Virus record (IMG/VR): IMGVR_UViG_3300001580_001418
Location: 1-64,000 of that record
Length of the DNA stretch: 64,000 nt
Direction: 5' to 3' (one strand)
Source of the DNA: a virus
Taxonomy: Duplodnaviria; Caudoviricetes
In this document: positions 1 through 64,000 of the stretch, in pieces
Position numbering within the stretch: position 1 is the first letter of the stretch
How the letters are laid out: each line of letters starts with the position of its first letter
Notes under the pieces: model-generated
What the model saw: the letters and a program-made list of their open reading frames with translations, nothing else
Database searches by the model: none
Told to the model about the DNA's origin: nothing
Made by a program: the position numbers and the translations under genes

Positions 1-32
1 GGGTTAGGCCAATCGACTAACCCCTTGTTTTT
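1..32 (-). terminator. Hairpin downstream of the tRNA 3' end, probable host tRNA terminator
   Basis: GGGTTAG...CTAACCC inverted repeat (1-23) next to the tRNA CCA end; the minus-strand U-tract would lie beyond the window edge. Confidence 0.55.
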
Positions 33-35
33 GTC

Positions 36-83
36 TGGTGGTCCCAACGGGATTCGAACCCATGTTACCGACGTGAGAGGCCG
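36..83 (-). tRNA. 3' half of tRNA-Glu(CTC), duplicated att core at the prophage boundary
   Basis: Minus strand reads CGGC-CT-CTC-AC-GTCGG TAAC ATGGG TTCGAAT CCCGT TGGGACC ACCA: anticodon arm, T-arm and CCA are present, but no D-arm or 5' acceptor strand. Confidence 0.85.
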
Positions 84-119
84 AACATAATTAAGCAAAT
101 TCAAAGACATCCGTTACAG

Positions 120-141
120 GTGTAGCCATAAGTGTAGCCAT
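120..141. repeat. Direct repeat GTGTAGCCAT x2, putative integrase arm-type sites
   Basis: Identical 10-mers at 120-129 and 132-141, about 37 bp inside the att core. Confidence 0.55.
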
Positions 142-220
142 TTTTTATACCTTCCTACCTTTTTGTCCCAAATGCATTGATTGAATACCCAACGATAGCT
201 TGGCGATACCTGAATCTTGC

Positions 221-685
221 TCATCTAAGTTTCGTTCCGCACTTCGAGCAAGAGTTGCTTTCAATATCAACAAACGTCCCACACTCCTTGCACATTATCA
301 CAGTATGACCAGTAGCCTGCAACTTCGGCACGGGCAAGGTGATCATGGCAGTTCCAAAAACCTCTTCCGCTGCCGCTACACCTACTGCTGCGGAAGCAAC
401 CTCGGTTTGGGAAGATGCCGGGAGAAAATTAATGACACGTTCTATCGATTCCAGTTTACTTTTTGCACCCTCTTTCGCCCGTGTTTCCAGCTCAGCCAAT
501 TTTCCAGAAATAGCTTCCCCAAGAGCTCGTGCTGTTTCAGGATCGGAAAGATGAAAATGATAATTAACAGTCTGATTTGCTTCTACGTTTTTAACGTTCA
601 CAATCCCGACCTGCTCACCTTCTGGTTTGAACTCTGCTTTGATATCGACGAGCTTTAACTTCGATAATATTTCATCTATTCCCAT
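221..685 (-). CDS. Hypothetical protein with C-terminal zinc ribbon
   Basis: CKECG...CSKCG; AAGGAG ribosome-binding site (RBS) before the MGIDE start. Confidence 0.6.
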   Translation of the reverse strand: MGIDEILSKLKLVDIKAEFKPEGEQVGIVNVKNVEANQTVNYHFHLSDPETARALGEAISGKLAELETRAKEGAKSKLESIERVINFLPASSQTEVASAAVGVAAAEEVFGTAMITLPVPKLQATGHTVIMCKECGTFVDIESNSCSKCGTKLR

Positions 686-986
686 TGATAACTCCTTTTT
701 TCGGTACTTTGTCCCGCCTCCCCTTTTTGGCGATACTTTGGCGATACCAAAAATCACTCATCTAAAAATACATCCCCCTTGTGTTCCTCAAAGCAAAACA
801 AAACCGACCTAAGCCGGGTCCTTCGACAATTACACCTATAAGTTATTCCTCTAAGATCTTCCACGAGGGTAACGATTCTTAATTAAAAAGTGCACAATGA
901 AAATATCGCCTTTTCTCACAGAAGGCGATATAATTTGATAGTAGCCTCACTGCCAAGAAAGGGGGTTCATATTCACTCAGAAGTGC

Positions 987-1820
987 CTAAAGCTTCCATT
1001 CCTTCGCAACCGGTGGTTCGATTCCAAGGAACTCTCTATATATCCTGTTTTTATATTCAACTCCTATCTCATTGACAGCATTGATGAACGATTGGTAAGT
1101 CCCTAGCCCGCCAATCTTTTCCCAAAATTCATCACCTATAAGTACCACCTCATCTTCCTTCATGTTGAACCACCTGGCCGGAAAGCTCCAGTTGTAATTT
1201 TCTCTACGACCGTAAGGGTTATATGGAAGAGCATAGTATGCTCCGTCAATCTGTGGCGGACTCATGCTATAAAGCTTCATAATTTTTTCTTTACTGACCT
1301 TGGTTTGATCACTGTTCGGTAGAGGAGCCTTAAGCTCAAAAGCATAACTTTTTTTATTTTCTGTATCTTTGGCAAAAACATCACAAATTACAGTTACTGG
1401 AATGTCTTCCCCTCCGCCCCCCAAAACAAATGCCAATTCGGTGCCCCAATCAGGTTTCGCTTTCTTTTTCCCTTTTTCTGGATGTTCCAACGTATTGAGT
1501 ATCTGAGTAATTCGTCGAAGCCTCTCGGCTTTAACTGTTCCTGTAATACTATGATTTATCACTCCATAGCCCAAACCCTCAGTTGCGGCTACGACTGCCA
1601 ACTTTTCCCAAACCGTTCCAAATGGGGTTACAAACCTTCTCTCAAAATGCGACCCCTTGAATATCTCATCTGGGACTAAAGCAGCATAGAGAGGTCTCCC
1701 TGCTTTGTGCATTTCTTCGATGAAGGGATCTTCGACGAGGACTCTATTCATAACTCGATCCATCATCATTTTTATCACGGATTGAATTGCAATTTTCATC
1801 ATTTCTGGATCTTTGGCCAT
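987..1820 (-). CDS. Type II restriction endonuclease, TdeIII-like family
   Basis: FERRFVTPFG..WE and CDV...AFELKAPLPNSDQ (PD-(D/E)xK); adjacent to a methyltransferase. Confidence 0.75.
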   Translation of the reverse strand: MAKDPEMMKIAIQSVIKMMMDRVMNRVLVEDPFIEEMHKAGRPLYAALVPDEIFKGSHFERRFVTPFGTVWEKLAVVAATEGLGYGVINHSITGTVKAERLRRITQILNTLEHPEKGKKKAKPDWGTELAFVLGGGGEDIPVTVICDVFAKDTENKKSYAFELKAPLPNSDQTKVSKEKIMKLYSMSPPQIDGAYYALPYNPYGRRENYNWSFPARWFNMKEDEVVLIGDEFWEKIGGLGTYQSFINAVNEIGVEYKNRIYREFLGIEPPVAKEWKL

Positions 1821-1890
1821 AATCCAAAATTCCTCTCAAATGAAGTCATCGTTTATTCTCAATCTCAGATTTCTTATTAAAGCTACTCGC

Positions 1891-3120
1891 CTATCGTTTT
1901 CTCCAAATGAAAATTGACTCATAGAACTCGGTGGAACGCCTTCCAGTTCTCCGGTTGACATGGCGATTCAACACCGCCTCTTTCTCTATACCAATGAGAG
2001 TGTTTATTTCATCATATAGATTCGCCCGGTCATTCGCCACTATAATCAGGTGGCCCCCCTTTTCCATAGAATCAACTGCCCGCCGAAAAACTGCCGCAAT
2101 GTCCTGTTGATATTGCTGCTGTGCTTTTTGGCTCGAACCATTAACAGCGGGGCCGATTTCTTTTACACGTCTATCTTTCAACCCAAGCAGATGGTAGGCA
2201 TAAATGTGTTGCTCATGGTAGTCAATCAGTCCAACGTATGGGGGGCTTGTAATCACCCCGTTGAGCGGTGGGAATTTGGCTAAGCGACTATCGGCGTGCC
2301 TTATCGTTACTTTCGCTTCTGTCCTTTTCATTGAAAACTCTGTAATCCTTACGACCGTATCCAGACTATATCGTTCTATGAATTTGAAGGCTTCGGTTGT
2401 AGGTACACATTCCCTTGAGTGTTTATAACACCAATAGGGTTCTGTTTTGGGTCGCTTCGGAAAATCCAGATCAAAATGTGTGGTTAAGCGCGCAGAGCGT
2501 GCGGATCTTGAAAGTATAACCTTCAAGAGATCTTTGTATTTGTAATCTTCTGCCTCGATAAAGTAGCGGTAGGTAAGCAACTCATTCAGCGCCTGTGGTG
2601 CAAACCACCTTTTGAGATAGTCGTTGTCTACCTCGTCAATGGATGGGGGGGTAAGATTCTTTTCCCACAGATTCGGCTGGCGATTATCCCTTTGGGTTGC
2701 TAAGCGCACTTTCTCCAGAATGTCAAGAACTTCCTTGCGAACAGTGGTAAGGTCATATCGCGCAGTTTTTGCTTTACAAAGAAGAATGTTGAACGCGGAA
2801 ATGTCATACCCAATGACGTTTATCCCCAATTCGTTTGCTTGAACCAATGTTGTGCCAGATCCACAGAAAGGGTCAAGGACTGTTTCACCCTGCTTGAGAT
2901 ACTTTCGTAGGAAAATTTCCACCAGTTGAGGTATAAACTTACCCAAATATGGATGAAGCCTATGGACGTGTTTAGTTCTTTCTGACTCTGGTAAATCTAT
3001 CTCGCGCCAGTTTAAGTTCAAGCTTTCTAAGGGAGTATCGGGCGTTACCTCTCTCGGGAGAGTTGGTATACTGCTGTCATCTGAGTATTGTATTACACGT
3101 TTTTCCTCATTTGTTAACAT
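1891..3120 (-). CDS. DNA amino-methyltransferase (probably N4-cytosine)
   Basis: HRLHPYLGKF, motif I LDPFCGSGT followed by motif IV TSPPY. Confidence 0.85.
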   Translation of the reverse strand: MLTNEEKRVIQYSDDSSIPTLPREVTPDTPLESLNLNWREIDLPESERTKHVHRLHPYLGKFIPQLVEIFLRKYLKQGETVLDPFCGSGTTLVQANELGINVIGYDISAFNILLCKAKTARYDLTTVRKEVLDILEKVRLATQRDNRQPNLWEKNLTPPSIDEVDNDYLKRWFAPQALNELLTYRYFIEAEDYKYKDLLKVILSRSARSARLTTHFDLDFPKRPKTEPYWCYKHSRECVPTTEAFKFIERYSLDTVVRITEFSMKRTEAKVTIRHADSRLAKFPPLNGVITSPPYVGLIDYHEQHIYAYHLLGLKDRRVKEIGPAVNGSSQKAQQQYQQDIAAVFRRAVDSMEKGGHLIIVANDRANLYDEINTLIGIEKEAVLNRHVNRRTGRRSTEFYESIFIWRKR

Positions 3121-3206
3121 TACCCTCTAATCCCTCCTGAACGTTCGTGATTTTACTACCCTTCATCAATAAGTCCTTTCTGAGCTTGATTACTTATATC
3201 AAACTT

Positions 3207-3337
3207 TTATTGAAAAAGAAACAACTGTCTTTCATCGACCTTCTTCGGTTTGACAACCTTCTTTTCTTTTGTCTCCATGACCTCTTCCACAAACCGTCGT
3301 ACAGCCGTTCGATTGGGCCAGATCATAATACAGGTCG
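3207..3337 (-). pseudogene. Degenerate copy of the helicase 3' end
   Basis: Encodes DLYYDLA and KPKKVDERQLFLFQ-stop, matching the end of 3783-6038, with an internal deletion and frameshifts. Confidence 0.75.
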
Positions 3338-3370
3338 TTACTGTCGGCGTTAAGATTAGCTACTTTCATC

Positions 3371-3637
3371 TCAGACTGCCTTCCTTTCCTTCCTCTCAGG
3401 ACTCTTCTTCCTTATCTTTTTTGGCTTCTTCCTTTTTTCAATGAGCGCCAAATATTTCTCGATCGCCAGCTCGATGAACTCTTTCATTGAGCTGCCTTTC
3501 GGCTCACCCCCGGTCTGAACACCCAAAACAATTATAACTAAACCATTACGTAAAACATCACCTGAGTCAAACCCATCAGAATCCCCACAAACGATCAAGC
3601 AGACGACAAAAAGACATAAAGAAACAATCATTGTCAC
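3371..3637 (-). CDS. Small hypothetical protein (C-terminal part resembles an RHH helix)
   Basis: SMKEFIELAIEKYL plus basic tail; start uncertain. Confidence 0.3.
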   Translation of the reverse strand: MTMIVSLCLFVVCLIVCGDSDGFDSGDVLRNGLVIIVLGVQTGGEPKGSSMKEFIELAIEKYLALIEKRKKPKKIRKKSPERKERKAV

Positions 3638-3782
3638 CCCCGTTTAGACATTCCTGCTTTCCACCACATTGACCTAATTATCTTTATGGCGTTGTTCGCG
3701 TTGATCCTCTTTCACCACACAACAACCCAATCCTTAAATTGCAAAAGTTATGCCACCACTTTTTAAAATAAAATTAGCATAT

Positions 3783-6038
3783 TTATTGGAAAAGAAATAA
3801 CTGCCTCTCATCCACCTTCTTCGGCTTTGGTACTTTCTTCGTCTTCGCCTCAACCACCTTCTTCCACATATCGTCATAAAGCGTGTTGACAACCCGCTCT
3901 GGAAGCTTCGTCGCAGCATCAACCACCTCTCTTACCTGTTCCTCCGTTACGGGTTCTCCGGCAAAGGCAGCATCAAGCAGCTCCTTCTCCCTTGCCCGCA
4001 CTTCTGCCCATATCGCATCCAGGCTTCCCTTCACGCCGTCAACTCCAGATACAATCGATCGGGCAAGATCGTAATACAGGTCTCCACCTTCGGTGTTATA
4101 CGTTGACAGTCCATCATCAAGCAGCTCTCCTTCAATCGCCAGGCTGGTTTTGAACTTCTGTGCAATCAACTTCAAGCCCTTCTCCTGAATGGTGCCACCG
4201 TAAATAAGATAATAGACCTTCACCGGTTTCACCTGACCTATTCTCCATGACCTTCTCGAAGACTGTCTTAGCACATACACTGAATACTCAATCTCATGAA
4301 ACACGATCGTTTGAAAGTCGATCAGGTCAAGCCCTGTCTGCACCAGCTTGGGATTGGTAATTAGCGCATCAAGCCCTTTCACCCTCGAGGCAATCCAGGC
4401 CTCGCGCTTCTCTGGCTCTACATTGGCGTGCAGCACTTCCGCCCTTATACGATTCTCCTCGAGCAGCTTCCTCAACCGCTCCGTCATATCTCTTGTGTCC
4501 GTATGCGAACAGTAAACCAACACCTTTCGCCCAAGCGCTTTCTCACCTTTGATAATATCAACAAGCTCCTGTTCTTTCGGATACGTTCTCTCCTCTGGAC
4601 ACTTCCGGGCCATCGCTACAATCTCACCATGCTTATTCCTTACCACCTCTCCGGTCCATGGCTGTTCTGGATAGCAGAGCAGCCCCTGTAGATACTTCGA
4701 CAGCATCGACTTATCTCCTCGCTTCAAACATTCATGCAATGCTGTTATCAAATCAGACTGGAATTCTTCGTATCCTTCCTTCTGCTCTGGTTCCATATCC
4801 AGACTAACGATGAACTCATCATATTTGGGCAACGCTACCGCTATGTCAGCCAACCTCAAAAAGATGCACCGCTCGAGCAAATACTTCGGCAACACTACAG
4901 GGCTAATCCCTGGCCTCTCTCTGATTGTCGTCGAATGCTTTTTCCCCCTGCTCATCAGGTTATCGTCGTAATCTCCATCCAGCTTCCTTCTTGTCACCTT
5001 CTCAACGATTCCATACTGATTGATCCACTTCCACTCATCGTCGTAATGGAAGTCCTTGTGAAACCCCTGCGTAAAGCGGTGGAGAATATAAAACAACGTT
5101 CTGCTATATCCACCAAACAGCGTTCCAATCAGCGACACGGTTTTCTTTGAAGACGATGCCATCATTCCGGCTGCAATCCCCTGGGCAGTTGCTTTTGCCT
5201 TCGCTTCATGCGTCTCATCAATGATGAACAGATCAAAAAACCTCGGCAGGAACCTCTTTACATACTCAGCGATGGGATACCTTTGAACGCCATCCTTATC
5301 GGCCATCCACAGACTCTCGCCACACTTCCTGCACTTACTCTTTTTCCTTTTCAAATCAATCCAAGAAAGATAAATCCCCTCATCATCTATCAAATGGTGA
5401 CCACATCTCGGGCAACTCAGGATCTCTAATATCGGGATGCACTTCACCCTCTCCAAAAGTGAAGCTCCTTTTCTTGGCTTCACCCCGATCGTCGCTCCAG
5501 AATCCCTCAGCTTTCTCACAACAGCAGACGCCTTCCAACTAAAACCAAGCTTCGCACGCTCCCTGCTGACTATGCAGAACAGCGGCTTATCTCTTCGTCT
5601 ACCATTATGAAAATAAAGCTTCTCCAGCCCATACATATCGGCGACATCCCTAAGATGGACCACATCAACATCGTGCAGGGCCAGCCTCACCTCACGTTCC
5701 CACTTCTTCGTCAAATGAGGGGGACAACAAACGAGCACCGTCTTTGCCCTAATCACATGGGCAGTAGCGATCCCCATGAGGGTCTTTCCAGTCCCCATTT
5801 CCCCCACAATCACCGCACTCCGCTCCGATTGCAATACAGTTGCAACCGCGCTGATCGTATCGGCCTGTGCACCAAACGGCCTCCTTTTCAATCCGGCCAA
5901 CCTGTCGGCGTACTTCCATCTGTCCTTCTCTGGTTGAAAAAGAGGCGGATACTCGCTTACTACTCTGTCAACCAGGGCTTCCTTGAACTCTTCAAGGAAC
6001 TCAGACAGCTTAACAACCTTTTCCTTTTTCGCTATCAC
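3783..6038 (-). CDS. SNF2/SF2-family helicase with zinc-ribbon insert
   Basis: GEMGTGKT, IIDETHE, TGLDL, QSSRRSWRIGQ; CPRC/CRKC insert. Confidence 0.85.
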   Translation of the reverse strand: MIAKKEKVVKLSEFLEEFKEALVDRVVSEYPPLFQPEKDRWKYADRLAGLKRRPFGAQADTISAVATVLQSERSAVIVGEMGTGKTLMGIATAHVIRAKTVLVCCPPHLTKKWEREVRLALHDVDVVHLRDVADMYGLEKLYFHNGRRRDKPLFCIVSRERAKLGFSWKASAVVRKLRDSGATIGVKPRKGASLLERVKCIPILEILSCPRCGHHLIDDEGIYLSWIDLKRKKSKCRKCGESLWMADKDGVQRYPIAEYVKRFLPRFFDLFIIDETHEAKAKATAQGIAAGMMASSSKKTVSLIGTLFGGYSRTLFYILHRFTQGFHKDFHYDDEWKWINQYGIVEKVTRRKLDGDYDDNLMSRGKKHSTTIRERPGISPVVLPKYLLERCIFLRLADIAVALPKYDEFIVSLDMEPEQKEGYEEFQSDLITALHECLKRGDKSMLSKYLQGLLCYPEQPWTGEVVRNKHGEIVAMARKCPEERTYPKEQELVDIIKGEKALGRKVLVYCSHTDTRDMTERLRKLLEENRIRAEVLHANVEPEKREAWIASRVKGLDALITNPKLVQTGLDLIDFQTIVFHEIEYSVYVLRQSSRRSWRIGQVKPVKVYYLIYGGTIQEKGLKLIAQKFKTSLAIEGELLDDGLSTYNTEGGDLYYDLARSIVSGVDGVKGSLDAIWAEVRAREKELLDAAFAGEPVTEEQVREVVDAATKLPERVVNTLYDDMWKKVVEAKTKKVPKPKKVDERQLFLFQ

Positions 6039-6052
6039 AGTCCTTCTTCTCC

Positions 6053-6642
6053 TTAGTCCTCATATTCCCAATACCACACCCTTATGATCGCATCCCTTGA
6101 CATCCGTGCCCACCTTTTCGCAGCTACTTCGTCCCAGGCCAGCAATTCGATCAAATCCTTTTTCTTCAGCCTGAGCAATATCTTTTCAAAATCTTGCCAT
6201 GGCACAACCACTTGCGGGTGAGCTACGCCCAAAATTTTTGCTTTCATCTTACTCTTCTCTTTTTAAGGTATGCTCCCTACACACCGGCACCATCATTCTG
6301 AACTCCCGAAGCCACTCTTTCCGGATCTCCCCATGCTTCCCCTGTTCGCTTCGACAACAGAACCCGCAGAGCTTGCCTTCACAAAAAAGCTCCCACTCCT
6401 CAATGAAATCACGTGGCTTGATTACCTTCTGCTCCCTTGGCATTTGGCAACTCCTCTAAATCGGTCTCACACTCAAGGCACTTGTCGATCAACTCCGAGT
6501 TATACAAATCTTCAGGGTCATACCTGTAGTCGTCCTCGTCCTCGTTCCATATCGAAACGACAGAGAACACCCTATTCACCTTTTCCTTCAGTTCCCTGCA
6601 CTTCGGGCACCACTTCATCGGCATCGCATACCTCCTCGTCAC
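6053..6642 (-). other. Three small hypothetical genes (6053-6247, 6249-6443, 6409-6642), two with CxxC motifs
   Basis: Tightly packed co-oriented ORFs. Confidence 0.5.
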
Positions 6643-6651
6643 GCTTCCACC

Positions 6652-6993
6652 TTAATCCCTCACGGTTTGGCCCCCATGCTTGCCCTTAGCTTCCTTCTGC
6701 GTCTTGACAACATACTTCCCGGGCGTAAGGTCAATATCCTTGTGTTCGGGATGGGTGACCTTTGCGCCCTCTTTCCCCACCTCTATGATGCCCTCGTCTT
6801 CGTTGAACAGGCTCAACTGGGCGTCACCCTCAACCTTATGTTCATGTCCAGACTCCTCGCCTTCTCGGATAACGTTGTCTGGCTTCGGCTTAAGACCGTA
6901 ACTTACTATCCCACCGTGCATCTTCTTGGGCAGTTTGAAAATTAGGATTTCCCCCTGGCGATACGCTTCCTCATACTCAAAATCTCTCATCAT
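6652..6993 (-). CDS. Conserved phage protein, usual partner of DUF6745
   Basis: YRQGEI...EGEESGHEH...HPEH..I.L.PG.Y.V..Q.E pattern. Confidence 0.65.
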   Translation of the reverse strand: MMRDFEYEEAYRQGEILIFKLPKKMHGGIVSYGLKPKPDNVIREGEESGHEHKVEGDAQLSLFNEDEGIIEVGKEGAKVTHPEHKDIDLTPGKYVVKTQKEAKGKHGGQTVRD

Positions 6994-7007
6994 CTGTGGC
7001 CTCCTTT

Positions 7008-7994
7008 CTATGTCTCTTTGGCAAAACGGATTGGTTTCCTCAAATCATCACCTACATGGAATGTCCACTGTCTCGCCTGCTCGCAACGGGCGGCATCGTG
7101 AGGAACGTTCAGGAAATAAAAACTCCCCGTTGAGGGACATTTCACTCGAAGTATCCTGGACTCATACCCCTTAATGTCGTACAGCCTCATGTCGCTCTGC
7201 TTATGTATGACCGTTCCTGCCTCAGCGATCCGTTCCGGTGGGAGCTTAGACATTAAAGCCATACGAGATTGCGCATTGCTCAACCTCAAAATATCTTTTA
7301 CGTTCAACTGTTCGGGCGGCGTCTCGTAGAGCTTCTTCGGCAAAGGCACACCTTTCTCATAATAAGTGACCTTCCCGTTCTCCACCCATCTGCCTGTCCG
7401 GTGGCGCCCATCAAACTGCCCGGCGAGAATCAGACTGTCATTCTTCCACACCTCAAATGGTCGACTCGCCAAGAACCATTCGAGAGGGTTGCTTTTGTTA
7501 AAAACAGCGTGCCCATTCCATAACCCCCGACAATCAAGCATCCCCTTCAGCCTGTATAAAACATTTCCTCTCGGGTCCTTCACGACACACTCTTTGGCGT
7601 GGAAGCGATAGTCATAGGCAAGATGCCCATTCTCGTAGAAGAACTTCTGCCTTATTAAACGCCCATTATTATACCAGCTGTGGCAGACCCCTTTATGCCC
7701 AAACAACTCTTCGTGGGTTCTGCTTTTGCCGTGCTTGCCCTTACCCGACCCTTTACGAAATCTTACGATGTCATCGCCTTTCCTCTCGAACCCACCATAC
7801 ACGATATGATAGATTTGTTTCCCACCCTTAAGTATCTTGTTGTCAATGATCTGACCATCCTCGACGTAGACAATTCGCTTATTGCCCTCGTCGTCTTGAA
7901 TCGTGATCTTCCCCTTCAATAGCTGGTCGTAAAAACTCCGTCCATTCGACTTGCCATTTGACACGGCCACAACGCCATTGGGCATAAACATCAT
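7008..7994 (-). CDS. DUF6745-like protein with N-terminal beta-repeat region
   Basis: C-terminal LRVKCPSTG.FYFLNVP...QARQWTF. Confidence 0.6.
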   Translation of the reverse strand: MMFMPNGVVAVSNGKSNGRSFYDQLLKGKITIQDDEGNKRIVYVEDGQIIDNKILKGGKQIYHIVYGGFERKGDDIVRFRKGSGKGKHGKSRTHEELFGHKGVCHSWYNNGRLIRQKFFYENGHLAYDYRFHAKECVVKDPRGNVLYRLKGMLDCRGLWNGHAVFNKSNPLEWFLASRPFEVWKNDSLILAGQFDGRHRTGRWVENGKVTYYEKGVPLPKKLYETPPEQLNVKDILRLSNAQSRMALMSKLPPERIAEAGTVIHKQSDMRLYDIKGYESRILRVKCPSTGSFYFLNVPHDAARCEQARQWTFHVGDDLRKPIRFAKET

Positions 7995-8254
7995 CTCACC
8001 TCACTCTCTTGCATCTGCTTAAAATAATGTTCTACAGCCATCGGATTGACACCAGGACTCCACGGATCTCTGTCAAATACTTCGTCACGGTCATCCTCGC
8101 TCGGCACTCTTTTATTAAAGTCCCACTCAACAATCTCCTTTGCCTTGTCACAACCCTCGATGTCGTAATCCAAAATAAGGACTTCCATCTCCTCGCTTGA
8201 GCACATATCCTGTATCAACCCACCTCTCAGAAATATCACCAGCCTTGGAATCAT
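7991..8254 (-). CDS. Hypothetical phage protein
   Basis: RGGLIQD...VLILDYD; ATGA overlap with the next gene. Confidence 0.6.
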   Translation of the reverse strand: MIPRLVIFLRGGLIQDMCSSEEMEVLILDYDIEGCDKAKEIVEWDFNKRVPSEDDRDEVFDRDPWSPGVNPMAVEHYFKQMQESEVR

Positions 8255-8267
8255 TTAATCACCTCCT

Positions 8268-8897
8268 TTAACGGGAATCATTATTGTCGATATGCCCACA
8301 CGACCAGGCATCATTCCCAAGGTATTTACAACCACACGTCTCCGGATCATGTTCCTTCTTAACCGATGCAACATCTTCATATTCCAACAAAACGCCCACG
8401 AGACTATGGTTATTGATTTCCGTAAGCGATTCGATAAGCCCCGTGAATGCCTTCTTGCCCCATCTTTTTGGATATTTCACGCCTTCCCATTCTGCCGACT
8501 TCATGACTTCACCGTAATTCGGGGGCTCCTCTTCCGGGTATGCCATCCTATGCGTGGCCACCGGATCGACCCCCTTCTTTGAACAGAAATTAAAGAAAAG
8601 CGCATGAACACAGTCGCCTATACTACCATCGCAAGCCTGCCCCAATACATATGGCCTCGGAGAGAAGTGTGCCTCATCCAGGTTCTTCATTATCTGCGCC
8701 ATATCATATCTTCTATAACGCATCACCAAATGACGAACTCCGCCTTCGACCTTTAATAATCCATCAACCAAATACGGACAATCACCATTTGAAGAGCGCC
8801 TATCCTTACCAACCCATATCCTAAAATCTTTGGTTTCGATGTCAGCTATTTCATCAAACATCACCTCATCTCCTCTCTCCCAATCAAAATAAGTCAA
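8268..8897 (-). CDS. Hypothetical protein
   Basis: 209-aa ORF in a co-oriented cluster. Confidence 0.55.
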   Translation of the reverse strand: MTYFDWERGDEVMFDEIADIETKDFRIWVGKDRRSSNGDCPYLVDGLLKVEGGVRHLVMRYRRYDMAQIMKNLDEAHFSPRPYVLGQACDGSIGDCVHALFFNFCSKKGVDPVATHRMAYPEEEPPNYGEVMKSAEWEGVKYPKRWGKKAFTGLIESLTEINNHSLVGVLLEYEDVASVKKEHDPETCGCKYLGNDAWSCGHIDNNDSR

Positions 8898-9012
8898 TCA
8901 AGGTCCGCATGTAGATTACTAACAGCACGATTGCCTTTGGTTCAAAGACTACCATTCCAAATCCTACCACTGCTCGACAAATCGTTTTCATGGCACCCAC
9001 TCGTCTTCTCCA

Positions 9013-10038
9013 TTATTGGATTGAAAAAACCTCTCCACTCATCAGATTAAGGCCAACAATCTCGATCTTCAGCACATCTCTTTCCGTAACGGTCTCCATG
9101 GTCTCGTCAACCTCAACCGTCTTTACCTTTTCTTTTCTCACTGTCCCCTTAATGAGTAGGCGCTTCCCGTTCTTCTCGATCAGTCCATCAGTCATTCCAG
9201 ACGCTACGAGAATAGCCAGGTGGCCTTTTCTCAACGGTGCTGCTGGGCGGATCCTTGCGTTACCGTTTCTCTTCACAACAAGATCGAACATCTCACGTTC
9301 AAAACCATCCTCTGCTACCTCCCCGATCATCTCCTCGGCGGTCATCTCAAGGTTTCGGAAATGAAAAAGCTTCTCCGGCATGGCAGACGGCGGAACCTCA
9401 TACCGACAACACTCTCTCGTCAGCTCAAGCCATGGAACATAATCCCTGAACAACTGCACGCTGGCTTTATCAAGGTCTTCCAACGCTTCCCTGTTCAGCA
9501 CAGCATCTTTCTTCTTTCTGCCAAAGATTACTATCTGTCTGAACCGATCAAACTCATCCTCCGGGAACAGGGTTAGCCTCACATCGCTAAACCACGATGC
9601 CAAATACCTCCTCATCGTTTGGTTCAACGACCGAATGGAAATGATCAGGACAAGGACGCCTCCGGTCTGAAGCGTTGGTACTGTATGGGCAACGAACTTA
9701 TTCTCCAGACGGGAAGACTCATCCCAATCATACGGTGGGTTTAAGAACAGGCACGACATGGACCCACCTCTCACGCTTACCCTGAAACTGTCTCCGTGAA
9801 TCACCTTCCCCAAATTCTTCTTAGCTTGCTCAGCCCTCTTTGTGTCCAGCTCAACGCCATAGCTTTCAGCTTGCAAATCACTTGCAAACTGCGCAACCGC
9901 ATCCCCAACACCAGCACACGGATCGTAAATTCGTATCTTTCCATCTCCGGCCCTCCAAAGACAGGACTTTATCAGCTCCACCACCACCTGAGGCGTGGGA
10001 AAATAGCCAAGCTTCTCTTGAGACGCTATACGTGCCAC
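9013..10038 (-). CDS. DUF6094-like SAM-dependent (N6-adenine-type) methyltransferase
   Basis: GYFPTP, YDPCAGVG, YGVELD, LFLNPPY; GTG start after GAGGTG. Confidence 0.75.
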   Translation of the reverse strand: MARIASQEKLGYFPTPQVVVELIKSCLWRAGDGKIRIYDPCAGVGDAVAQFASDLQAESYGVELDTKRAEQAKKNLGKVIHGDSFRVSVRGGSMSCLFLNPPYDWDESSRLENKFVAHTVPTLQTGGVLVLIISIRSLNQTMRRYLASWFSDVRLTLFPEDEFDRFRQIVIFGRKKKDAVLNREALEDLDKASVQLFRDYVPWLELTRECCRYEVPPSAMPEKLFHFRNLEMTAEEMIGEVAEDGFEREMFDLVVKRNGNARIRPAAPLRKGHLAILVASGMTDGLIEKNGKRLLIKGTVRKEKVKTVEVDETMETVTERDVLKIEIVGLNLMSGEVFSIQ

Positions 10039-10042
10039 TTCA

Positions 10043-10450
10043 TCACCTCGCGACTGCCTTCTGGCAGACCTTTGAAATAGGTTGCGCATCGAAATGCAGG
10101 TCTCGTTCAATCCCTAACCCGAACGCACCTCTCACGCTTTGCAGTTCAGACAGCGCAAAATACCCCCACTCATCACACTCGTCACCGAAGATCGAAACAT
10201 ACCCGTAGAAATTCATATCAACCACAGCTCCACCCACGTTCCCGTTCATCTTCGATGCCTCGATCTCGAGCGTCGTTAGGCCACCATTCCCGTCTGCCTG
10301 CTGCACCACGTAATACATCTCCGTGGCCCACCACGTTCCGGCTCCAGCCGGATTGAAAAACTTGCACACCGCGATCGGATCTGAACCTTCCTGGCGACCT
10401 ATCTTTTTGAACTTCTCTTCAATCTCCTTCGTCATCAGTTTCATCGTCAT
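10043..10450 (-). CDS. DUF2958 family protein
   Basis: KFFNPAGAGTWWATE...EWGYFALSEL...GLGIERDLHF. Confidence 0.8.
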   Translation of the reverse strand: MTMKLMTKEIEEKFKKIGRQEGSDPIAVCKFFNPAGAGTWWATEMYYVVQQADGNGGLTTLEIEASKMNGNVGGAVVDMNFYGYVSIFGDECDEWGYFALSELQSVRGAFGLGIERDLHFDAQPISKVCQKAVAR

Positions 10451-10583
10451 CGCTCCTTTCTAATATGCAAAGAGGCAAAAGCTCTGCGTTCAATTCAGCA
10501 GGATCTTCAACCTTCTGAAATTCAAGATACCTTCCTTGCGCTTCTTCATGTAGGTCGTCATAATAAATTTCAAACACCGACAT
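10419..10583 (-). CDS. Small hypothetical protein
   Basis: FEIYYDDL.EEAQ; RBS upstream. Confidence 0.5.
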   Translation of the reverse strand: MSVFEIYYDDLHEEAQGRYLEFQKVEDPAELNAELLPLCILERSDDDETDDEGD

Positions 10584-10760
10584 CCTTTCACCTCCCCTCC
10601 ACTGTCCACGTCTCACAATCAAGCGTATGGGAATATTCGAAGTGGCTCTCCAATAGCTCTCCACACCCATGCCGGACCTTTTCTATGGCGTCTTTCTCGT
10701 CATTTGCATCGACCCCATACCCCTGAACATGAACCTCTCTCACGAAGACGATAAACTTGC

Positions 10761-11357
10761 TCATCGCTTTATCACTCCCTTCTTGATCGCCGGACCAATG
10801 GCTTTCTCAATCGCTTCCTCACAGGCATCCAGCATCAGGTAAAACCCAACCAATCCACAGCTAACCAGCGGTCTCATGTTGCGCTCGGACTTACTGACCA
10901 CGCTCCACACCCAATCCTTCCACTCGCTACACAGCGGGATTTTCACCTTACTATTGAGGAAATGGAAAAGCGCATCCTTCTTGTCCTCATCCTCTGCGCA
11001 AAGCAGAACAACCGCTCCCCAAGAATTGTCTTCGCTATCCGTCTTCGCGATGCTGCTGTACATCACCATCGCCGAAAGCCCTGATTGCAGCTTCTTATAA
11101 ATGGCATGCATTTTCCCGCCATCGGGGATCGTCACGTCGTGTTCATAAAACTCTATCCCGTACTTCCTTTTCTCCTCACCTCCGACTATCAGCTTCACCC
11201 ACTTCTTGCTTACAAGGGTCGCAAACACAGACTGAAGGGCAACCTTCGGGCCTACGGCAGTCATCCAATAAATCGGATTCCTGTACCCCTCGCCGTCGAA
11301 AACAATGCTCTTGACGTGAACCTTAACGCTATCGTTCTCAATGGAGATCATCGGCAT
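10761..11357 (-). CDS. Hypothetical protein
   Basis: 198-aa ORF with GAGGTG RBS. Confidence 0.6.
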   Translation of the reverse strand: MPMISIENDSVKVHVKSIVFDGEGYRNPIYWMTAVGPKVALQSVFATLVSKKWVKLIVGGEEKRKYGIEFYEHDVTIPDGGKMHAIYKKLQSGLSAMVMYSSIAKTDSEDNSWGAVVLLCAEDEDKKDALFHFLNSKVKIPLCSEWKDWVWSVVSKSERNMRPLVSCGLVGFYLMLDACEEAIEKAIGPAIKKGVIKR

Positions 11358-11364
11358 CCACCTC

Positions 11365-11898
11365 TCAGTAGTAGCTTGTGACCGCTAACACTTTCCTGTC
11401 GGTCTCCGTCAACTGCTTTAATTTCAGAGGGGGCAATCTTTTCACCTTATCTATCCAGTTCTGGATTTCAGGCTCGAGCTTCGAGAACATCGCCCTGATC
11501 TCAGGAGTCCCTGCGGCCAGCTTGATCTCTTTAATCAGGCTGTCCCTGAACGATTTCGCTTCAACCAACGGGGAATTAATCTCGCTCAGTCTCCTCTCGA
11601 TCTCTGCGTCCACGGGACTCATGTGCTTCCTCTCGCCATTAACCTCTATGTACTTCGCAGAGGTTTTGTCGCGGAGCTCATGCTTCACCTCGTCAAGGGA
11701 CGTCTCAAGCTGCACCTTCTTCAAAATCAGGTCGTAGATGCCCATGTCCCTCTTCGCTTCGACCGTTACCCGGTCCTTCACTGCGTTGCCCCTGGCCTCA
11801 AGAATCTTGATCACAGGATCCAATTCTTTGTCCAGAAGCTCCTCGTACATCCTGATGTGCGTGATCGTCAAACTGCTTCCCTTCGCTATCTTCTCCAT
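11365..11898 (-). CDS. Hypothetical coiled-coil protein
   Basis: GGAGG RBS; helical composition. Confidence 0.6.
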   Translation of the reverse strand: MEKIAKGSSLTITHIRMYEELLDKELDPVIKILEARGNAVKDRVTVEAKRDMGIYDLILKKVQLETSLDEVKHELRDKTSAKYIEVNGERKHMSPVDAEIERRLSEINSPLVEAKSFRDSLIKEIKLAAGTPEIRAMFSKLEPEIQNWIDKVKRLPPLKLKQLTETDRKVLAVTSYY

Positions 11899-12301
11899 CT
11901 TTCTTTCCTCCTTTTTTTAGTTTTAGCACTCGCTCTTTGAGTGCTTCGGGAAATTGCAGCAGGGCGAACTCAAAATAATTGTTCGACCCGCCAGTGTAGT
12001 CCTTCATGTGCTTGATCGTCCTGTACAAAACATCTCCCCAGGGCTTGTTTGGAAAATCTTTGTTCATCGAAATGTAGATGCCGTTCCCATCACTCCACAT
12101 CCCCATCAACGTCAGATCTCCACTCACCGCAATCCCGCCCGGATTGAAATGAATATCAATCTCCCGCAGATCAAGAAGCTCGGCGAGCTCCCTCATCGCC
12201 TTCGTACCCACCTTCTTGAACTGCTCCTTGAACGGGGCATTGTAGTGGGCCTCCTCTTTGCTCAACATCATAAACGCCAGCTGCTTCAGATACTTTCCCA
12301 T
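11798..12301 (-). CDS. Hypothetical phage protein
   Basis: NPGGIAVSGD...LYRT.KHMKDYTGGSN. Confidence 0.55.
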   Translation of the reverse strand: MGKYLKQLAFMMLSKEEAHYNAPFKEQFKKVGTKAMRELAELLDLREIDIHFNPGGIAVSGDLTLMGMWSDGNGIYISMNKDFPNKPWGDVLYRTIKHMKDYTGGSNNYFEFALLQFPEALKERVLKLKKGGKKDGEDSEGKQFDDHAHQDVRGASGQRIGSCDQDS

Positions 12302-12446
12302 GGTCAACTCCTTCTCTAAGCTCCTCGATTCTCCTCTTGACCTCGCGTGCTCCCTTCTTGTAGACTGTGACGCAAACCAACTCGTCACCGTCATAAAGGG
12401 CGAAATACCTATCTCCATACGGCTCTATTCTCATCTCGCAAAACAC
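12171..12446 (-). CDS. Small hypothetical protein
   Basis: RYFALYDGDELVCVTVYKKGA; GGAGGTG RBS. Confidence 0.5.
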   Translation of the reverse strand: MFCEMRIEPYGDRYFALYDGDELVCVTVYKKGAREVKRRIEELREGVDHGKVSEAAGVYDVEQRGGPLQCPVQGAVQEGGYEGDEGARRAS

Positions 12447-12493
12447 TGTCTCTCACCTCCTCTCTCACGCTTATGCGTAAATTTAGGGCAAAA

Positions 12494-12958
12494 CTAATCG
12501 GTGATATACGTGATTGCCTCATCAATGACGCTTCGTGCCTTCTCTTGTTGCTTTCCGACAATCCACTTTTCCAAAACACGATGCCCGTCATTAGCACCGG
12601 CAGTTACCACGTAGCCATGAACAACCTTCCTTTTTCCATTCCAATGCCTAAACTCATAGGCAATCACGGAATGGTCTTCGGCATAGTCCAGCTTCCTAAT
12701 GAATTCCTTTAGATAATTTGGAAAATTTTCTACAAGCCAACCAAGGTCGTACTCCTGCAGGTGTCCTTTCTCGGACGTAAAACCATTGCATTCAGTTTCA
12801 GTTCTCGGCCTCACATATCCCGATAACTGGACATGCCCAATCACATTCCCGCTACTGATACAATCCACCTGTCGGTTGAACGTCTTGTGTTCGGACTCAA
12901 ACTTCATTCGGTTCGGCGTTGCCCACTCCACCTTTCTTGCCATCCTCATCACCTCCAT
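12494..12958 (-). CDS. Hypothetical protein
   Basis: Co-oriented ORF with RBS. Confidence 0.55.
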   Translation of the reverse strand: MEVMRMARKVEWATPNRMKFESEHKTFNRQVDCISSGNVIGHVQLSGYVRPRTETECNGFTSEKGHLQEYDLGWLVENFPNYLKEFIRKLDYAEDHSVIAYEFRHWNGKRKVVHGYVVTAGANDGHRVLEKWIVGKQQEKARSVIDEAITYITD

Positions 12959-13143
12959 TCACTCAATATCCAGCTTGTCTATTTCTCCCTGTAATTCATC
13001 CAACATCGCCAGCGCCTCACAATCCTCGCCAACAAATGGGTGCTCGTTAAGCTCCGACCGAATGGCAAAAACCAAATCCCCCAGTTCCTTTTTGCTCATC
13101 TTTTTCTTAGCTACTCCCACCATCACTCACCCCCCTCCAAATA

Positions 13144-13180
13144 GGGGAATGGGAATGTATTGCCCATGCACCATTCCCCC
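13144..13180 (-). terminator. Hairpin after the DUF932 gene
   Basis: GGGGAATGG...CCATTCCCC followed by TATTT on the minus strand. Confidence 0.4.
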
Positions 13181-13236
13181 GTTACACGCAAAATACAGCG
13201 TTATAAACTTGGCGTTTTCCTACTAAAGGGAAACAT

Positions 13237-14286
13237 TTAGGACTGGACAATGTGGCAGACCTGGTCAAAGGCTCGCTGTTTGAACCTGGCAGCAGACCCA
13301 AACCAGATTGAATCTAACTTTCTGTTTAGGGCCTCGGTATTCCCCTTTACTGGTTGCCAGTGGTCCGCAAACTCAACGGCAGCGTTGAACGCACCATACG
13401 CACTTCCCTTGACCCCTGGAATGTCCGTACCCTTACCCGTTTCGGTCAGCTCAATCACTTTCTCAATGTAAGTCTTAATCCTCGGGCCAAGCTCGACATT
13501 CAGCACGTCCTCAAATCCGGTCAGCTTATCTTCGTTCTTGACCTTCAACGGGAACAATCCGTACACGTATTTCTTGATCTCTTCTTCTGTCATCTTGAAT
13601 TCTTTGAGAGAGCTCATAACTTCTCCCATCTGCTCAAAGTAGATGGTGGTCAGGCCCAACGCTTCTCTGGCATCGACAATGCGGTCCATAATCCCTGACG
13701 TGTGCCGAACTTCAACGTTTGCTACCGCTGAGCTGATTGCCACATTTAGCGTATTCATGCACACAACCCGAATTGGCGTTGCCATCAAGAAAAGCTGACG
13801 GCTTCCATCGTGGGCATTTGATAATACGAGCCACATCTCAATCGGGTCTTCATCCCATCCGACCTGCCCTGGCAGTTTGCTCATAATCCAAATGATCTTC
13901 CCATGCCTCAGCGAGCCAGCTGTCTCATAGATAGCATCGTGCGTTCCTACCACTTCGTCGAAAAATGCAAAGGCGGCCCTGTTCTGAAGGGGCGTATATC
14001 TCTCGCCGACAACCCCGAGCGGACATCCATCCGTCTTTCGGACAACAGCATAATGACCAGGGACCACCACCATCTTTTCGGACGGAACCAAAACCCCGCC
14101 TTCACTGAGCGTCATCCCATCCTTTGTGAAAATCTCCTTCTTCTCCACTTCCCAATCCAGCCCTGCTTTGACAATGGCTTCTTCTGAAGTCAAGCACTCA
14201 TTAACGGGCGTTCCCAATCCGTGCCATGGGCGCCCTTCTTCGTTTTCCCCCATGACATAAAACATTGATTCCAATTCGTGTGCCAT
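13237..14286 (-). CDS. DUF932/DUF945 phage-plasmid protein
   Basis: MAHELE..., PWHGLG, AGLDWEV, YTPLQN, YETAGSL, NAHDGS, TPIRVVCMNTL. Confidence 0.85.
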   Translation of the reverse strand: MAHELESMFYVMGENEEGRPWHGLGTPVNECLTSEEAIVKAGLDWEVEKKEIFTKDGMTLSEGGVLVPSEKMVVVPGHYAVVRKTDGCPLGVVGERYTPLQNRAAFAFFDEVVGTHDAIYETAGSLRHGKIIWIMSKLPGQVGWDEDPIEMWLVLSNAHDGSRQLFLMATPIRVVCMNTLNVAISSAVANVEVRHTSGIMDRIVDAREALGLTTIYFEQMGEVMSSLKEFKMTEEEIKKYVYGLFPLKVKNEDKLTGFEDVLNVELGPRIKTYIEKVIELTETGKGTDIPGVKGSAYGAFNAAVEFADHWQPVKGNTEALNRKLDSIWFGSAARFKQRAFDQVCHIVQS

Positions 14287-14321
14287 CTCTCTGCTCCTTT
14301 CTTTTTTTTTCGCAAGCCATC

Positions 14322-15464
14322 TCACGGCCTTCCTCTCACAAGGTCTCTTTCTTCCTGCGAAAGGAAGATACACTCATCTCCAAGCACATGAGGATTCAGT
14401 AGCTCTTTAAAGCCGATAACACCCCATCGATTAACCACAACAAACGGTTCAATCGTAGCGGGCTCATCCCAATCGTCGTCTGTGTGCCGAATCCCGTAAA
14501 ACTTGTAACCAAGAGGATACGTTTCTGGAAGCTTCTCAAATACGATTGCCTTCATCCCCCTAAAAACTATCTTCCTTCCTTTCATGCTGTCTCTCGTTCT
14601 CTTCACCCCCTTTCGGCTTAAAATGCTTTCGATAAAAGTCAGTCTCGACATACACCTGGAATTCATCCTGCAACTGCCACGGCAGATCCTCAAACCCTGC
14701 GTTCCCATAGCGGTCAAGCGCCTTCATGAAGTCTTCGTTATCTACCGGATACTCCTGCTTCATAAATGGACTTCTTAGCAGGAACGAGAACCGACTAGCT
14801 AAAGACAACTCTCCCCAGCTATTCAACACCTCTTTAAATGTCATCTCACCAAGACCCCCTCTCTAACCGGCCATCTCAAAAGCCAGCTCGTTGCTTTTAA
14901 TCTCTCCTTGCAGTACGGACAGTGACAGCGCCTTAATGAAATTTCCTTCCCCCAAGTCCACCTGATCTTGCAGTTTTCACACTTTCCCTGCTTCGCCACC
15001 TTCTTGCCCTCCAATCAAAAGCTCCTTCCATCCGACAGATGGGGCATCCTCACTTTCTCCATCCATCCACTCTCTTGCCGCAACCGCATCATCCAAAACA
15101 TTGGACTCCCCATCCTCAAACTGGTCGTATATCTCATCTTCATCCAGCCCCTCTTTGAGGACTTCGATCTGCGCATCAATCGCTTCGTGGTGATCATCCC
15201 CAAACATGCTCTTCTTCCGCACATTCGGCTTCATCTGCTTCAACTGCTCAATCTCCTTACTAATTTCGTCTTTGCTTGGTTTCATTTCTTCCTCCTCTTT
15301 AGTTTATCGGGGCAATACTTGCTCTTCACCCTACACTTAAGGCACATGTCCTGGAGCACCTCGGTCTGATATCGCTTTCCTCCCTTGCGCTTCGGACAAA
15401 AACCAGGCTCACCGTCAGCAATCTGCAACGGCTTCTCTTTAAATAGCTTCAGTCTCATCACCAA
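14322..15464 (-). other. Cluster of small hypothetical genes (14322-~14585, 14560-14844, 14977-15285, 15282-15464)
   Basis: Packed co-oriented ORFs. Confidence 0.5.
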
Positions 15465-16011
15465 CCATCATCCTCTTTGGTCGCTGGTTATTTCTCTGCT
15501 CCTTCATGCTCGCCCACTTGCAGTTCCCCGGCTCATAATTGCCATCGTTGTTGATCCTCTCGATGGTCAGCCCGGGTGGACACTCACCCATATCGGAAAG
15601 GAAATTCGTAAATGATTCCCACCTTGCACAAACACTTATTCCTCTGCCACCATAATACCGAAACTTTTCGTGCTTCGGGTTTGAACATCTTTGTCGCATG
15701 GCCTTCCATGCACTATACGTTCTTGTGCCTCGGCGTGGACCTAGCGCTCTTCGAGGAGTGGGCCCTCCAGATTGACCGTGAACCAAATTAACTGAAATCC
15801 CTTTTCTGCTTTCCCCCCACTTCTTCGAAATTTCAGCTCGAAGACAGCCACACGACCTCGTATGACCCAACGTCAAGTGAGAGCTGGTAACGGTCAAAGC
15901 ATTTCCGCAATCGCAGATACACTCCCAGCATGCATCACGGCTGTTATCAACACGGGCAAGCCCCTTAACAATCAATCTTCCGAACCGCTGCCCAGTTAGA
16001 TCTTTTCTCAT
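15439..16011 (-). CDS. Free-standing HNH endonuclease
   Basis: DLTGQRFGRL, CICDCG, SCGC, YGGRGISVC, TIERINNDGNYEPGNCKW. Confidence 0.8.
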   Translation of the reverse strand: MRKDLTGQRFGRLIVKGLARVDNSRDACWECICDCGNALTVTSSHLTLGHTRSCGCLRAEISKKWGESRKGISVNLVHGQSGGPTPRRALGPRRGTRTYSAWKAMRQRCSNPKHEKFRYYGGRGISVCARWESFTNFLSDMGECPPGLTIERINNDGNYEPGNCKWASMKEQRNNQRPKRMMVGDETEAI

Positions 16012-16015
16012 CTCA

Positions 16016-16653
16016 TCACCTTTGGCGTTTATCTCTCGTCCCTTTTTCATTGGGACACCCGGACTCATGACAGGCAATTCCGTTAATCACAAGTGCCTCA
16101 CATTGGGAACATCGTACATGATGACTCCCACGGATACGGTCATACTCTGACCTATCAAAACCCCTACACTTCAACTCCCGAAGAATGCTCCTCACCATGA
16201 GAAATCACCCCCTTTCTTTCACGTCCTGCCTCCAGGTATTCAGACTGCTTGAACACCCAGCGCCAATCGCCAGCTCTTCTTCATACAGCCTGGCTAATCC
16301 ACACCGATACATCGTCCCGTTCCACCACAGCGCAGGGCACGGTTCCCTCCCATGGTATAGCTCCATCGAAAGGGCGCATGGGGCCTTTCTGCAACAGTAA
16401 GAACAACCTACGCATTCAGCGAACATTTCTAAACCCCCTACTCAATCTTGGGCACAACCCCACATCCCTCGTACTTGAGGTCCGCATCGGGGTCGTGGTC
16501 CCGCTCGCGGATCTTTTGGCGTATCCTGCCTTCCTCAGCAGAACACTCCATGCAAATCGTCTCCTTCGTAAAAAAGGACATTGTCCTTCCACCGTTAAGG
16601 AACCTGCTGCACCTGTCGCAATTCTTTTGAATGAAAAAGGTATGGATTGGCAC
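16016..16653 (-). other. Three small Cys-rich genes (16016-16198, 16205-16426, 16438-16653)
   Basis: CSQC..CHESGC; CVGCSYCC..PC; CDRC..RTMSFF..ICMEC. Confidence 0.6.
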
Positions 16654-16845
16654 TCCGCTCACCCCCTTTCGTGCAAGTTGATTGCAACCGACCACCTGGG
16701 TCTGTAAGAACCACCCAATTGCGTACCCTTTAGGCGTTAAAATTCTGTGTTGAGAGCGTTTTACGCAATTGGGTAGTATTAGGGTATTAAAAAAGGTCTA
16801 AAACGCCGTGTACCCCCTGAATTTCGTTTGTAGGATGCCACGGTA

Positions 16846-18024
16846 TCACGGTTTGGGTGGCTGTTGACCGTTCCGCCTACGGGCAACCAGTATCTTCTCC
16901 ACCTTTTCCCGAATTTTGGGCCACCAATGTTTAAAATCCTCTCTGCATTCATCGAGCGTCTTCCCCCTTCGTTTCGCCCATGCTTCAAGACACAAATCCC
17001 ACCAATATGAGTCTTCAACCATGCTATCGCACCACGCGGAGCCCAAATTAAACCATAACTCCATGCCCACGTACTCACCCATCTCTTCATCCTGGAACAT
17101 CTTCCTGATTTGATAATGGGCAATCTTGCCAATTCCGGTATGCATATCCCAGCAATATGAGGGGATGTCTTCCTCTGCCTCGACCTCTTCCTCTTTGGAC
17201 ACTTCTTCAAGCTCTATCGGACTTACCCTCGTGACGCAGGCAAGATACGCCGCAACCAACAAAAGCGTCTTGTCCCCTGACATGCCACCGAACTTCGACC
17301 TTCTTTTGGCCGTCCATACGATCTCCTTGGCAAATTCGCTCTCCGGCATAATGAACAAACCCCAAAAGGCCTCCGGGTCGCTTTCCATCATTTCGATCTT
17401 TTCCTTTATCCCAATCCATCCATTGAAAATCTCCATCCGCACAGGATCTTTGATCAACCTCTTCGGGTTCTCCTTCAACTTCTGGCATTTGTCAGTAAAA
17501 ATGTTCAGCCCCTCCGCTTCTTTGCATTTTGGGTGCATCGCAATATTTACCAACAACTTCCATATATTCTCTCTTGTCGATTCCGCACCAAAAGCGTATC
17601 TTCCGGCAAGCCCCATGTACTGCCACGTTTCCTCAGCCGCGAGGATGGGCAACCGCCATGTTAACCACTTTGGCTCGCTCTCCCACAATTTTAAAAATGA
17701 GAGTTTTAAAAGAGGAAGGCTACCTCGCCTCAACGCCTTTTGGATTGCGGACTTGTGCCCACTCAGGTCCTCTTTCAGCAATCCGAGCTCCTCTTTCTTC
17801 CAAGAAATATGCTTGCAGGGACGATTAGGTTTCTCTGACTTTTGAATTTTCTCTGTGAAAAAATAACAGGTGCAACTCCACTTCGATCCATCTCTGCGGA
17901 CCTTATACCTCGTCGTGGGGTTCGTCCATGACGCTACTTCCCATTCCTGTACAATCCGTTCCTTCTTCCCGTTCCTCTCTGGTTTTGGTTCAGGCTCAAG
18001 CCCTTTGAAAGCATCCTGTTTCAC
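16846..18024 (-). CDS. SWIM zinc-finger protein with MgsA/RarA C-terminal-like helical domain
   Basis: WSCTC...PCKHI; KSAIQKALRRG...RLPILAAEE...DMHT. Confidence 0.55.
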   Translation of the reverse strand: MKQDAFKGLEPEPKPERNGKKERIVQEWEVASWTNPTTRYKVRRDGSKWSCTCYFFTEKIQKSEKPNRPCKHISWKKEELGLLKEDLSGHKSAIQKALRRGSLPLLKLSFLKLWESEPKWLTWRLPILAAEETWQYMGLAGRYAFGAESTRENIWKLLVNIAMHPKCKEAEGLNIFTDKCQKLKENPKRLIKDPVRMEIFNGWIGIKEKIEMMESDPEAFWGLFIMPESEFAKEIVWTAKRRSKFGGMSGDKTLLLVAAYLACVTRVSPIELEEVSKEEEVEAEEDIPSYCWDMHTGIGKIAHYQIRKMFQDEEMGEYVGMELWFNLGSAWCDSMVEDSYWWDLCLEAWAKRRGKTLDECREDFKHWWPKIREKVEKILVARRRNGQQPPKP

Positions 18025-18027
18025 GGT

Positions 18028-18558
18028 TCATCTCCCTTCCCTAAATTCTAAGATCGACCTCCTCAAGATCAGCTCGGCCTTCTCCATCTCATCCAGGCTG
18101 TAATCGCCGACCATCGGCCACCACGTCTGGCCGTCTCGCCACATGTGGCACGTATCGCCACCATACCCTTTCAGATCTGCGGAACACAGAAGCTGTGGAT
18201 ACTCAGCGTTGCCTACGTTGCTGTTCTGCCACACCTTACAGCTCTCTCCAAACTCATCCTTCAAGTTTTTCTCGAGCAGGGCAATAAACTGTTTGTCCAT
18301 CTTCGGATAAATCCAAGCGGCGTTCTGCATCCATTCCTTCAGCGAACGGTCAATCGCTTCCTTCGGATAACAGAGCGCTCCACACTCAGGACACTCACCT
18401 GACGGGACGACCCCCCCTGGCTCAATCCGTTGAAAATAATCCTTCGCTTCACAGAGCATTCCGCGCTTCCATTCCTTCTTGCAGTTATCACAAACGTCAA
18501 CCGCCTCATTCTCATCATTCGTAATCACCGCAAACCTCGGATAGACTTTCACGCTCAT
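18028..18558 (-). CDS. Hypothetical zinc-binding protein
   Basis: CDNC...PSGECPECGALC. Confidence 0.6.
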   Translation of the reverse strand: MSVKVYPRFAVITNDENEAVDVCDNCKKEWKRGMLCEAKDYFQRIEPGGVVPSGECPECGALCYPKEAIDRSLKEWMQNAAWIYPKMDKQFIALLEKNLKDEFGESCKVWQNSNVGNAEYPQLLCSADLKGYGGDTCHMWRDGQTWWPMVGDYSLDEMEKAELILRRSILEFREGR

Positions 18559-18953
18559 CTTTGCACCACCTTTCTTGTCTGAAACTTACTACCCCTTTTC
18601 TCAAGGACTACCCCCAAAGGGAAACTGGACACAATCTTCAACAGATCCTTCAGCTCGTCCCTTGCCGTTTCCTTGGCAGCCTTAACCGTCATCTTCCAAC
18701 CTTCTCTGTAATGCTTCACCAATCGGTCGAAGACTTCCCGCCTCTTAACTGGTAGCTCGACGACTTTCATTGTCGTCGTTGCCTTAGCGCAATCGAGCCC
18801 GACCATCCCCCTTCGGCAACCGCAGTAACCATCAATGTCGTCACGGTCGCTGTCGCACTCGAAGCCGAAATGGAGTATCTCTCCTTCCGGCACCCAACAG
18901 AAATCGTTCTTTCGGATCCCCTGCCCATATTTCGTTGCTACGAGAACTCTCAT
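18555..18953 (-). CDS. Conserved hypothetical Cys-containing protein
   Basis: VLVAT..QG.R.NDFCW..EGE...CGCRR...ATTT. Confidence 0.6.
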   Translation of the reverse strand: MRVLVATKYGQGIRKNDFCWVPEGEILHFGFECDSDRDDIDGYCGCRRGMVGLDCAKATTTMKVVELPVKRREVFDRLVKHYREGWKMTVKAAKETARDELKDLLKIVSSFPLGVVLEKRGSKFQTRKVVQR

Positions 18954-18967
18954 CTTATGCCCCCTTT

Positions 18968-19132
18968 CTACGCATTCGCGATATCCTTGATGTCTTCAAA
19001 CAAAACCATCGTCTCACCTCCATGACTATCCTCTGCCAACACCGCCGTCATACCTACTGCCGTGATCTTTAGCGTCTCACCAAGAGCTTCAATCTTTCTG
19101 CCCACCTCACACCATTCTTTCTTGGCTGCCAT
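18968..19132 (-). CDS. Small hypothetical protein
   Basis: AAAGGTGGTG RBS. Confidence 0.5.
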   Translation of the reverse strand: MAAKKEWCEVGRKIEALGETLKITAVGMTAVLAEDSHGGETMVLFEDIKDIANA

Positions 19133-19160
19133 CTTCTCACCACCTTTCAAATCCAGTTTC

Positions 19161-19312
19161 GGGGCGCGGTGCGTGGTCGTCGCAGGGGTGATCCCGCGCC
19201 CCTACTCCTGGGGGGCAAAACTTTATTCAGTGTGTGACCGTCGGGTAATAGGAGAGTATTAGCTTCCACCCGATGCCTCGTTTACGGGCAAGTTACTTGA
19301 CCGTCACCACCG
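19161..19312 (-). ncRNA. Candidate structured RNA, unclassified
   Basis: Intergenic segment with several helices: GGGGCGCGG/CCGCGCCCC, TCGGGT/ACCCGA, GTGAC/GTCAC. Confidence 0.35.
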
Positions 19313-19362
19313 TTGGAAATACCTTTTAGGGTCTGGCTCAAGTCGAGTTCTCTGCGGACTGA

Positions 19363-19932
19363 CTACGCAGCCTTCTTCGTGACTTCTGAGCCGGTTGCCT
19401 CTGCGCGATCGGTGCCCGTCGGTTTCCCCTTGCGAACCAACGCTCCCGGGACCCTCCATTTCTTCCCGTCCTCACCGTCGATCTTGACCTTTCCATTCGA
19501 CTTCACTTTGACTACTTTCCCCTCGATCAGCTTCGACCCTTTCCGGAACCACACCACGTTTCCGGCCTTCATGCTTTCGGTCGCTTTCTTGCAGACCTCA
19601 AGGTAAATCTTCTTCCAGTGTTTCTGGACCACCCGGGCAATCGCTTTCAGGTGATCAATGTCGGTGACCTTCTCGATCGATGCAGCAATTCCTTTCACTG
19701 CTTCCGGCACTGGCTTTGCTGTGAACGGGACAACTTTCTTCTCGCTTGCTTTCGCCTTCTTGCTCTCGGCGGGCTTCTTCGACGTCGGCTTCGTCTTCTT
19801 CGTATCCTTCCCGTTCGTTCCCTCGGCCTTCGAGTCAAGCGCCTTTCGATTCTCTCCCGCTATTTTCTCGGCCTCAGAGTGTCCATTCCCGTCCGTCTTG
19901 CCATTCTCTTTTCCGTTCTTGTTCTCTTCCAT
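19363..19932 (-). CDS. Lys-rich protein with C-terminal KOW/SH3-like barrel
   Basis: Low-complexity K/E/A N-terminus; MKAGNVVWF...GKVVKVK. Confidence 0.6.
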   Translation of the reverse strand: MEENKNGKENGKTDGNGHSEAEKIAGENRKALDSKAEGTNGKDTKKTKPTSKKPAESKKAKASEKKVVPFTAKPVPEAVKGIAASIEKVTDIDHLKAIARVVQKHWKKIYLEVCKKATESMKAGNVVWFRKGSKLIEGKVVKVKSNGKVKIDGEDGKKWRVPGALVRKGKPTGTDRAEATGSEVTKKAA

Positions 19933-19964
19933 TGTCTGTTTCTCCTTTCATCTAATAAGGTTAA

Positions 19965-20624
19965 CTACAGAACTACCGCTTCAGCCGACTTCGCCCCACC
20001 CCCTTTCTCGCTCACTCGTCCAACTCTCCACCGCTTCGGGTCAGGCTGAAGATATTCCTTCGGGACCGTTCCTTTCATTACCTTTCTCACTGGCAACACC
20101 GCGTATCCATCTCCCCCTTCATTCGCCTTCACCACCAGCTTCCTCGACTTCAGCCTAACCACCCGCCCCGCATGAACTATGCTTTTCTTCCGCCACCAAA
20201 CATCGTCCCCTGGCTGAAACTCTCTCACCATCCTCACTTCTTCCAAACCGTACAGCTTCCGAAACCAACTATTCGCAATCCGCGCGATCTTCTTCGCTGC
20301 CCTCACATCATCAACCGCTTTTATCGCCGCAATCAGCGCAGGATTTACATTCACCCCGTTCGTAATCTTCAACCCGTCGTCGTCCACGTCCTTTTTCAAC
20401 AGCGGCGCTTTATCAACCTTCTTCCAGCCCCCCTTCCTCTTCCTTCTCTCATCTACGATCGGCAATCCGAAGTTCTGCTTCTGCCCTGTCAGCTCCGCAT
20501 CCGACATCGTGATCGATCTACCGGTCATCCTGTGCTTCCGCTTCCTCTTAAACACCACTGCGGGCACCAACCCTTCCCTTTCCTTCAGCCTTTTCTTCGT
20601 CCTCTTCAATTCTGCTCTCGACAT
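19965..20624 (-). CDS. Basic protein, paralog of 19363-19932
   Basis: FQPGDDVWW...GRVVRLK aligns with its neighbour. Confidence 0.6.
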   Translation of the reverse strand: MSRAELKRTKKRLKEREGLVPAVVFKRKRKHRMTGRSITMSDAELTGQKQNFGLPIVDERRKRKGGWKKVDKAPLLKKDVDDDGLKITNGVNVNPALIAAIKAVDDVRAAKKIARIANSWFRKLYGLEEVRMVREFQPGDDVWWRKKSIVHAGRVVRLKSRKLVVKANEGGDGYAVLPVRKVMKGTVPKEYLQPDPKRWRVGRVSEKGGGAKSAEAVVL

Positions 20625-20717
20625 CTTCTGCCCCCTTTCTGTGTTCCAAAAATATAGAAATGATAAAAACCCCATACAGCGACAGCACCGAGAACAACAC
20701 AATCAAAACGTACTTTG

Positions 20718-21230
20718 TCATTGCATCCACTTCTCGACCACTTTCTCGTTTTCCAGCCACTCTTGATACGCCCAATCCATCTCGGCCTTCCACGTCTCGT
20801 CAAACACCTCATCTATCCGCCAATACTTGCACCGCCGGGCCACCTCTTCTTCTATCCGCTTCCTCAACCACGGCTTCTCTGTCTGCCTGGCCTCATCTAA
20901 CAGCCTCACCACCAGACCGTCTCCGTCAAGGATTGGGAAAACACCACCCTTAAAAATGATGGCCCGAATTTCCCCCCGTCTGACCTTCTCTTTCAGTTCT
21001 TCCTCTTCCTGTCTCCGGGCTTCAATCGCTTGCTTGAACTGCCACCGCTTCCTTCGCTTTTCCTTATTCCATCTCATCTCCCGTTCCGCTATGCATCTGG
21101 GTGGCGATAAATAAAGGTTAGTGGGCACCTCAACCGTCTTCCCGTTTGCTGGGTGGACAATAATCAACTTGTCGCCCCGCCTTTCAACCACTTTCACCAT
21201 CACGCCTGTTTCAATGTTCATCATTCTCAT
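20718..21230 (-). CDS. Hypothetical protein
   Basis: Co-oriented ORF, ATGA-coupled. Confidence 0.55.
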   Translation of the reverse strand: MRMMNIETGVMVKVVERRGDKLIIVHPANGKTVEVPTNLYLSPPRCIAEREMRWNKEKRRKRWQFKQAIEARRQEEEELKEKVRRGEIRAIIFKGGVFPILDGDGLVVRLLDEARQTEKPWLRKRIEEEVARRCKYWRIDEVFDETWKAEMDWAYQEWLENEKVVEKWMQ

Positions 21231-21424
21231 GCGCTCACCCCCTTTACGATCTGATGACCCCAATTCGTCAACGTCCAGTCAAGATCAACTATCAACTGTG
21301 CGAGCTTTGGATTGGTCACCCTCAACTCTTCCAGCTGGTCTGGTCCGTTGGCTTCTTTTTTCAACCGCTGTCTAATAATGATGGAGAGTTTTAGGACTTC
21401 TGGGAAAGGGACTGCTTTGACCAC
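21227..21424 (-). CDS. First gene of the leftward early operon, hypothetical
   Basis: GTG start with GGGGGTGAG RBS. Confidence 0.5.
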   Translation of the reverse strand: MVKAVPFPEVLKLSIIIRQRLKKEANGPDQLEELRVTNPKLAQLIVDLDWTLTNWGHQIVKGVSA

Positions 21425-21542
21425 GCTCTCACCCCCTTCATTAACTCAATTGCGTAAATTCAGGGTATTAAAAAAGGTAGAGAACTTGCTTGCTTCCGAC
21501 CATCCGCTTTTTGTGCTAACTGTCTGATTTCTCATTAGCTTC

Positions 21543-21571
21543 ACGCTAACACCGGCATCATTCTATGTCAA
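21543..21571 (-). promoter_or_regulatory. Putative sigma70 promoter of the early operon
   Basis: TTGACA-N17-TAGCGT. Confidence 0.4.
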
Positions 21572-22120
21572 TATTTTTTCATGGGGTTCGGCTGTTTGTG
21601 AAAAGAATTATTTAGCTTTTAAAGTTTGCGTAGTCTGCATTGGTTGGCACTTTTTTTGTCATGGAGATCGCTGAGCAGGTGTGTAGGAAAGTAAAGGGCA
21701 GTTCTGAATCAAGTAGTTTACATCGAAATACTGCGTTTAGATTAACTATGTAATTTTAATGGGTTAACTGTTTCGCCCCAATTTCATCAGGGGTTTCAGC
21801 CCAACCCCCGGACCGCGCCCCGGAAGTCAACTTTATACGGCCTTTTTAACTGGCTTCGGTACTGGATCTCTATCCTCAGGAGATGGAGAGGCCTTACGGT
21901 TTGCCAAACCACGCACCACGCCTATCCACCAAACTACGCAATCCGCCAAATTCAAAAACTTCAATTCTTCTATCTTGTAGTTCTTTCATTCTCAGTAGTT
22001 AATACTATCTCTTAATTCTTTATATATAATATATAGTGCAAGGGGGGATTCGATTTGGGGATGATGGGGATCGGACCCATTTTCTCGATCGGCCTATTGA
22101 AATTATTACGTTTTTCTTTT

Positions 22121-22351
22121 GTGCAATTAAATTGCAAAGGCTTTGCAAGTAATTGCATATATGCAAAGGATTGCAGTCTTAACGTAAATACTTAATATTA
22201 TTACATTTCATTTTTTCTCTCAAAACCATTTCTTTGTTCGTTTTCTGCAATTGATTGCACAAAAATGTTCATAACCCTGTGGAATTGCTGTGGAGTGTTG
22301 ATTGCAAAGCCAATTGTATTAAAAGTGCAACGAGGTGCAATTTGATTGCAT
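22121..22351. repeat. Cluster of phased TGCAA/TTGCA half-sites
   Basis: TGCA cores at 22122, 22133, 22144, 22154, 22162 and 22172, plus further ones at 22246/22256 and 22326/22336/22347. Confidence 0.75.
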
Positions 22352-22523
22352 AAGGGTATGATGGGGCTTTCAGACAAAAAATGCCATCAGCGGGATTACG
22401 AGGTATTCATGCTTCGGTCATCCTTTGCAATTCCTTTTGAAGATTCGGTAGTGACTCATTTTGATTTTTCCGGTTTCAATCCCCGCTTGACACCGAACGC
22501 GCAAACCCTGCAATAATGGATGC

Positions 22524-22763
22524 ATGAGGAGATCAAGCAAACCTCTTACGAAAGACCCCAATCAATTAGCATATGAGATTGCGCGTATCTCCACAGAAGA
22601 ATCAGAACAACCAAAGGAAAGGTCCCCGATCTCGGAATACCTCTCCCAAACTGGCCGCAAGGGTGGATTGAAAGGCGGGCCAGCAAGGGCAAAGAAGCTA
22701 TCTTCAAAGAAACGTAAAGAAATAGGCAGAAAAGCTGCAAAGGCTAGATGGTCTAAGAGTTAG
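22524..22763 (+). CDS. Small basic KGG-type protein typical of these IS ends
   Basis: GRKGGLKGGPARAKKLS..KRKEI..KAAKARW. Confidence 0.75.
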   Translation: MRRSSKPLTKDPNQLAYEIARISTEESEQPKERSPISEYLSQTGRKGGLKGGPARAKKLSSKKRKEIGRKAAKARWSKS

Positions 22764-23223
22764 AAGCATATTCCATTTCTGCTTCTTCCAAATCTAAAGT
22801 AAAACTAAAAGACATCTGTATGGGCTTTCCAGGATTCCGATTCTCGTTATAACTATCTATGTCAGTTTTAAGCTGTCTACAATCTCCAACAACCTGCTGA
22901 CGCCTTTGTTGGAATGCAATTTCCATATGCTGTCGGTCCGCAGTTCGAATATCTGCCCATAATGGGATCTGTTTACCATTCCGTTCTACTTTGGCTACGT
23001 GTTTGGCACGTACTGTCCGGCCCTGTGGATCAATGATATGTTCCTCGCGCATTGCCTGGGCCAACTGATTAGCACATTGATCAATGACGGCAGATGGTTG
23101 TGGTTGCCATAGTCGCTTCGAAACAGCCCAAGCAGCTATTTCATGTGTGGAAGCAGGCCAAGGTTGACCTGATTCCATGTAAGTATCTACAATCTTTTGT
23201 AATTGTTTATTATACACAGCCAT
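22753..23223 (-). CDS. Hypothetical protein, third gene of the higBA operon
   Basis: Overlaps the higA stop; GAGGT RBS. Confidence 0.7.
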   Translation of the reverse strand: MAVYNKQLQKIVDTYMESGQPWPASTHEIAAWAVSKRLWQPQPSAVIDQCANQLAQAMREEHIIDPQGRTVRAKHVAKVERNGKQIPLWADIRTADRQHMEIAFQQRRQQVVGDCRQLKTDIDSYNENRNPGKPIQMSFSFTLDLEEAEMEYASNS

Positions 23224-24367
23224 TTTCTACCTCCTTATCTTTGAAAATAGGGGGTGTCTGCCCCCAACCATCTGTTAAGGCTGATTGAATTATAATATGC
23301 CTCACCTTGTCTAACATTTTGCGATGCATTGACCACGGTATTTCCTTTCGAAATTGGAGTTGACCAACAACAATACCCGGATGTACCCCAATTCGTTTCG
23401 CAAAATTGACAATTTTTTGTTTTCCATAAAGAGGATGAATCCGTAAAATAAAATCGTTGAGTGCTGAATGAGTAACTAAGAATTCTGTGGCGAAAATATC
23501 TGCCTGCGCCTCGGTTTCAGTTATTTGTTCCAAAATCTGAGTTTCATCTCCGACAAGATCAGTGTCTAATGTTATATCCTTCAGCCCGTCCCGCCGTTTT
23601 ACATGGCCCAGTTCATGGGCAAGGGTATACCAAAACCCATCAATTCGGTCAAATCGCAGAGAAAGCACTATGACTGGAGTCCTTTCATTAAGCCAAAAGG
23701 TAACGCCGTCAATTCTTGTCTGCGGTAAATGTTCGGCTATGATGAAACGGATGCCAGATTCTGCCAGAATTTTGGGAACGTGCCTTATTTCTGGCACGCT
23801 GGTGAGTAGCATCTTTAGTTGTGTCAAACCATTTTTAAACGACTGATTAGAAAATGATTTTGCATGTACAGCATATGCAAGTTGCTTAGCCCTAAAGAGC
23901 CAAGCCTTATGAGATGGAAGAATTTCTTGTGTTCCCCTACGGGCTGCATGAGGATACTCAATAGCCTTGCCCAAGTTGTCAACTTCAAAGAATCGCATTA
24001 CTCTCTTCTCAAGAACCTCGATGTTTTCCGATGGTTCAATCCAATGTCGTTTAATCATCTCCTTGATTGGGGCAATTTGATATAACTTAGCACGTCTAGA
24101 AATCACATTATCGGTATCTTGTGTGCGCCATAATTGGTAAGCAATCTCTAGGTTCATCCAATACTGCGCACTAGTATCGAACGCCTCCCCAAGAGCCTTC
24201 GCTATTTCAGGCGAAATGGGTCTTTTCCCAAGGACTAATTCATTAACTAGGCTAGGTAGTCGACCGATGATTTCGGCCAATTCAACCTGAGTCCAATTAC
24301 GAGCCTCTAATTCTTCCTTAATGAACTCCCCTGGCGGAAAAACTTCGGCTATTTTTCTATCGTTCAT
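23210..24367 (-). CDS. higA: HigA-family antitoxin: Xre HTH plus ImmA/IrrE metallopeptidase
   Basis: PPGEFIKEELEARNWTQVELA...YWMNL; FWYTLAHELGH. Confidence 0.85.
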   Translation of the reverse strand: MNDRKIAEVFPPGEFIKEELEARNWTQVELAEIIGRLPSLVNELVLGKRPISPEIAKALGEAFDTSAQYWMNLEIAYQLWRTQDTDNVISRRAKLYQIAPIKEMIKRHWIEPSENIEVLEKRVMRFFEVDNLGKAIEYPHAARRGTQEILPSHKAWLFRAKQLAYAVHAKSFSNQSFKNGLTQLKMLLTSVPEIRHVPKILAESGIRFIIAEHLPQTRIDGVTFWLNERTPVIVLSLRFDRIDGFWYTLAHELGHVKRRDGLKDITLDTDLVGDETQILEQITETEAQADIFATEFLVTHSALNDFILRIHPLYGKQKIVNFAKRIGVHPGIVVGQLQFRKEIPWSMHRKMLDKVRHIIIQSALTDGWGQTPPIFKDKEVENGCV

Positions 24368-24384
24368 GGCATTCCCCTCCCCAC

Positions 24385-24681
24385 TTAATGGTAATCCTCA
24401 ATGCAAACAATAATCACGATCTTATGAGGATTATTCCCCTTAAATTCCAGAATAAGTCTCCATTGGTCATTTAGACGTATTGAATGTTGGTGTTTCCTGT
24501 TGCCTTTCAGTTTTTCAAATCTAAGAGACTTTTGGCTATAAAAATCTCTTTCATCAAAGGCAGCCCTTATTTGTTGCATGCGTTTTCTGAATGCCTTAAC
24601 AATACCTGGCTGATACCCTCCATCAAAGCCAGAATCAGTTTCCAGCCTATCAAGGCTGTTATCCTTAAAAATCACCTCCAT
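24385..24681 (-). CDS. higB: HigB/RelE-family toxin
   Basis: SLRFEKLKGNRKHQHSIRLNDQWRLI...IEDYH. Confidence 0.9.
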   Translation of the reverse strand: MEVIFKDNSLDRLETDSGFDGGYQPGIVKAFRKRMQQIRAAFDERDFYSQKSLRFEKLKGNRKHQHSIRLNDQWRLILEFKGNNPHKIVIIVCIEDYH

Positions 24682-24706
24682 TCCCAACAGATCACCTCTT
24701 GAAGCT

Positions 24707-24778
24707 AATATACAAGGTTTAATTGAAGATGTCAAGTATAAAATACTGAAATTCACGAATTTCAAAATTTCAGTATTT
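24707..24778 (-). promoter_or_regulatory. higBA promoter with upstream palindrome
   Basis: TTGACA(24735-24730)-N17-TATATT(24712-24707); 13-bp inverted repeat AAATACTGAAATT at 24741-24753/24766-24778. Confidence 0.65.
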
Positions 24779-24815
24779 ACAATATCCAAATTGCTCGAAT
24801 ATAATAGAACCTTAG

Positions 24816-25406
24816 AATGTTCCAGAGGAAAAACGTGGCCTGTTCGGATATGGGGACGTGTGGACGTGGGTTGCAATGGATGCAGAGACAAAACTTGTTC
24901 CTTCATTCATGGTAGGGAATCGCGACGCACAAGATGCGAATATGTTTATTGATGATCTCGCCTCTCGTCTTGCTAATCGGGTCCAACTCACAACCGATGG
25001 GAATAAAGTTTATCTTGAGGCAGTCGAGGGAGCATTTGGGTGTGATATTGACTACGCCATGCTGGTTAAATTATATGAATCAACCCAGGATGAAACTCGT
25101 TACAGTCCAGCGAAATGTAACGGATGCAAGGCAACGACGATCACCGGGATTCCTGATTTTAAGCATATTTCAACGAGCTATATCGAACGTCAGAATTTAA
25201 CGATGCGGATGGAAATGAGGCGATTTACCAGGCTAACCAATGCCTTTAGCAAGAAAATAGAGAATCACGCCTTCCATTTGGCACTTCATTACATGTATTA
25301 TAATTTTGTTAGGATTCACAAGACGCTGAGAATGATACCGGCAATGAAGGCAGAAGTTACGGATCACCCTTGGTCGGTTGAAGAGATCGCGGGGCTTCTT
25401 AACTAA
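24816..25406 (+). pseudogene. 5'-truncated IS1-family transposase
   Basis: GYGDVWTWVAMDAETKL, QLTTDG, STSYIERQNLTMR, RRFTRLTNAFSKK; the frame is closed by TAG at 24813, so the N-terminus is missing. Confidence 0.8.
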
Positions 25407-25411
25407 AAATG

Positions 25412-26434
25412 TTATTGTATTTTTATCACAAGATTATTCATTGCCGTGAGACAGTTTTGTAGATACTCTTCCTTGACCTGTACTCGCCGATTGGCAATTC
25501 TATGGGACCCTGCTTGGAGTAGGGGAAACGGAAGTCCCTTTGCAAAGGCAACTATGCCCGTTGTCTGAAAATCTCGTATTTCTGACAACCCGTTTTGGAT
25601 TGAGGAAAAAGTAAAAATTTGAGGATGTGAAGCCATCAAACCCATTATAAAAGAATCAATAGTTGTTAACACTGAGTGATATGCTGAAGCTGGTCCCATA
25701 TATTGTGTAAGTCGATTTTTGGCAATGATGTGTATTTGGGGCAAAGTTCTACTAGCCTCATGCAATCTTGAAGAAAAAGAATATTGAGTATAAATTTGTG
25801 ACGGTATGTTTATGCCGTGAACTAGGGCAAAGACATTGTGTACTGCACGTCGGGAAGAGTCATCGGCCATAACCGGCACAATTAAACGATCCGTACAAGC
25901 TAGAGCAATTTGGGTATAAATTGAAAAACTTGGATTAGCATCAATAAATATTATGTTATACTTTCCTCCCAGTGCAGCAATAAAATTTCTCGCCCAATCA
26001 ATTATAGAAATCCATGTGTTTACACCCGGAATTTGAGCGATAGCCAAAGTCGCGATTGCATTGGATTGAAGTTCAAGAACTGCATCGCCAGCGACCAAAT
26101 CAATATTTTCAGGGATATTGCTATTAAATTCTCTTGGGTTACAAATAAAATCGTCTGTATTAAATCCATTTGAGGAATATGGAGAAGGGAAACGAAATTG
26201 GAAATAACCGCCTATTGTTTTTCTAGGGTTTAACGATTGTAAATTTACCAAACTATTGTTTCCATTTCCTAAAAGTCCACCAAGAAACAATTCAGATAAA
26301 TTCGCTTGGGGGCAGAGATCCATTGCTAAAATCTTTTCGTTAGGATGACTTAATGCATACATAGAAATAGCTTGGAAGGCAAGGCTTGTTTTACCTGTTC
26401 CACCCTTATTGTTCCAAAATGCATAAATGGTCAT
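25412..26434 (-). CDS. ParA/Soj-family ATPase
   Basis: NNKGGTGKT, DLCPQANLS, IFIDANPS. Confidence 0.85.
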   Translation of the reverse strand: MTIYAFWNNKGGTGKTSLAFQAISMYALSHPNEKILAMDLCPQANLSELFLGGLLGNGNNSLVNLQSLNPRKTIGGYFQFRFPSPYSSNGFNTDDFICNPREFNSNIPENIDLVAGDAVLELQSNAIATLAIAQIPGVNTWISIIDWARNFIAALGGKYNIIFIDANPSFSIYTQIALACTDRLIVPVMADDSSRRAVHNVFALVHGINIPSQIYTQYSFSSRLHEASRTLPQIHIIAKNRLTQYMGPASAYHSVLTTIDSFIMGLMASHPQIFTFSSIQNGLSEIRDFQTTGIVAFAKGLPFPLLQAGSHRIANRRVQVKEEYLQNCLTAMNNLVIKIQ

Positions 26435-26631
26435 TGTTTTCTCCTTTGCTTCAATATTGCATCGTTGGGAAGCTATTTTGTCTGTTTGTAGCACTCCACA
26501 ATATTTTTATACCATAAATTTCAAAATGCGTCACTACCCGGGAATGAGCCACACGGTTTTTAATATATACCATTTCAATACTTTTTGGAAGTGAGTGAGC
26601 AGAGGGAAGTCACCATAACACTTAACAGGGT

Positions 26632-26835
26632 CTATGGGGTCAAGTCTTGACTTCCACATTCCAGGGTTTTGTCTTCGGCGACCTTCCGTTCCAGTTCCTT
26701 CTCAAGATTAATCAGTTCTACGATCGCAAGGGTCCGGTCTCTCTCCGCGTGCTCTATTCGTTTTGTGGCGGCGAGAAGTTTCATTATGCTCTTTTTCATG
26801 TCCAGGCTTATCTCCCGGGCAGACCGCTTCTCCAT
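26632..26835 (-). CDS. Small hypothetical protein, last late gene
   Basis: Co-oriented ORF. Confidence 0.5.
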   Translation of the reverse strand: MEKRSAREISLDMKKSIMKLLAATKRIEHAERDRTLAIVELINLEKELERKVAEDKTLECGSQDLTP

Positions 26836-26865
26836 CTAAACCCACAAACGCCACCATGCACTAAG

Positions 26866-27333
26866 TTATTTCTTTACGTTAGACTCCGTTATGGCCTTCA
26901 TTGCCTGCATAACGCTCTTCTCGAGGCGCAGCGTGATAACTTCCAATTCCTTCTTTACCAATTCCCTATGGTGATTTAGACTGTCGTCAAGCTTAGCAAT
27001 GAAAATGCCCGCCATCTTCGTAGTGACTTTCTCACAGATTATCTCATGATTCTGCATCATCAAAGGTCCTCCCCTTTCAAACATATCCTGCCTCCAATCC
27101 TCGATCTCACATAACCGGCAATTCATACCCTCTGAGCACTTCGCCTGCTTTTCCCTGCACCAATCAAAGAATTTATCCCTCGTTACGGTTCCCCCTTCTT
27201 TTTGAATTTCGGTTTTCCATCCGTGAAGGTCATTAAAAACCATTGTCCAAACAGTCCTTATCAGGACGCCCATTATGATAAAAAGCAATCCGATGAAAGA
27301 CGTAATGGCCCAAAAGACAAATTTACTTTCCAT
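26866..27333 (-). CDS. Membrane-anchored hypothetical protein
   Basis: N-terminal transmembrane helix. Confidence 0.6.
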   Translation of the reverse strand: MESKFVFWAITSFIGLLFIIMGVLIRTVWTMVFNDLHGWKTEIQKEGGTVTRDKFFDWCREKQAKCSEGMNCRLCEIEDWRQDMFERGGPLMMQNHEIICEKVTTKMAGIFIAKLDDSLNHHRELVKKELEVITLRLEKSVMQAMKAITESNVKK

Positions 27334-27353
27334 TAATTCTCCCCTGCTATCGT

Positions 27354-28310
27354 TTACGGATTCACGACATACTCTTGATTTATCGAGATCAACATTCTGG
27401 TTGTGCTCAAGGCTCTGCCAACGACTTGCTTGATACTGCCCTGTCCACTCGGCGGCGTGGCAGTAATTCCACCAGCCACAGTGTCAAGGTAATATCGCGC
27501 CCCTTCGGTCAATCCGGCAAGTCCATCAAGCGGCCCAAACAATATCACTTCCCCTTCCGTTGCATGGGCCACTTTCACGAATCCGATAGCAGGCTTCAAT
27601 CCGTCGGTGGCGTTGGCAAGCTGAAACGTGCTGGAACTTAAAACGGCAACGGGCTTCCCTGCCACAAATCCGCTCGTGTTCACCATTCTCAAAACGGTCT
27701 CGCCATTATTCAAAACGTCAACCAGCTGATTAACGTCCTCGGCCTTGACAAGACTCCCGCGCCCCTCATAAGAAACGTTGATCGTTTTCCCGGCGTCGGC
27801 AGAATGAAAAAGAACATCTCCAGTGACATAGTTAACCTGGAACTCCTTCGTCTGGACAGGAATCACCGATACAGCCGACCAAAACTCAGCAGTGAATATC
27901 CAATAATCGCCCAAATTAAAATCCTGGCCAGTTCCACTTCCAAACTGCACCGTCAGATCGAGCTCAATTGCGATCGGAAGGGCATCGGCAATGGGAATGA
28001 GCGTCCCCGACCACGTTGACCCATTATCAGACGACCACTTGAACGTTGCCGTCCCCCCTATGTCTCCCGCAGTGTCAATCTCGGCCTTATACGTCTTTGT
28101 CGCCAACCCGGAATAATCGCCCCCGCTTGCGCATGAACCCGAACCAGCTCCGGTCTTTGCCGTCGGGCTAATTCTTCGAACCTCAACCCCATGGTCGGGA
28201 TCTGGCACCTCTTGCAGCCTCAACTCGTACGGGCTTCCAGCGGGAACAACAAGCGTTTCGGCTATCGAGAGCGTCACGTCTCTTTCGTCGGTCACTTTTT
28301 TTAAGGCCAT
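27354..28310 (-). CDS. Virion structural protein (C-terminal cement/fibre-like domain)
   Basis: GLTEGARYYL...GGITATPP...QVVGRALS; beta-rich. Confidence 0.6.
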   Translation of the reverse strand: MALKKVTDERDVTLSIAETLVVPAGSPYELRLQEVPDPDHGVEVRRISPTAKTGAGSGSCASGGDYSGLATKTYKAEIDTAGDIGGTATFKWSSDNGSTWSGTLIPIADALPIAIELDLTVQFGSGTGQDFNLGDYWIFTAEFWSAVSVIPVQTKEFQVNYVTGDVLFHSADAGKTINVSYEGRGSLVKAEDVNQLVDVLNNGETVLRMVNTSGFVAGKPVAVLSSSTFQLANATDGLKPAIGFVKVAHATEGEVILFGPLDGLAGLTEGARYYLDTVAGGITATPPSGQGSIKQVVGRALSTTRMLISINQEYVVNP

Positions 28311-28319
28311 CTCACCCAC

Positions 28320-30011
28320 CTACCATTTCTTATCCTCACCCCTGTAAAATGGAGAGGAAATGATCCCAAGGTCGATAATATCCTGCCACATGTCCCTATC
28401 GAACACGTAAGCCCTGTAGACGTGCTGATTTGGAACCAGCTTTATCATGTTTCCGCCATTCATATACGTCCCATTCGAATATCTGAATCTTGCGTAAGGG
28501 AAATACATCTGAGGCTCAAACTCAAGCTCAAGGACAAAATACTTTTTGGTCGCCGCCGTCTCTGGAACCATCAGTTTGAAAAAAATGCTTCTCTTCGTGT
28601 GCGTGAACATCGGCCCGAGATCTATCATCGTGTCGCTATACATCTGGACAAAGCTTCCATTACCGACCTTGACGCTCAACCACCCATTATCCAGAATCTC
28701 TTTCCCGCGTGCATTTGTTACCCCTGCTCGCACCCTCAACTGTAGGTTTTCAATAAACGGAAGCTTCTGGTATCTTCCCCACCACGCTTCAAGCTCAGGC
28801 GTGTATCTCTCAACACCCTGCCTCACCCAATCTTCTTCGAGGGTCAGAATATCAAAATTGTAATTATTCGCTTCGTAAAGCTCTATATTGGCGTCTCCAC
28901 CAACGGTCAGGCTATCGCTCCATTCAGTCGTAAACGAATAGGACACCTTTGACATCGAAACCCCATTCATGGACTTTGCATCTATCTCCACATTAACGCC
29001 CTGCAGGTAGCTCCATGCGGGATGGTCCACCTCGACATAATACTGCGATGCAGACCCGCTATAACTAAACTCCGGATCCCCCTTCTCGTACAGGATGCCA
29101 TTGATCTTCACCTTTACTTCGTCAATATCGACACCATCGCCCATCGTCCCACAGACATAGAAACTCACCTTTCGGCTTAAGCCAACGACGGTCTCGCCTG
29201 ACTTCGGGCTTCGTCCCTTAATTGCAGGGGCGAATGCATCGTTCAGGGTCGATTTGATAATTGCAATCGCAATGTATTGCTGTTCCTCTTTAAAATTGGC
29301 CGAATCCTCACCCATAACGACAGACGCATTGACCACCGTGGCCAAATCCATCTGGTGCCACAGATCTTCTTCGTAGCACTCGCTTATAATGTAAACGACG
29401 GGCTGGTCTTGGGCAGGGATTATCCCGTCTTCTTCGGTGACGACCGCAACAATGGTAAAGCCAGGCTGCTCAAACGCAACCCCAGCCGTATCCGTCTCGG
29501 TGATTACCGCAGTGATCGTGATCAGCGGCTCTTCATAGAAGTAATCTTCTTCGATCACGACAGATACGATCGTGAGGCTTTCTTCCTGCAGGAAATAATC
29601 TTGCTCGGTTACATCGGAAGCAATCGTGACAAGCAGTTCTTCGTATACTTCAGTAAAACCAAGGCAAGCGGCGACAATCTGAACGAGGCCTTCCTCTAAA
29701 TTCTCGTCCCCAGTGACAACGCAAACCGCCGTAACCGCAGTTTCTTCCGTCTGCGCCCCGCCATCTTCGCCAATGATAATGGCAAGGGCAGAGACCTCTT
29801 TAATCTCCATCCAAATGTCTTCTTCGGTTACGGCAGCGGTCGCGACAAGACTTTGCTCTTCCGGCGTGTAGGCTTGGACTTCTTCGCCCGCAAGGCCGCA
29901 GGCAGCGGTGGCAATCGGCTCTTCTCGATACTCGTCAACGACTACCGTCGAGACGACCGTCACCAATCCTTCTTCAACAGCACCACCCGTGAAGAATACA
30001 AGAATGCTCAC
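28320..30011 (-). CDS. Virion protein with highly acidic repetitive N-terminus
   Basis: ~20-aa E/V/T/A repeats ending in EED-like motifs, then Ig-like domain. Confidence 0.6.
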   Translation of the reverse strand: MSILVFFTGGAVEEGLVTVVSTVVVDEYREEPIATAACGLAGEEVQAYTPEEQSLVATAAVTEEDIWMEIKEVSALAIIIGEDGGAQTEETAVTAVCVVTGDENLEEGLVQIVAACLGFTEVYEELLVTIASDVTEQDYFLQEESLTIVSVVIEEDYFYEEPLITITAVITETDTAGVAFEQPGFTIVAVVTEEDGIIPAQDQPVVYIISECYEEDLWHQMDLATVVNASVVMGEDSANFKEEQQYIAIAIIKSTLNDAFAPAIKGRSPKSGETVVGLSRKVSFYVCGTMGDGVDIDEVKVKINGILYEKGDPEFSYSGSASQYYVEVDHPAWSYLQGVNVEIDAKSMNGVSMSKVSYSFTTEWSDSLTVGGDANIELYEANNYNFDILTLEEDWVRQGVERYTPELEAWWGRYQKLPFIENLQLRVRAGVTNARGKEILDNGWLSVKVGNGSFVQMYSDTMIDLGPMFTHTKRSIFFKLMVPETAATKKYFVLELEFEPQMYFPYARFRYSNGTYMNGGNMIKLVPNQHVYRAYVFDRDMWQDIIDLGIISSPFYRGEDKKW

Positions 30012-30026
30012 AGACCAATCTCCCTA

Positions 30027-30584
30027 CTACTGCTGTTTGATCTTGATCTTGCAGCCAAGCGTCTCAGTGTTCTGCAACGTTCTCGATTGACTTAGGGCCA
30101 CAAAGGCAATCAGCTTGCCAGCAGTTCCAGAAGCTGTCGTGGTCAATACCATGTACGTTACGGGCCCCCATGATCCGCCCGTGGCAGAGAACGTCACCTG
30201 CTTGCTGGTAGCCATATAATCGCCCGAATCAAGAGCAAGCGTCGGCCATCCAACCGCACTCCGCTCAATCTCTTGGCGAGCATAGCCATTCCCCGTCGGC
30301 TCGCCAACAAGATCAGCCATCGTATCGGTCTCCAGGGGCGTATCGTTATACAGGCCAAGATAAAACGTGGTGGGAAGGTTCTGAGCGCGGAGATACCCAT
30401 CGAGCATACTTTGCTCGCCCTCGTCCGCAAGCGCATTCTGCAGAACCTCGCTCCAAAGTAAATTGCCGTCCTTGTCCCGGCACTCAATCTCATAAAACCC
30501 TATCCACGTCGCATGCTTCTTGCCTGAGAGCAGCGCCCTCAAAGCCATCTTCCAAGCTCTTTTTGAGAATAAACTTTCAAACAT
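30027..30584 (-). CDS. Tail fibre/baseplate-type protein
   Basis: FYLGLY...EPTGNGYARQ...VTFSATGGSWGPVT. Confidence 0.65.
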   Translation of the reverse strand: MFESLFSKRAWKMALRALLSGKKHATWIGFYEIECRDKDGNLLWSEVLQNALADEGEQSMLDGYLRAQNLPTTFYLGLYNDTPLETDTMADLVGEPTGNGYARQEIERSAVGWPTLALDSGDYMATSKQVTFSATGGSWGPVTYMVLTTTASGTAGKLIAFVALSQSRTLQNTETLGCKIKIKQQ

Positions 30585-30659
30585 CGTTTGACCCTCCTTT
30601 CACGCTTTTGCGTAATATCAAGATAAAAAAATACCTACCCAATCGCCTACCAAGCTTCA

Positions 30660-31223
30660 TTACGACACTCTTATTTGATACTTATACTTCAACGTCAAAG
30701 CTTTCGTGCTTTGAATCAACACACCTGTCGGATTCACGTCCCTACACATCAAGAAATATTGTGCGATGGAATAAGTTCGGGCAATTGCCCCAAACTCATA
30801 AACAGTTATGTCCGCACCCGAGCTGTTGGTAAAAATTCTTTGATGCTCAAAGTACCTCACACTGCCATCGGTCGTCGGGACAGTTGGCACTGTATCAGCC
30901 CCATAGGATAACTGACCAACCCCTGTCCCATGAGCAATTTTAGCCTGCAAAGCATAGTCCCCGGGTGCCACGGCATTCGTGCCCGTGCCTACCACCAGAC
31001 CAAAAAGGTCAGCCGCCGCAGCTGACATATAATGCATATTGTTATGAGTAGCCGCAGATGCATTCGACGTGTTGAGTGTATTTAGAAACACAGCATTGCT
31101 CATCAAATCATACCACCAATAAATCATCGCATTCACTGGCGGATCGCAGATTTTTCTATACGCTAATCTGCCCGGAGCACCTATTCTTCCAACATAAGCC
31201 TTTAACTCGATATTAAATCTCAC
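30660..31223 (-). CDS. Tail-collar/fibre-like paralog 6
   Basis: GLVVGTG..A..DY.L..IAHGTG.GQL; FTNSSG.DITV.E.G; RDV. Confidence 0.65.
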   Translation of the reverse strand: MRFNIELKAYVGRIGAPGRLAYRKICDPPVNAMIYWWYDLMSNAVFLNTLNTSNASAATHNNMHYMSAAAADLFGLVVGTGTNAVAPGDYALQAKIAHGTGVGQLSYGADTVPTVPTTDGSVRYFEHQRIFTNSSGADITVYEFGAIARTYSIAQYFLMCRDVNPTGVLIQSTKALTLKYKYQIRVS

Positions 31224-31815
31224 GGCAATGGAATCTCCATTCTATAATTAAAAAAATACTCGTCTCCTGGCTCAAACAGAATCCCGTCTGGAACCACATC
31301 GCGTGCAAACATCCAGCTATACAGAGCACTGGTGAATACATAAAGCCCTACCTCAAAGATGCGTAGTGGGCTGGTGTGTTTGTTTTCCACCGCACGAACA
31401 TTTTGCAGAAAACGCATGTTCTTTTGCGGACCGTTCACAGCGTAAATCGGATAGCCCATATCTTGAACTTTATAAAACAACTGACCTGACCCGGTACCGT
31501 GTGCTACCAGTGCTCCAAGAGAATATTGCGACAAAGCTGGCGGTGCAGAGCCTGTGCCAAGCACTACCCCTTTATTTGTCTCGCCCACAGCGGCTAAGAC
31601 CGTCGGTGTCATATTGTAATTCATACCCCTCAACGTATTCGTTATGTCTAACGACGTATATGCAGGCAGCTCGGTATATCTGGAATGAGTATACAGAAAA
31701 TCAATCCAAGCCCGAGCAGGTGGATCATCAGGATTCGAATAGACCAAAACCTTCTTTTTACCTACCCGCTTGTAGACATAAAGTCCAAATCCAAACGAAT
31801 ACGCATTCGGCTCAT
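31220..31815 (-). CDS. Tail-collar/fibre-like paralog 5, probably frameshifted near the 5' end
   Basis: Shared motifs; the paralog-like N-terminus MSRMRIRLDLDF lies in a different frame. Confidence 0.55.
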
Positions 31816-31940
31816 GCGACTGACGTCGAGTAACACGTTTCAAGGAAAAAGCTCCTCTCTAAGTAAATTATCGCCCCTCTTTTCGATGCATGTTTGCTTC
31901 TTTTCTTCTTTTTCTCTTCTATCAGTTTATATCGTCTCAT
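31812..31940 (-). CDS. 42-aa basic peptide (not in ORF track)
   Basis: MRRYKL...CYSTSVA; RBS upstream; ATGA overlap downstream. Confidence 0.5.
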   Translation of the reverse strand: MRRYKLIEEKKKKRSKHASKRGAIIYLERSFFLETCYSTSVA

Positions 31941-31950
31941 CCCTTTCTCC

Positions 31951-32535
31951 TTACGGTGCGGTAACTTTTACCCTGTACGTGATAGTCAGTGTCTTGGTAT
32001 CAAGCACATCAATCGCCGTACCGAGGACATCCCTACACATCAGCCAATACAAGGCTTGCCCTTCATATCTATCGACCAGACCTATCTCGGCCACCGTTAC
32101 TGTTGACCCTGAACCATTTGTAAACCCCCTAACCACTTCGCAATAACAATCATTTCCTACGATAGTCGGAGCAATAAGGGTCACAGCCCCATACTGCAGC
32201 TGGCCAGTTCCAGTTCCGTGGGCAATCTTCGTTGCAAGAGCATAGTCGCTTACGGTTACGGCCGTTGTTCCAGATCCAACCATAACTCCATAGTTCGCAT
32301 CCGCTGAGGCAGCGTTTACACACCATGCCTGTCCAGAACCTATCACGAAGGACCTATCAACATTGCTGGTATCCTTCATGGTATACCCGAGACCCGTGCC
32401 AATACAGTACAGCCACGGATTAAATCCCCTAACCGGCGGATCGTTCCGCTTTCTAAAGACCATCTTGCGATGCCTTCCACCGAGGTCACTCAGATATCCA
32501 AAAGCATCGATTAGAATTCCATGGCTTCTTCTCAT
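31951..32535 (-). CDS. Tail-collar/fibre-like paralog 4
   Basis: Same shared motifs. Confidence 0.65.
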   Translation of the reverse strand: MRRSHGILIDAFGYLSDLGGRHRKMVFRKRNDPPVRGFNPWLYCIGTGLGYTMKDTSNVDRSFVIGSGQAWCVNAASADANYGVMVGSGTTAVTVSDYALATKIAHGTGTGQLQYGAVTLIAPTIVGNDCYCEVVRGFTNGSGSTVTVAEIGLVDRYEGQALYWLMCRDVLGTAIDVLDTKTLTITYRVKVTAP

Positions 32536-32544
32536 CTTCTTCTC

Positions 32545-33099
32545 CTAAATTGTCGTCTGAACCTTATAAACCACAATCAAAATCCCCTCAGCCGGTACCG
32601 TTATTCCGCCCGTTGTATCTCTTGCAAGTAAAAAATACCATCCACCATTCAACCCATAAATGCCTACCTCATTTACCGTCACATCCCCACCAGATAGGTT
32701 GATAATCTGCCTATAACCCTCTGTTGTGTACGTGCTTCCCGATAAGGTCGGGGCGGACCAATAGTTAGCCGAATAATACAGTTGACCACTACCCGTTCCA
32801 TGCGCAATCAACGTTTGGAGCGTATAATCGCTAACGGTAACCGCATTCGCGCCCGTGCCTACCACAATTCCATAGGCATTCCCAGCAGCAGGATTGATTA
32901 CGATTGAAGTATGGACATAAGACCTCTGTGTCCCCGATACATCCTTCCAGTTTTGATTGACCATTGTAAAATGGGTATAAATAGCATAAAGCATAGCTTG
33001 GACAAAAGGATCGTTCTTCTTTCTCAATGCCAGCTTTCTTTTTCCTTTTTGATCCACCAAATACATTTCTAATCGCAAGAACGTTCCTTTTTTTCCCAC
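32545..33099 (-). CDS. Tail-collar/fibre-like paralog 3
   Basis: Same shared motifs. Confidence 0.65.
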   Translation of the reverse strand: MGKKGTFLRLEMYLVDQKGKRKLALRKKNDPFVQAMLYAIYTHFTMVNQNWKDVSGTQRSYVHTSIVINPAAGNAYGIVVGTGANAVTVSDYTLQTLIAHGTGSGQLYYSANYWSAPTLSGSTYTTEGYRQIINLSGGDVTVNEVGIYGLNGGWYFLLARDTTGGITVPAEGILIVVYKVQTTI

Positions 33100-33108
33100 T
33101 GCGGCCTC

Positions 33109-33321
33109 CTATGTTACTTCCGTTGAATATTCCGACCCATAGCTACACGTTTTGGTCGGCCAACCTGGCGTCACGGCATTGGTTCCGGTCGACCCCCACG
33201 TCCCGGTCTTTAACAACGCATCTCCCAAAACCGCTTGATTGGGACCAGAGCCGTACGCACACGTTGGGCCAATTGCCTCACCTTTATACTTTTCTTGTCC
33301 GAGTAGCTTTCTTCTTCTCAT
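33109..33321 (-). CDS. 70-aa peptide
   Basis: MRRRKL...YSTEVT; ATGA-coupled. Confidence 0.5.
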   Translation of the reverse strand: MRRRKLLGQEKYKGEAIGPTCAYGSGPNQAVLGDALLKTGTWGSTGTNAVTPGWPTKTCSYGSEYSTEVT

Positions 33322-33890
33322 GTCGTTATGCTCATTTTATACCTTAAGGTAAATATTTTCCCGTTGTTCACCGTTACTCCCGACCCTAAAACATCTCTCG
33401 CAAGCAAATAATAATACGCGGCAGCCTCATACTTTGAGTAGAGCCCAGTCTCATTAATCGTCACATCACCACCCGATGAATTGGTAAAAGGACGGTGGAA
33501 CACCATCAAAGTCTCGCTCGCACCCACCGTAAATATCACTAGTTCCGTAATCCCGTACACCAGCTGGCCAGATCCGGTCCCTTTGGCTATTTTTGTCTGT
33601 AGAGCATAATCATCCACACCCACTGCATTCGTGCCTGAACCAACCACGGGACCATAAGCATCTTCGTCCCGAGGAGCATTGAGCAGCATAGCATATCCAA
33701 TCCACGCCCACGGACTGCTCTGATCATTCCCATCCACCTTCTTCATTGGAACACTTACATCTCCCGTGAACATCGAATACATATACCAATGGAAAGCCTT
33801 CACCACTGGATCACACCTCTTCCTGAAAACAAGACGAGGCTTGCCTCCGCAACCACTCAGATAACCGCTCAATTCAATATTGAATCTCAT
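33318..33890 (-). CDS. Tail-collar/fibre-like paralog 2
   Basis: Same shared motifs. Confidence 0.65.
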   Translation of the reverse strand: MRFNIELSGYLSGCGGKPRLVFRKRCDPVVKAFHWYMYSMFTGDVSVPMKKVDGNDQSSPWAWIGYAMLLNAPRDEDAYGPVVGSGTNAVGVDDYALQTKIAKGTGSGQLVYGITELVIFTVGASETLMVFHRPFTNSSGGDVTINETGLYSKYEAAAYYYLLARDVLGSGVTVNNGKIFTLRYKMSITT

Positions 33891-34459
33891 ATCGAGGTTT
33901 CCATTCTGTACGTCACCGACATTGTTGCTCTATCCAGGATTGCAACGCCCGGGCTAACTAAATCCCTTGCCAACACGTAATAATAGCTGCCATGAGTTCC
34001 ATAAAGTCCCACTTCATTCACCGTTATAGAACCACCTGATAAATTCGTAAGCTCCCGGATAAACACCGATCTATACATAGAGCCTGTCGGCTTTGCAGGC
34101 TGCGTAACTGCCATTGCCTGGTAATACAATTGCCCGCTTCCTGAACCATGCGCGATTATTGTATCCAGCTTATAGGCATCAAGACTAATCGCTGCCGTCC
34201 CCGTTCCGACCACGATTCCATAACTTCCATTTGCAACTCCAGCGGTTATAGACATCCCGGTCTGATTCCAGTCACGGCTGGTGTTGGTGATGTCTTTTAT
34301 GGCTATTGTCGTTACATTCCAAAAAATCCCATACATCAAATATATTAAAGCCTTCATGAACGGATCGTCATTGAGCTGGCGCACCAAACGAAATTCTTTC
34401 TCGTCCTCGTTCCTCAAACGAATGTCACAGTGAAGATTAAAAAGCTGTTTCTTTCCCAC
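33887..34459 (-). CDS. Tail-collar/fibre-like paralog 1
   Basis: Same shared motifs. Confidence 0.65.
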   Translation of the reverse strand: MGKKQLFNLHCDIRLRNEDEKEFRLVRQLNDDPFMKALIYLMYGIFWNVTTIAIKDITNTSRDWNQTGMSITAGVANGSYGIVVGTGTAAISLDAYKLDTIIAHGSGSGQLYYQAMAVTQPAKPTGSMYRSVFIRELTNLSGGSITVNEVGLYGTHGSYYYVLARDLVSPGVAILDRATMSVTYRMETSI

Positions 34460-34462
34460 TTC

Positions 34463-34954
34463 TCAGATTACCTCTCCATAGATATTCATCGAACCTGTCG
34501 AGATTGACTTGACTGCCAGCCTTATAGAGGTTGCCCCCATCACGTCGACCATCTTGACGGTGCCAAAATAATTTCCAGTCGAAGTTCTTCTCCACTGCGA
34601 TGCAGTAAAGGCTATCTCCTCACCAACGCCGATTATGGCAGGCGTGGTTGCGCCATCATAAAATACTGGCACTATCACGCAATTCGCCCCTGCTGTGTTA
34701 AAATCCACCTCGATCAATAGCACTGACTTATCGCCAACCGTTATCGCTGTCGATGTCAGGGCTGAAAGATCTACACCATCAGCAGCTGATATCGTCGCCC
34801 TATTTGGCGCACTATAAAAAGTCGACGGCAGATGAAGCGAGGCAAAATCAAACTTTTGGATTAACCTGTCGTGGGAATCCCCCTGCTCGTGACCATCTCT
34901 CGCCCCAATATACGCCCCCGTTCCTACATTTATTCCTACCGCTCGTTCAGCCAA
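34463..34954 (-). CDS. Putative virion protein
   Basis: TTG start after AAGGAGGT; beta-rich. Confidence 0.55.
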   Translation of the reverse strand: MAERAVGINVGTGAYIGARDGHEQGDSHDRLIQKFDFASLHLPSTFYSAPNRATISAADGVDLSALTSTAITVGDKSVLLIEVDFNTAGANCVIVPVFYDGATTPAIIGVGEEIAFTASQWRRTSTGNYFGTVKMVDVMGATSIRLAVKSISTGSMNIYGEVI

Positions 34955-34973
34955 GGTCTCCACCTCCTTTAGG

Positions 34974-35489
34974 TCAGTCAGGGTCCAACGTGATCTTCGG
35001 GATGAACCCATGACTATCAGGTAAGTATTGAGAAAAATCACTCCCACCAGTAAGTTCTTTCCACCACTCAATCACACCCTTTTCAGAAAGAACCTTATTG
35101 CCACACTTCAAACAGCCCCAATATGTCTTGTTCTTTCCATCCTTCGAATCGCTGCAACCACCACAAATCGGATGCAGTTGCATACATTTTTGTTTTCCAC
35201 ACTTTGGGCAGTCCATTTTTGGAAAAACATCCCTAAACAGGTTATAGTTTTTCTGCGTTCTCACTTCGCCAGTAGCTTCGTCAACCTCTCTTACTATCTG
35301 AACCTTCTCGTGAGGGCCTATAACAAGACCGTCTTCGCCTACGGGCGGCGCATTCGGGTCACGTTTCAATATCTTTAGCGGATCGTCGTTATAATGTTTT
35401 GTCCTATATTTTTTCACTCTATCGGCTGTCGTTTTTAATTCAGGATAAAATCTCTGCAATAACTTGTAGCGGTGAATCTTTTCTTCCAT
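34974..35489 (-). CDS. Zinc-finger hypothetical protein
   Basis: CPKC, CGGC, CLKC. Confidence 0.55.
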   Translation of the reverse strand: MEEKIHRYKLLQRFYPELKTTADRVKKYRTKHYNDDPLKILKRDPNAPPVGEDGLVIGPHEKVQIVREVDEATGEVRTQKNYNLFRDVFPKMDCPKCGKQKCMQLHPICGGCSDSKDGKNKTYWGCLKCGNKVLSEKGVIEWWKELTGGSDFSQYLPDSHGFIPKITLDPD

Positions 35490-35500
35490 GTCAAACCCCC

Positions 35501-37453
35501 TTAAGAAAGTGCCCCGGGACAGCATTTATGTTCTTTCAACCACTGAGACCTAACGTCATAAACCCCACCGCAAGTGACGCATATCCATCCGACACCTGGA
35601 TGATACCATCGCCCTCGGCAATACTCCGGTGGCGCGCAGCATGTGGGCGGATTCCACGCACAGGTCGTTCCTTCCGTCCCCATAGCGCTACATCCGCCTC
35701 CGGGGTTGCTCCCATGGATAATGCAATACGATCTCCAGGCCCCGCCATCTTTACCAACAAAATCCCCCCTGCAATTATAATTATCAAATCCCCATTGCCA
35801 TCCAAGGCCAAAATGCCAGTTATAGCCTTGATCCAGCCAACTATAAAGATAGTCCGGATTTCGGCAGGAATCACACCAAGAACCCCAATATTGCTCATTC
35901 GCAACCCATACTTTTTTATAGGCAACCTCATTCGTATAAACAGCATTAATTGTCATATCGACTTGGTCTTCAGCACCACAGGCGTCTTGACAGGTTATCT
36001 TAATTGTCCACTTCTCACAGTTGTCCCATGAATCCTCATCCGGTGCAGTGTAGGTCGCTGACGTTGTGTCTTCGCTAACCTCGATCTCTCCTGGGCCATC
36101 AAGCGACCACGCAAACGGTGGGCATCCACCATCCTCAGCCGGTTCAACCCACAGGTCAACAACAGTTCCAGGACCGATCGTTTCCACGTCATCAGGTTCG
36201 GTATAAATAATCACCAGACGATCCCCTGGAAGCTTTAAGCAGCAATCAAAACTAATCATCTGGTCGTACCGACAGTACGGAACATCGTCTTCTCCGCTAC
36301 CCATTTGAACGCTGAGGATCACCGTTCCGGATCCAGCTAACGGGTTTACCGCAAAATCAAATCGATACTCAGGCGGGTTTTCGGATATTTCCTGCACGTT
36401 GGACATTTGAACGTCGCAAATCGGCCCATTCCCATTGCAGTCGTGGAACCAATACGTAAGCGGGGCCATTGACCTCTCGGTGGGAGTGCAATCGTGATAC
36501 CATCCCTTAACCGTGGCCTGATAGACTAAACCGGTTGCAATGGGACTTGGAGCATTGGCAAGAACATCACACCAGCACCCGACGTATAACAGCTCATCTT
36601 TCTCGCAGAACGGAACATTGTCGGGTCCAACAACCTCAACGTGTACGTTGAAAACCGCATACTTCTCATCTCCGTCTTCAACCGTTGGAATAAAAACTAT
36701 GTGGTCTTTGTCCTCGGAAATCATCTCGACCGAACAGGTCCCAACGCACGTCAAGACAGAAACATCCCAGGAGACAGTCATGTCTTCCTCTTCCCGGTCA
36801 GAACTGCATCCAGCAAGAGAAAGATCTTTCGTTGCGGTTACTGTATCGCCTGAGCCGACCTTACTTCCTGGAGCAAGATCGATCGTCACCTCGCAGGTAC
36901 ACCCAAGTATTTTTACTCTCTTTGCGGTCGTACATTCCGGTGTCCCATCCACCCCCTCAAAGCTTGCAACCAGCGTGACATAACAAAAATCTTCCCCTGT
37001 GTACGGATAAACCGAAGCTATATTTGGAGTCCACAGCAATTCCCATTCCGCTGGCGGGGCAATAATCGTCCCGCTGCACTTACCTTCAGAAACGATTTCC
37101 CACGTCGGGACCATTCCTTCGTACGACGATGGATTACAGCCCTTGTCGTATTCGATTTCGACCGTATGTGACGTATCTTCGCCATTCTTAACCTCAGAGG
37201 GTCCAACAATAGTTAAACGGCACCTACAATGCTTTCTTTCCTTTTCCTTCTTTTGGGTAATCTCACGCTTTACCTCAACGCTGCTCTGTTCTTTTTTGTA
37301 TATCGGGAGCCACCGCCTGCAACTTCGATCAAAGACTAAGAGAACCGAATCTCCAACCTTGTAATTCCCTTCAACAACGTGGCCTTGCTTCGTCATAAAG
37401 GACGTACCACCAAGTTCCGCAATAACCTCGTCGTGTACAAAATCCTGCCTCAA
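35501..37453 (-). CDS. Cys-rich tail-tip/spike-like protein with three Ig-like repeats
   Basis: CxC...G.D..P.C units; position after the hub gene. Confidence 0.55.
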   Translation of the reverse strand: MRQDFVHDEVIAELGGTSFMTKQGHVVEGNYKVGDSVLLVFDRSCRRWLPIYKKEQSSVEVKREITQKKEKERKHCRCRLTIVGPSEVKNGEDTSHTVEIEYDKGCNPSSYEGMVPTWEIVSEGKCSGTIIAPPAEWELLWTPNIASVYPYTGEDFCYVTLVASFEGVDGTPECTTAKRVKILGCTCEVTIDLAPGSKVGSGDTVTATKDLSLAGCSSDREEEDMTVSWDVSVLTCVGTCSVEMISEDKDHIVFIPTVEDGDEKYAVFNVHVEVVGPDNVPFCEKDELLYVGCWCDVLANAPSPIATGLVYQATVKGWYHDCTPTERSMAPLTYWFHDCNGNGPICDVQMSNVQEISENPPEYRFDFAVNPLAGSGTVILSVQMGSGEDDVPYCRYDQMISFDCCLKLPGDRLVIIYTEPDDVETIGPGTVVDLWVEPAEDGGCPPFAWSLDGPGEIEVSEDTTSATYTAPDEDSWDNCEKWTIKITCQDACGAEDQVDMTINAVYTNEVAYKKVWVANEQYWGSWCDSCRNPDYLYSWLDQGYNWHFGLGWQWGFDNYNCRGDFVGKDGGAWRSYCIIHGSNPGGGCSAMGTEGTTCAWNPPTCCAPPEYCRGRWYHPGVGWICVTCGGVYDVRSQWLKEHKCCPGALS

Positions 37454-37455
37454 AT

Positions 37456-37659
37456 CTAATCCTCTCCCATACAGATGCGGATATGCTTACAGCCCATCCA
37501 CGGAATCACAAGCCCCTTTGCGCCCTGATCAACTCCTACCGTCATATCGTTATTACCAACCACAAGCCCACTTTGAAGGCTGAAATTATTCCCAAAGCCA
37601 ACTTCGATCGACGCCAGCTTTTCGTTTCGTTCCTTTTCCGCTTCTCTTCGTTTCATCAC
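37456..37659 (-). CDS. Small tail-associated protein
   Basis: Translationally coupled ORF. Confidence 0.5.
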   Translation of the reverse strand: MMKRREAEKERNEKLASIEVGFGNNFSLQSGLVVGNNDMTVGVDQGAKGLVIPWMGCKHIRICMGED

Positions 37660-39575
37660 TCAACCTTTCCTTGCAGCGTAATAACTGTCTGCATCTGCCC
37701 CGACTTGGCATCCTTACTTCTTGTCCAGCTCGCAATCATCCCGTCCCTCACCGTAACTGCCGGAATCTGCTCACCCCTACCAGCAGGCAACGTCCCAAAC
37801 TCAGCTCTCCATCCAATATCAACATCAACGTCCTTGGGCAACATCAACTGCCGTTCAATCGTATACTGATAACTCACAGCATTCCTTTTTACTTCGGTAA
37901 GAAGTGCCGCAGCATCTGCCCAAGTACAAATATTTGGGTTGCTCACTACCAGTGCTGCAACGTCCATTGACCCTTGAGAACTCGGCTTTTCTTCAGCATA
38001 AACCTGTAATTTTCTATAAGGTTTGGGGTGTTTTGGCACCCTTCCCTTTATATTGTCCACCGTTGAGGTATGCTTTCCATCCCCAAGCTGTCTAAGCAAG
38101 CCACCGAGCGTCCTATGATACGTAACCTTCTGATACAAATCGTTCGTAATCTGCCTATAAAATACATATCTTTCCTCAACTACTGCCCGAGCCATATATG
38201 GGCCGCCTGGGGCATCTCCCTCTTGCATCCACCACCAATCGCCAAGGTCCAATTCGTAATACGTTTCCTTCCCGTAACTTGTTTGCCTGAAGCAATCCGA
38301 CTCCCGACTCATTGTCTCAGCAATAAGGTTTCCGTTCGGAGCGTAAACCCAGGTCTCCTCAATTTTATCCACCTTCTGTTTATAGTACCTACTTGGAGTA
38401 AATCCAGGGGCATAAACAAGCATCCATGTGTATCTGCCAGTCTCGGTTACTCTCTTAGTCATTCTTGGCTTGTCAAACTGCTCGTCCAAAAATTCATACG
38501 TGTACGTCTCCATTGAATCATACGTGGTCACATCGGGAAGCCCACTGACCGAGAGGAGACGATTCTGCGTCGTCACATGCCTCGACAGCAAAGCCTTGTT
38601 GTTCCCAAATGGGTCCAACCGCCAGTTTTCTTCGGTCGTCGTGTAATCGGACATCGGCTGCCCCATCGGTAACTGTACGTTGTATTCCCCCGTACCAGAC
38701 AACCTTGTTCCGAGGAACCTGTTGACCGCACTCATATCTCCATTCATTCGTAAATACATCTGCATTCCGCTCTCAGACCCGATTGTATTCCTTACTATGA
38801 CACTCTTTTCCGCTTCCACCCTACCCTTATATTTCGATCTATCCCATTCGCCCAACCCACCCATCACCTTGATATATGTCACCTTGCTATCGTAGTTGAA
38901 CGTTTCTTTTTGGCTCGCGTGGGAAATCTTATCGAAGGAAACCGAACCATTCCGATACGGCTGGTTGAAAATGTAAAGGACTCCCTCATCGATATAAATC
39001 GTGGGTTTCAGAAAATTAACTACAGAAACGATCGTGTCAAAATAGGAAGACTGAATGTCCGCACTTACCTGCCTCAACCAGTACGAGCGCACGTTGCAAA
39101 TTAATTGCAACCCCATTCTCGCCACCAAATCGATTATCACATCGCTTGACGACCACCCCCCGGCAAGCGTCCTCTCGTTGCACACCTTGATCAACGGGAT
39201 ATAATCAAGATACGAATAATCGACCACCATATTACTGCCAGAATTGGCAATCTGAAACTCTTCGAGTTCATTGGGGGTCATCGACATATACATCAGGCTC
39301 TTCGATGGCGCCTTTCTAATAACATCCACCACCTTCGAGACCCCACCTATCACGGTCTGGTAACCCTCTGGACCAGAATTATACTCCCGTGTCGTCACAA
39401 ACCCATTTATTCCTCTTATCGTTATGTCAGACCCAGGCGGATAGCCAGCCTCAACACTCGGCAAGGTGAGCGAGAAATCTTCTCCAGCGGATTCTTTAGC
39501 CCTACTGATTACATAATCAGATACAGGCGTGATTCCGAATGATAATTCCTTAATATCAACCAATCGACCCATCAA
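37656..39575 (-). CDS. Tail hub/baseplate-like protein
   Basis: 639 aa, directly after the tape measure gene. Confidence 0.55.
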   Translation of the reverse strand: MMGRLVDIKELSFGITPVSDYVISRAKESAGEDFSLTLPSVEAGYPPGSDITIRGINGFVTTREYNSGPEGYQTVIGGVSKVVDVIRKAPSKSLMYMSMTPNELEEFQIANSGSNMVVDYSYLDYIPLIKVCNERTLAGGWSSSDVIIDLVARMGLQLICNVRSYWLRQVSADIQSSYFDTIVSVVNFLKPTIYIDEGVLYIFNQPYRNGSVSFDKISHASQKETFNYDSKVTYIKVMGGLGEWDRSKYKGRVEAEKSVIVRNTIGSESGMQMYLRMNGDMSAVNRFLGTRLSGTGEYNVQLPMGQPMSDYTTTEENWRLDPFGNNKALLSRHVTTQNRLLSVSGLPDVTTYDSMETYTYEFLDEQFDKPRMTKRVTETGRYTWMLVYAPGFTPSRYYKQKVDKIEETWVYAPNGNLIAETMSRESDCFRQTSYGKETYYELDLGDWWWMQEGDAPGGPYMARAVVEERYVFYRQITNDLYQKVTYHRTLGGLLRQLGDGKHTSTVDNIKGRVPKHPKPYRKLQVYAEEKPSSQGSMDVAALVVSNPNICTWADAAALLTEVKRNAVSYQYTIERQLMLPKDVDVDIGWRAEFGTLPAGRGEQIPAVTVRDGMIASWTRSKDAKSGQMQTVITLQGKVE

Positions 39576-41875
39576 GATTCTCCCACCGCTGATCGTACCT
39601 CTTCGCGCAACTCGTCTTTTTCACCCCAGGTCTGTCCTTTGGGCGTTCTCTCTCCCCGAGTCTCCCTTGCTAAATTATTCGCTATGTCCTGAAGAAGTTT
39701 GGTGTTCGCGCTGATATTTTTCAGGCTGTCATTGTCCTCTGCGCCACGCTTATCCTCTTTCTCCATTTGCTTCAGCATTGATTCGAGCGACTTGTTCATA
39801 TATTCTTGGGCTTTAAAAAAGTCCCCCTTCCCCATAGCAATTCCAAACATTTCTTGGTAGGCTTTCCCAGCAACCCCATACTCTTTTTTCTCCGTGGCCG
39901 TTCCAAGAACATCGGTGAGCATCTTTTCTCGCTCAACGCCAAATCCTTCCATTCGATACCTTTTCTCCTCTCCGATATCCCTCTTTTTGACATAACCCCG
40001 CCATTCCTCTGTCGTTATGGCTCCATAGTCCCACTTCTCCCGCATCGCCATGTTTTCCTTCTGCCGTCTTGTCTCTATATCATAAGGGCTCTCCACTTCC
40101 TCGCGTCCAGCGAGAGCGCCAGCCATCGTCTTCCAAGATTGGTAATATCCAAGTCTCTGTTCTGGCTTCATTTCGAATGGCGTTGGTTCTTTCCACTCAG
40201 CCCCCATTATTCCAGCTTCTTCTTTGCTCTTAGGCGTCCAGAGTGGCTTCTTCATCCACTTCTCGAACTCACCCGGCTCGCGTTTAACCTCAAGACCCCT
40301 ACGGCGCGTTTCTTCTTCCCAAATGGTATCGAACGTCTTAATATTTTTGAGCGCTTTTTTACCCTGTTCAACCCTCTCCTTGTCTGCATCTGACGGTTCC
40401 CATCCCTCAACTTTCTTTTTCGTACCCCATATACTTTGGGCCGTCTCTTCTAATGACTTGGCAAGACTAACGCCGCCGTCAACAATAAGGCCAATTATTT
40501 CAGCCCATCCTTGAAGCGCTGGTCCTGCTATACCCCCGATGAGCGCTCCCTTTGGTCCACCCATGGCATATCCAATCGCCGCACCACCAGCCGCTTCAAT
40601 TCCGACGGCCTTAAGGGGATTCTCCAAGCGGTACGATTTCATCGATGCTTCTACTCCAGCCATGGCGCTTCCTATCGCAGGCAATAGAATTTCTGTAAAT
40701 GCCGTGGCCGCCGTTTCCGCAACGAACTTGAAAGTAGCTTTCAATGCATTTGCGAGAGGCTCCTTGGCTTCAGCCCACACCTTCGCTAATTCTTCCTGGG
40801 CGTTTGCCCAAACCTTTTTCAAAACATCAGCAAGATCACTCAAGGAAGAAATTCCTTCCCAGTCAATGCCTTTCGTAAAAACATCCGCAATCCTATCTGC
40901 AACGCTTTCCAGGAAGGAATTAATCTGTTCGGTCCATTTCTGGACCTTATCGGTCTTAAAAAAACGATCAAGCGAATCGTTCAGTTTAAGCAGATAATCC
41001 ACAACTTTTTGGTAAATTCCAGTCTTTCCGAGACGGTCTAACCACATCTCGTACTTATCTTTCACGTTTCCCATCTGTATTCCGAGGTTCTTCGCCGCCA
41101 TTGCCATCGTATCAGCACCGACAAATTCGTCTGTCCATGCCTTCAATGCTTTTATTGCTTCCTGCGGAGAGCCTTTCATCTGCTCCATCGTCATGTTTGC
41201 GCTACGTGCAATTGATTCTACTGGCACATCAAACCTAAACTGAAGGCTTCTCCAGTTCCCGGCAAGAGCCTCACGTATTGCCATCATTGCTCCAACAACG
41301 CCCTGCTCCGGTCTCATCGTAAGCATGCCCTGAATGATGTTCATGAAGTCTTTCATCAGCCTTACGTCGCCTTCCATCAGACCAGTTTTCGTTGCCGGAA
41401 TAAAGGCAAGGGACTGCATCGACTGCATGACGTCTTTGTACATGGCGGGATATTCGGCAGCATACTCCTTAGCAAAAGTGGATACCTTCTTCACTGCATC
41501 CCAGCTTTTCAACGCACCATACAGCGAAATCTCCATCTGTTGAAAACCTTCTGTGGTCTTCAGCATGGATGTCGTCCATGATGTAAAACCGGCCACTGCA
41601 ACACCACCAACAACGGCAGCCAGGGTGCCTACTACCGTTGTAACAGCCGCCGCTGTGGTGAGAAGAGTTCCAAGACCCGAGGCTGCCTGAGCCGCTCCAC
41701 CCTTCATGCTTGTAAAAAGGGCAGATACTTCCTGCTCGGCCTTCTTGGCGCTCTCCGACATTGGGCGAAACCATTGCCCACCACCATAAATTCGCGTGGC
41801 ACCTTCTAACTCGAAAAGCTCGGACTTAATCTTTTGGAAACCGATTGATTCGTACTTTACTGTGATGTCGCCCAT
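39572..41875 (-). CDS. Tape measure protein
   Basis: Ala/Gly-rich helical protein with hydrophobic segments, after the chaperone pair. Confidence 0.8.
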   Translation of the reverse strand: MGDITVKYESIGFQKIKSELFELEGATRIYGGGQWFRPMSESAKKAEQEVSALFTSMKGGAAQAASGLGTLLTTAAAVTTVVGTLAAVVGGVAVAGFTSWTTSMLKTTEGFQQMEISLYGALKSWDAVKKVSTFAKEYAAEYPAMYKDVMQSMQSLAFIPATKTGLMEGDVRLMKDFMNIIQGMLTMRPEQGVVGAMMAIREALAGNWRSLQFRFDVPVESIARSANMTMEQMKGSPQEAIKALKAWTDEFVGADTMAMAAKNLGIQMGNVKDKYEMWLDRLGKTGIYQKVVDYLLKLNDSLDRFFKTDKVQKWTEQINSFLESVADRIADVFTKGIDWEGISSLSDLADVLKKVWANAQEELAKVWAEAKEPLANALKATFKFVAETAATAFTEILLPAIGSAMAGVEASMKSYRLENPLKAVGIEAAGGAAIGYAMGGPKGALIGGIAGPALQGWAEIIGLIVDGGVSLAKSLEETAQSIWGTKKKVEGWEPSDADKERVEQGKKALKNIKTFDTIWEEETRRRGLEVKREPGEFEKWMKKPLWTPKSKEEAGIMGAEWKEPTPFEMKPEQRLGYYQSWKTMAGALAGREEVESPYDIETRRQKENMAMREKWDYGAITTEEWRGYVKKRDIGEEKRYRMEGFGVEREKMLTDVLGTATEKKEYGVAGKAYQEMFGIAMGKGDFFKAQEYMNKSLESMLKQMEKEDKRGAEDNDSLKNISANTKLLQDIANNLARETRGERTPKGQTWGEKDELREEVRSAVGES

Positions 41876-41906
41876 TTATCGCTCCATTAAGAATATCGTT
41901 AAACTT

Positions 41907-42632
41907 CTAAGCCCTTCCCGTCTTTGTTGCCTCATCTATTTCGCTGAGAATCCGGTCAAGCTGTCCTTCGGCTCGAAGCTTATCTAAATACCATTCGGGT
42001 GGGCTTGCATCAGAATCTTGCCATCCAGGCGGGTAAAGTTTTGACCTCTTAATGTCGATCATGATCATCTTTTTTACGTGGTCTAATGTAAACGGTATCT
42101 TTTTCGTTTGCGCCTGCTTATAGAAAAGCCACAACTTATCGTTCATCGAACATCGCTTAGCCACAATGCCATACTTCCCAAGACAAGAATCGGCGCGCTC
42201 CTTATCCCACCTTTTCTCTGGTACCATCTTTGACCAGAACCGTTTCGAAACAGCAGTCTTCCCTGCCACCTGAGAATAATCAAAATACTCGATGTCGAAC
42301 GGGAATGCATAAAGAGGATCTTGCTGCCATCGTTCGGCCATTTTCTTTTTACTATCTCTATCCTTTTTCGCCTTCGGATCGTATCCCCACTGAACCATTG
42401 CCTGGCGTTCCATCTCTTTAAAGATTCTCCTCTGCATGTAATACCAATACATCCGGACCAACGGCCTCGTCATTTTGGTCTGGATGTATTCTCTGTTATA
42501 CCCATACTGATGGGCAAAGGCTTCGTAAATTTCGCCTAAGCTGGGGTAGGTTCGGTCTTCTCTTTCTTCTCCTCTATCACTGCTGAGGGCGCCTTCCCCA
42601 TTCCTATCATCCCCAGCAGTTTCTGGAAATTT
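41907..42632 (-). CDS. Tail assembly chaperone frameshift extension (gpT-like)
   Basis: The -1 frame is open from the slippery heptamer A AAT TTC (42632-42626) into ORF 41907-42473. Confidence 0.7.
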   Translation of the reverse strand, partial: KFPETAGDDRNGEGALSSDRGEEREDRTYPSLGEIYEAFAHQYGYNREYIQTKMTRPLVRMYWYYMQRRIFKEMERQAMVQWGYDPKAKKDRDSKKKMAERWQQDPLYAFPFDIEYFDYSQVAGKTAVSKRFWSKMVPEKRWDKERADSCLGKYGIVAKRCSMNDKLWLFYKQAQTKKIPFTLDHVKKMIMIDIKRSKLYPPGWQDSDASPPEWYLDKLRAEGQLDRILSEIDEATKTGRA

Positions 42633-43084
42633 TCTTGGCTCTCCTTGGGAAGCCCTTCACTACTGAAGTTTTGCAGATAGAAGACCGCTGCAACGTGCTT
42701 CAATTGAAGAAGCGTGAGCTTACTTTTCACTTCCTCGACGGGAAGGTCAAGAATCATGTGAATCCAATCGGGGACCTTTCCACCCCCGATAATCGATTCA
42801 ATAGGAGACTTTCTCATGTCAGAGAGCGCCTCCTTGTCTACTGGACACTCTTCGATCTTTTTCCCGACAGCATTTTTCACTACCTTTCCACATTTCGGGC
42901 ACTTCCGGTCGGGGTTGAAAATATCATCGAAATATAGTGCGATGTCTTTCGACACCAGCTCTAGCTGGCCTTCCCATAACGGGTAAAGCTCGTACGCCTT
43001 TTCTCCAATCACAATAATTCGCTTATTTTGTTCTGGTAACAGCACTGCCAATTCATCTGGCACTGGAACTTCTTTTGCGCCCAT
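42536..43084 (-). CDS. Tail assembly chaperone (gpG-like)
   Basis: Position before the tape measure gene; slippery site near the 3' end. Confidence 0.7.
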   Translation of the reverse strand: MGAKEVPVPDELAVLLPEQNKRIIVIGEKAYELYPLWEGQLELVSKDIALYFDDIFNPDRKCPKCGKVVKNAVGKKIEECPVDKEALSDMRKSPIESIIGGGKVPDWIHMILDLPVEEVKSKLTLLQLKHVAAVFYLQNFSSEGLPKESQENFQKLLGMIGMGKAPSAVIEEKKEKTEPTPA

Positions 43085-43147
43085 CGTCGTCTCCTCTTCC
43101 GGAGCTCAGGGGAAGCCATCTTCCCCTTGTCGCCCCTTCATTAAAGT

Positions 43148-44023
43148 TTATGCAATCGTGATCTTTGCAGACCATCCAATCGAACTCTCGTTGATCGAAA
43201 CCATACCCGCGGCATCCTTTGCAATAACACCGATGAAATAATCACCGGCATCCAGAGCGGCCAGCTCCATCGTCGCCTGATCGAATTTCTGTGTCAGGTT
43301 TACACCCGAGGACGCCAGGCTTGCCTCACGATCGGCAACGGAAGCAAGGCTGTTCGGCTCAATCGAAGTCGGTACAATCGTTGCCTTGATGCAGTAAATA
43401 TCGTAATACCTGATTACTGCATCGGCTGGTTTCGTCCATGCAACGGTGATTCCTCCAGAAACCGAACCGGTCCCACTAACACCACTTGGCGTGGTCGGCC
43501 TTTCAAGCTGTGCCTTAATCCCGGGCTGGCTATTCTCTCCAAGGGGAGATGCAAATGACTTCGCTTGCTGGACAATCCAGCCAACTTCCCCGTCCACAAG
43601 AAGAGCACCTTCACCAGTCGCTGGAATGGTAAGGTCTGCGCCAACCGTAGTCGGAATAAACCAGTCCTTCACGTTCCCGTACTTATCCATCAACACGCAT
43701 GGAACGTTCGCAACAAACCCCGCCAAATTAGCCGCAGGCGTCACGCTTAGCGTCGTCCCACCCGACGTGAACGCAGTGTCAATCAAACTCTGAGAAACAT
43801 TACGTCGGATTCCAGATGGCCTGCCATCCAAAAGGTCAGCGATCAAATCATCTACATTCTCCATGATCGGTGACGCTCCGGATGCGGTCGCCTTTAAGAA
43901 AAAATTCTCAGTGGCACCTAACTCCGTATCCACCCGGTACCTTTCGATGTCAACCGTCACTTGAGTCAACGTCTGAACACCGGTAATCGGGTTCGTATAT
44001 TCAACCGAAATATTCTTTCCCAT
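43148..44023 (-). CDS. Tail structural protein with C-terminal FN3-like domain
   Basis: PTTPSGV...ITVAWT.P...YYDIY; strong RBS. Confidence 0.55.
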   Translation of the reverse strand: MGKNISVEYTNPITGVQTLTQVTVDIERYRVDTELGATENFFLKATASGASPIMENVDDLIADLLDGRPSGIRRNVSQSLIDTAFTSGGTTLSVTPAANLAGFVANVPCVLMDKYGNVKDWFIPTTVGADLTIPATGEGALLVDGEVGWIVQQAKSFASPLGENSQPGIKAQLERPTTPSGVSGTGSVSGGITVAWTKPADAVIRYYDIYCIKATIVPTSIEPNSLASVADREASLASSGVNLTQKFDQATMELAALDAGDYFIGVIAKDAAGMVSINESSIGWSAKITIA

Positions 44024-44045
44024 TTCCTCATTCCTCCTTTCTAAA

Positions 44046-44330
44046 TTAAGTTGCTGTGTGTCTTCTCATCACGACTCGCGCGTTATAGAGATCGAGCGCT
44101 TCGTGAATCGCCTCTCTACCTACATCTCCAACAATCACCCATCCATCAACGGCTTCCGCCTCAAACTCCAGAATCTTTTCTTGCAGTTCAGCGGTCGTGA
44201 TCCAGTGAAATCGGTATCCTTTCGTTTCGATAAAACCAAGCTCCTGAATCACTGATTCACCATCGATCGTCGGGGTCTCAGCGCGCCTCGCAGTCTTTAA
44301 TGGTTTATCAAACACAGTTGAGTAGCCCAT
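44046..44330 (-). CDS. Small tail-region protein
   Basis: Co-oriented ORF with RBS. Confidence 0.55.
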   Translation of the reverse strand: MGYSTVFDKPLKTARRAETPTIDGESVIQELGFIETKGYRFHWITTAELQEKILEFEAEAVDGWVIVGDVGREAIHEALDLYNARVVMRRHTAT

Positions 44331-44377
44331 CTCTCACCCTCTACGCATCAGCGTAAAATCAAACCAAAAAAACTCAT

Positions 44378-45109
44378 TTACGGCGTTCCCTCATCATCGT
44401 AAATCTCCACCGTCTCTTCGACGTTCGGCTTATCAGTCAGGTTCAAAGTCGTCGTTCTTGAAATCTTGTACCATTCGCTAATCGCATCCAGCTCTACGAC
44501 AGAAAACAGTTCAGGCGTAATCATGTTTTCCCTGGCCTGGGCCACCGTGTTCCCAATATACTTCGTCAGTTCAACGGTGAACTTCTGCCAGTCAGTCACG
44601 CTCTTGCTCACCTCAACCCTATTGATATAAAGCCCGCTTTCGGAGATTATCGGTTCATCCCCTACTGCTGGTTTAATCAATACCTGCCCAGCATACGTAT
44701 TTCCCCGATCAGCGACCCCCATCCCTGCTGGCGGATCCCCCTTTCCATTAAGGGTAATCGTGATCTTCTTTCTAAAAAAGATAAGACCATCTGTATACGT
44801 CAGCTTGTCCCCAAGAGAAGGCGACGTATCAGGCTGGGTCGCCAGCATGTGGGGAGTGGTCACTTCCTCTTCTTCGGACATCGTTACTGTTTCCAGTGGC
44901 ACCTCAAGGCTGTTCCTGGACGGATCTGTCGATTTTCCAATTCCATAAGCCTGCGCACAAAACGACGGGTTCCCTCTTCTCAAATTGTCGCTAAACTTCA
45001 AAGAGAAAATGTCCGTATCGAACCCATCCCGATACTCCAACTGCTCAGTCAAAAAGCCATGGCTCTCAGTCTCAACCGCACCTGCACAACCAAACTTCGG
45101 ATATCCCAT
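44378..45109 (-). CDS. Putative tail protein
   Basis: AAGGAGGT RBS; position after neck genes. Confidence 0.5.
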   Translation of the reverse strand: MGYPKFGCAGAVETESHGFLTEQLEYRDGFDTDIFSLKFSDNLRRGNPSFCAQAYGIGKSTDPSRNSLEVPLETVTMSEEEEVTTPHMLATQPDTSPSLGDKLTYTDGLIFFRKKITITLNGKGDPPAGMGVADRGNTYAGQVLIKPAVGDEPIISESGLYINRVEVSKSVTDWQKFTVELTKYIGNTVAQARENMITPELFSVVELDAISEWYKISRTTTLNLTDKPNVEETVEIYDDEGTP

Positions 45110-45125
45110 TTTCCCACCTCCTTTT

Positions 45126-45602
45126 TTATGGCAGGACAGATTCCCGCCAGACATAGACGTTATAATCAATCGCTTCCACGTTCACTGTATCCGCAGCGGC
45201 CTCGGGCAGTGACCGCGAACCCCTAAATCTTGGAATTAAGACGTTTCCTGTCGGCGTCGGGTTAAGCTCATCGTGAGAAAAATCAAGCAGTTCAATTACA
45301 TCAATATTCAGCTCTTCCTGAACCTCATCGACCATTTTCACAAGCTCCACCCCATACTTGTCTTTTGCGATGATCGTATTGCAATTAATTTGCAAAAGGC
45401 TCACACAAAAGATCCCCTGCCCGACTCGGAATAGCGGAATATCTATCCACTTCCAATAACCAGAGACCTCATTCTTAATCCGTTCTTCTAACGTTTCATC
45501 CCCCGGTGCAGAATAGTTAATATAATAGTTCGCGCTCAATCGCTCCCTGAGAAACTTGTAAAAACTTCTTTTGATATTCAGCTCTCGGTCTTTATCTAAC
45601 AT
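45126..45602 (-). CDS. Putative tail terminator
   Basis: Synteny and size. Confidence 0.45.
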   Translation of the reverse strand: MLDKDRELNIKRSFYKFLRERLSANYYINYSAPGDETLEERIKNEVSGYWKWIDIPLFRVGQGIFCVSLLQINCNTIIAKDKYGVELVKMVDEVQEELNIDVIELLDFSHDELNPTPTGNVLIPRFRGSRSLPEAAADTVNVEAIDYNVYVWRESVLP

Positions 45603-45603
45603 T

Positions 45604-46053
45604 TCACACCCAAACGTTATGAATGTTCGAAAGAAGCCTCTCACCGATTTCTTTCGCAGATTTGTCAAGATCCTCTTGGGTCAATCTTACGAACCCCAAC
45701 GGCTTCGTCCCTGGATGAAAAACCCTATGAGCAAAAATCGTCTCTCCATCAATTTCAAACTTCAGTGCTCCGCCTTCCTTTGCCTCGATAACGTGAGGCC
45801 GTGTCCCAAACTCAAGAAACGTTACTTCTTTCTCCTTACCATCAGGGCTAATTTCCCAAACAATCGCATTCTCCGTCTTGTGATAGTGAATCGTCCACGA
45901 AGCGGACGTCTTGCCTGTTTTTCTTGGCGTTCTTGCCGCAATAACTGTCAAAAAATACGTGGCAAGGGCATACGTTTGAGTCTCGGCAACAGAGAAAAGC
46001 CTCAATGTTCTTCTGATCTTTTCCTTCAGCTCTCTCGTCTCAACGCTTATCAA
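45604..46053 (-). CDS. HK97 gp10-like neck protein
   Basis: TPRKTG...FLEFGTRPHVI...HPGTKP. Confidence 0.75.
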   Translation of the reverse strand: MISVETRELKEKIRRTLRLFSVAETQTYALATYFLTVIAARTPRKTGKTSASWTIHYHKTENAIVWEISPDGKEKEVTFLEFGTRPHVIEAKEGGALKFEIDGETIFAHRVFHPGTKPLGFVRLTQEDLDKSAKEIGERLLSNIHNVWV

Positions 46054-46460
46054 ACTGCCCTCCCAACCACCGTGGTCCTGCCAATGTCCACGTCCCAATA
46101 CGGGACTTGAATAACCCTGTACGTTTTCCCCTGGTACATGATTTCGTCCGTCTCCTTCACTTCCTCGTAAAAAATGAACTTCATATCGGTCAACTCAATT
46201 TTCCCCCTGCTCGCCATCACTTCCCTTGTGCTAACCCTCGAAACGTAAACATCGAGATCTGCAAGGCCAGGCACCAATTCAGTAGTAGGCTCAATGCCGA
46301 GATCTGGTCTCCCTTCCTGAGTAACCGTATACCGTAGGATATCCGCCTTTTTATTAAACTGAAGGCTTCTCAATACGTCCCAACCCTTCCTGAGCAGCGT
46401 TCCAACCTCGGTCGCCTGCTCTTCTGTTATCCCATGGCTTGTCGTCGGGATCTTCCCCAT
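46050..46460 (-). CDS. Head closure protein
   Basis: DEIMYQGKTYRV; synteny. Confidence 0.55.
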   Translation of the reverse strand: MGKIPTTSHGITEEQATEVGTLLRKGWDVLRSLQFNKKADILRYTVTQEGRPDLGIEPTTELVPGLADLDVYVSRVSTREVMASRGKIELTDMKFIFYEEVKETDEIMYQGKTYRVIQVPYWDVDIGRTTVVGRAV

Positions 46461-46463
46461 AAC

Positions 46464-47162
46464 CTACCCCACTATAAAAACAGACCCACCAAATTTCTTC
46501 TCGAACCGAGCCTTGAAATCCTCAGCTTCCTTCATCAGCGAATCAGACGTGGCACCGAACGTTACTGACTCCCCATATCCAGAGACTGATTGAATCTCCT
46601 GTCCCTTCTTGCTCGCCATCATCTCTTTCGCTTCTCCTTTTGCCCACAGCATTAACGTATTCACATCTTCCTCTGGAAACGTTTCTTCCGTATGGGCCTG
46701 CGTCCAAATGAAAATCACTTTCAGTCCAGTAGCATTGGGTGGCGGTATGAGCCTCAGCATCTTTGTAACCCTATCGTACTCAAAATCCCCCGTGAACATG
46801 GCCTTATACTGTTCGATGCGTTGCATATACTGAAGCCAAATTGAAGGATTGTCAAAGAGACTAATTCCCTCTAACCTACCCCAAACTGCCGAATCAGGCC
46901 AAAAGTCTTCTGGTAAAAACTGGCTGCTCACGTTATAAAACACTTCCTTCACCCTAAGTATTCGCTGCTTTCCAGAAAGGTCATAAAGGGCCTTGTCCTT
47001 CTCCGTGGCAACAAAATCCAGAACCTTGATTGGACTATGCTTCGAATACTCGGTAACCGCACTTATCACAGCGTCTTTGGCCTGATCGTCAGAGAGCTGC
47101 GCGGTCGTGAGATTTCCAAGTCCAAGTCTGAGCTTATCCTTCAGATCGTCCATTCTCGACAT
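46464..47162 (-). CDS. Head-tail adaptor
   Basis: LRLIPPP; synteny. Confidence 0.55.
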   Translation of the reverse strand: MSRMDDLKDKLRLGLGNLTTAQLSDDQAKDAVISAVTEYSKHSPIKVLDFVATEKDKALYDLSGKQRILRVKEVFYNVSSQFLPEDFWPDSAVWGRLEGISLFDNPSIWLQYMQRIEQYKAMFTGDFEYDRVTKMLRLIPPPNATGLKVIFIWTQAHTEETFPEEDVNTLMLWAKGEAKEMMASKKGQEIQSVSGYGESVTFGATSDSLMKEAEDFKARFEKKFGGSVFIVG

Positions 47163-47490
47163 TTAACATCTCCTTCTCTCTTGAGAGAATTGCATCAAGC
47201 ACGTCTCGATTGGTTTCTTCCTGCCCAAGTCTATCCAGATCCTCAAGGCTCGCCGCAACCTTAACTTGGGCAAGCTTTCTCCGGATCCTCTTTCCTTCGT
47301 CAACATCAGCCGTAAGCTTGATTCGTTCCTTCTCCTTGTCGATAAGCTCCCTTACATCCAACACCCCGCTCATATCCTCGGTATAGCTTTGCCCAGGCTT
47401 CAAATGAATCGGGTTAAAATGCCTGTCGTAAAAAATCTGCGGCACCTTTGTTTCGTTCTTAAAAACTCTCGTCTTCGTCGTCATTTTCAT
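47134..47490 (-). CDS. Hypothetical protein
   Basis: Coupled ORF. Confidence 0.55.
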   Translation of the reverse strand: MKMTTKTRVFKNETKVPQIFYDRHFNPIHLKPGQSYTEDMSGVLDVRELIDKEKERIKLTADVDEGKRIRRKLAQVKVAASLEDLDRLGQEETNRDVLDAILSREKEMLNVENGRSEG

Positions 47491-48137
47491 GCCTCCTTTA
47501 ATACGAAAATTTTGTTTCCGTGGGTTTCAAATATCTGTGTATATCCGAACCTGCCAAAGATTCCTCCATGTTCAATGGTTTCATCCAGGCACACCACTTC
47601 AAATCGGTGGTGCTCCAAAAGCGGCCCTTCCCTTTCAACCACAATGACCTTTGGTCTATAATTGCTCTTCTCGAAAAGGTTTTTTATTATCCTGTAATCC
47701 AGTCCTTCCGTGTCTACAGATAGCAAGTCAAGGTCTATTGGAATCCCTTCCTCCTCCAGGACATCGGATAATGTTCTTGTCATAATCTCCCCTTTTTCTT
47801 CAGATTCCTGCTCAAAAACCAAGGAATTGTGCCCCGGGGTTTTGTGTATATATGTCGTCGCAACTTCCCTCAAATCGGATACCGCAATATTCAGAATCTT
47901 GATGTTTTTTCTTTCTTTCACCGCCTCTCTCAACGGATCCCAAAAAACTTCAACGGGCATTGGCTCAATCAAAAGACCTCCCCAATTGCCGGACACAATC
48001 AAGTCGTAAGTGTTCGACAGCTCTATTCCGAAAGCCCCCACATCGACAAGCAATCTATATTTCGGGCGAACTTCCTCGAAGTACCTTCTCAAAAAATTCC
48101 CTTCTCCAAACTGGCTATGATCGATCTCATCCATCAC
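47487..48137 (-). CDS. FkbM-family methyltransferase
   Basis: VDVGA...SNT...W.GLLIEP...LLSVDTEGLD. Confidence 0.85.
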   Translation of the reverse strand: MMDEIDHSQFGEGNFLRRYFEEVRPKYRLLVDVGAFGIELSNTYDLIVSGNWGGLLIEPMPVEVFWDPLREAVKERKNIKILNIAVSDLREVATTYIHKTPGHNSLVFEQESEEKGEIMTRTLSDVLEEEGIPIDLDLLSVDTEGLDYRIIKNLFEKSNYRPKVIVVEREGPLLEHHRFEVVCLDETIEHGGIFGRFGYTQIFETHGNKIFVLKEA

Positions 48138-48646
48138 GCTTTCCTGATAACAATCTCGAAACTGTACTTATCCGCATGGGCACTCTCATAAATAATCGAA
48201 TAGGAAACGCCCAAGGACGAAAGCACTCGCTTTACATAATCCAGGCTGAAATTTGAAACCTTGTGCGCCTCGTTATAACCTTGCCCCGTCAATTTACAGT
48301 GATCTCTATACTTCTGTTCTTCAGGACAATACAGGATCAAGGACCCACTCTGTTTGATGACCCTCAGCCATTCCCTCAATACCGGACCAGTCTCTCCTTC
48401 CGGGAAATCTTCAAGCAGATGGGACGAATAAACATAGTCCAGCACCCCATCTTTGAACCAATATAAATTCCTGGCATCTCCGTGGAGATTCTGGGGACTA
48501 CTCCCAACCTCAGCATAAGGAATATCCAGGTCTACAGTAATTGCACTTGGGACAATCGGGTCTCCTCCAAACCCTATGTCCAACCCGTCTCCAAGACAAA
48601 ACTTTTTAAGCCTCTCCCTGCAAATACTCGACTCGGATGGATACAC
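48134..48646 (-). CDS. Class I SAM methyltransferase
   Basis: GLDIGFGG...LDYVYSSHLLED...EWLRVIK. Confidence 0.85.
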   Translation of the reverse strand: MYPSESSICRERLKKFCLGDGLDIGFGGDPIVPSAITVDLDIPYAEVGSSPQNLHGDARNLYWFKDGVLDYVYSSHLLEDFPEGETGPVLREWLRVIKQSGSLILYCPEEQKYRDHCKLTGQGYNEAHKVSNFSLDYVKRVLSSLGVSYSIIYESAHADKYSFEIVIRKA

Positions 48647-48659
48647 TGTTCACCCCTTC

Positions 48660-49697
48660 TTACATAAACGCAAACCTTTTGATTCCAATCTTTATTTCAT
48701 CGATAATTTTATCGGTATCCGATTTCCTCAAACAGTCCACCGTACCTTTACACCGGGTCTGTCGTCCGAAGCAAGACTCACAGCCAACCATCTCTGCCAG
48801 GTCGATCGAGTGATAATTTCTATGGTGAGCCATCTTCTCTTTGGCCCTCGTATGTCCAAACATGGCAATAATCGGAGTCTTCGTGCAGTGGGCAATCCAT
48901 AAGGCACCACTATCCATCGTTATGGCAACGTCAGCACCATCTATAAGTGCAGCAGCCTCATGGAAGGTCGTCTGTCCGGCAAGATTGCAAATACCTTTTA
49001 CTTTAATGTCTTGCTTGAAATTGTGGACCATAATCACCGAACAAACCTTCGATAGTTCGTCGGCTATCCTTATTACCTTCTCGAAAGGAAAGCTATTAAA
49101 CCACATCGCTCCAGATAACTGCATAACAGCGACAGGCCTTCCATTTTCCCTACGCGTCTCAACGATCGTTTTCGCCCAGTTTTTTTCGACATCACTGTAC
49201 GGGAGCGAGAAGATTGGTTCCTTCGGAACAGGCCAACCGACAAAATCGCAGTTAATATCCAGTCTGTGTTTATAGCTATAAGCGTTCCCAGCATGGTCCT
49301 TTTCAACAACTCCATCCAGGTAATATCCGACATCATAACGCTGAAACTGGACGCTATTTTTCCCGATCGATTTAACCAAATCCCAATACTTAAAAAGGCT
49401 TAAAAACCCATCAGCGGTAGCAAACACCACCTTGCTCTCCGGATAGGCTTCCTTCAACGAATTGATAAGGGGAGTTAAAACGAGGATGTCACCGAGCGCG
49501 TAGGTTCTCCACAGGCAAATACTGGCATCTGGATTCCGCCGCATGAATTCGTCAAGGCGTACCCCATCGGAAAGGCTCGGCAGATGAATGGATGCCACCG
49601 CCTCATCGTCAAAGCAAAAACGTGGAAACACGGTTACCGGCTCCATGCTTGGGAACCGATAAAATACTTCTACTACTTTCGACGTATTGAATCTCAT
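48660..49697 (-). CDS. Glycosyltransferase family 9 (heptosyltransferase-like)
   Basis: ALGDILVLTP; NLAGQT; DSGALWIA; PIIAMFG. Confidence 0.85.
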   Translation of the reverse strand: MRFNTSKVVEVFYRFPSMEPVTVFPRFCFDDEAVASIHLPSLSDGVRLDEFMRRNPDASICLWRTYALGDILVLTPLINSLKEAYPESKVVFATADGFLSLFKYWDLVKSIGKNSVQFQRYDVGYYLDGVVEKDHAGNAYSYKHRLDINCDFVGWPVPKEPIFSLPYSDVEKNWAKTIVETRRENGRPVAVMQLSGAMWFNSFPFEKVIRIADELSKVCSVIMVHNFKQDIKVKGICNLAGQTTFHEAAALIDGADVAITMDSGALWIAHCTKTPIIAMFGHTRAKEKMAHHRNYHSIDLAEMVGCESCFGRQTRCKGTVDCLRKSDTDKIIDEIKIGIKRFAFM

Positions 49698-49714
49698 CGT
49701 TACCTCCGCACTCA

Positions 49715-49768
49715 AAATAAGGAAGCAGGGCGAGCTGCAATCTAATTGCAACCTACAGCCCACCCTGC
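49715..49768 (-). terminator. Hairpin terminator after the major capsid gene
   Basis: GCAGGG...CCCTGC stem then TTCCTTATTTT. Confidence 0.5.
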
Positions 49769-49782
49769 TCGGGGGGATTATC

Positions 49783-50904
49783 TTACGATGAGCTCAATGT
49801 CACTGTTGCAAAGCAGTCGCCTTGCACACACTTTTTTGCGTACCGGCTCATCATGCCCCTGACAGGCTGCATGGTATTCGGGTCGATCAGGAGCGGAGTC
49901 GTGTACAGCGGTATATACGGAGCATAGACATACCCCGTGTCAAGCCAGGATCCTCCCTTGAACCCAAGGAGCATCTTGTTGGTCTGATACCAAGGGTGCT
50001 TATAAACGACGAACCTATTCTTCAGGACGCCGAATCTGTGGATGCCTACATTGAAAAGCGCATCATCGACCGTCTCTTCGAGTTTGAAGCCCTCGAGCTT
50101 TTCAAGACGGGTGCAGGTGTCCGAATCAGACACGATCCATGTGGCGTTCCGATACCTCTTTTTGAAAATGAGGTTATTCGCATCGATGATCGCATCATAC
50201 AGGGTCGCCTTATAGATCTTCGGATCGATGTTGATCCACGGAGCAATAGCGGGCATATTGATGTTCCAGTTCACGTTCCCAGCGCTCGCATTCAAGGTCA
50301 TGTCGTCGATGATGATCATATCGACTTCTCTGATGATTTCATCGCCAGTCACTGCCATCAGCTCGCTCTCGGCATCGAGTCCATGATAAGCTCGGAGATC
50401 CTGCTGGGCCTCAATCGTCCACTTTGCCTTCAGGGCCTTTTCTTCAGCGCTGATGTCAACGCTCGAAATGTGAAAATTAATTTCAGCAATATCGCCAGTC
50501 TCAGGCGTCCTGTCAGCGTAGTTCTTTGCAAGGGCACCTGCCTGATCAAGGCGATCGTCAACAGCGATGCTCCCCTTTGCAGTCCCATACCTGAAATCCA
50601 AGAAGAAAGCCTTTCCGGTCGGTTGGGACATCGGCTGCACAGAACAAAGATTCTGAGCGATCAACTTCGGGAAGATCCGCCGAACCAATGGAAATGCAAA
50701 CGTCGGGAACGCACCAACATTGGTGATCTGCGAAGTCTCCTGCAAATAATTCAGATACCATTCCATGTTCTCCAAGAGAACCTCGGTCTGCAGACGTTTC
50801 TGCTTTCCAAGGGGAGACCCATCCTCAATGCCCTCGGTAAGATAAGCCCACTTCTTGGTCCTCTCAGCGTTTTCCTCGATCAAATACTTCATTTTGGGGT
50901 CCAT
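49783..50904 (-). CDS. Major capsid protein, T4 gp23-like
   Basis: PLVRRIFP...VQPMSQPTG..F; LKAKWTIEAQQDL; YAPYIPL; RGMMSRYA. Confidence 0.9.
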   Translation of the reverse strand: MDPKMKYLIEENAERTKKWAYLTEGIEDGSPLGKQKRLQTEVLLENMEWYLNYLQETSQITNVGAFPTFAFPLVRRIFPKLIAQNLCSVQPMSQPTGKAFFLDFRYGTAKGSIAVDDRLDQAGALAKNYADRTPETGDIAEINFHISSVDISAEEKALKAKWTIEAQQDLRAYHGLDAESELMAVTGDEIIREVDMIIIDDMTLNASAGNVNWNINMPAIAPWINIDPKIYKATLYDAIIDANNLIFKKRYRNATWIVSDSDTCTRLEKLEGFKLEETVDDALFNVGIHRFGVLKNRFVVYKHPWYQTNKMLLGFKGGSWLDTGYVYAPYIPLYTTPLLIDPNTMQPVRGMMSRYAKKCVQGDCFATVTLSSS

Positions 50905-50958
50905 ATTCGAAATTCCTCCTTTCAAGTGTGTTTTGTTTACGCATTTGCGTCCGTTCTG

Positions 50959-51008
50959 AAAAAACAAAAAGCCTGAGCAATCCCCCATTGGGGACTTTCC
51001 CAGGCTTC
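50959..51008 (-). terminator. Terminator-like hairpin between scaffold and capsid genes
   Basis: AAGCCTG..TCCCC..GGGGA..CAGGCTT followed by TTTGTTTTT. Confidence 0.55.
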
Positions 51009-51044
51009 TCACCGTCGTCTTCGCCTGTTAAACTTCCTTAAAGC

Positions 51045-52385
51045 TTATGCAGTGCCGGCAGCAGTCTTTTTCCGAGCGACATCTTCAGGAACACCAGCGA
51101 TCTGTCTCTCTCGGATTTTCTTCGCATCCATTTCGGCATCATGCTTATCCTCGTCCAGAACCTCACCCTTTCCCTTCGGCTTCTCTTTCTTGGGGTCCAA
51201 TTCCTCAACGAGTTTCTGGATCCGTCCCTCTTCTGCAACAACCTTCTTGTCTACTTCGTCAACGGTCTTGCAATCGGCAAGGGCTTCCACAAGAAGCTTC
51301 TCGTGCTTCTTGCCAGCAGTCACTTCCAGGATCCTCTTCTGAACCTTCTCCTTCTCAGTAACCGATTTCTTCTCGTTCTCCATCTGCTCTTTCAGGGCCT
51401 TGTTCTCGGTTTCAAGACCAGACACTTTCCCTTCGAGTTCGCCCATCCTCTCCGCTATTCCTTCTTCCTCATCACTCTCCAATGCCCCCTCGGGCATATA
51501 GGGCTTAATCAGTTTCCCGATTTCGACGAAGGTTCCCATCATCCCCTGAAATTCCTCAGAATTCTTCACTTCCTCGATCACCTCTTTCTTGACCTCTTCC
51601 TTCTTTGCCTCAACTTCCTTCAAAATCCTGGCATCGAAGTCTTTCTGCATCGTCTCGCGAATCTCCTTCTCCTTCTTCTCCACAGATTCCTTGACGAGCT
51701 GCTCACAAAGGTCAGGATAAGCCTTCCTCAACTCCTCAATGTTTTTAATTTCCATACTCGATGAACCTCCTTTCGTTTTTTGTGTTTCGCAGATTTCCTG
51801 CTTGCAGCCATCACATGGACCGCATTCTAAAATGTTTACCACTTCCACTTGCTCAGTAACTTGAGTGACCACGGCATCTTTCGTCGACTGCCCAATCACA
51901 AAATCAAACGTCTTGAGCGTCAAATCCTCTTGAACAATGTCCGCCATCTTCCCTTGCCAGTTGCCCTTTAGAACAGAACCAAAGGCTCTACTCGAAAGTC
52001 CAATCCTGCCACCAGCTCGAATAATCTCCTGCAAATTTTTTCCGCCAGGCTCAGTATTTAAAACGGTCGCCTCTCCAAAATAAACCTTTCTCCCCTCAAG
52101 GACCTGCTTCTCAATCCCGGTCAGCATGGCAGCGGTATTCTTGATCGTTGATTTCCCATCTCCTGGATGATCAGCTTCACCATAAACGCTATTCTCCGCC
52201 ATCATAGGTTTCAGCTTCTCTATTTCGCGGTCAAGAATATGCTCACGATACACACGACCGTTACCATTTATTTCGTCTGCAACCGTAAAAATTCCTTTCA
52301 CTCGCATCCTGCCACCATTCTTTGCAGAAGCCTCTTCGAGAATGGTAAAGGCAACCGGCATCGTCTCGATCAATAGTTCTTTCAC
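51045..52385 (-). CDS. Prohead protease (T4 gp21-like) fused to scaffold
   Basis: NGNGRVY, GEADHP, GLSSRAFGS, FDFV; acidic coiled-coil C-terminus. Confidence 0.88.
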   Translation of the reverse strand: MKELLIETMPVAFTILEEASAKNGGRMRVKGIFTVADEINGNGRVYREHILDREIEKLKPMMAENSVYGEADHPGDGKSTIKNTAAMLTGIEKQVLEGRKVYFGEATVLNTEPGGKNLQEIIRAGGRIGLSSRAFGSVLKGNWQGKMADIVQEDLTLKTFDFVIGQSTKDAVVTQVTEQVEVVNILECGPCDGCKQEICETQKTKGGSSSMEIKNIEELRKAYPDLCEQLVKESVEKKEKEIRETMQKDFDARILKEVEAKKEEVKKEVIEEVKNSEEFQGMMGTFVEIGKLIKPYMPEGALESDEEEGIAERMGELEGKVSGLETENKALKEQMENEKKSVTEKEKVQKRILEVTAGKKHEKLLVEALADCKTVDEVDKKVVAEEGRIQKLVEELDPKKEKPKGKGEVLDEDKHDAEMDAKKIRERQIAGVPEDVARKKTAAGTA

Positions 52386-52430
52386 CCTCTCACCTCCTTT
52401 CTGTAAGCGTAACCACAAGACAAAACACTT

Positions 52431-52916
52431 TTAAAAAGCCAGCCCAATCGCTATACCAGCAATCACTGTGATTACCAGGCCAACCTTTTCCCAAAACACC
52501 TTTTTGTCCAACTGCTTCCGAAGCTTCTCATTCTGTTCGGAATATCGATCAGCCAACTTCTCCTCTGCCCTTGCCATCTCTTGGTAAAACTCCGCCCGCT
52601 CAACCTGGATCTTCCGTCTCTCCTCGCTAATCTCCAGAAGCGAATCCTTCATCTTTAGCTGTTCCTTGAGATTCGTTACCTCTTCTCTTAGATCGGCGTT
52701 CTCTTTTCGCAATAACGGAGCCTCTTTCCATGTTTGAAAGACCTCACCAGAGTCGCGCTGATCAGTCCAAACCCCATACTCAACGGGGCTTGGGCTTGGG
52801 GCAGACAGTGGCTGACTTGATGCCACTCTTGCGAAACTCAGTAACAATGCCATCAACAGAATCGGGAATAGTAATAGCTTCCCTCTCCTTCTTGTATTGG
52901 GCAATCCTCGTTTCAA
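52431..52916 (-). CDS. Spanin-like coiled-coil membrane protein
   Basis: Signal-like N-terminus, coiled coil, C-terminal TM; overlaps the upstream gene. Confidence 0.45.
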   Translation of the reverse strand: MKRGLPNTRRRGKLLLFPILLMALLLSFARVASSQPLSAPSPSPVEYGVWTDQRDSGEVFQTWKEAPLLRKENADLREEVTNLKEQLKMKDSLLEISEERRKIQVERAEFYQEMARAEEKLADRYSEQNEKLRKQLDKKVFWEKVGLVITVIAGIAIGLAF

Positions 52917-53178
52917 GGATACTGACCTCCTTCTGTTTCTTTTTTAGCCTATCGTTCAGGCTATTGATTTGATCCTCATAATCTTTCTCTTTGGTTTGCC
53001 ATATCGTCTCAAGCGAATCACGTTCACCCATTAATTGCTGAACGGTTGCCTTAGCCTCTTCCAGCTTTTTGTCAAGCTCTCTCGCGGACGCCCCACGACT
53101 CCAGACGTAATACCCGCCACCAACCAAAGTGCATACTATCACCACACCAATTATTACTTTCCACTTAAGAGGTATCAC
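52780..53178 (-). CDS. i-spanin-like protein
   Basis: N-terminal TM plus coiled coil, after the endolysin. Confidence 0.55.
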   Translation of the reverse strand: MIPLKWKVIIGVVIVCTLVGGGYYVWSRGASARELDKKLEEAKATVQQLMGERDSLETIWQTKEKDYEDQINSLNDRLKKKQKEVSILETRIAQYKKEREAITIPDSVDGIVTEFRKSGIKSATVCPKPKPR

Positions 53179-53306
53179 TGTCCCTCCGTTTTCTTGTGGG
53201 CAATCTTATCCCACAGCTTTCCAAATAAAACCTTGAGCTGCTCTTTGTATTTATGCGCATATGCACCAGCAGCAAACGAAACCACAATGATCACAATCGT
53301 CCTCAT
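53175..53306 (-). CDS. 43-aa single-TM peptide (not in ORF track)
   Basis: MRTIVIIVVSFAAGAYAHK...; overlaps both neighbours by 4 nt. Confidence 0.5.
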   Translation of the reverse strand: MRTIVIIVVSFAAGAYAHKYKEQLKVLFGKLWDKIAHKKTEGQ

Positions 53307-53953
53307 ACGAATCCTCCTCCCTTGTAAAGCGGGACCCATCGATCAAGAATTTTTTCCACGTAATCCCTATTCTCTTCGATCGCCCACGAAGCCCTTTTTG
53401 AAAAATGTTCGACATTGCAGATCCAACGTCCCCCGTCCTTTCCGTTTAAAACGGCCAGATCTTTATCCTTCAGAACCCAACCATATCCACCGTTATAACC
53501 TGACAGCGAAAATCTCCAGCGATTATCGTCATCACGAGCAAACGAACAGCGATCGTGGAGCCACTTATCGTATTTGACCAGTGCCCGGATGGCCCACCTC
53601 ACATCAAGCGGATTGTTATCCCCAAGGTCTGCCGGATATAATCGTGAAATCCAATCCGCCGTATCAGGCGTAAATTGAGCCAAACCTGATGCATAAACGC
53701 TCTTGGCATCTGGATTCCAACTGCTCTCCTGATGAATCTGCGCATAGAAAACTGTTCCATCTTGATCCAACCCCCAATGATAGTTAACTTCAGCTCGTAC
53801 CGTTCGCTTCAGGCGATACGCCAATGCCGGAATTCTCGGATCTCGAATTTCAATTGCTGGCTCAACCTTCGGAGTCGCCACTTCCGGCGTCTCAATGGCA
53901 GGCTTACTACACCCCCAATAAAACACCAAGAATAACAGCGGCCATAACCGCAC
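53303..53953 (-). CDS. Endolysin, SLT lytic transglycosylase
   Basis: AQIHQESSWNPDAKS, GLAQF, YNGG, ENRDYV; start uncertain. Confidence 0.85.
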   Translation of the reverse strand: MRLWPLLFLVFYWGCSKPAIETPEVATPKVEPAIEIRDPRIPALAYRLKRTVRAEVNYHWGLDQDGTVFYAQIHQESSWNPDAKSVYASGLAQFTPDTADWISRLYPADLGDNNPLDVRWAIRALVKYDKWLHDRCSFARDDDNRWRFSLSGYNGGYGWVLKDKDLAVLNGKDGGRWICNVEHFSKRASWAIEENRDYVEKILDRWVPLYKGGGFV

Positions 53954-54230
53954 CCCGAAGGATGCACGCACCAATAAACTTTTGAGCATCAGGCACCTCA
54001 TTCTTCTTATCCTCCGCAAGCAGAGCCGAGAGACTCATGTACGGGTACAGGGCCTTCACAACGATATGCCCAATCACTGCTCCAGCGATCCCCAGCATCA
54101 ACTTATACAATGCAAGTCTGGCCGTACTCTGCGGTGCAGCGACAAACTGGAAAAGCAGGTAGAGCACCACCGTCAGAACGATCAACCACTTCACAGTCAA
54201 AAAAGCCCTGACAATCGCATACTTCTTCAC
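53907..54230 (-). CDS. Holin (3 TM)
   Basis: LYKLML...LYPY...RGAVMAAVILG; directly upstream of the endolysin. Confidence 0.75.
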   Translation of the reverse strand: MKKYAIVRAFLTVKWLIVLTVVLYLLFQFVAAPQSTARLALYKLMLGIAGAVIGHIVVKALYPYMSLSALLAEDKKNEVPDAQKFIGACILRGAVMAAVILGVLLGV

Positions 54231-54355
54231 TCGCCACCACCCCCCATCTCCATATCGTAGGATTCTTTACAATCGGCTTTTATTGACTTCTTCTCGCTGT
54301 CGGTAAATTCCTCAGAATCGTCAACCATTTTGAGAATGTCATCTAAAATGCTCAT
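54227..54355 (-). CDS. 42-aa acidic peptide (not in ORF track)
   Basis: MSILDDILKMVDDSEEF...; GGAGGT RBS. Confidence 0.45.
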   Translation of the reverse strand: MSILDDILKMVDDSEEFTDSEKKSIKADCKESYDMEMGGGGE

Positions 54356-54358
54356 CTC

Positions 54359-55081
54359 TTACCTCCCCACTGGTCTTGCGGCAGTCTTAACCGCCGTGAG
54401 ACCGGCACCAACGACCTGCGAACCCGCACCTTTTGCGGAACCCACGGCCTTACTTCCGCTTGCCTTTATTTGGCTGAACACCGCATTCGCCCTCGCTTGC
54501 AAACTGATTGCAACGTGCATGGCAGCTCGAGATTCTTTCCCGGTAGAACCCTTCGCCTTGTTAACAGCAGCCCTTCTCATTCCTTCAAGGGCACCGATCT
54601 TCTTGTTGGCTGAGAGTCCATTTGCGTCCAGCTTTCCCTGCTGAGCCTTCGGTATGTACGACTCGTTATACTTCTGGATACCATGTTTCAAGACTTGCGT
54701 CTTATTGGCACCGCTCAGCTTACTATAATTTGCCGTGTCCAGCTTTCCTCGAGCATTATAGAATTCCCTTGCGTGAATCTTTTCGCCACCAACAGTGACC
54801 TTGTGGGCAGAGATGCCGGAACCACCGACACGTTCTTTACGAAACTTTTCCCAAAACTTTTTTTCGTTCGAAGTCATCGCACGAGCCTTGGGAAGCTCGC
54901 CCCAACCTTTTCCTGTTGTCTTACCACTTTTGGCAGCACCACTCTTTCTACCACCGCCCAGCGAACCGCCCCTCATCCCCGGTCTTCCCTTGTGGCCCCA
55001 ATTCCCACTTCCGGCGCCGCCTTCAAAGAGCCTCACCTTAACCTCAGAGACAATGCTCTTTACAAATTCCTGGTTGATCAT
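54359..55081 (-). CDS. Basic protein carrying the GG.GSGN tag
   Basis: RLFEGGAGSGNWGHKGRPGMRGGS. Confidence 0.7.
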   Translation of the reverse strand: MINQEFVKSIVSEVKVRLFEGGAGSGNWGHKGRPGMRGGSLGGGRKSGAAKSGKTTGKGWGELPKARAMTSNEKKFWEKFRKERVGGSGISAHKVTVGGEKIHAREFYNARGKLDTANYSKLSGANKTQVLKHGIQKYNESYIPKAQQGKLDANGLSANKKIGALEGMRRAAVNKAKGSTGKESRAAMHVAISLQARANAVFSQIKASGSKAVGSAKGAGSQVVGAGLTAVKTAARPVGR

Positions 55082-55095
55082 CTCTTATCTCCTTT

Positions 55096-55773
55096 TCAGT
55101 CAAAGAACAGCCGGCCCTTAATATCTTCAGCCCACTCTTTCGCAAGGAATTTGACTTGCTTCTCGAGCTCCCTACCCGTCGAAAGCCTTACTTCGTCGCC
55201 TACGACCGAATACGGAACCTCAAAATACTTCCCGTCGTCAGTCGAGACAAAAATCTTTTTTGGAAATGTGGACACAATATCAGGATACTTCCCATAAAGC
55301 TGGCTATCCTTCAGGGCAGCATAAAGCTTGTCACGCAGATCCTCAAAGCTTCCCTTTATCCCACGAAGGCCATTACCTCCGACCGCAACAACTTCACCTT
55401 TTTGCTCTCCTATACCCATCTTTCTCCTCCTTTTCGACATCACTGACCCCCAACATTTTTCAGTCACTCTTGGGGCAATATTGGCAATCATCGAAGTCTC
55501 CTTCACCTCTTTTTTTTCAGCCTTCCCGGGCTTAAACAGAATCGGCTTAATCTTATGCTTCTTGAGCCATGCCTTCGCCTGATCAACCGTGAACTTGTCC
55601 ATCTCGAAACGATACGTCTGCGCAGTCATCGGACCATTGGGTCCATCTTTCTTCAACTTTCCGGTAATCAGATTAATCCCTGGCTTAATCTCGATCGTGG
55701 CCCACATGTCTTTGCCATCAAGAAACTCACCTGGATCCTTCACCCTGCCACTATGCCAATTTGCCAGAGGCAT
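55096..55773 (-). CDS. Head-associated protein
   Basis: HSGRVKDP...QTYRF..KFT..QAKAWL and YFEVPYSV.GDEV modules resemble those appended to phage maturation proteases. Confidence 0.5.
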   Translation of the reverse strand: MPLANWHSGRVKDPGEFLDGKDMWATIEIKPGINLITGKLKKDGPNGPMTAQTYRFEMDKFTVDQAKAWLKKHKIKPILFKPGKAEKKEVKETSMIANIAPRVTEKCWGSVMSKRRRKMGIGEQKGEVVAVGGNGLRGIKGSFEDLRDKLYAALKDSQLYGKYPDIVSTFPKKIFVSTDDGKYFEVPYSVVGDEVRLSTGRELEKQVKFLAKEWAEDIKGRLFFD

Positions 55774-55981
55774 TTTCCTCACCCCCAAAATTGAACATTG
55801 CCTTCACCTCTAAGGGTTCGCACCACAACTCGAACTTCATCCTGCCAATAATCCCGTCATAAAGAGGCAACGTAATGTTTCCTTGCGCTCCACCTTCTGC
55901 AAGCTTTCGAATCGCAGCCAACGTCTCATCCAGAATCTGTTTCTTCTCTTCGGGTGTTTTATGCTCTTTCCTGAAGCCCAT
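55751..55981 (-). CDS. Small hypothetical protein
   Basis: GGAGG RBS. Confidence 0.55.
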   Translation of the reverse strand: MGFRKEHKTPEEKKQILDETLAAIRKLAEGGAQGNITLPLYDGIIGRMKFELWCEPLEVKAMFNFGGEENASGKLA

Positions 55982-55995
55982 TTTAGCCCTCCACC

Positions 55996-56328
55996 TTACC
56001 GATAAATTTTGCTAACAAGCTTTCGTCCCACAAAAATATTAACCAACCTCTTCAATATCTTTATTGGATTACCGGACGCAGCAACCTCAACATTTCGCAT
56101 AGTCCGCGCAGCTCTCCAGAGCTTTCCGCTAAGCTTTGGAATCCGGATGCTTCCCCTCTCCCCTTTAAGAATTGCCCGGGCTATCGATCTACCCTTAGTC
56201 GGCAGGCTGCCTCCTCTTCTCCCCGGTCTTCCCTTGTGGCCCCAATTCCCACTTCCGGCGCCGCCTTCGAAAAGGTCTGCTAAAACACCAGAAGAAATAT
56301 CTTTCACAATTGCGTAATTTTCAGACAT
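55996..56328 (-). CDS. Small basic protein carrying the GG.GSGN tag
   Basis: DLFEGGAGSGNWGHKGRPGRRGGS. Confidence 0.7.
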   Translation of the reverse strand: MSENYAIVKDISSGVLADLFEGGAGSGNWGHKGRPGRRGGSLPTKGRSIARAILKGERGSIRIPKLSGKLWRAARTMRNVEVAASGNPIKILKRLVNIFVGRKLVSKIYR

Positions 56329-56338
56329 AAAAATACCT

Positions 56339-56608
56339 CTACACGATCATCACGTCAGACGCGCGGAGATAAGGATTGTCATAGCGAAACTTCAGCATCG
56401 ATAAGAACTTCTCCCCATCCTTCGGGTAAAACTTCTTCACCTTTGGTTTCGTATAATCCTTAATGCCGTATTCAGTCAGTTCGTCAAGGATCTGCTTCGG
56501 CGTTTCACCAACCGCAATCATTTTCTTACCATTCCAAACAATCGACCCTACTGCTGTGTCCCTGTCACTCTTAAAGTCGTACCCGTAGAAAACAACCTTT
56601 GCAGCCAT
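56339..56608 (-). CDS. Small protein downstream of the kinase (candidate immunity)
   Basis: GGAGG RBS; overlaps the kinase 3' end. Confidence 0.55.
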   Translation of the reverse strand: MAAKVVFYGYDFKSDRDTAVGSIVWNGKKMIAVGETPKQILDELTEYGIKDYTKPKVKKFYPKDGEKFLSMLKFRYDNPYLRASDVMIV

Positions 56609-57729
56609 CCTAATCCCTCCACTAAACCCTTCACTTTGTCCGGCGTATAGCCATGCTTTTCAGTCCATGGCTTGTGCCACTCAAATCGTTCCTTCGGAAA
56701 ATATTTCATGTTTACCAATTCGGCGGCTCTATCAAACGTCTTTTTCGCAAAAGACGGGTTACTCATCATCGAAGCCAGTCTCTTCTCGAGAGCCGGCCTA
56801 TTCGAAAGCAATCTCTTGACGGCAGCTTTAACTTCCATCGGAATGGGCCTATCTTCCACCATCGGAATCGTTGACGATACGATCTTATCAGACTTCCAGA
56901 ACGTCAGCGCATTATCGATTGCCCACGTCTTACCGTTCTTGTCAACAACGTAATTCCCTGGATGCCTGTCTTGGTTTCCGATGATAAAATCGAAAGCAGT
57001 GATCTTCGCCATATCGACATACTTAAACTTTCCACCCGCAGCAATATGCTTTGACCCAATCTGTCCTTCAACAAAGTGCATCACACTGCCTTTCTCTTTC
57101 CCTTTGCCCCTTCCAACATCCACCTCTCTGTAAACAACAGGCGGAACAACACCAAAGCCAAGCATCTTGTCGAACTCGTACGCAGCTACTTCCTTCCGCG
57201 CTCTGTTGTCCATCGTCTTAAAAACACCCTTACGTCCATCCACGTTCATGACAAAGGTCGGTGTGACTCCTCCGCCAAGACTTTTCACGTTTGAAATAAC
57301 ACCAGTCGTAAGATCCTTCTGCACTTTCATCTGGATCTCAGTCTTAAGCCCTACAGATGAAGCCACGCTGCTGGCATTCAAGCCAACCTTCGTTGATGCA
57401 ACCGCGCTACCACTACTCAGTCCAGCCTTCGTTAATGCCCTCTGGTATCGTCCTTCTGGCTGACCAGGATACTTGCTCTTAATATACGAGAGCGCCTGAG
57501 CAGAATCACCGATACCTTTACTCTTGATCTTCGTTGCCATTTCACGCGAATAAACTCGTTTCTCTCCGCCAACAACGTGAGCAGAAATTCCACCACTACC
57601 GCCACCACCACCCAACGAACCACCTTTCATTCCTGGACGCCCTTTGTGCCCCCAATTGCCTGAGCCTGGACCGCCTTCAAGAATTTCCGCAGACAAATCC
57701 TTTATCAGTGCATATTCAGCCAACAACAT
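56548..57729 (-). CDS. HipA/PI3-PI4K-like kinase carrying the GG.GSGN tag
   Basis: GVFK, EVAAY, FDFIIGNQDRHPGN, AIDN; EILEGGPGSGNWGHKGRPG. Confidence 0.8.
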   Translation of the reverse strand: MLLAEYALIKDLSAEILEGGPGSGNWGHKGRPGMKGGSLGGGGGSGGISAHVVGGEKRVYSREMATKIKSKGIGDSAQALSYIKSKYPGQPEGRYQRALTKAGLSSGSAVASTKVGLNASSVASSVGLKTEIQMKVQKDLTTGVISNVKSLGGGVTPTFVMNVDGRKGVFKTMDNRARKEVAAYEFDKMLGFGVVPPVVYREVDVGRGKGKEKGSVMHFVEGQIGSKHIAAGGKFKYVDMAKITAFDFIIGNQDRHPGNYVVDKNGKTWAIDNALTFWKSDKIVSSTIPMVEDRPIPMEVKAAVKRLLSNRPALEKRLASMMSNPSFAKKTFDRAAELVNMKYFPKERFEWHKPWTEKHGYTPDKVKGLVEGLGWLQRLFSTGTTLRVTGTQQ

Positions 57730-57973
57730 CAATCCCCATTTCCTCGAGCGTATCGACCACCGCATCGGGATAACCGGTCTCGCCGGGTTTAACCATTTTG
57801 GTCCCATCGACAGTGACGCTCCCAACTTCATCTGAAACCTTTAACGCCATGGCTTTACCATTTAAACCAGAAAACTTCGGATTTTGAGAAACCAATCTTA
57901 CGATATTTCCCTCAATCATTAAGACCACTATCGCTGTTCCATCGCTACTTATTCCGTACTTCATCCCTTTCAT
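57716..57973 (-). CDS. Small protein downstream of MuF-peptidase (candidate immunity)
   Basis: ATGA overlap with the MuF gene. Confidence 0.55.
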   Translation of the reverse strand: MKGMKYGISSDGTAIVVLMIEGNIVRLVSQNPKFSGLNGKAMALKVSDEVGSVTVDGTKMVKPGETGYPDAVVDTLEEMGIDVVG

Positions 57974-59757
57974 GACACAAACACCTTCTTGTAGATTTCG
58001 GCTATCTTCGGGGCCTTTCTCTCAAGTCTTCCTCTGTCAACTACGTACATTGCATAACCCTCAGCAAAACCTTCGCGCGGCTTAGAAGACCCATATCTCG
58101 TAATCTTTCCCTTACTGGCATTTGCTACCCAAACGGCGCGTACAACTCCAAATATCTCCGCAACGGAATGACCGAATTCATGTAGAAACGTTGACTTTGA
58201 AACTCCACGTGCAAGCACTATCTCACCACTATTGCTATCATGGAATCCATCGACGCTTTTCCAAAGCTTACCACCAGCTCTCAGGTTGGCAAGGTCAGTA
58301 ACCTCTGCCACTCCACTCAAAAAAGTTATGGCCCTTACCTCCGTCCCGACCAGGTGTTTCTCAGGCAACATAGCCAACGTCTCATGCACAAACTTCTTAT
58401 CCGCATCACTTCCAGAAACAAGAAGTTTCTTTGAATCAAGAATCTTCTTGACCTTATCAGGCGTTAATCCATATCCACCCCTCTGCACTCTTGTGGCCGG
58501 GAAAATAACGACACCAGACTTTAGGAGCGCCCTCCCATATCTCTCCTGAGGCTGCCCAGGAAATTTATTTCTCAACACAGCTACCGCTTCGCCTAGACCA
58601 AACTTCTTACCCTGGCCTGCCATCTCACCCTTTAACCAATCGGCCATCTGACTTGATCCAATTGCCCCATGCCCAGCAATACCACCACCAGGGAGACTGC
58701 CACCACGCATCCCAGGACGACCCTTGTGCCCAAAATTACCAGAGCCGGGGCCGCCTTCGAGAAGCAATTCTTTTTTAACCTCTTCAACGATCGATTCAAC
58801 AAACTTCGTTTTCTGAACTTGCCCGCCCGGCACATAATAAATCTTGTGCTTCTCCATGAAGTCGATCATATCGGCGTTCAGATCACGACGCATCCGAATC
58901 AGTTCCTTCTTCTGATCACCACTTGTGGCACTGATCATTCCTCTAAGTCGATCAATCTCGGATGACATTTGACCAAGTTTGTCACGTTCATTGTCAGACG
59001 GTAGGCGATAACCTTGAGGCGGGGCAACCAGCTTCGGACCTTTAATGACGTACAGTTCAGGCTTTGGCTTTTCCTCCGCATACTCAAAACGGAGCTCGCA
59101 CCTGCAATTAGAAAGACAGCGCGAAGTGCCATCTCTCGGGACGGCAGGCAATGTCTTTTTTGTATATGGGCCACCCGCAGCAAGTCTGATACAGTCATCA
59201 CAATGCCTCGCCTCCCTTAAAATCCATCGAATCTTCACAAACTCAGGAGACCCATCAACCTTACCATGATGAAAAACACCATCCAGCGTCTCTGTATACA
59301 TGGACAGACGGTCTTCTATGCCCATGACCAATGCGTTCTTCTTAATGTCCTCGACGAATCTACCAAGGTATCCGAACTCTTCGGCCTCGGCACCTTTCAA
59401 CCACGTCTTGTCCTGTTCCCAAATCCCGAATGGATTCCCAACAGACTTAATTCCTAATCCATAAGCCTTCTCCCAGGCATCCTTAATCTCAGAATGCCAC
59501 AGCGTCTCCATCACTTCAGCTGTGATTTCTCCCTTCTGATAAGAACCAAGAATACCGAACAGGGCATCCTTGAACTCTTCTTTTAAGCCGTCATAATCGG
59601 AGACAGCCTGTGCAATCATCTTCTTGTCCAGATTCGTACGCAGACTTCCTATCAACCTAACAAGCGTGGACATGAGAATCGCCTTCTCGTTGGCAAACGT
59701 TCTCCGGCCACCAAATGATTTGCCTTCTGTCAGGTTGCAAGCTAATTGCAAACTCAT
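57970..59757 (-). CDS. MuF-like head morphogenesis protein with internal tag and C-terminal zincin metallopeptidase
   Basis: HCDDC...CLSNCRC; LLLEGGPGSGNFGHKGRPG; HEFGH...YG...EGFAE. Confidence 0.8.
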   Translation of the reverse strand: MSLQLACNLTEGKSFGGRRTFANEKAILMSTLVRLIGSLRTNLDKKMIAQAVSDYDGLKEEFKDALFGILGSYQKGEITAEVMETLWHSEIKDAWEKAYGLGIKSVGNPFGIWEQDKTWLKGAEAEEFGYLGRFVEDIKKNALVMGIEDRLSMYTETLDGVFHHGKVDGSPEFVKIRWILREARHCDDCIRLAAGGPYTKKTLPAVPRDGTSRCLSNCRCELRFEYAEEKPKPELYVIKGPKLVAPPQGYRLPSDNERDKLGQMSSEIDRLRGMISATSGDQKKELIRMRRDLNADMIDFMEKHKIYYVPGGQVQKTKFVESIVEEVKKELLLEGGPGSGNFGHKGRPGMRGGSLPGGGIAGHGAIGSSQMADWLKGEMAGQGKKFGLGEAVAVLRNKFPGQPQERYGRALLKSGVVIFPATRVQRGGYGLTPDKVKKILDSKKLLVSGSDADKKFVHETLAMLPEKHLVGTEVRAITFLSGVAEVTDLANLRAGGKLWKSVDGFHDSNSGEIVLARGVSKSTFLHEFGHSVAEIFGVVRAVWVANASKGKITRYGSSKPREGFAEGYAMYVVDRGRLERKAPKIAEIYKKVFVS

Positions 59758-61325
59758 CTATTAATCTCCAGGTCCACCAAATCCCTCAGCGTCTCGACAA
59801 GATTCATCATCTGCATCGTCACGATATGAAAACCATCGGATCGATTCAATCCGTTACTTCCATCTTCCTTCTGAGAAACCATCGCCAAAGGATTCAAGCC
59901 ACCTACTTGAGGGGTCGTCATTCCCGTCGCCCCGGCAGCCCTCAGTGACGGCGTTGTTGCTTTTTTAGGGGATGGTGAGGTAAGGGGTGCAGGTTTATCT
60001 TTTAATACGGCAGCAATTTCTTCATCGGGCAAGCCAAGAAAAGTCCGAAGAATGAACTCATCGCCAAGGATTTGCATATCAACCTTGTAAATCTTAGCAA
60101 CCTCGGCCTTCAGCTTCTCCATTGTCCATTTCCGCATCTCGTCAACCATCGAGATCGGCTCAAAGCTAATTTCGTACAGTCCCTTCGTTGAAGCGATGCC
60201 TCGAAGTATCAGCTGATAATCGATGATCTGGATCAAACCCGTTCGTAACGCCTTCCGAATCCTTCCAACGGTCCGCGCAAACTGAATGTCCTCTTCAACG
60301 ATCGTGGCCTTCGCCTTCACGTCTTTCTCAAGGCCAACAAATGCCTTCGGGACCTTCAACCCTGCGAACAGCTTCGTCTGGAAATATTCCACGTCTCGGA
60401 TGTTGCCAAGATTAGTTGCACCCTGCAGAACATTAACGTCAGCTTTCGATTCTTTCGTTACTCCGAGGAAAAAATCCTCTTCCGCAGACAGCGGGTTTTG
60501 GGTCGTTTCAAGCTGCCCCGTCACGGGGTTAACCATCCTCTTCTTCTTAAACTCTCTCTTTACGTCTTCGACATATGACTTTCTCTCTTCTCTGTCCAGA
60601 CCATCAACATCAACCAAAATTTTATATCTCAGATGGGACCGCGTCAGCCGACCAATCACCATCCCATCTTCCATCATTTGCAGTTGCTTATAGACCCGGC
60701 GGATCGATTTCATCACGCTCTCGCCGTAAAGTTTCTTTTGCCCACCATTCCTCCAATGAACTATCTGCCATTTCTCGAACTCAGCAACGCTAACGGTTCC
60801 GCTTTCATCCTTCTGTACGTATGGTTTTTCGGCATCACGACCATACTCATCCACTTCCCTGTGCATCATTGCCGGTTCAAGGGGCTTTAATCGGTCAATC
60901 CATCCTTCCGAATCAACAACCACCTCGTCGAACTCGTCTCCCATTTTGGATAAATTTCTTGCAGTATCCCAAATCGTCTCCTGGATCTTCGTCCTATCAA
61001 ACAGCTCGTCTATAATGTTTTGGACTCTCGGGTTCTTACTCTTCACCTCAATTGCATTACCCGTCTTCCCTTTCTCCTTTGTTGCATTGTCAGCGTACAG
61101 GTCAAGGGCTGTCGAAATTTCAGGATACTCCTCGTCCATGATCAGGTAATCGATATATTTCGCTTTCCTCGTGCGCTCAATCTTGATTTTCTTATAGTAG
61201 AGACTCGCAGCAAAGCTTTCGAAGCTGGTCTCGGTCGTCTCTTCCCTCTTCTTTGGTGGCGTGGCAAGTTTCGACAATGCCGCGCTTATCCTATCAATCA
61301 ACGGGATGTTAATTTTTACTTCCAT
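59754..61325 (-). CDS. Portal protein, T4 gp20-like
   Basis: LQMMEDGMVIGRLTR, EEDFFL, GATNLGNIRDVEYF..KL..GLKVP. Confidence 0.88.
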   Translation of the reverse strand: MEVKINIPLIDRISAALSKLATPPKKREETTETSFESFAASLYYKKIKIERTRKAKYIDYLIMDEEYPEISTALDLYADNATKEKGKTGNAIEVKSKNPRVQNIIDELFDRTKIQETIWDTARNLSKMGDEFDEVVVDSEGWIDRLKPLEPAMMHREVDEYGRDAEKPYVQKDESGTVSVAEFEKWQIVHWRNGGQKKLYGESVMKSIRRVYKQLQMMEDGMVIGRLTRSHLRYKILVDVDGLDREERKSYVEDVKREFKKKRMVNPVTGQLETTQNPLSAEEDFFLGVTKESKADVNVLQGATNLGNIRDVEYFQTKLFAGLKVPKAFVGLEKDVKAKATIVEEDIQFARTVGRIRKALRTGLIQIIDYQLILRGIASTKGLYEISFEPISMVDEMRKWTMEKLKAEVAKIYKVDMQILGDEFILRTFLGLPDEEIAAVLKDKPAPLTSPSPKKATTPSLRAAGATGMTTPQVGGLNPLAMVSQKEDGSNGLNRSDGFHIVTMQMMNLVETLRDLVDLEINR

Positions 61326-61368
61326 ATCCAATCCTTTCAATCGTTACGCATGTGCGTATTATCCGCAC

Positions 61369-61411
61369 AAAAAATAGGCGCTCCCGACAGCCCAACGCCG
61401 AAAGCGCCTAC
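61369..61411 (-). terminator. Terminator-like hairpin upstream of portal
   Basis: TAGGCGCT...AGCGCCTA with T-tracts on both sides. Confidence 0.5.
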
Positions 61412-61460
61412 AAAAAAGGAGAGACAGTGATGGTTTCGCTTATATCATACAATGCACCTT

Positions 61461-61488
61461 AACATACAAGAATTAGAAAACTTGTCAA
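61461..61488 (-). promoter_or_regulatory. Putative sigma70 promoter upstream of portal
   Basis: TTGACA-N16-TATGTT. Confidence 0.45.
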
Positions 61489-61535
61489 TACACAAAAATC
61501 CCTACCGCTACATATGCTATCAAGTGACACATAAA

Positions 61536-61712
61536 TTAAGCCTTGAACCCGTCGAGATCGACCCTCTCTCGGACGAGAATCAATTCAATCGTATGAAAAA
61601 CAGACTTGCAGTGCCGACACTTTCTCTTCCTCTTCACTAAACCATTTTTTGCCTGCCATGTTCGTAGAACCTTTTTGGGAGCACTCGTGTTCTTACATTC
61701 TGGACACTTCAT
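61536..61712 (-). CDS. 58-aa NrdR-like zinc-ribbon protein (not in ORF track)
   Basis: MKCPEC...KVLRT...VKRKRKCRHCKSVFHTIE; GGAGG RBS. Confidence 0.7.
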   Translation of the reverse strand: MKCPECKNTSAPKKVLRTWQAKNGLVKRKRKCRHCKSVFHTIELILVRERVDLDGFKA

Positions 61713-61724
61713 CCTTCCCTCCTC

Positions 61725-63686
61725 TCACTTCCCGAGTAACCATTTTGTCTCTTCCAACTTTCTTTTAATTTCATCATCAGCCGCAGATTCAGTAATCCCA
61801 AGGGACGGCGCAACGGGTTCTACCACCTTCTTCGTCTCGCAGTTATGGACCACTCCTGCAAGGCTATCCGCCATGTCCTTCGATCCACTCGGTCTGTGAT
61901 CGACCTTCCCTTTTCGCTTATTCCATTCTAACTGCCTCAGCTCGTTCACCCCGACGGGATGCAAATATCCTTTTAGCCTTGTCTCATAGAGCGCCATCTT
62001 TAATCGGCTATAGGGCTGCGTGTTAACGTCAACACTCAACTCTTCAACATTCATGCCCTTATCTTTCAACTGCTGTTGCGTGTCTTTCGATTGGAAAGAG
62101 TCCATCGTTATCAAGGCAAACCTAAATCCCATCTCCTTCAGCTCAAAAATCAACTGCCTAATATCGCCCAGGATGATCTCTCCGGCGGGGGGCGGAACAA
62201 TACGCAACCACAGATCGACATAAATCACGGGAAGCATTTCGACAAACGCTTCCCTTCTCGTTTTTGGTTCCAACGTTCCAGGTTCAATAATCTGTATCGT
62301 TCTCCAACGTGTCCTTTCCTCGTAATGGCTCGGGTGCCCCATACAAAACCCTGCCGCATCACCGCTGATCGAAGGGTCAATATGGACATAGCGTCTCGTT
62401 TTGGGATTTACTTTCGGTCTCAAGCCTTCAAACTTCACTACCCCAAGTTCATCCACTTCCTTCACCCACTGGCACAACACATCTCTCAAAACATAGGCGC
62501 CGTCCCTCAGCGTCGTTTCGTAGGCGCTAAACGGATGCCTTCGATTATCCTCATACATTTTTGCAATCATATCCCTCTTCGTAATGAATGGTTCGATCGC
62601 AACGGTGGCCTTACCCGCAAGATCTCTCAGGGATCCTTCCATGTCAATTTCGAAGTCATGTCTGAACTCAATCGGGACCGCTATCTTTTCCTCTTCCTCT
62701 CCAAGCACTTCCTCGTCTTTCGGTATTCTTCCAAGGCCGGACTCTCTGTTGAAGAAGATGATGAACTTCTCTTCGCTATAAGTACCATCGGGCTTCGTGT
62801 CCCAAACAGCATAATTCCTTACAAACACGTTCTTGTGTCCTTGATACAGGGCCGCTTTCCTTTCCATAAAATCATCTGGGTACTGAGCGCTACTTAATGC
62901 CATGAGCTTCCCGGGCAAGTTCCCGAACCTCAAATAACGTGTCTCCATCCTTCGAAGCAGTGCAGTGAACACTACTTCAGCCTGGTCATAAAGCCTCTTC
63001 CCGCCACGGAGTCTTGCCGTCTGCGATCGCTCTACGATCGGCATAAAATTCGCCTCGTCCATGGCCGCAGCAAACGTATTCATACCAATAACCTGTGACT
63101 GCGTACATGCTGCCAGCAAGACATTGTTCGGAAATCTGAGCTCGGTTGCAAAATCCTGGTACGGGAAAACGGTTCTGAAATACTCGCTTCCCTTAATCTT
63201 TCCTTTCAGTCCTTCAAAAATAACTCTCTTCGCTTGCGTGTGCGTCACCGACACGTTGGCAAAAAAGAGCTTGTCTTCCTTAACCATCCGATACGTCTTT
63301 TGGGGATTCTTTAAACACGAGACTTCATAAATAATTCTCGCAATCGCAATCTCGGAAAACGTTGACTTCCCCCAACCAATAGACCCACCGAACAACCCAA
63401 GGAAGTATTCATTTCCTGGGTCAAAAAACTCGATGAGGTCATCCACAAGCTTAGGGTAAACCGTATCAATAATCCCAAGATAGTACGGCTCCTTCAGAAA
63501 CGTATACATATCTACTGGCTTCTCAATATAATCGATGCTTCTCAGGTCATCTTCGATCTTGCTCTTTCCAATCCCAACGTACTCCTCGAGAGCTTTTATA
63601 AAAAGGTCTGCTTCTTCTGGACTCTTAAACCCACTTAACGCTTTTTCGATCAGCACAGGGTCAATCAATTTTTCTATCTCAGGCAT
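61725..63686 (-). CDS. terL: Terminase large subunit
   Basis: GGSIGWGKS, AAMDEAN, HIDP, KVDH...SKDMADS; upstream of portal. Confidence 0.9.
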   Translation of the reverse strand: MPEIEKLIDPVLIEKALSGFKSPEEADLFIKALEEYVGIGKSKIEDDLRSIDYIEKPVDMYTFLKEPYYLGIIDTVYPKLVDDLIEFFDPGNEYFLGLFGGSIGWGKSTFSEIAIARIIYEVSCLKNPQKTYRMVKEDKLFFANVSVTHTQAKRVIFEGLKGKIKGSEYFRTVFPYQDFATELRFPNNVLLAACTQSQVIGMNTFAAAMDEANFMPIVERSQTARLRGGKRLYDQAEVVFTALLRRMETRYLRFGNLPGKLMALSSAQYPDDFMERKAALYQGHKNVFVRNYAVWDTKPDGTYSEEKFIIFFNRESGLGRIPKDEEVLGEEEEKIAVPIEFRHDFEIDMEGSLRDLAGKATVAIEPFITKRDMIAKMYEDNRRHPFSAYETTLRDGAYVLRDVLCQWVKEVDELGVVKFEGLRPKVNPKTRRYVHIDPSISGDAAGFCMGHPSHYEERTRWRTIQIIEPGTLEPKTRREAFVEMLPVIYVDLWLRIVPPPAGEIILGDIRQLIFELKEMGFRFALITMDSFQSKDTQQQLKDKGMNVEELSVDVNTQPYSRLKMALYETRLKGYLHPVGVNELRQLEWNKRKGKVDHRPSGSKDMADSLAGVVHNCETKKVVEPVAPSLGITESAADDEIKRKLEETKWLLGK

Positions 63687-63724
63687 AGGCTATCCTCACA
63701 CAATTGCGTAAATTCAATACAAAC

Positions 63725-64000
63725 TTAAACGCACCGATGCGTTGACTTTCTTTCCTCTACGTAGTCACGATCAGACAAAATGCAGTTCTTCACATCATTC
63801 GTCGTTCTTTTATCAACAACCGCGTAAATTTCTTCTGACCTTACATTTCTAAAATACGGACGCATGAACCTCGGATTGAACGTCCCCATCACATCTTTAT
63901 AAACACTCGACACGGTATTCCATTTGAACGTCGACATTTCCAAATCCATCTCATACCGATCAGCAAGCCTCAAGACGTTATACTCGTACAGCCTCTTATC
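63725..64000 (-). CDS. Partial hypothetical protein (5' end probably beyond the window)
   Basis: Frame stays open to the window edge. Confidence 0.5.
   Translation of the reverse strand, partial: DKRLYEYNVLRLADRYEMDLEMSTFKWNTVSSVYKDVMGTFNPRFMRPYFRNVRSEEIYAVVDKRTTNDVKNCILSDRDYVEERKSTHRCV

Follow-up and report, generated by a model that had tools for sequence, protein, structure and literature searches.

Exact TGCAA-N4/5-TTGCA palindromes scattered over a temperate phage of deltaproteobacteria are conserved in their arms and may be docking points for a phage protein

The window analysed here, a stretch of 64,000 nucleotides at the start of a 94,080-bp contig, belongs to a temperate phage of deltaproteobacteria, which encodes an integrase and an S24 repressor and one relative of which is integrated beside host genes. 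Copies of a short exact palindrome lie along it, both inside genes and in the gaps between them (Table 1, in which the putative major capsid gene, 49783-51012, is named by position). A sequence-only reading of the window had described these copies as TTGCAA-N5-TTGCAA, and all seven of the perfect 17-mers that it listed were found again (six are marked as perfect in Table 1 and the seventh starts at 22132, within the hexamer array), with an eighth at 86812 on the same contig, beyond the window; none appeared in 100 dinucleotide-preserving shuffles. Three of its near-perfect copies (16671, 22121 and 49735) do have a single mismatch, but the fourth, at 22335, departs from the 17-mer at two positions, yet has a perfect TGCAA-N5-TTGCA core. 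The fixed 17-mer had to be given up as the underlying unit in favour of TGCAA-N4/5-TTGCA, in which the N4 spacer defines a second class, and 22 exact copies of this unit (12 N5 and 10 N4) are present on the contig, compared to a third-order Markov expectation of about 0.3 per genome (0.11 N5 and 0.21 N4). Arm pairs of TGCAA and TTGCA with spacers of N0-3 or N6-8 are absent from the whole contig and one-mismatch copies of the core are near background (6 and 3 seen compared to 4.6 and 4.75 expected), suggesting that recognition is all-or-none.

Table 1. Palindromic sites in the window and genes for candidate readers elsewhere on the contig
Feature	Position	Strand	Context
Perfect N5 site	5829..5845		Inside helicase gene 3783-6038, minus strand
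Perfect N5 site	9871..9887		Inside gene 9013-10110, minus strand
N5 core site	16671..16687 (core 16672-16686)		Intergenic; one mismatch to 17-mer
Hexamer array	22121..22176		Six TTGCAA-like hexamers at steps of 11, 11, 10, 8 and 10 bp
Predicted sigma-70-type promoter, TTGAGA-17-TAATAT	22195..22223	minus	Between hexamer array and site 22246
N4 site	22246..22259		Upstream of predicted promoter
N5 core site	22335..22351 (core 22336-22350)		Far edge of cluster
Perfect N5 site	39094..39110		Inside gene 37656-39575, minus strand
Perfect N5 site	45379..45395		Inside gene 45126-45668, minus strand
N5 core site	49735..49751		32 nt past putative major capsid stop, 38 nt before next start codon
Perfect N5 site	54497..54513		Inside gene 54359-55081, minus strand
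Perfect N5 site	59735..59751		2-3 nt past portal stop; codons 3-8 of gene 57970-59757
ParB_N protein	contig 78663-79508	minus	Possible clamp partner
307-aa protein	contig 81876-82799	minus	Central domain resembles ParB-type helix-turn-helix (model)
HTH_17 protein, 65 aa	contig 90812-91009	minus	

Most isolated copies lie within coding sequence, as had been claimed, and the 10 intragenic sites compare with a mean of 1.19 and a maximum of 5 in 200 within-gene synonymous-codon shuffles; chance, base composition and codon usage are ruled out by the dinucleotide shuffles, the Markov model and the codon shuffles. Isolated copies occupy two different reading-frame positions (site offset from gene start) in unrelated genes and so are not one repeated peptide, an origin which could be excluded. 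Low-GC relatives have a homologue of gene 57970-59757 without the six codons that form the site, and the encoded amino acids are therefore dispensable. The 4-7 kb spacing reported earlier holds in the structural and replication regions, but over the whole contig the evenness of spacing is a trend only and not significant (CV 0.67, P = 0.064). The gap that had been seen, from 22.4 to 39.1 kb, does contain zero sites, and a transposase fragment lies in it at 24858-25406. Megablast of the 36-44 kb part of the window against phage and plasmid collections gave no match, and a full-text literature search for TTGCAA as a phage operator gave nothing relevant.

At nine pairs of sites in homologous positions the arms were identical at 90 of 90 bases, compared to 53-73% identity in the flanks; the spacers varied in sequence and in length (N4 to N5) and the arms never covaried. 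The arms, and the arms only, are under strong purifying selection. On the MAG contig C70, the homologues of sites 5829 and 9871 have the same arms with another spacer (matching at 1 of 5 bases for 9871), and the homologue of site 16671 has an N4 spacer instead of N5. The entire 17-mer at 54497 is the same in relative L005, where the flanks are 58% identical, and site 59735 is kept in seven relatives (L005, L006, L027, L028, L034, L037 and L039) with six different spacers between them. The same gene positions are occupied through deep divergence (terminase about 35% identical) and in G001, a distant relative, the homologue of the putative capsid gene is likewise followed by a site; one 52%-identical relative has lost the site at an SbcC-like gene. 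That sites are kept at the same places in relatives implies that some factor reads this word.

The sites are phage-specific. In a host-like MAG, 10 of them lie on two related prophage contigs (51 kb) compared to 5 in the remaining 4.35 Mb, a density about 170 times higher on the prophage contigs, and the five outside them are at chance level, in stretches which have no genes in common with the phage. This density at chance level outside the prophage contigs led us to reject a host global regulator as the main reading. MAG contig C100, which runs from integrase to terminase, keeps 6 sites. Counting the motif in prophage against host, codon-shuffled controls and conservation in relatives had each been suggested beforehand as checks, and the outcome of all three upholds the earlier idea of a dispersed, selected and phage-specific signal with a dense cluster at 22.1-22.35 kb.

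In this cluster the hexamer array contains two N5 and two N4 core sites, sits within a 1.26-kb stretch without a convincing gene, and has its overlapping hexamers phased at 10-11 bp. The promoter predicted beside it is a consensus match only, in a region whose count of such matches is not above that of shuffles; predicted promoters in general are consensus matches at background frequency, and neither sigma-70 promoter scans nor terminator scans gave anything exceeding shuffles.

Our preferred reading, which we hold to be an evenly balanced proposition, is that the sites are docking points on duplex DNA for a phage-encoded, sequence-specific DNA-binding protein. We infer binding from the dyad symmetry of the sites and their phasing, and the binder and its effect are likewise put forward as suggestions. 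The half-sites TGCAA and TTGCA are identical and about one helical turn apart, and the reader may have two loosely tethered DNA-binding domains or be made of two cooperating subunits, either of which would account for N4 or N5 at one place. The hexamer array and flanking sites at 22.1-22.35 kb bracket the predicted leftward promoter and may form an operator of high occupancy or a region of nucleation, while the single sites every few kb, in tiny intergenic gaps or coding sequence, would extend the reach of the protein genome-wide, for regulation or marking, in the way that KorB reaches promoters from dispersed RK2 operators.

A change of spacer length at one site is, however, unusual for a dimeric DNA-binding protein and is fitted more simply by a hairpin, and it is possible, if unlikely, that the sites are short hairpins in RNA (or in single-stranded DNA during replication) with a 5-6-bp stem and a 4-5-nt loop, which may be recognised by a phage or host factor or, alternatively, may punctuate long leftward transcripts (for their processing, for their stability or to control how the next gene is translated). 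Almost all genes have the same orientation, and therefore nearly every site would be transcribed if long leftward operons read through; the loop differs between homologous sites (4 or 5 nt), which a hairpin would easily tolerate. Many sites lie 1-13 nt past a stop codon, several lie exactly 10 nt before a start codon, beside the ribosome-binding site, and one follows the putative capsid gene, which is a typical position for a stabilising hairpin. Set against this, the stem sequence does not vary among the 22 copies or in any of the relatives, the core showing neither compensatory nor G-U changes, and the stems are weak (-3.3 to -8.7 kcal/mol) and lack a following T-tract. Seven sites are deep within genes, the arms in the cluster overlap and are mutually exclusive, so that the hairpins could not all form (and there is no convincing gene there), and no Rfam match at gathering thresholds was found anywhere in the window.

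The geometry of the N5 form is also that of the sigma-54 consensus, TGGCAC-N5-TTGCA, of which it matches 9 of the 11 specified positions by eye, but it is scarcely conceivable that the sites are promoters, whether these would serve sigma-54 or a factor particular to the phage. The sites lack the conserved GG of the -24 element, the strict spacing of sigma-54 promoters is not kept in the N4 form, though N4 and N5 interchange at one site, and several sites lie directly against a ribosome-binding site, where a transcription start would not fit; the majority of N5 sites are well inside genes, and no promoter-like element common to the sites was found downstream of them.

Partition, which the sequence-only reading had offered as one function, is weakly supported. 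The linear phage-plasmid N15, whose prophage is a plasmid that does not integrate and whose sopAB operon is conserved, has centromeres at four dispersed sites, SopB palindromes which are scattered over the genome including the late region and for which effects on gene expression have been reported. The phage studied here likewise has palindromes dispersed across its genome, the late region included, and a ParA-like ATPase (25412-26494; PHROG E 4e-34) and a 67-aa protein, possibly ribbon-helix-helix-like as judged from its sequence, are encoded 3-4 kb from the cluster. Nevertheless, we think it very improbable that the sites are dispersed parS-like centromeres for plasmid-type partition by this ParA. 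Unlike sopAB, its gene lies in a non-conserved, low-GC island with no GC skew, a transposase fragment, a HigB/HTH-M78 pair and zero sites, and the phage has an integrase and the S24 repressor and an integrated relative. Neither ParA nor the 67-aa protein was found in G001 or the MAG (both incomplete records), yet both keep sites; this, with the integrase, makes partition the weakest of the functions offered.

For the docking protein that we favour, the most likely reader is one of the phage's own DNA-binding proteins, and there are three candidates, which we rank with the 307-aa protein first, the HTH_17 protein second and the ParB_N protein third. Residues 78-212 of the 307-aa model match the ParB DNA-binding domain on parS (6s6h; Z 8.7), Spo0J (Z 8.5), the KorB DNA-binding domain on its operator (Z 6.6) and SopB on DNA (Z 5.4), which is middling for an all-helical domain (Foldseek E 0.2-1). 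Its homologues are present in every site-bearing relative whose sequence covers that region, and in the MAG prophage. Distant family members are on contigs without a palindrome array (L073 and L074 had neither arrays nor alternative palindromes), longer family members have no Pfam domain, and a profile comparison of this family with the ParB_N family showed no similarity. The HTH_17 gene is followed 2-10 nt later by a site in six genomes, one of them a remote remnant; its distant homologues (L081 and L082) had no arrays and no alternative palindromes, and scanning viral contigs with the HTH_17 alignment gave no relatives.

The ParB_N protein has a match to Pfam ParB_N, a CTPase-fold domain (E 1.1e-7; 32.2 bits with a cut-off of 26.3), its model matches Noc, ParB and KorB over some 190-206 alignment columns (E 2e-7 to 5e-5), and in five genomes its stop codon is followed 6 nt later by a site. 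It carries GGEHRWKAAR, the canonical ParB motif being GERRxRAA. A scan of viral contigs with this protein gave no relatives, and its co-occurrence with the sites does not extend to all relatives, as the gene is missing from C100, which keeps sites; the other MAG matches to ParB_N are on unrelated contigs. A more specific version of the docking reading, which we consider rather improbable, is that the sites are phage-specific loading points of a split ParB-type machine, in which recognition of TGCAA-N4/5-TTGCA would fall to the 307-aa protein, and this would recruit the ParB_N protein, a separate molecule, or load it. The ParB_N protein may then spread along phage DNA only, silencing at long range or else guiding the variable sugar/aminotransferase/glycosyltransferase cassette that lies between the two genes, so as to modify phage DNA as self.

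Self-marking could also be the direct purpose of the sites, as recognition or loading points of a DNA-modifying system, with the DNA methyltransferase (1891-3120) or the ParB_N protein and its adjoining variable sugar/aminotransferase/glycosyltransferase cassette as candidates, but we regard this as quite doubtful. A DNA methyltransferase is indeed encoded, the ParB_N gene adjoins a glycosyltransferase, the same slot in L069 holds a DegT aminotransferase, a radical-SAM enzyme and a HerA-like ATPase, and all-or-none recognition is enzyme-like. Phage ParB homologues are, moreover, reported to activate thymine dioxygenases and to co-occur with glycosyltransferases and terminases (PMC13229309). 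However, a Tet_JBP dioxygenase was looked for in the contig and not found, a modification target needs neither conserved positions nor a phased cluster, the enzymes could equally act on virion proteins, and the MAG prophage lacks the cassette and the ParB_N gene, yet keeps sites.

Among known systems, KorB of the IncP plasmid RK2 is a ParB-family protein which loads at OB, an exact, contiguous 13-bp palindrome of fixed geometry with some copies far from promoters, and reaches distant targets (PMC11790492). The phage too has an exact palindrome scattered over a mobile element, and encodes a ParB_N protein and a protein with a modelled ParB-type DNA-binding fold. Its spacer, however, is of 4 or 5 bases, free in sequence and changing in length at homologous sites, the DNA-binding fold is on one protein and the ParB_N domain on another, one relative keeps its sites without having the ParB_N gene, and no KorA-like partner is known.

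Cluster O mycobacteriophages have more than 30 copies of a 17-bp repeat, TGTTCGG-NNN-CCGAACA, with invariant arms and a variable centre, which lie between genes, near gene starts and inside genes with no promoter link seen and no known function, and these phages encode a ParB-like domain protein and have a structural operon that includes glycosyltransferase and methyltransferase genes (Cresawn et al. 2015, PMC4351075). The sites described here are also many, intergenic and intragenic, with invariant arms, a variable centre and no tie to promoters; the Cluster O repeat differs in sequence, in its 7-bp arms and fixed 3-bp spacer and in its higher density (about one per 2 kb), and Cluster O phages show no obvious temperate character, in contrast to this phage with its integrase and repressor. 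The stoperators of Cluster A mycobacteriophages (e.g. L5; discussed in PMC4351075) are repressor sites dispersed in temperate-phage operons, some off promoters, for which a transcription block has been proposed; they are asymmetric, oriented with transcription, and match the operator at the immunity promoter. The phage sites are similarly many and dispersed, some away from promoters, but they are palindromes, and no TGCAA site lies in the immunity region (contig 91302-91437), where another palindrome, TACGC-N4-GCGTA, is found.

Scattered exact phage palindromes go back in the literature to 2015 or earlier (Cluster O), without a reader or function, and the present family is an unusually clean handle on them, with invariant arms, drifting spacers that even change length, sites held through deep divergence, a density contrast of about 170-fold and three candidate readers that can be put to the test. 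Should a ParB-type protein prove to be the reader, long-range control in the manner of KorB, or self-marking, would be carried over from plasmids to temperate phages; should it be the small HTH_17 protein instead, or a factor acting on RNA, this would be a new kind of genome-wide phage punctuation. Sites of the N4 class are found in the short intergenic gaps of early genes, and 9 of the 10, as read from their sequences, have a pyrimidine-purine step at the centre, which, like the phasing in the cluster and the lack of covariation between arms, speaks for recognition as duplex DNA; one sub-family of N4 sites only has in common the motif followed by N6 and then RAC-S-AT-RG.

The seven perfect TTGCAA-N5-TTGCAA 17-mers listed in the sequence-only reading were all found at the coordinates claimed for them, with none arising in 100 shuffles, and its near-perfect copies at 16671, 22121 and 49735 proved to carry one mismatch each; an eighth perfect 17-mer lies at 86812 on the same IMG/VR phage contig, which is 94,080 bp long and of which the window covers the first 64 kb. 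Once the outermost base was relaxed the true unit was seen to be TGCAA-Nx-TTGCA, with 12 copies on the contig at x=5 and 10 at x=4 (third-order Markov expectation 0.11 and 0.21 copies respectively) and none at x=0-3 or 6-8. Among the 5-base palindrome arms of the genome TGCAA leads by a wide margin, with 22 copies compared to 5 and 4 for the next arms. Synonymous codon shuffling within genes gave a mean of 1.19 intragenic sites compared to the 10 observed. One-mismatch variants were at background (3 and 6 observed against about 4.7 expected) and thus the motif is all-or-none, in contrast to a typical degenerate operator family.

Relatives of the phage were obtained via terminase, portal and other proteins; one was found integrated next to host housekeeping genes and another was divided between two contigs of a host-like genome titled 'Deltaproteobacteria bacterium' (MAG). 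A similar density in the host genome, which the sequence-only reading had named as refuting its claim, was not seen: of the 15 sites in this genome 10 lie on the pair of prophage contigs, which total 51 kb, and the remaining 4.35 Mb holds 5 single sites, against about eight expected by chance, with no gene in common with the phage in the 6-16-kb stretches around those five. At nine homologous site pairs 90 of 90 arm bases were identical and the flanking 150 bases were 53-73% identical, while the spacer sequence was free (TACAG vs TCGTG, ATCAC vs GTGGT, GCTAA vs TCGGT) and its length shifted at two places (16672, N5 here and N4 in the MAG; 90796, N4 here and N5 in the MAG). Seven relatives keep the site covering codons 3-8 of the post-portal gene, with six different spacers among them, but a low-GC branch (L029-L032) starts the protein without those six codons and so the encoded residues are dispensable; this site is a DNA signal written into a coding sequence that can do without it. 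In the window the six extra N-terminal codons of this gene (59735-59757) consist of the palindrome. TGCAA-N4-TTGCA sites also occur in G001, a much more distant relative with a GC content of 56% and a terminase about 35% identical, where they lie in the post-portal gene and downstream of the capsid-gene homologue.

The two spacer classes are placed differently. N5 sites are mostly intragenic, in the replication and structural regions, with two just downstream of genes, and N4 sites occur in a cluster at 22.1 kb and between closely spaced genes of the early region, often 1-13 nt past a stop codon and 10-40 nt ahead of the next start. The cluster comprises six TTGCAA-like hexamers at 22121-22176, in steps of 11, 11, 10, 8 and 10 bp, plus the sites at 22246 and 22336, and the 1.26-kb stretch that contains them has no convincing gene. 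A consensus sigma-70 promoter is predicted on the minus strand at 22223-22195, between the array and site 22246, although sigma-70 consensus matches around the cluster were no more frequent than in shuffles. Flanks beyond the core were not conserved, except in a sub-family of N4 sites where six bases are followed by a RAC-S-AT-RG element and often then by G-rich and T/A-rich runs; this element is more than just a start codon, being kept even where its ATG reads ATA. Several signals come together in a regulatory hub at 66640-66790, upstream of a gene for a 180-aa protein in the direction of the terminase: a pair of N4 sites separated by 33 bp, which is also conserved in the MAG, L059 and L061, a third site with one mismatch, a run of T and a copy of a second palindrome, TACGC-N4-GCGTA.

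Coordinates of sites and genes on the phage contig (positions above 64,000 lie beyond the window; L061 is a contig of a relative)
Feature	Coordinates	Remark
N5 sites inside genes	5830, 9872, 39095, 45380, 54498, 59736, 86813
N5 sites just downstream of genes	16672, 49736
Early-region N4 sites	66698, 66731, 69045, 70489, 71233, 78643, 90796
N4 sites with RAC-S-AT-RG (examples)	66698, 66731, 69045, 70489; L061:8151, 8302, 10583, 10616
TACGC-N4-GCGTA, perfect copies	44342-44355, 61345-61358, 66650-66663, 91420-91433	four copies
Helicase	3783-6038
HTH plus M78-peptidase protein	23210-24367	island
HigB-like toxin	24385-24906	island
Transposase fragment	24858-25406	island; plus strand
ParA-like ATPase	25412-26494	island
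Possible ribbon-helix-helix gene	26632-26835	island; 67 aa
Head protease	51045-52418
Portal	59754-61340
Large terminase	61725-63686
ParB_N protein	78663-79508	Pfam E 1e-7
307-aa protein	81876-82799	no Pfam match
HTH_17 protein	90812-91009	65 aa
S24 repressor	91438-92250
Integrase	92722-93825

The sites might act as RNA hairpins, a reading kept alive by homologous sites with a 4-base spacer in one genome and a 5-base spacer in another and by the position of sites just past stop codons and beside ribosome-binding sites. However, the arms never covary, those of the cluster overlap and are phased by one helical turn and so could not form hairpins all at the same time, stems formed in the RNA are weak (-3.3 to -8.7 kcal/mol), and a flexible pyrimidine-purine step lies at the exact centre of 9 of the 10 N4 sites; for these reasons recognition as duplex DNA is placed ahead of the RNA reading. 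No Rfam family matched.

A dispersed protein-binding code, as the sequence-only reading had it, is the best-supported account of the sites as a whole, with the binding of a protein being the part that we infer. Control of transcription is suggested because the cluster surrounds the predicted promoter and because the three-site group at 66.6-66.8 kb, beside its TACGC site, lies upstream of genes leading to the terminase, and single sites inside long operons are suggestive of roadblocks or loading points for a spreading protein. The nearest mechanistic model is KorB of plasmid RK2, a CTP-dependent clamp of the ParB family which reaches promoters from distal operators (PMC11790492), and the nearest descriptive match is the repeat of Cluster O mycobacteriophages, which has invariant 7-bp arms around a variable 3-bp centre, occurs in 34 copies between and inside genes and has no known function, in phages that also encode a ParB-like protein (PMC4351075). 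The present case is set apart by its varying spacer length, two positional classes, a temperate lifestyle and ParB-like domains that are found on two separate proteins.

Partition, which had also been proposed, is the least likely of the suggested roles. Its performance by the neighbouring ParA is unlikely, since ParA and its 67-aa neighbour were not found in G001 or the MAG, the two relatives searched; the search covered these two island genes alone. Both genes belong to a low-GC island (22400-27000, about 41% GC, without GC skew) which forms the left part of a gap from 22.4 to 39.1 kb containing no TGCAA site. Nearly all genes are on the minus strand and GC skew is strongly negative along the contig, the exception being the island at 22-26 kb; the skew (-0.2 to -0.4) persists even over the plus-strand repressor and integrase genes, so the coding strand is not its sole cause, and replication in one direction may underlie it. 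As it encodes this S24 repressor and integrase the phage is temperate, and SbcC/SbcD-like genes and a DnaC-like loader are also encoded past the window.

Neither the S24 repressor nor the Cro-like protein encoded beside it is likely to read the sites, as TGCAA sites are absent from the region between their genes, which instead bears TACGC-N4-GCGTA, copies of which are probably the repressor/Cro operators. Every copy is preceded by a run of T and followed closely by a ribosome-binding site; in one case the copy overlaps the ribosome-binding site of the repressor gene, with half-sites nearby in the immunity region.

The reader was narrowed to three candidates. In the model of the 307-aa protein a helical core (residues 80-215) is predicted with confidence. 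This core aligned with the DNA-binding domains of ParB (bound to parS, Z 8.7) and KorB (bound to its operator, Z 6.6), with Spo0J (Z 8.5) and with DNA-bound SopB (Z 5.4), suggesting a ParB-like fold, and the helix at residues 137-153 hardly varies across 18 homologues. Homologues were present in every site-bearing relative with that region covered, including G001; the family is large (2,888 clusters) and contigs of its remote members have no palindrome arrays. The HTH_17 protein has a site 2-10 nt past its stop codon here, in the MAG, L069, L070 and L080, and also in L073, a remote prophage remnant where a 52% identical domain copy is fused to a larger protein. In that remnant (L073:4445-5265), which also has fragments of protease, tail and post-portal genes, the domain forms the C-terminus of a 264-aa protein, with a perfect TTGCAA-N5-TTGCAA 8 nt on. 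The predicted structure of the ParB_N protein matched Noc, ParB and KorB (E 2e-7, about 200 alignment columns), and in five genomes a site lies 6 nt past its stop codon, but the gene is absent from the MAG prophage, whose sites persist.

Four genes are contiguous in G001: the homologue of the 307-aa gene, the ParB_N gene, a gene with no family match which on our own reading of its sequence we take to be the small terminase, and the large terminase. A link between the sites and DNA modification is possible; thymine dioxygenases are activated by phage ParB homologues (PMC13229309), and no Tet_JBP gene was found in this phage contig. The 307-aa and ParB_N genes are separated, both in this phage and in L069, by a variable set of genes for sugar-modifying enzymes. 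This slot (78663-82799), running from the 307-aa gene and an HNH gene to the ParB_N gene, looks like a swappable modification cassette: its content in this phage is a glycosyltransferase, and at L069:10001-20924 it includes, among others, genes for a DegT aminotransferase, a radical-SAM enzyme and a HerA-like ATPase.

Follow-up and report, generated by a model that had tools for sequence, protein, structure and literature searches.

In bacteriophage T4, capsid-targeting sequences are N-terminal propeptides of 10–19 aa that are removed by gp21 and whose residues 8 and 10 control processing (PMC9026906). The T4 internal proteins IPII and IPIII both start with MKTYQEFIAE. The gp21-like proteases of T4, phiKZ, 201phi2-1 and SPN3US all cut C-terminal to Glu, and in giant phages gp21-like proteases (phiKZ gp175, SPN3US gp245) remove N-terminal propeptides after Glu from many head-internal proteins, among them ejection proteins (PMC5694885). 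For the polyvalent proteins of phages, domain release by embedded metallopeptidases was proposed by Iyer, Burroughs, Anand, de Souza and Aravind in 2017, in a paper that makes no mention of a junction motif (PMC5512222). MuF polymorphic toxins are encoded right after the portal gene, carry a variable C-terminal enzymatic domain and are followed by a small ORF; their description by Jamet et al. (2017) includes no linker or cleavage motif (PMC5576092).

The window analysed here, i.e. the whole stretch of 64,000 nucleotides, is part of a virus record of 94 kb with an estimated completeness of ~70%. It contains a cassette of tagged genes between the portal and prohead protease genes, arranged as follows:

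61725–63686, minus strand: 653-aa ORF upstream of the portal gene, taken as the terminase large subunit by position and size only (no Pfam family at E ≤ 0.001)
59754–61340, minus strand: T4-type (gp20-like) portal protein (PF07230, 7e-55)
57970–59757, minus strand: 595-aa protein, gene overlapping the portal stop codon; putative MuF-like N-domain, leader helix (aa 319–332), LLE334, junction core (aa 335–354, nt 58696–58755), three-helix post-tag module (aa 368–414), predicted C-terminal M34-type HEFGH zincin (aa ~430–595)
57716–57973, minus strand: 85-aa acidic small ORF (pI 4.7) downstream of the zincin gene
56548–57729, minus strand: 393-aa tagged kinase; leader of 18 aa (MLLAEYALIKDLSAEILE), junction core at nt 57616–57675
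56339–56608, minus strand: 89-aa small ORF downstream of the kinase gene
55996–56328, minus strand: 110-aa tagged protein; leader of 21 aa ending in LFE21, junction core at nt 56206–56265, very basic tail of 69 aa
55096–55788, minus strand: 230-aa ORF without tag, within the cassette
54359–55081, minus strand: 240-aa tagged protein; leader of 20 aa (MINQEFVKSIVSEVKVRLFE), junction core at nt 54962–55021, basic payload
51045–52418, minus strand: S77 (gp21-like) prohead protease (PF03420, 6.8e-15, 55.5 bits, cut-off 27; phrog_207, 6.8e-34)
49783–51012, minus strand: gp23-type major capsid protein (PF07068, 4e-60)

The Pfam matches to portal, protease and capsid protein bear out the head-gene context given in a previous sequence-only reading of this locus. 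The catalytic residues His73, Ser131 and Asp161 of the protease are invariant in 7 homologues, and the enzyme extends, as a fusion, into an acidic coiled-coil tail resembling a scaffold. The capsid protein contains a candidate maturation site, YLQE/T, whose Glu is kept in 7 related phages.

The four tagged genes share the sequence (L/I)-x-E followed by GGxGSGN(F/W)GHKGRPGxxGGS. The Glu codons named in the earlier reading (58756–58758, 57676–57678, 56266–56268 and 55022–55024) were all confirmed as GAA on the minus strand, and each is followed by GG(P/A)GSGN(F/W)GHKGRPG(M/R)(R/K)GGSL (4/4 cassette tags). A degenerate DNA pattern of the tag core matched exactly these four sites and yielded no hit in 100 shuffles; no fifth copy was found across the entire 94-kb record. 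Pairwise, the 22-codon tag units differ at 8–24 of 66 bases, with synonymous codon changes at 11–14 of the ~20 identical residues in five of the six pairs, which indicates that the protein sequence of the tag is under selection. The remaining pair, formed by the 110-aa and 240-aa genes, shows four synonymous changes and an exact common stretch of ~49 bp, and was recently converted. The leaders are amphipathic helices of about 17–21 residues that end in ILE (kinase) or LFE (110-aa and 240-aa proteins) and are located at the N terminus in three of the genes; in the fourth, the helix lies behind the MuF-like domain and ends in LLE. The invariant 20-residue core is probably disordered: an AlphaFold2 model of the 595-aa protein shows the helix at aa 319–332, followed by a low-confidence loop across the tag.

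The predicted mature payloads have pI values of 10–12. As previously noted, two of them are basic proteins, with a pI of 12.0 for the 89 residues behind Glu21 of the 110-aa protein, which has many metagenome homologues of 107–111 aa, and of 11.0 for the 220 residues behind Glu20 of the 240-aa protein. The 393-aa protein, whose ATG at 57729 is preceded by a GAGGA-like site, had been described as HipA/PI3K-like. The second half of this assignment holds (PF00454, 1.2e-6, above cut-off), whereas HipA is absent among the Pfam matches, which comprise only PI3_PI4_kinase and a weak Fam20C hit; the two matching PHROGs are of unknown function. Its post-tag module recurs in the 595-aa protein (43% identity across 102 aa). 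The C-terminal domain of the latter contains HEFGH and EGFAEGY and is modelled with a zincin fold of M34 type, in agreement with the proposed HExxH metallopeptidase. Its best Foldseek matches were PPEP-3, PPEP-1, Zmp1 and the catalytic domain of anthrax LF (E 2e-4, TM 0.58), and the Pfam ATLF match was weak and under the cut-off (E 0.1).

The designation of the 595-aa protein as MuF found no such backing. Its N-domain has no Pfam match to MuF (PF04233) even at E ≤ 1, a comparison with MuF-like head-morphogenesis proteins by hhalign returned a probability of 0.1%, and the hints in favour are limited to a CxxC...NCRC signature and the place after the portal gene. The protein matches phrog_24776. 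Its gene resembles those of MuF polymorphic toxins in position, in its C-terminal enzymatic domain and in the small ORF (85 aa) behind it, but three of the four tagged proteins lack any MuF part. The cassette is less well framed as an extension of the MuF toxins, as had been suggested, than as a set of unfused polyvalent proteins with propeptides like those of T4 internal proteins.

Similarity to T4 extends to the T4-type portal, capsid protein and gp21-family protease present in both phages, to the short N-terminal propeptides with an (L/I)-x-E end, each placed ahead of a cargo, basic or enzymatic, without relation to those of the other genes (IPI, IPII, IPIII and Alt in T4), and to the basic nature of the mature payloads. 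One leader here (MINQEFV...) recalls MKTYQEFIAE, although the resemblance is confined to the four residues QEF(I/V). In contrast to the situation in T4, where the internal-protein genes are scattered and no Gly-rich core stands behind the cut site, the genes form a portal-to-protease cassette, the protease is fused to a scaffold-like region and the leaders, at 18–21 aa, are slightly longer. Pfam and PHROG searches gave no kinship to the IP or Alt families; three tagged proteins are without a Pfam family, the 110-aa and 240-aa proteins are also without a PHROG match, and the only Pfam family of the kinase is PF00454. The giant-phage ejection proteins share the removal of propeptides by a gp21-related protease after Glu, which is predicted here, but differ in their cleavage motif, (S/A/G)-x-E, and in lacking a conserved Gly-rich core behind it; moreover, the present record, given its size and completeness, is not that of a jumbo phage.

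A profile search with the tag matched 3187 protein clusters (E ≤ 1e-3). Many of the matches are polyvalent proteins of 1000–3000 residues with 4–10 tag copies and one enzyme domain behind each, the domains including DRAT, MuF, GNAT, ART, PI3/4K, 2H, Zeta toxin, Fic and NUDIX, among others; portal and MuF domains are among the fusion partners. The survey of domain partners and gene neighbourhoods called for by the sequence-only reading links the tag strongly to head modules, so that a lack of such association, which that reading had named as a refutation, does not apply: in each of the lineages examined, the neighbours of tagged genes are those for portal, MuF-like, protease and capsid proteins. 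The order portal, tagged genes, MuF-like and/or protease plus capsid genes recurs in three of the classes defined below (E, D and L/A), with TerL upstream where sampled, while at K-class loci TerL and portal genes accompany the tagged genes, and one complete genome also has a MuF-like gene directly followed by the capsid gene. Modules fused in one phage occur as separate genes in a relative of that phage. One L/A-class phage encodes the protease domain itself within a polyprotein, flanked by two tags. The leaders of other E-class phages measure 10–11 aa (e.g. MRESLYQKLVE/GG). As judged from these comparisons, the tag core is a motif found generally at the junctions of phage polyvalent proteins, whose modules appear here as separate genes. 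A search of open-access papers and preprints yielded no description of such a motif. The cassette shares with polyvalent proteins the payload repertoire (kinase, zincin, ART, Zeta toxin, NUDIX, 2H and RelA/SpoT), the virion-gene setting beside portal and MuF, and the identical junction motif that separates the domains of many giant members. Polyvalent proteins combine at least two unrelated effector domains per polypeptide, whereas the genes here are separate and individually equipped with leader and tag; three of the four encode one payload each, and the 595-aa protein alone joins two domains. They are more aptly viewed as modules of the polyvalent-protein system in unfused form.

The main new result is that the residue directly ahead of GG (P1), by which the tags were grouped into the classes E, D, K, L/A, R and N, tracks the family of the head protease. 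In 146 units (phages or proteins) comprising 596 tags, the entropy of P1 was 0.20 bit within units versus 2.77 bit between them, compared with 1.2–1.7 bit within units for P2–P8; within a phage, P1 is thus far more constrained than P2–P8 and several positions inside the motif. Each P1 class has distinct preferences at P2–P4, and in the E class P3 was L, I, V, M or F in all 45 tags. An S77 protease was detected in 6 of 20 E-class records and in this phage but in none of the 67 non-E records. A second protease type, which is similar to phrog_15531 and distantly homologous to S77 (hhalign 91%, E 1e-6), occurred only in the E class; all 13 E-class records that were at least 34% complete carried one or the other. 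DUF2213 proteases matched strongly in 19 of the 23 D-class records, and neither the E nor the K class had any. Fisher tests on 58 typed records, a set that leaves out record G045 and the K class, gave p values of 2e-7 for E with gp21-like and 1e-11 for D with DUF2213 proteases, with kinship ignored. P1 Glu with an aliphatic P3 was accordingly seen only alongside gp21-superfamily proteases, and P1 Asp alongside DUF2213 proteases. A matching head protease was not identified for K, R and N, the largest classes. The link between P1 and protease is drawn from a limited number of deep lineages and could in part reflect shared descent.

Since P1 changes with the type of head protease, the tag probably marks the points at which capsid cargo is cut loose. 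For the present cassette, we assign a probability of roughly 0.6 to the following reading. The genes would encode cargo for the interior of a T4-type phage head. In every protein, an amphipathic helix is followed by (L/I)-x-E, the 20-residue core and a basic payload, the latter being a zincin of M34 type, a PI3/PI4-kinase-like enzyme or either of two small basic proteins. Like a T4 capsid-targeting sequence, the helix would direct its protein to the core of the prohead during assembly, and the gp21-family protease would cleave the Glu-Gly bond. The payloads freed in this way, every one starting with the Gly-rich core, would remain in the capsid and probably exit with the DNA. The earlier proposal of leader plus Glu as a targeting and cleavage signal is thereby partly supported by comparison: the S77 protease, the T4-like leaders and the restriction of P1 Glu to gp21-superfamily phages speak for it, but the core is not a signal of this phage's own. 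Because T4 internal proteins are without a Gly-rich core, it is dispensable for gp21-type targeting or cutting, and its presence in phages with other protease types suggests that only P1–P3 and the leader are protease-specific. If this reading is true, the tag probably marks cut points that free capsid cargo proteins in thousands of phages, with P1 differing by head protease type.

That the core has 20 invariant residues, more than a protease site needs, counts against a cut site and is one reason to consider that the tag stays uncut. It would then form a flexible link, dock to a conserved component of the head (the portal, the MuF-like protein or DNA, e.g. via GRP and His) and act as a recombination site between modules, with P1 inherited by lineage. 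Such a role would fit the same core in phages with unrelated proteases and the targeting and cutting of T4 internal proteins without it; recombination at the tag is also suggested by the 49-bp exact repeat between two tags and by the existence of the same modules in fused and separate form in two related phages. We nevertheless regard it as unlikely. A docking signal would be required once per polypeptide, yet the tag precedes every domain, even 10–11 residues from the N terminus of a polyprotein, and neither the strong constraint on P1 within a phage nor the class-specific residues at P2–P4 would be expected, whereas the E class fits the known specificity of gp21-like enzymes.

Still less likely, in our estimate, is cleavage by another agent: a peptidase that is embedded or dedicated (in this phage the M34-type zincin), a protease of the host that acts once the cargo has been ejected, or the protein itself, via the conserved Asn, His or Ser. 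The release model of Iyer et al. 2017 (PMC5512222), the zincin directly behind one tag in this phage, the K-class phages without recognisable head protease and an invariant core that would suit one conserved enzyme or an autocatalytic site are all in line with it. However, a BLAST search of low sensitivity with the zincin domain gave matches only in close relatives, leaving the majority of loci or proteins with a tag unmatched, and one conserved enzyme or self-cleavage would leave the change of P1–P4 with the protease family unexplained. The data point to the prohead protease, rather than to an embedded metallopeptidase, as the putative releasing enzyme. A functionless chance or low-complexity similarity might be suspected, given that the sequence is Gly-rich and that the BLAST low-complexity filter may have masked the tag in one search, but it is extremely improbable and was ruled out by the shuffling result, the synonymous differences, the number of matching clusters and the non-Gly residues S, N/H, H, R, P and S, which are invariant in all 596 tags.

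Regarding the untagged ORFs of the cassette, the 85-aa and 89-aa ORFs are paralogues (BLASTP E 9e-7), and neither the 85-aa nor the 230-aa ORF matched a Pfam or PHROG family. The related phage L005 contains an untagged ORF of 232 aa at the equivalent place (12788–13486), which is similar to the 230-aa ORF in length and place.

The putative cargo cassette comprises seven ORFs, all located on the minus strand and flanked by the genes for the portal and the head protease. The features of this region are as follows (window coordinates, strand, identity):

59754-61340, minus strand, T4-type portal (PF07230, 7e-55)
57716-57973, minus strand, small ORF of 85 aa after the zincin gene
56339-56608, minus strand, small ORF of 89 aa after the kinase gene
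55096-55788, minus strand, untagged basic ORF of 230 aa inside the cassette, no family matched
52431-54230, minus strand, lysis-type cluster within the head module, between cassette and protease gene
51045-52418, minus strand, head protease of 457 aa, Peptidase_S77 (T4 gp21 family; 55.5 bits versus a cut-off of 27)
47487-49763, minus strand, GT9 glycosyltransferase (PF01075), class I methyltransferase (PF08241) and FkbM methyltransferase (PF05050), assigned with Pfam

The module also encodes a gp23-type capsid protein (PF07068, 4e-60).

Four of the seven cassette ORFs, encoding proteins of 595, 393, 110 (p110) and 240 (p240) residues, contain the same peptide, GG(P/A)GSGN(F/W)GHKGRPG(M/R)(R/K)GGSL, with LLE, ILE, LFE and LFE immediately ahead of it. 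The Glu codons that the sequence-only reading had placed before this tag were confirmed at all four positions (GAA in 4/4). A degenerate DNA pattern for the core matched the window only at the four tags (0 matches in 100 shuffles), and no further copy was found elsewhere across the 94-kb virus record. Pairwise, the 22-codon tag units differ at 8-24 of 66 bases. Since 11-14 of the ~20 identical residues are encoded by different synonymous codons in five of the six tag pairs, including Ser TCN versus AGY, selection acts on the tag peptide itself; the p110/p240 pair shows four synonymous codon differences.

The payloads downstream of the proposed cleavage site are all basic (pI 10-12). The 393-aa protein contains a PI3/PI4-kinase-like domain (PF00454, 1.2e-6), and the C-terminal domain of the 595-aa protein was confidently modelled by AlphaFold2 as an M34-zincin-like fold, resembling PPEP-1, PPEP-3, Zmp1 and the catalytic domain of anthrax LF (Foldseek E 2e-4, TM 0.58), in agreement with the HEFGH and EGFAEGY motifs in its sequence. 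In the same model, a leader helix (aa 319-332) is followed by the tag region as a low-confidence loop (aa 335-364, pLDDT 24-36) and by a confident three-helix module of ~50 residues (aa 368-414, window 58516-58653) containing FPGQPxxRYxRAL. This module is common to the zincin protein, the kinase protein and several tagged proteins of related phages, and may be the real docking element. The assignment of the 595-aa N-domain to the MuF family was not upheld: it gave no Pfam match even at E <= 1, hhalign against MuF-like proteins returned a probability of 0.1%, and the AlphaFold2 confidence for this part was low. The sole pointers to MuF are a CxxC...NCRC signature, a match to a PHROG of unknown function and a gene position that follows the portal. 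The 85-aa and 89-aa ORFs form a paralogous pair (BLASTP E 9e-7) that matched no known family; they could encode inhibitors, chaperones or immunity proteins. In the related phage L005, an untagged ORF of 232 aa (12788-13486) lies at the position equivalent to the 230-aa ORF, the likeness being one of place and length.

The head protease runs on into an acidic coiled-coil tail that is scaffold-like in look. An alignment with six homologues (29-77% identity) shows His73, Ser131 and Asp161 to be invariant, and the capsid proteins of seven S77 phages all retain the Glu at the YLQE-T column. Cleavage after Glu is reported for every gp21-like protease studied (PMC5694885). The stand-alone tagged genes of the window encode amphipathic N-terminal leaders of 18-21 residues. 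In other polyproteins with Glu at P1 (the residue directly before the GG of the core; P2, P3 and so on lie further upstream), the leaders span 10-11 residues and end in L-x-E, as in MRESLYQKLVE-GG and MTMLKLVVRE-GG. Leaders, of 21-55 residues, also precede the first tag in proteins with other P1 residues. The short leaders match the format of the T4 capsid-targeting sequences, which are 10-19 aa long and removed by gp21, with propeptide positions 8 and 10 governing processing (PMC9026906); in the T4 genome, IPII and IPIII start with MKTYQEFIAE-A. Unlike the tagged proteins of the window, T4 internal proteins lack a Gly-rich core. The most economical reading of the cassette, to which we assign a probability of roughly 0.6 from sequence comparison, is that of a T4-like propeptide joined to a general polyvalent-protein junction. 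The leader helix would carry the protein into the prohead core, the head protease would cleave between P1 and Gly, and every payload would keep the Gly-rich core as its N-terminus.

To follow the tag beyond this phage, a profile built from its four copies was run against 1.84 billion representative proteins, yielding 3187 clusters at E <= 1e-3, of which 630 reached E <= 1e-10. Many matches are proteins of 1000-3000 residues with 4-10 tag copies, every copy preceding one domain, with orders such as tag-DRAT-tag-MuF-tag-GNAT-tag-ART or tag-PI3/4K-tag...2H...tag-Zeta toxin. Precomputed Pfam partners of the tag include ART-PolyVal, ADPrib_exo_Tox, Zeta toxin, Fic, NUDIX, 2H, RelA/SpoT, GNAT, metallopeptidases, PI3/4K, portal domains and MuF. 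These multi-tag proteins are what Iyer et al. 2017 (PMC5512222) described as polyvalent proteins, in a paper that mentions neither the motif nor linker or glycine wording; the same holds for Jamet 2017 (PMC5576092), and the motif strings occurred in none of the searchable papers. In close relatives of the window phage the same modules are differently arranged; for instance, the zincin forms a tagged gene of its own and other payloads are joined to the MuF-like protein. Fused and stand-alone forms are thus interchangeable. No cultured phage with the motif was found: searches of 50,697 records with the 52-aa tag (tblastn) and its DNA (blastn) gave nothing usable, probably due to the low-complexity filter and the short query, and no tag was present in 26 kb around the portal gene of Faecalibacterium phage FP_Brigit, which among cultured phages is closest to one tag-bearing portal. 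In the PDB, the tag sequence matched only engineered gp41 constructs, by chance.

The neighbourhoods of tagged genes were rebuilt from IMG/VR loci, with lineages sampled across four classes defined by the P1 residue (E, D, K and L/A; the window phage belongs to the E class). Tagged genes adjoin the portal gene in the sampled lineages of all four classes, and the portal C-terminus itself often bears tags and enzymes. After the tagged genes, loci of the E, D and L/A classes have a MuF-like gene and/or the head protease, and the capsid gene comes next, with TerL upstream wherever the sampled stretch extended that far. K-class loci showed TerL, portal and tagged genes, with MuF-like and capsid genes added in one complete genome. 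The anticipated link of the motif to head modules across genomes clearly holds in these E, D, K and L/A lineages.

P1 was surveyed in 596 tags from 146 units, a unit being a protein or locus with at least three tags. Its mean entropy was 0.20 bit within units versus 2.77 bit between units; P2-P8 showed 1.2-1.7 bit within units. The units fell into classes K (42), L (28), D (19), R (18), N (16), E (10) and A (8), and upstream preferences differ by class: 45/45 E-class tags have L, I, V, M or F at P3, L/A-class tags have R or K there, and the R class has the consensus L-V-E-R. An S77 protease was found in the window record and 6 of 20 E-class records, but in none of the 67 records outside the E class. 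A second type, phrog_15531-like ("head maturation protease", 460-600 aa, without Pfam match; IMG/VR loci L073 at 5331-6731, L078 at 6479-7852, L105-L107 and G045 at 30548-32359), was seen in E-class records only and is a remote S77 homologue (hhalign 91%, E 1e-6, 185 columns, His and Ser motifs aligned). One or the other type is present in 13/13 E-class records with a completeness of 34% or more. As the gp21-like proteases concerned are only 23-36% identical, several deep lineages are involved. Strong matches to the DUF2213 protease (PF09979) were obtained for 19 of 23 D-class records, and 5/5 L/A-class records had a divergent form; none was detected in the E- or K-class records typed. In the L/A-class locus L043 (6015-8900; IMGVR_UViG_3300037070_008166), a divergent DUF2213 domain (aa ~285-403) is enclosed by two tags within a 961-aa polyprotein and resembles a self-excising protease. 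Fisher tests of P1 against protease type gave p 2e-7 for E versus gp21-like and 1e-11 for D versus DUF2213, without correction for relatedness, on a set of 58 typed records that predates the addition of G045 and the K-class records. A pairing of the K class with HK97-type S78 proteases was rejected, as 30 K-class records gave only four weak matches and an initial 44 records gave none. A matching head protease for the K, R and N classes was not found in the records typed.

Because the core is present even 10 residues from the N-terminus of polyproteins, it suggests itself as a part needed by the mature payload. It is conserved across protease families, and DNA or portal binding or ejection are possible roles. 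With somewhat less confidence than the reading of the window cassette, we tentatively extend it to polyvalent proteins and their stand-alone relatives in general, which would be true polyproteins processed in the prohead at a universal junction, GGxGSGNxGHxGRPGxxGGS, with P1-P4 tuned to the head protease of the phage and a core retaining such a role after cleavage. Within this scheme, Glu may denote gp21-like proteases, Asp DUF2213 and (R/K)-x-(L/A) a divergent DUF2213 branch, the other classes being unmatched.

That the tag is instead an uncut docking or recombination joint is unlikely. On its side, an exact ~49-bp stretch common to the tags of the 240-aa gene (54976-55024) and the 110-aa gene (56220-56268), with the remaining tag pairs differing at 19-24 of 66 bases, indicates recent gene conversion or recombination at this site. 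Cleavage of the tag by the zincin, a host enzyme or the protein itself is less likely still. Iyer et al. 2017 (PMC5512222) proposed processing of polyvalent proteins by embedded metallopeptidases, but the zincin as universal processing enzyme was unsupported by BLAST co-occurrence, although BLAST is insensitive here.

Proteins injected by phages disarm host defences; to our knowledge, the choice, loading and release of most phage cargo are known in detail only for a few models, such as T4. The cassette connects work on the capsid-targeting propeptides of T4 with that on the giant polyvalent proteins of comparative genomics, two hitherto separate fields, and offers a concrete rule open to testing, in which the residue ahead of a conserved junction motif fits the head protease of the phage. 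If true, this rule would explain polyvalent-protein processing, render cleavage specificity predictable for uncharacterised head protease families such as DUF2213, allow cargo proteins of metagenomic phages to be recognized by a simple motif and point to a tag of general use for putting proteins into the capsids of laboratory phages. The polyprotein reading, if correct, would provide a readable code for prohead protease specificity and, in the leader plus junction, a portable rule by which many kinds of capsid could be loaded with foreign proteins.

Two further gene groups were noted near the cassette. The lysis-type cluster encodes a 107-aa holin-like membrane protein, an SLT transglycosylase of 238 aa whose N-terminus is lipoprotein-like, and two coiled-coil/TM proteins that overlap and resemble spanins. 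The glycosyltransferase and methyltransferase group is located directly downstream of the capsid gene.
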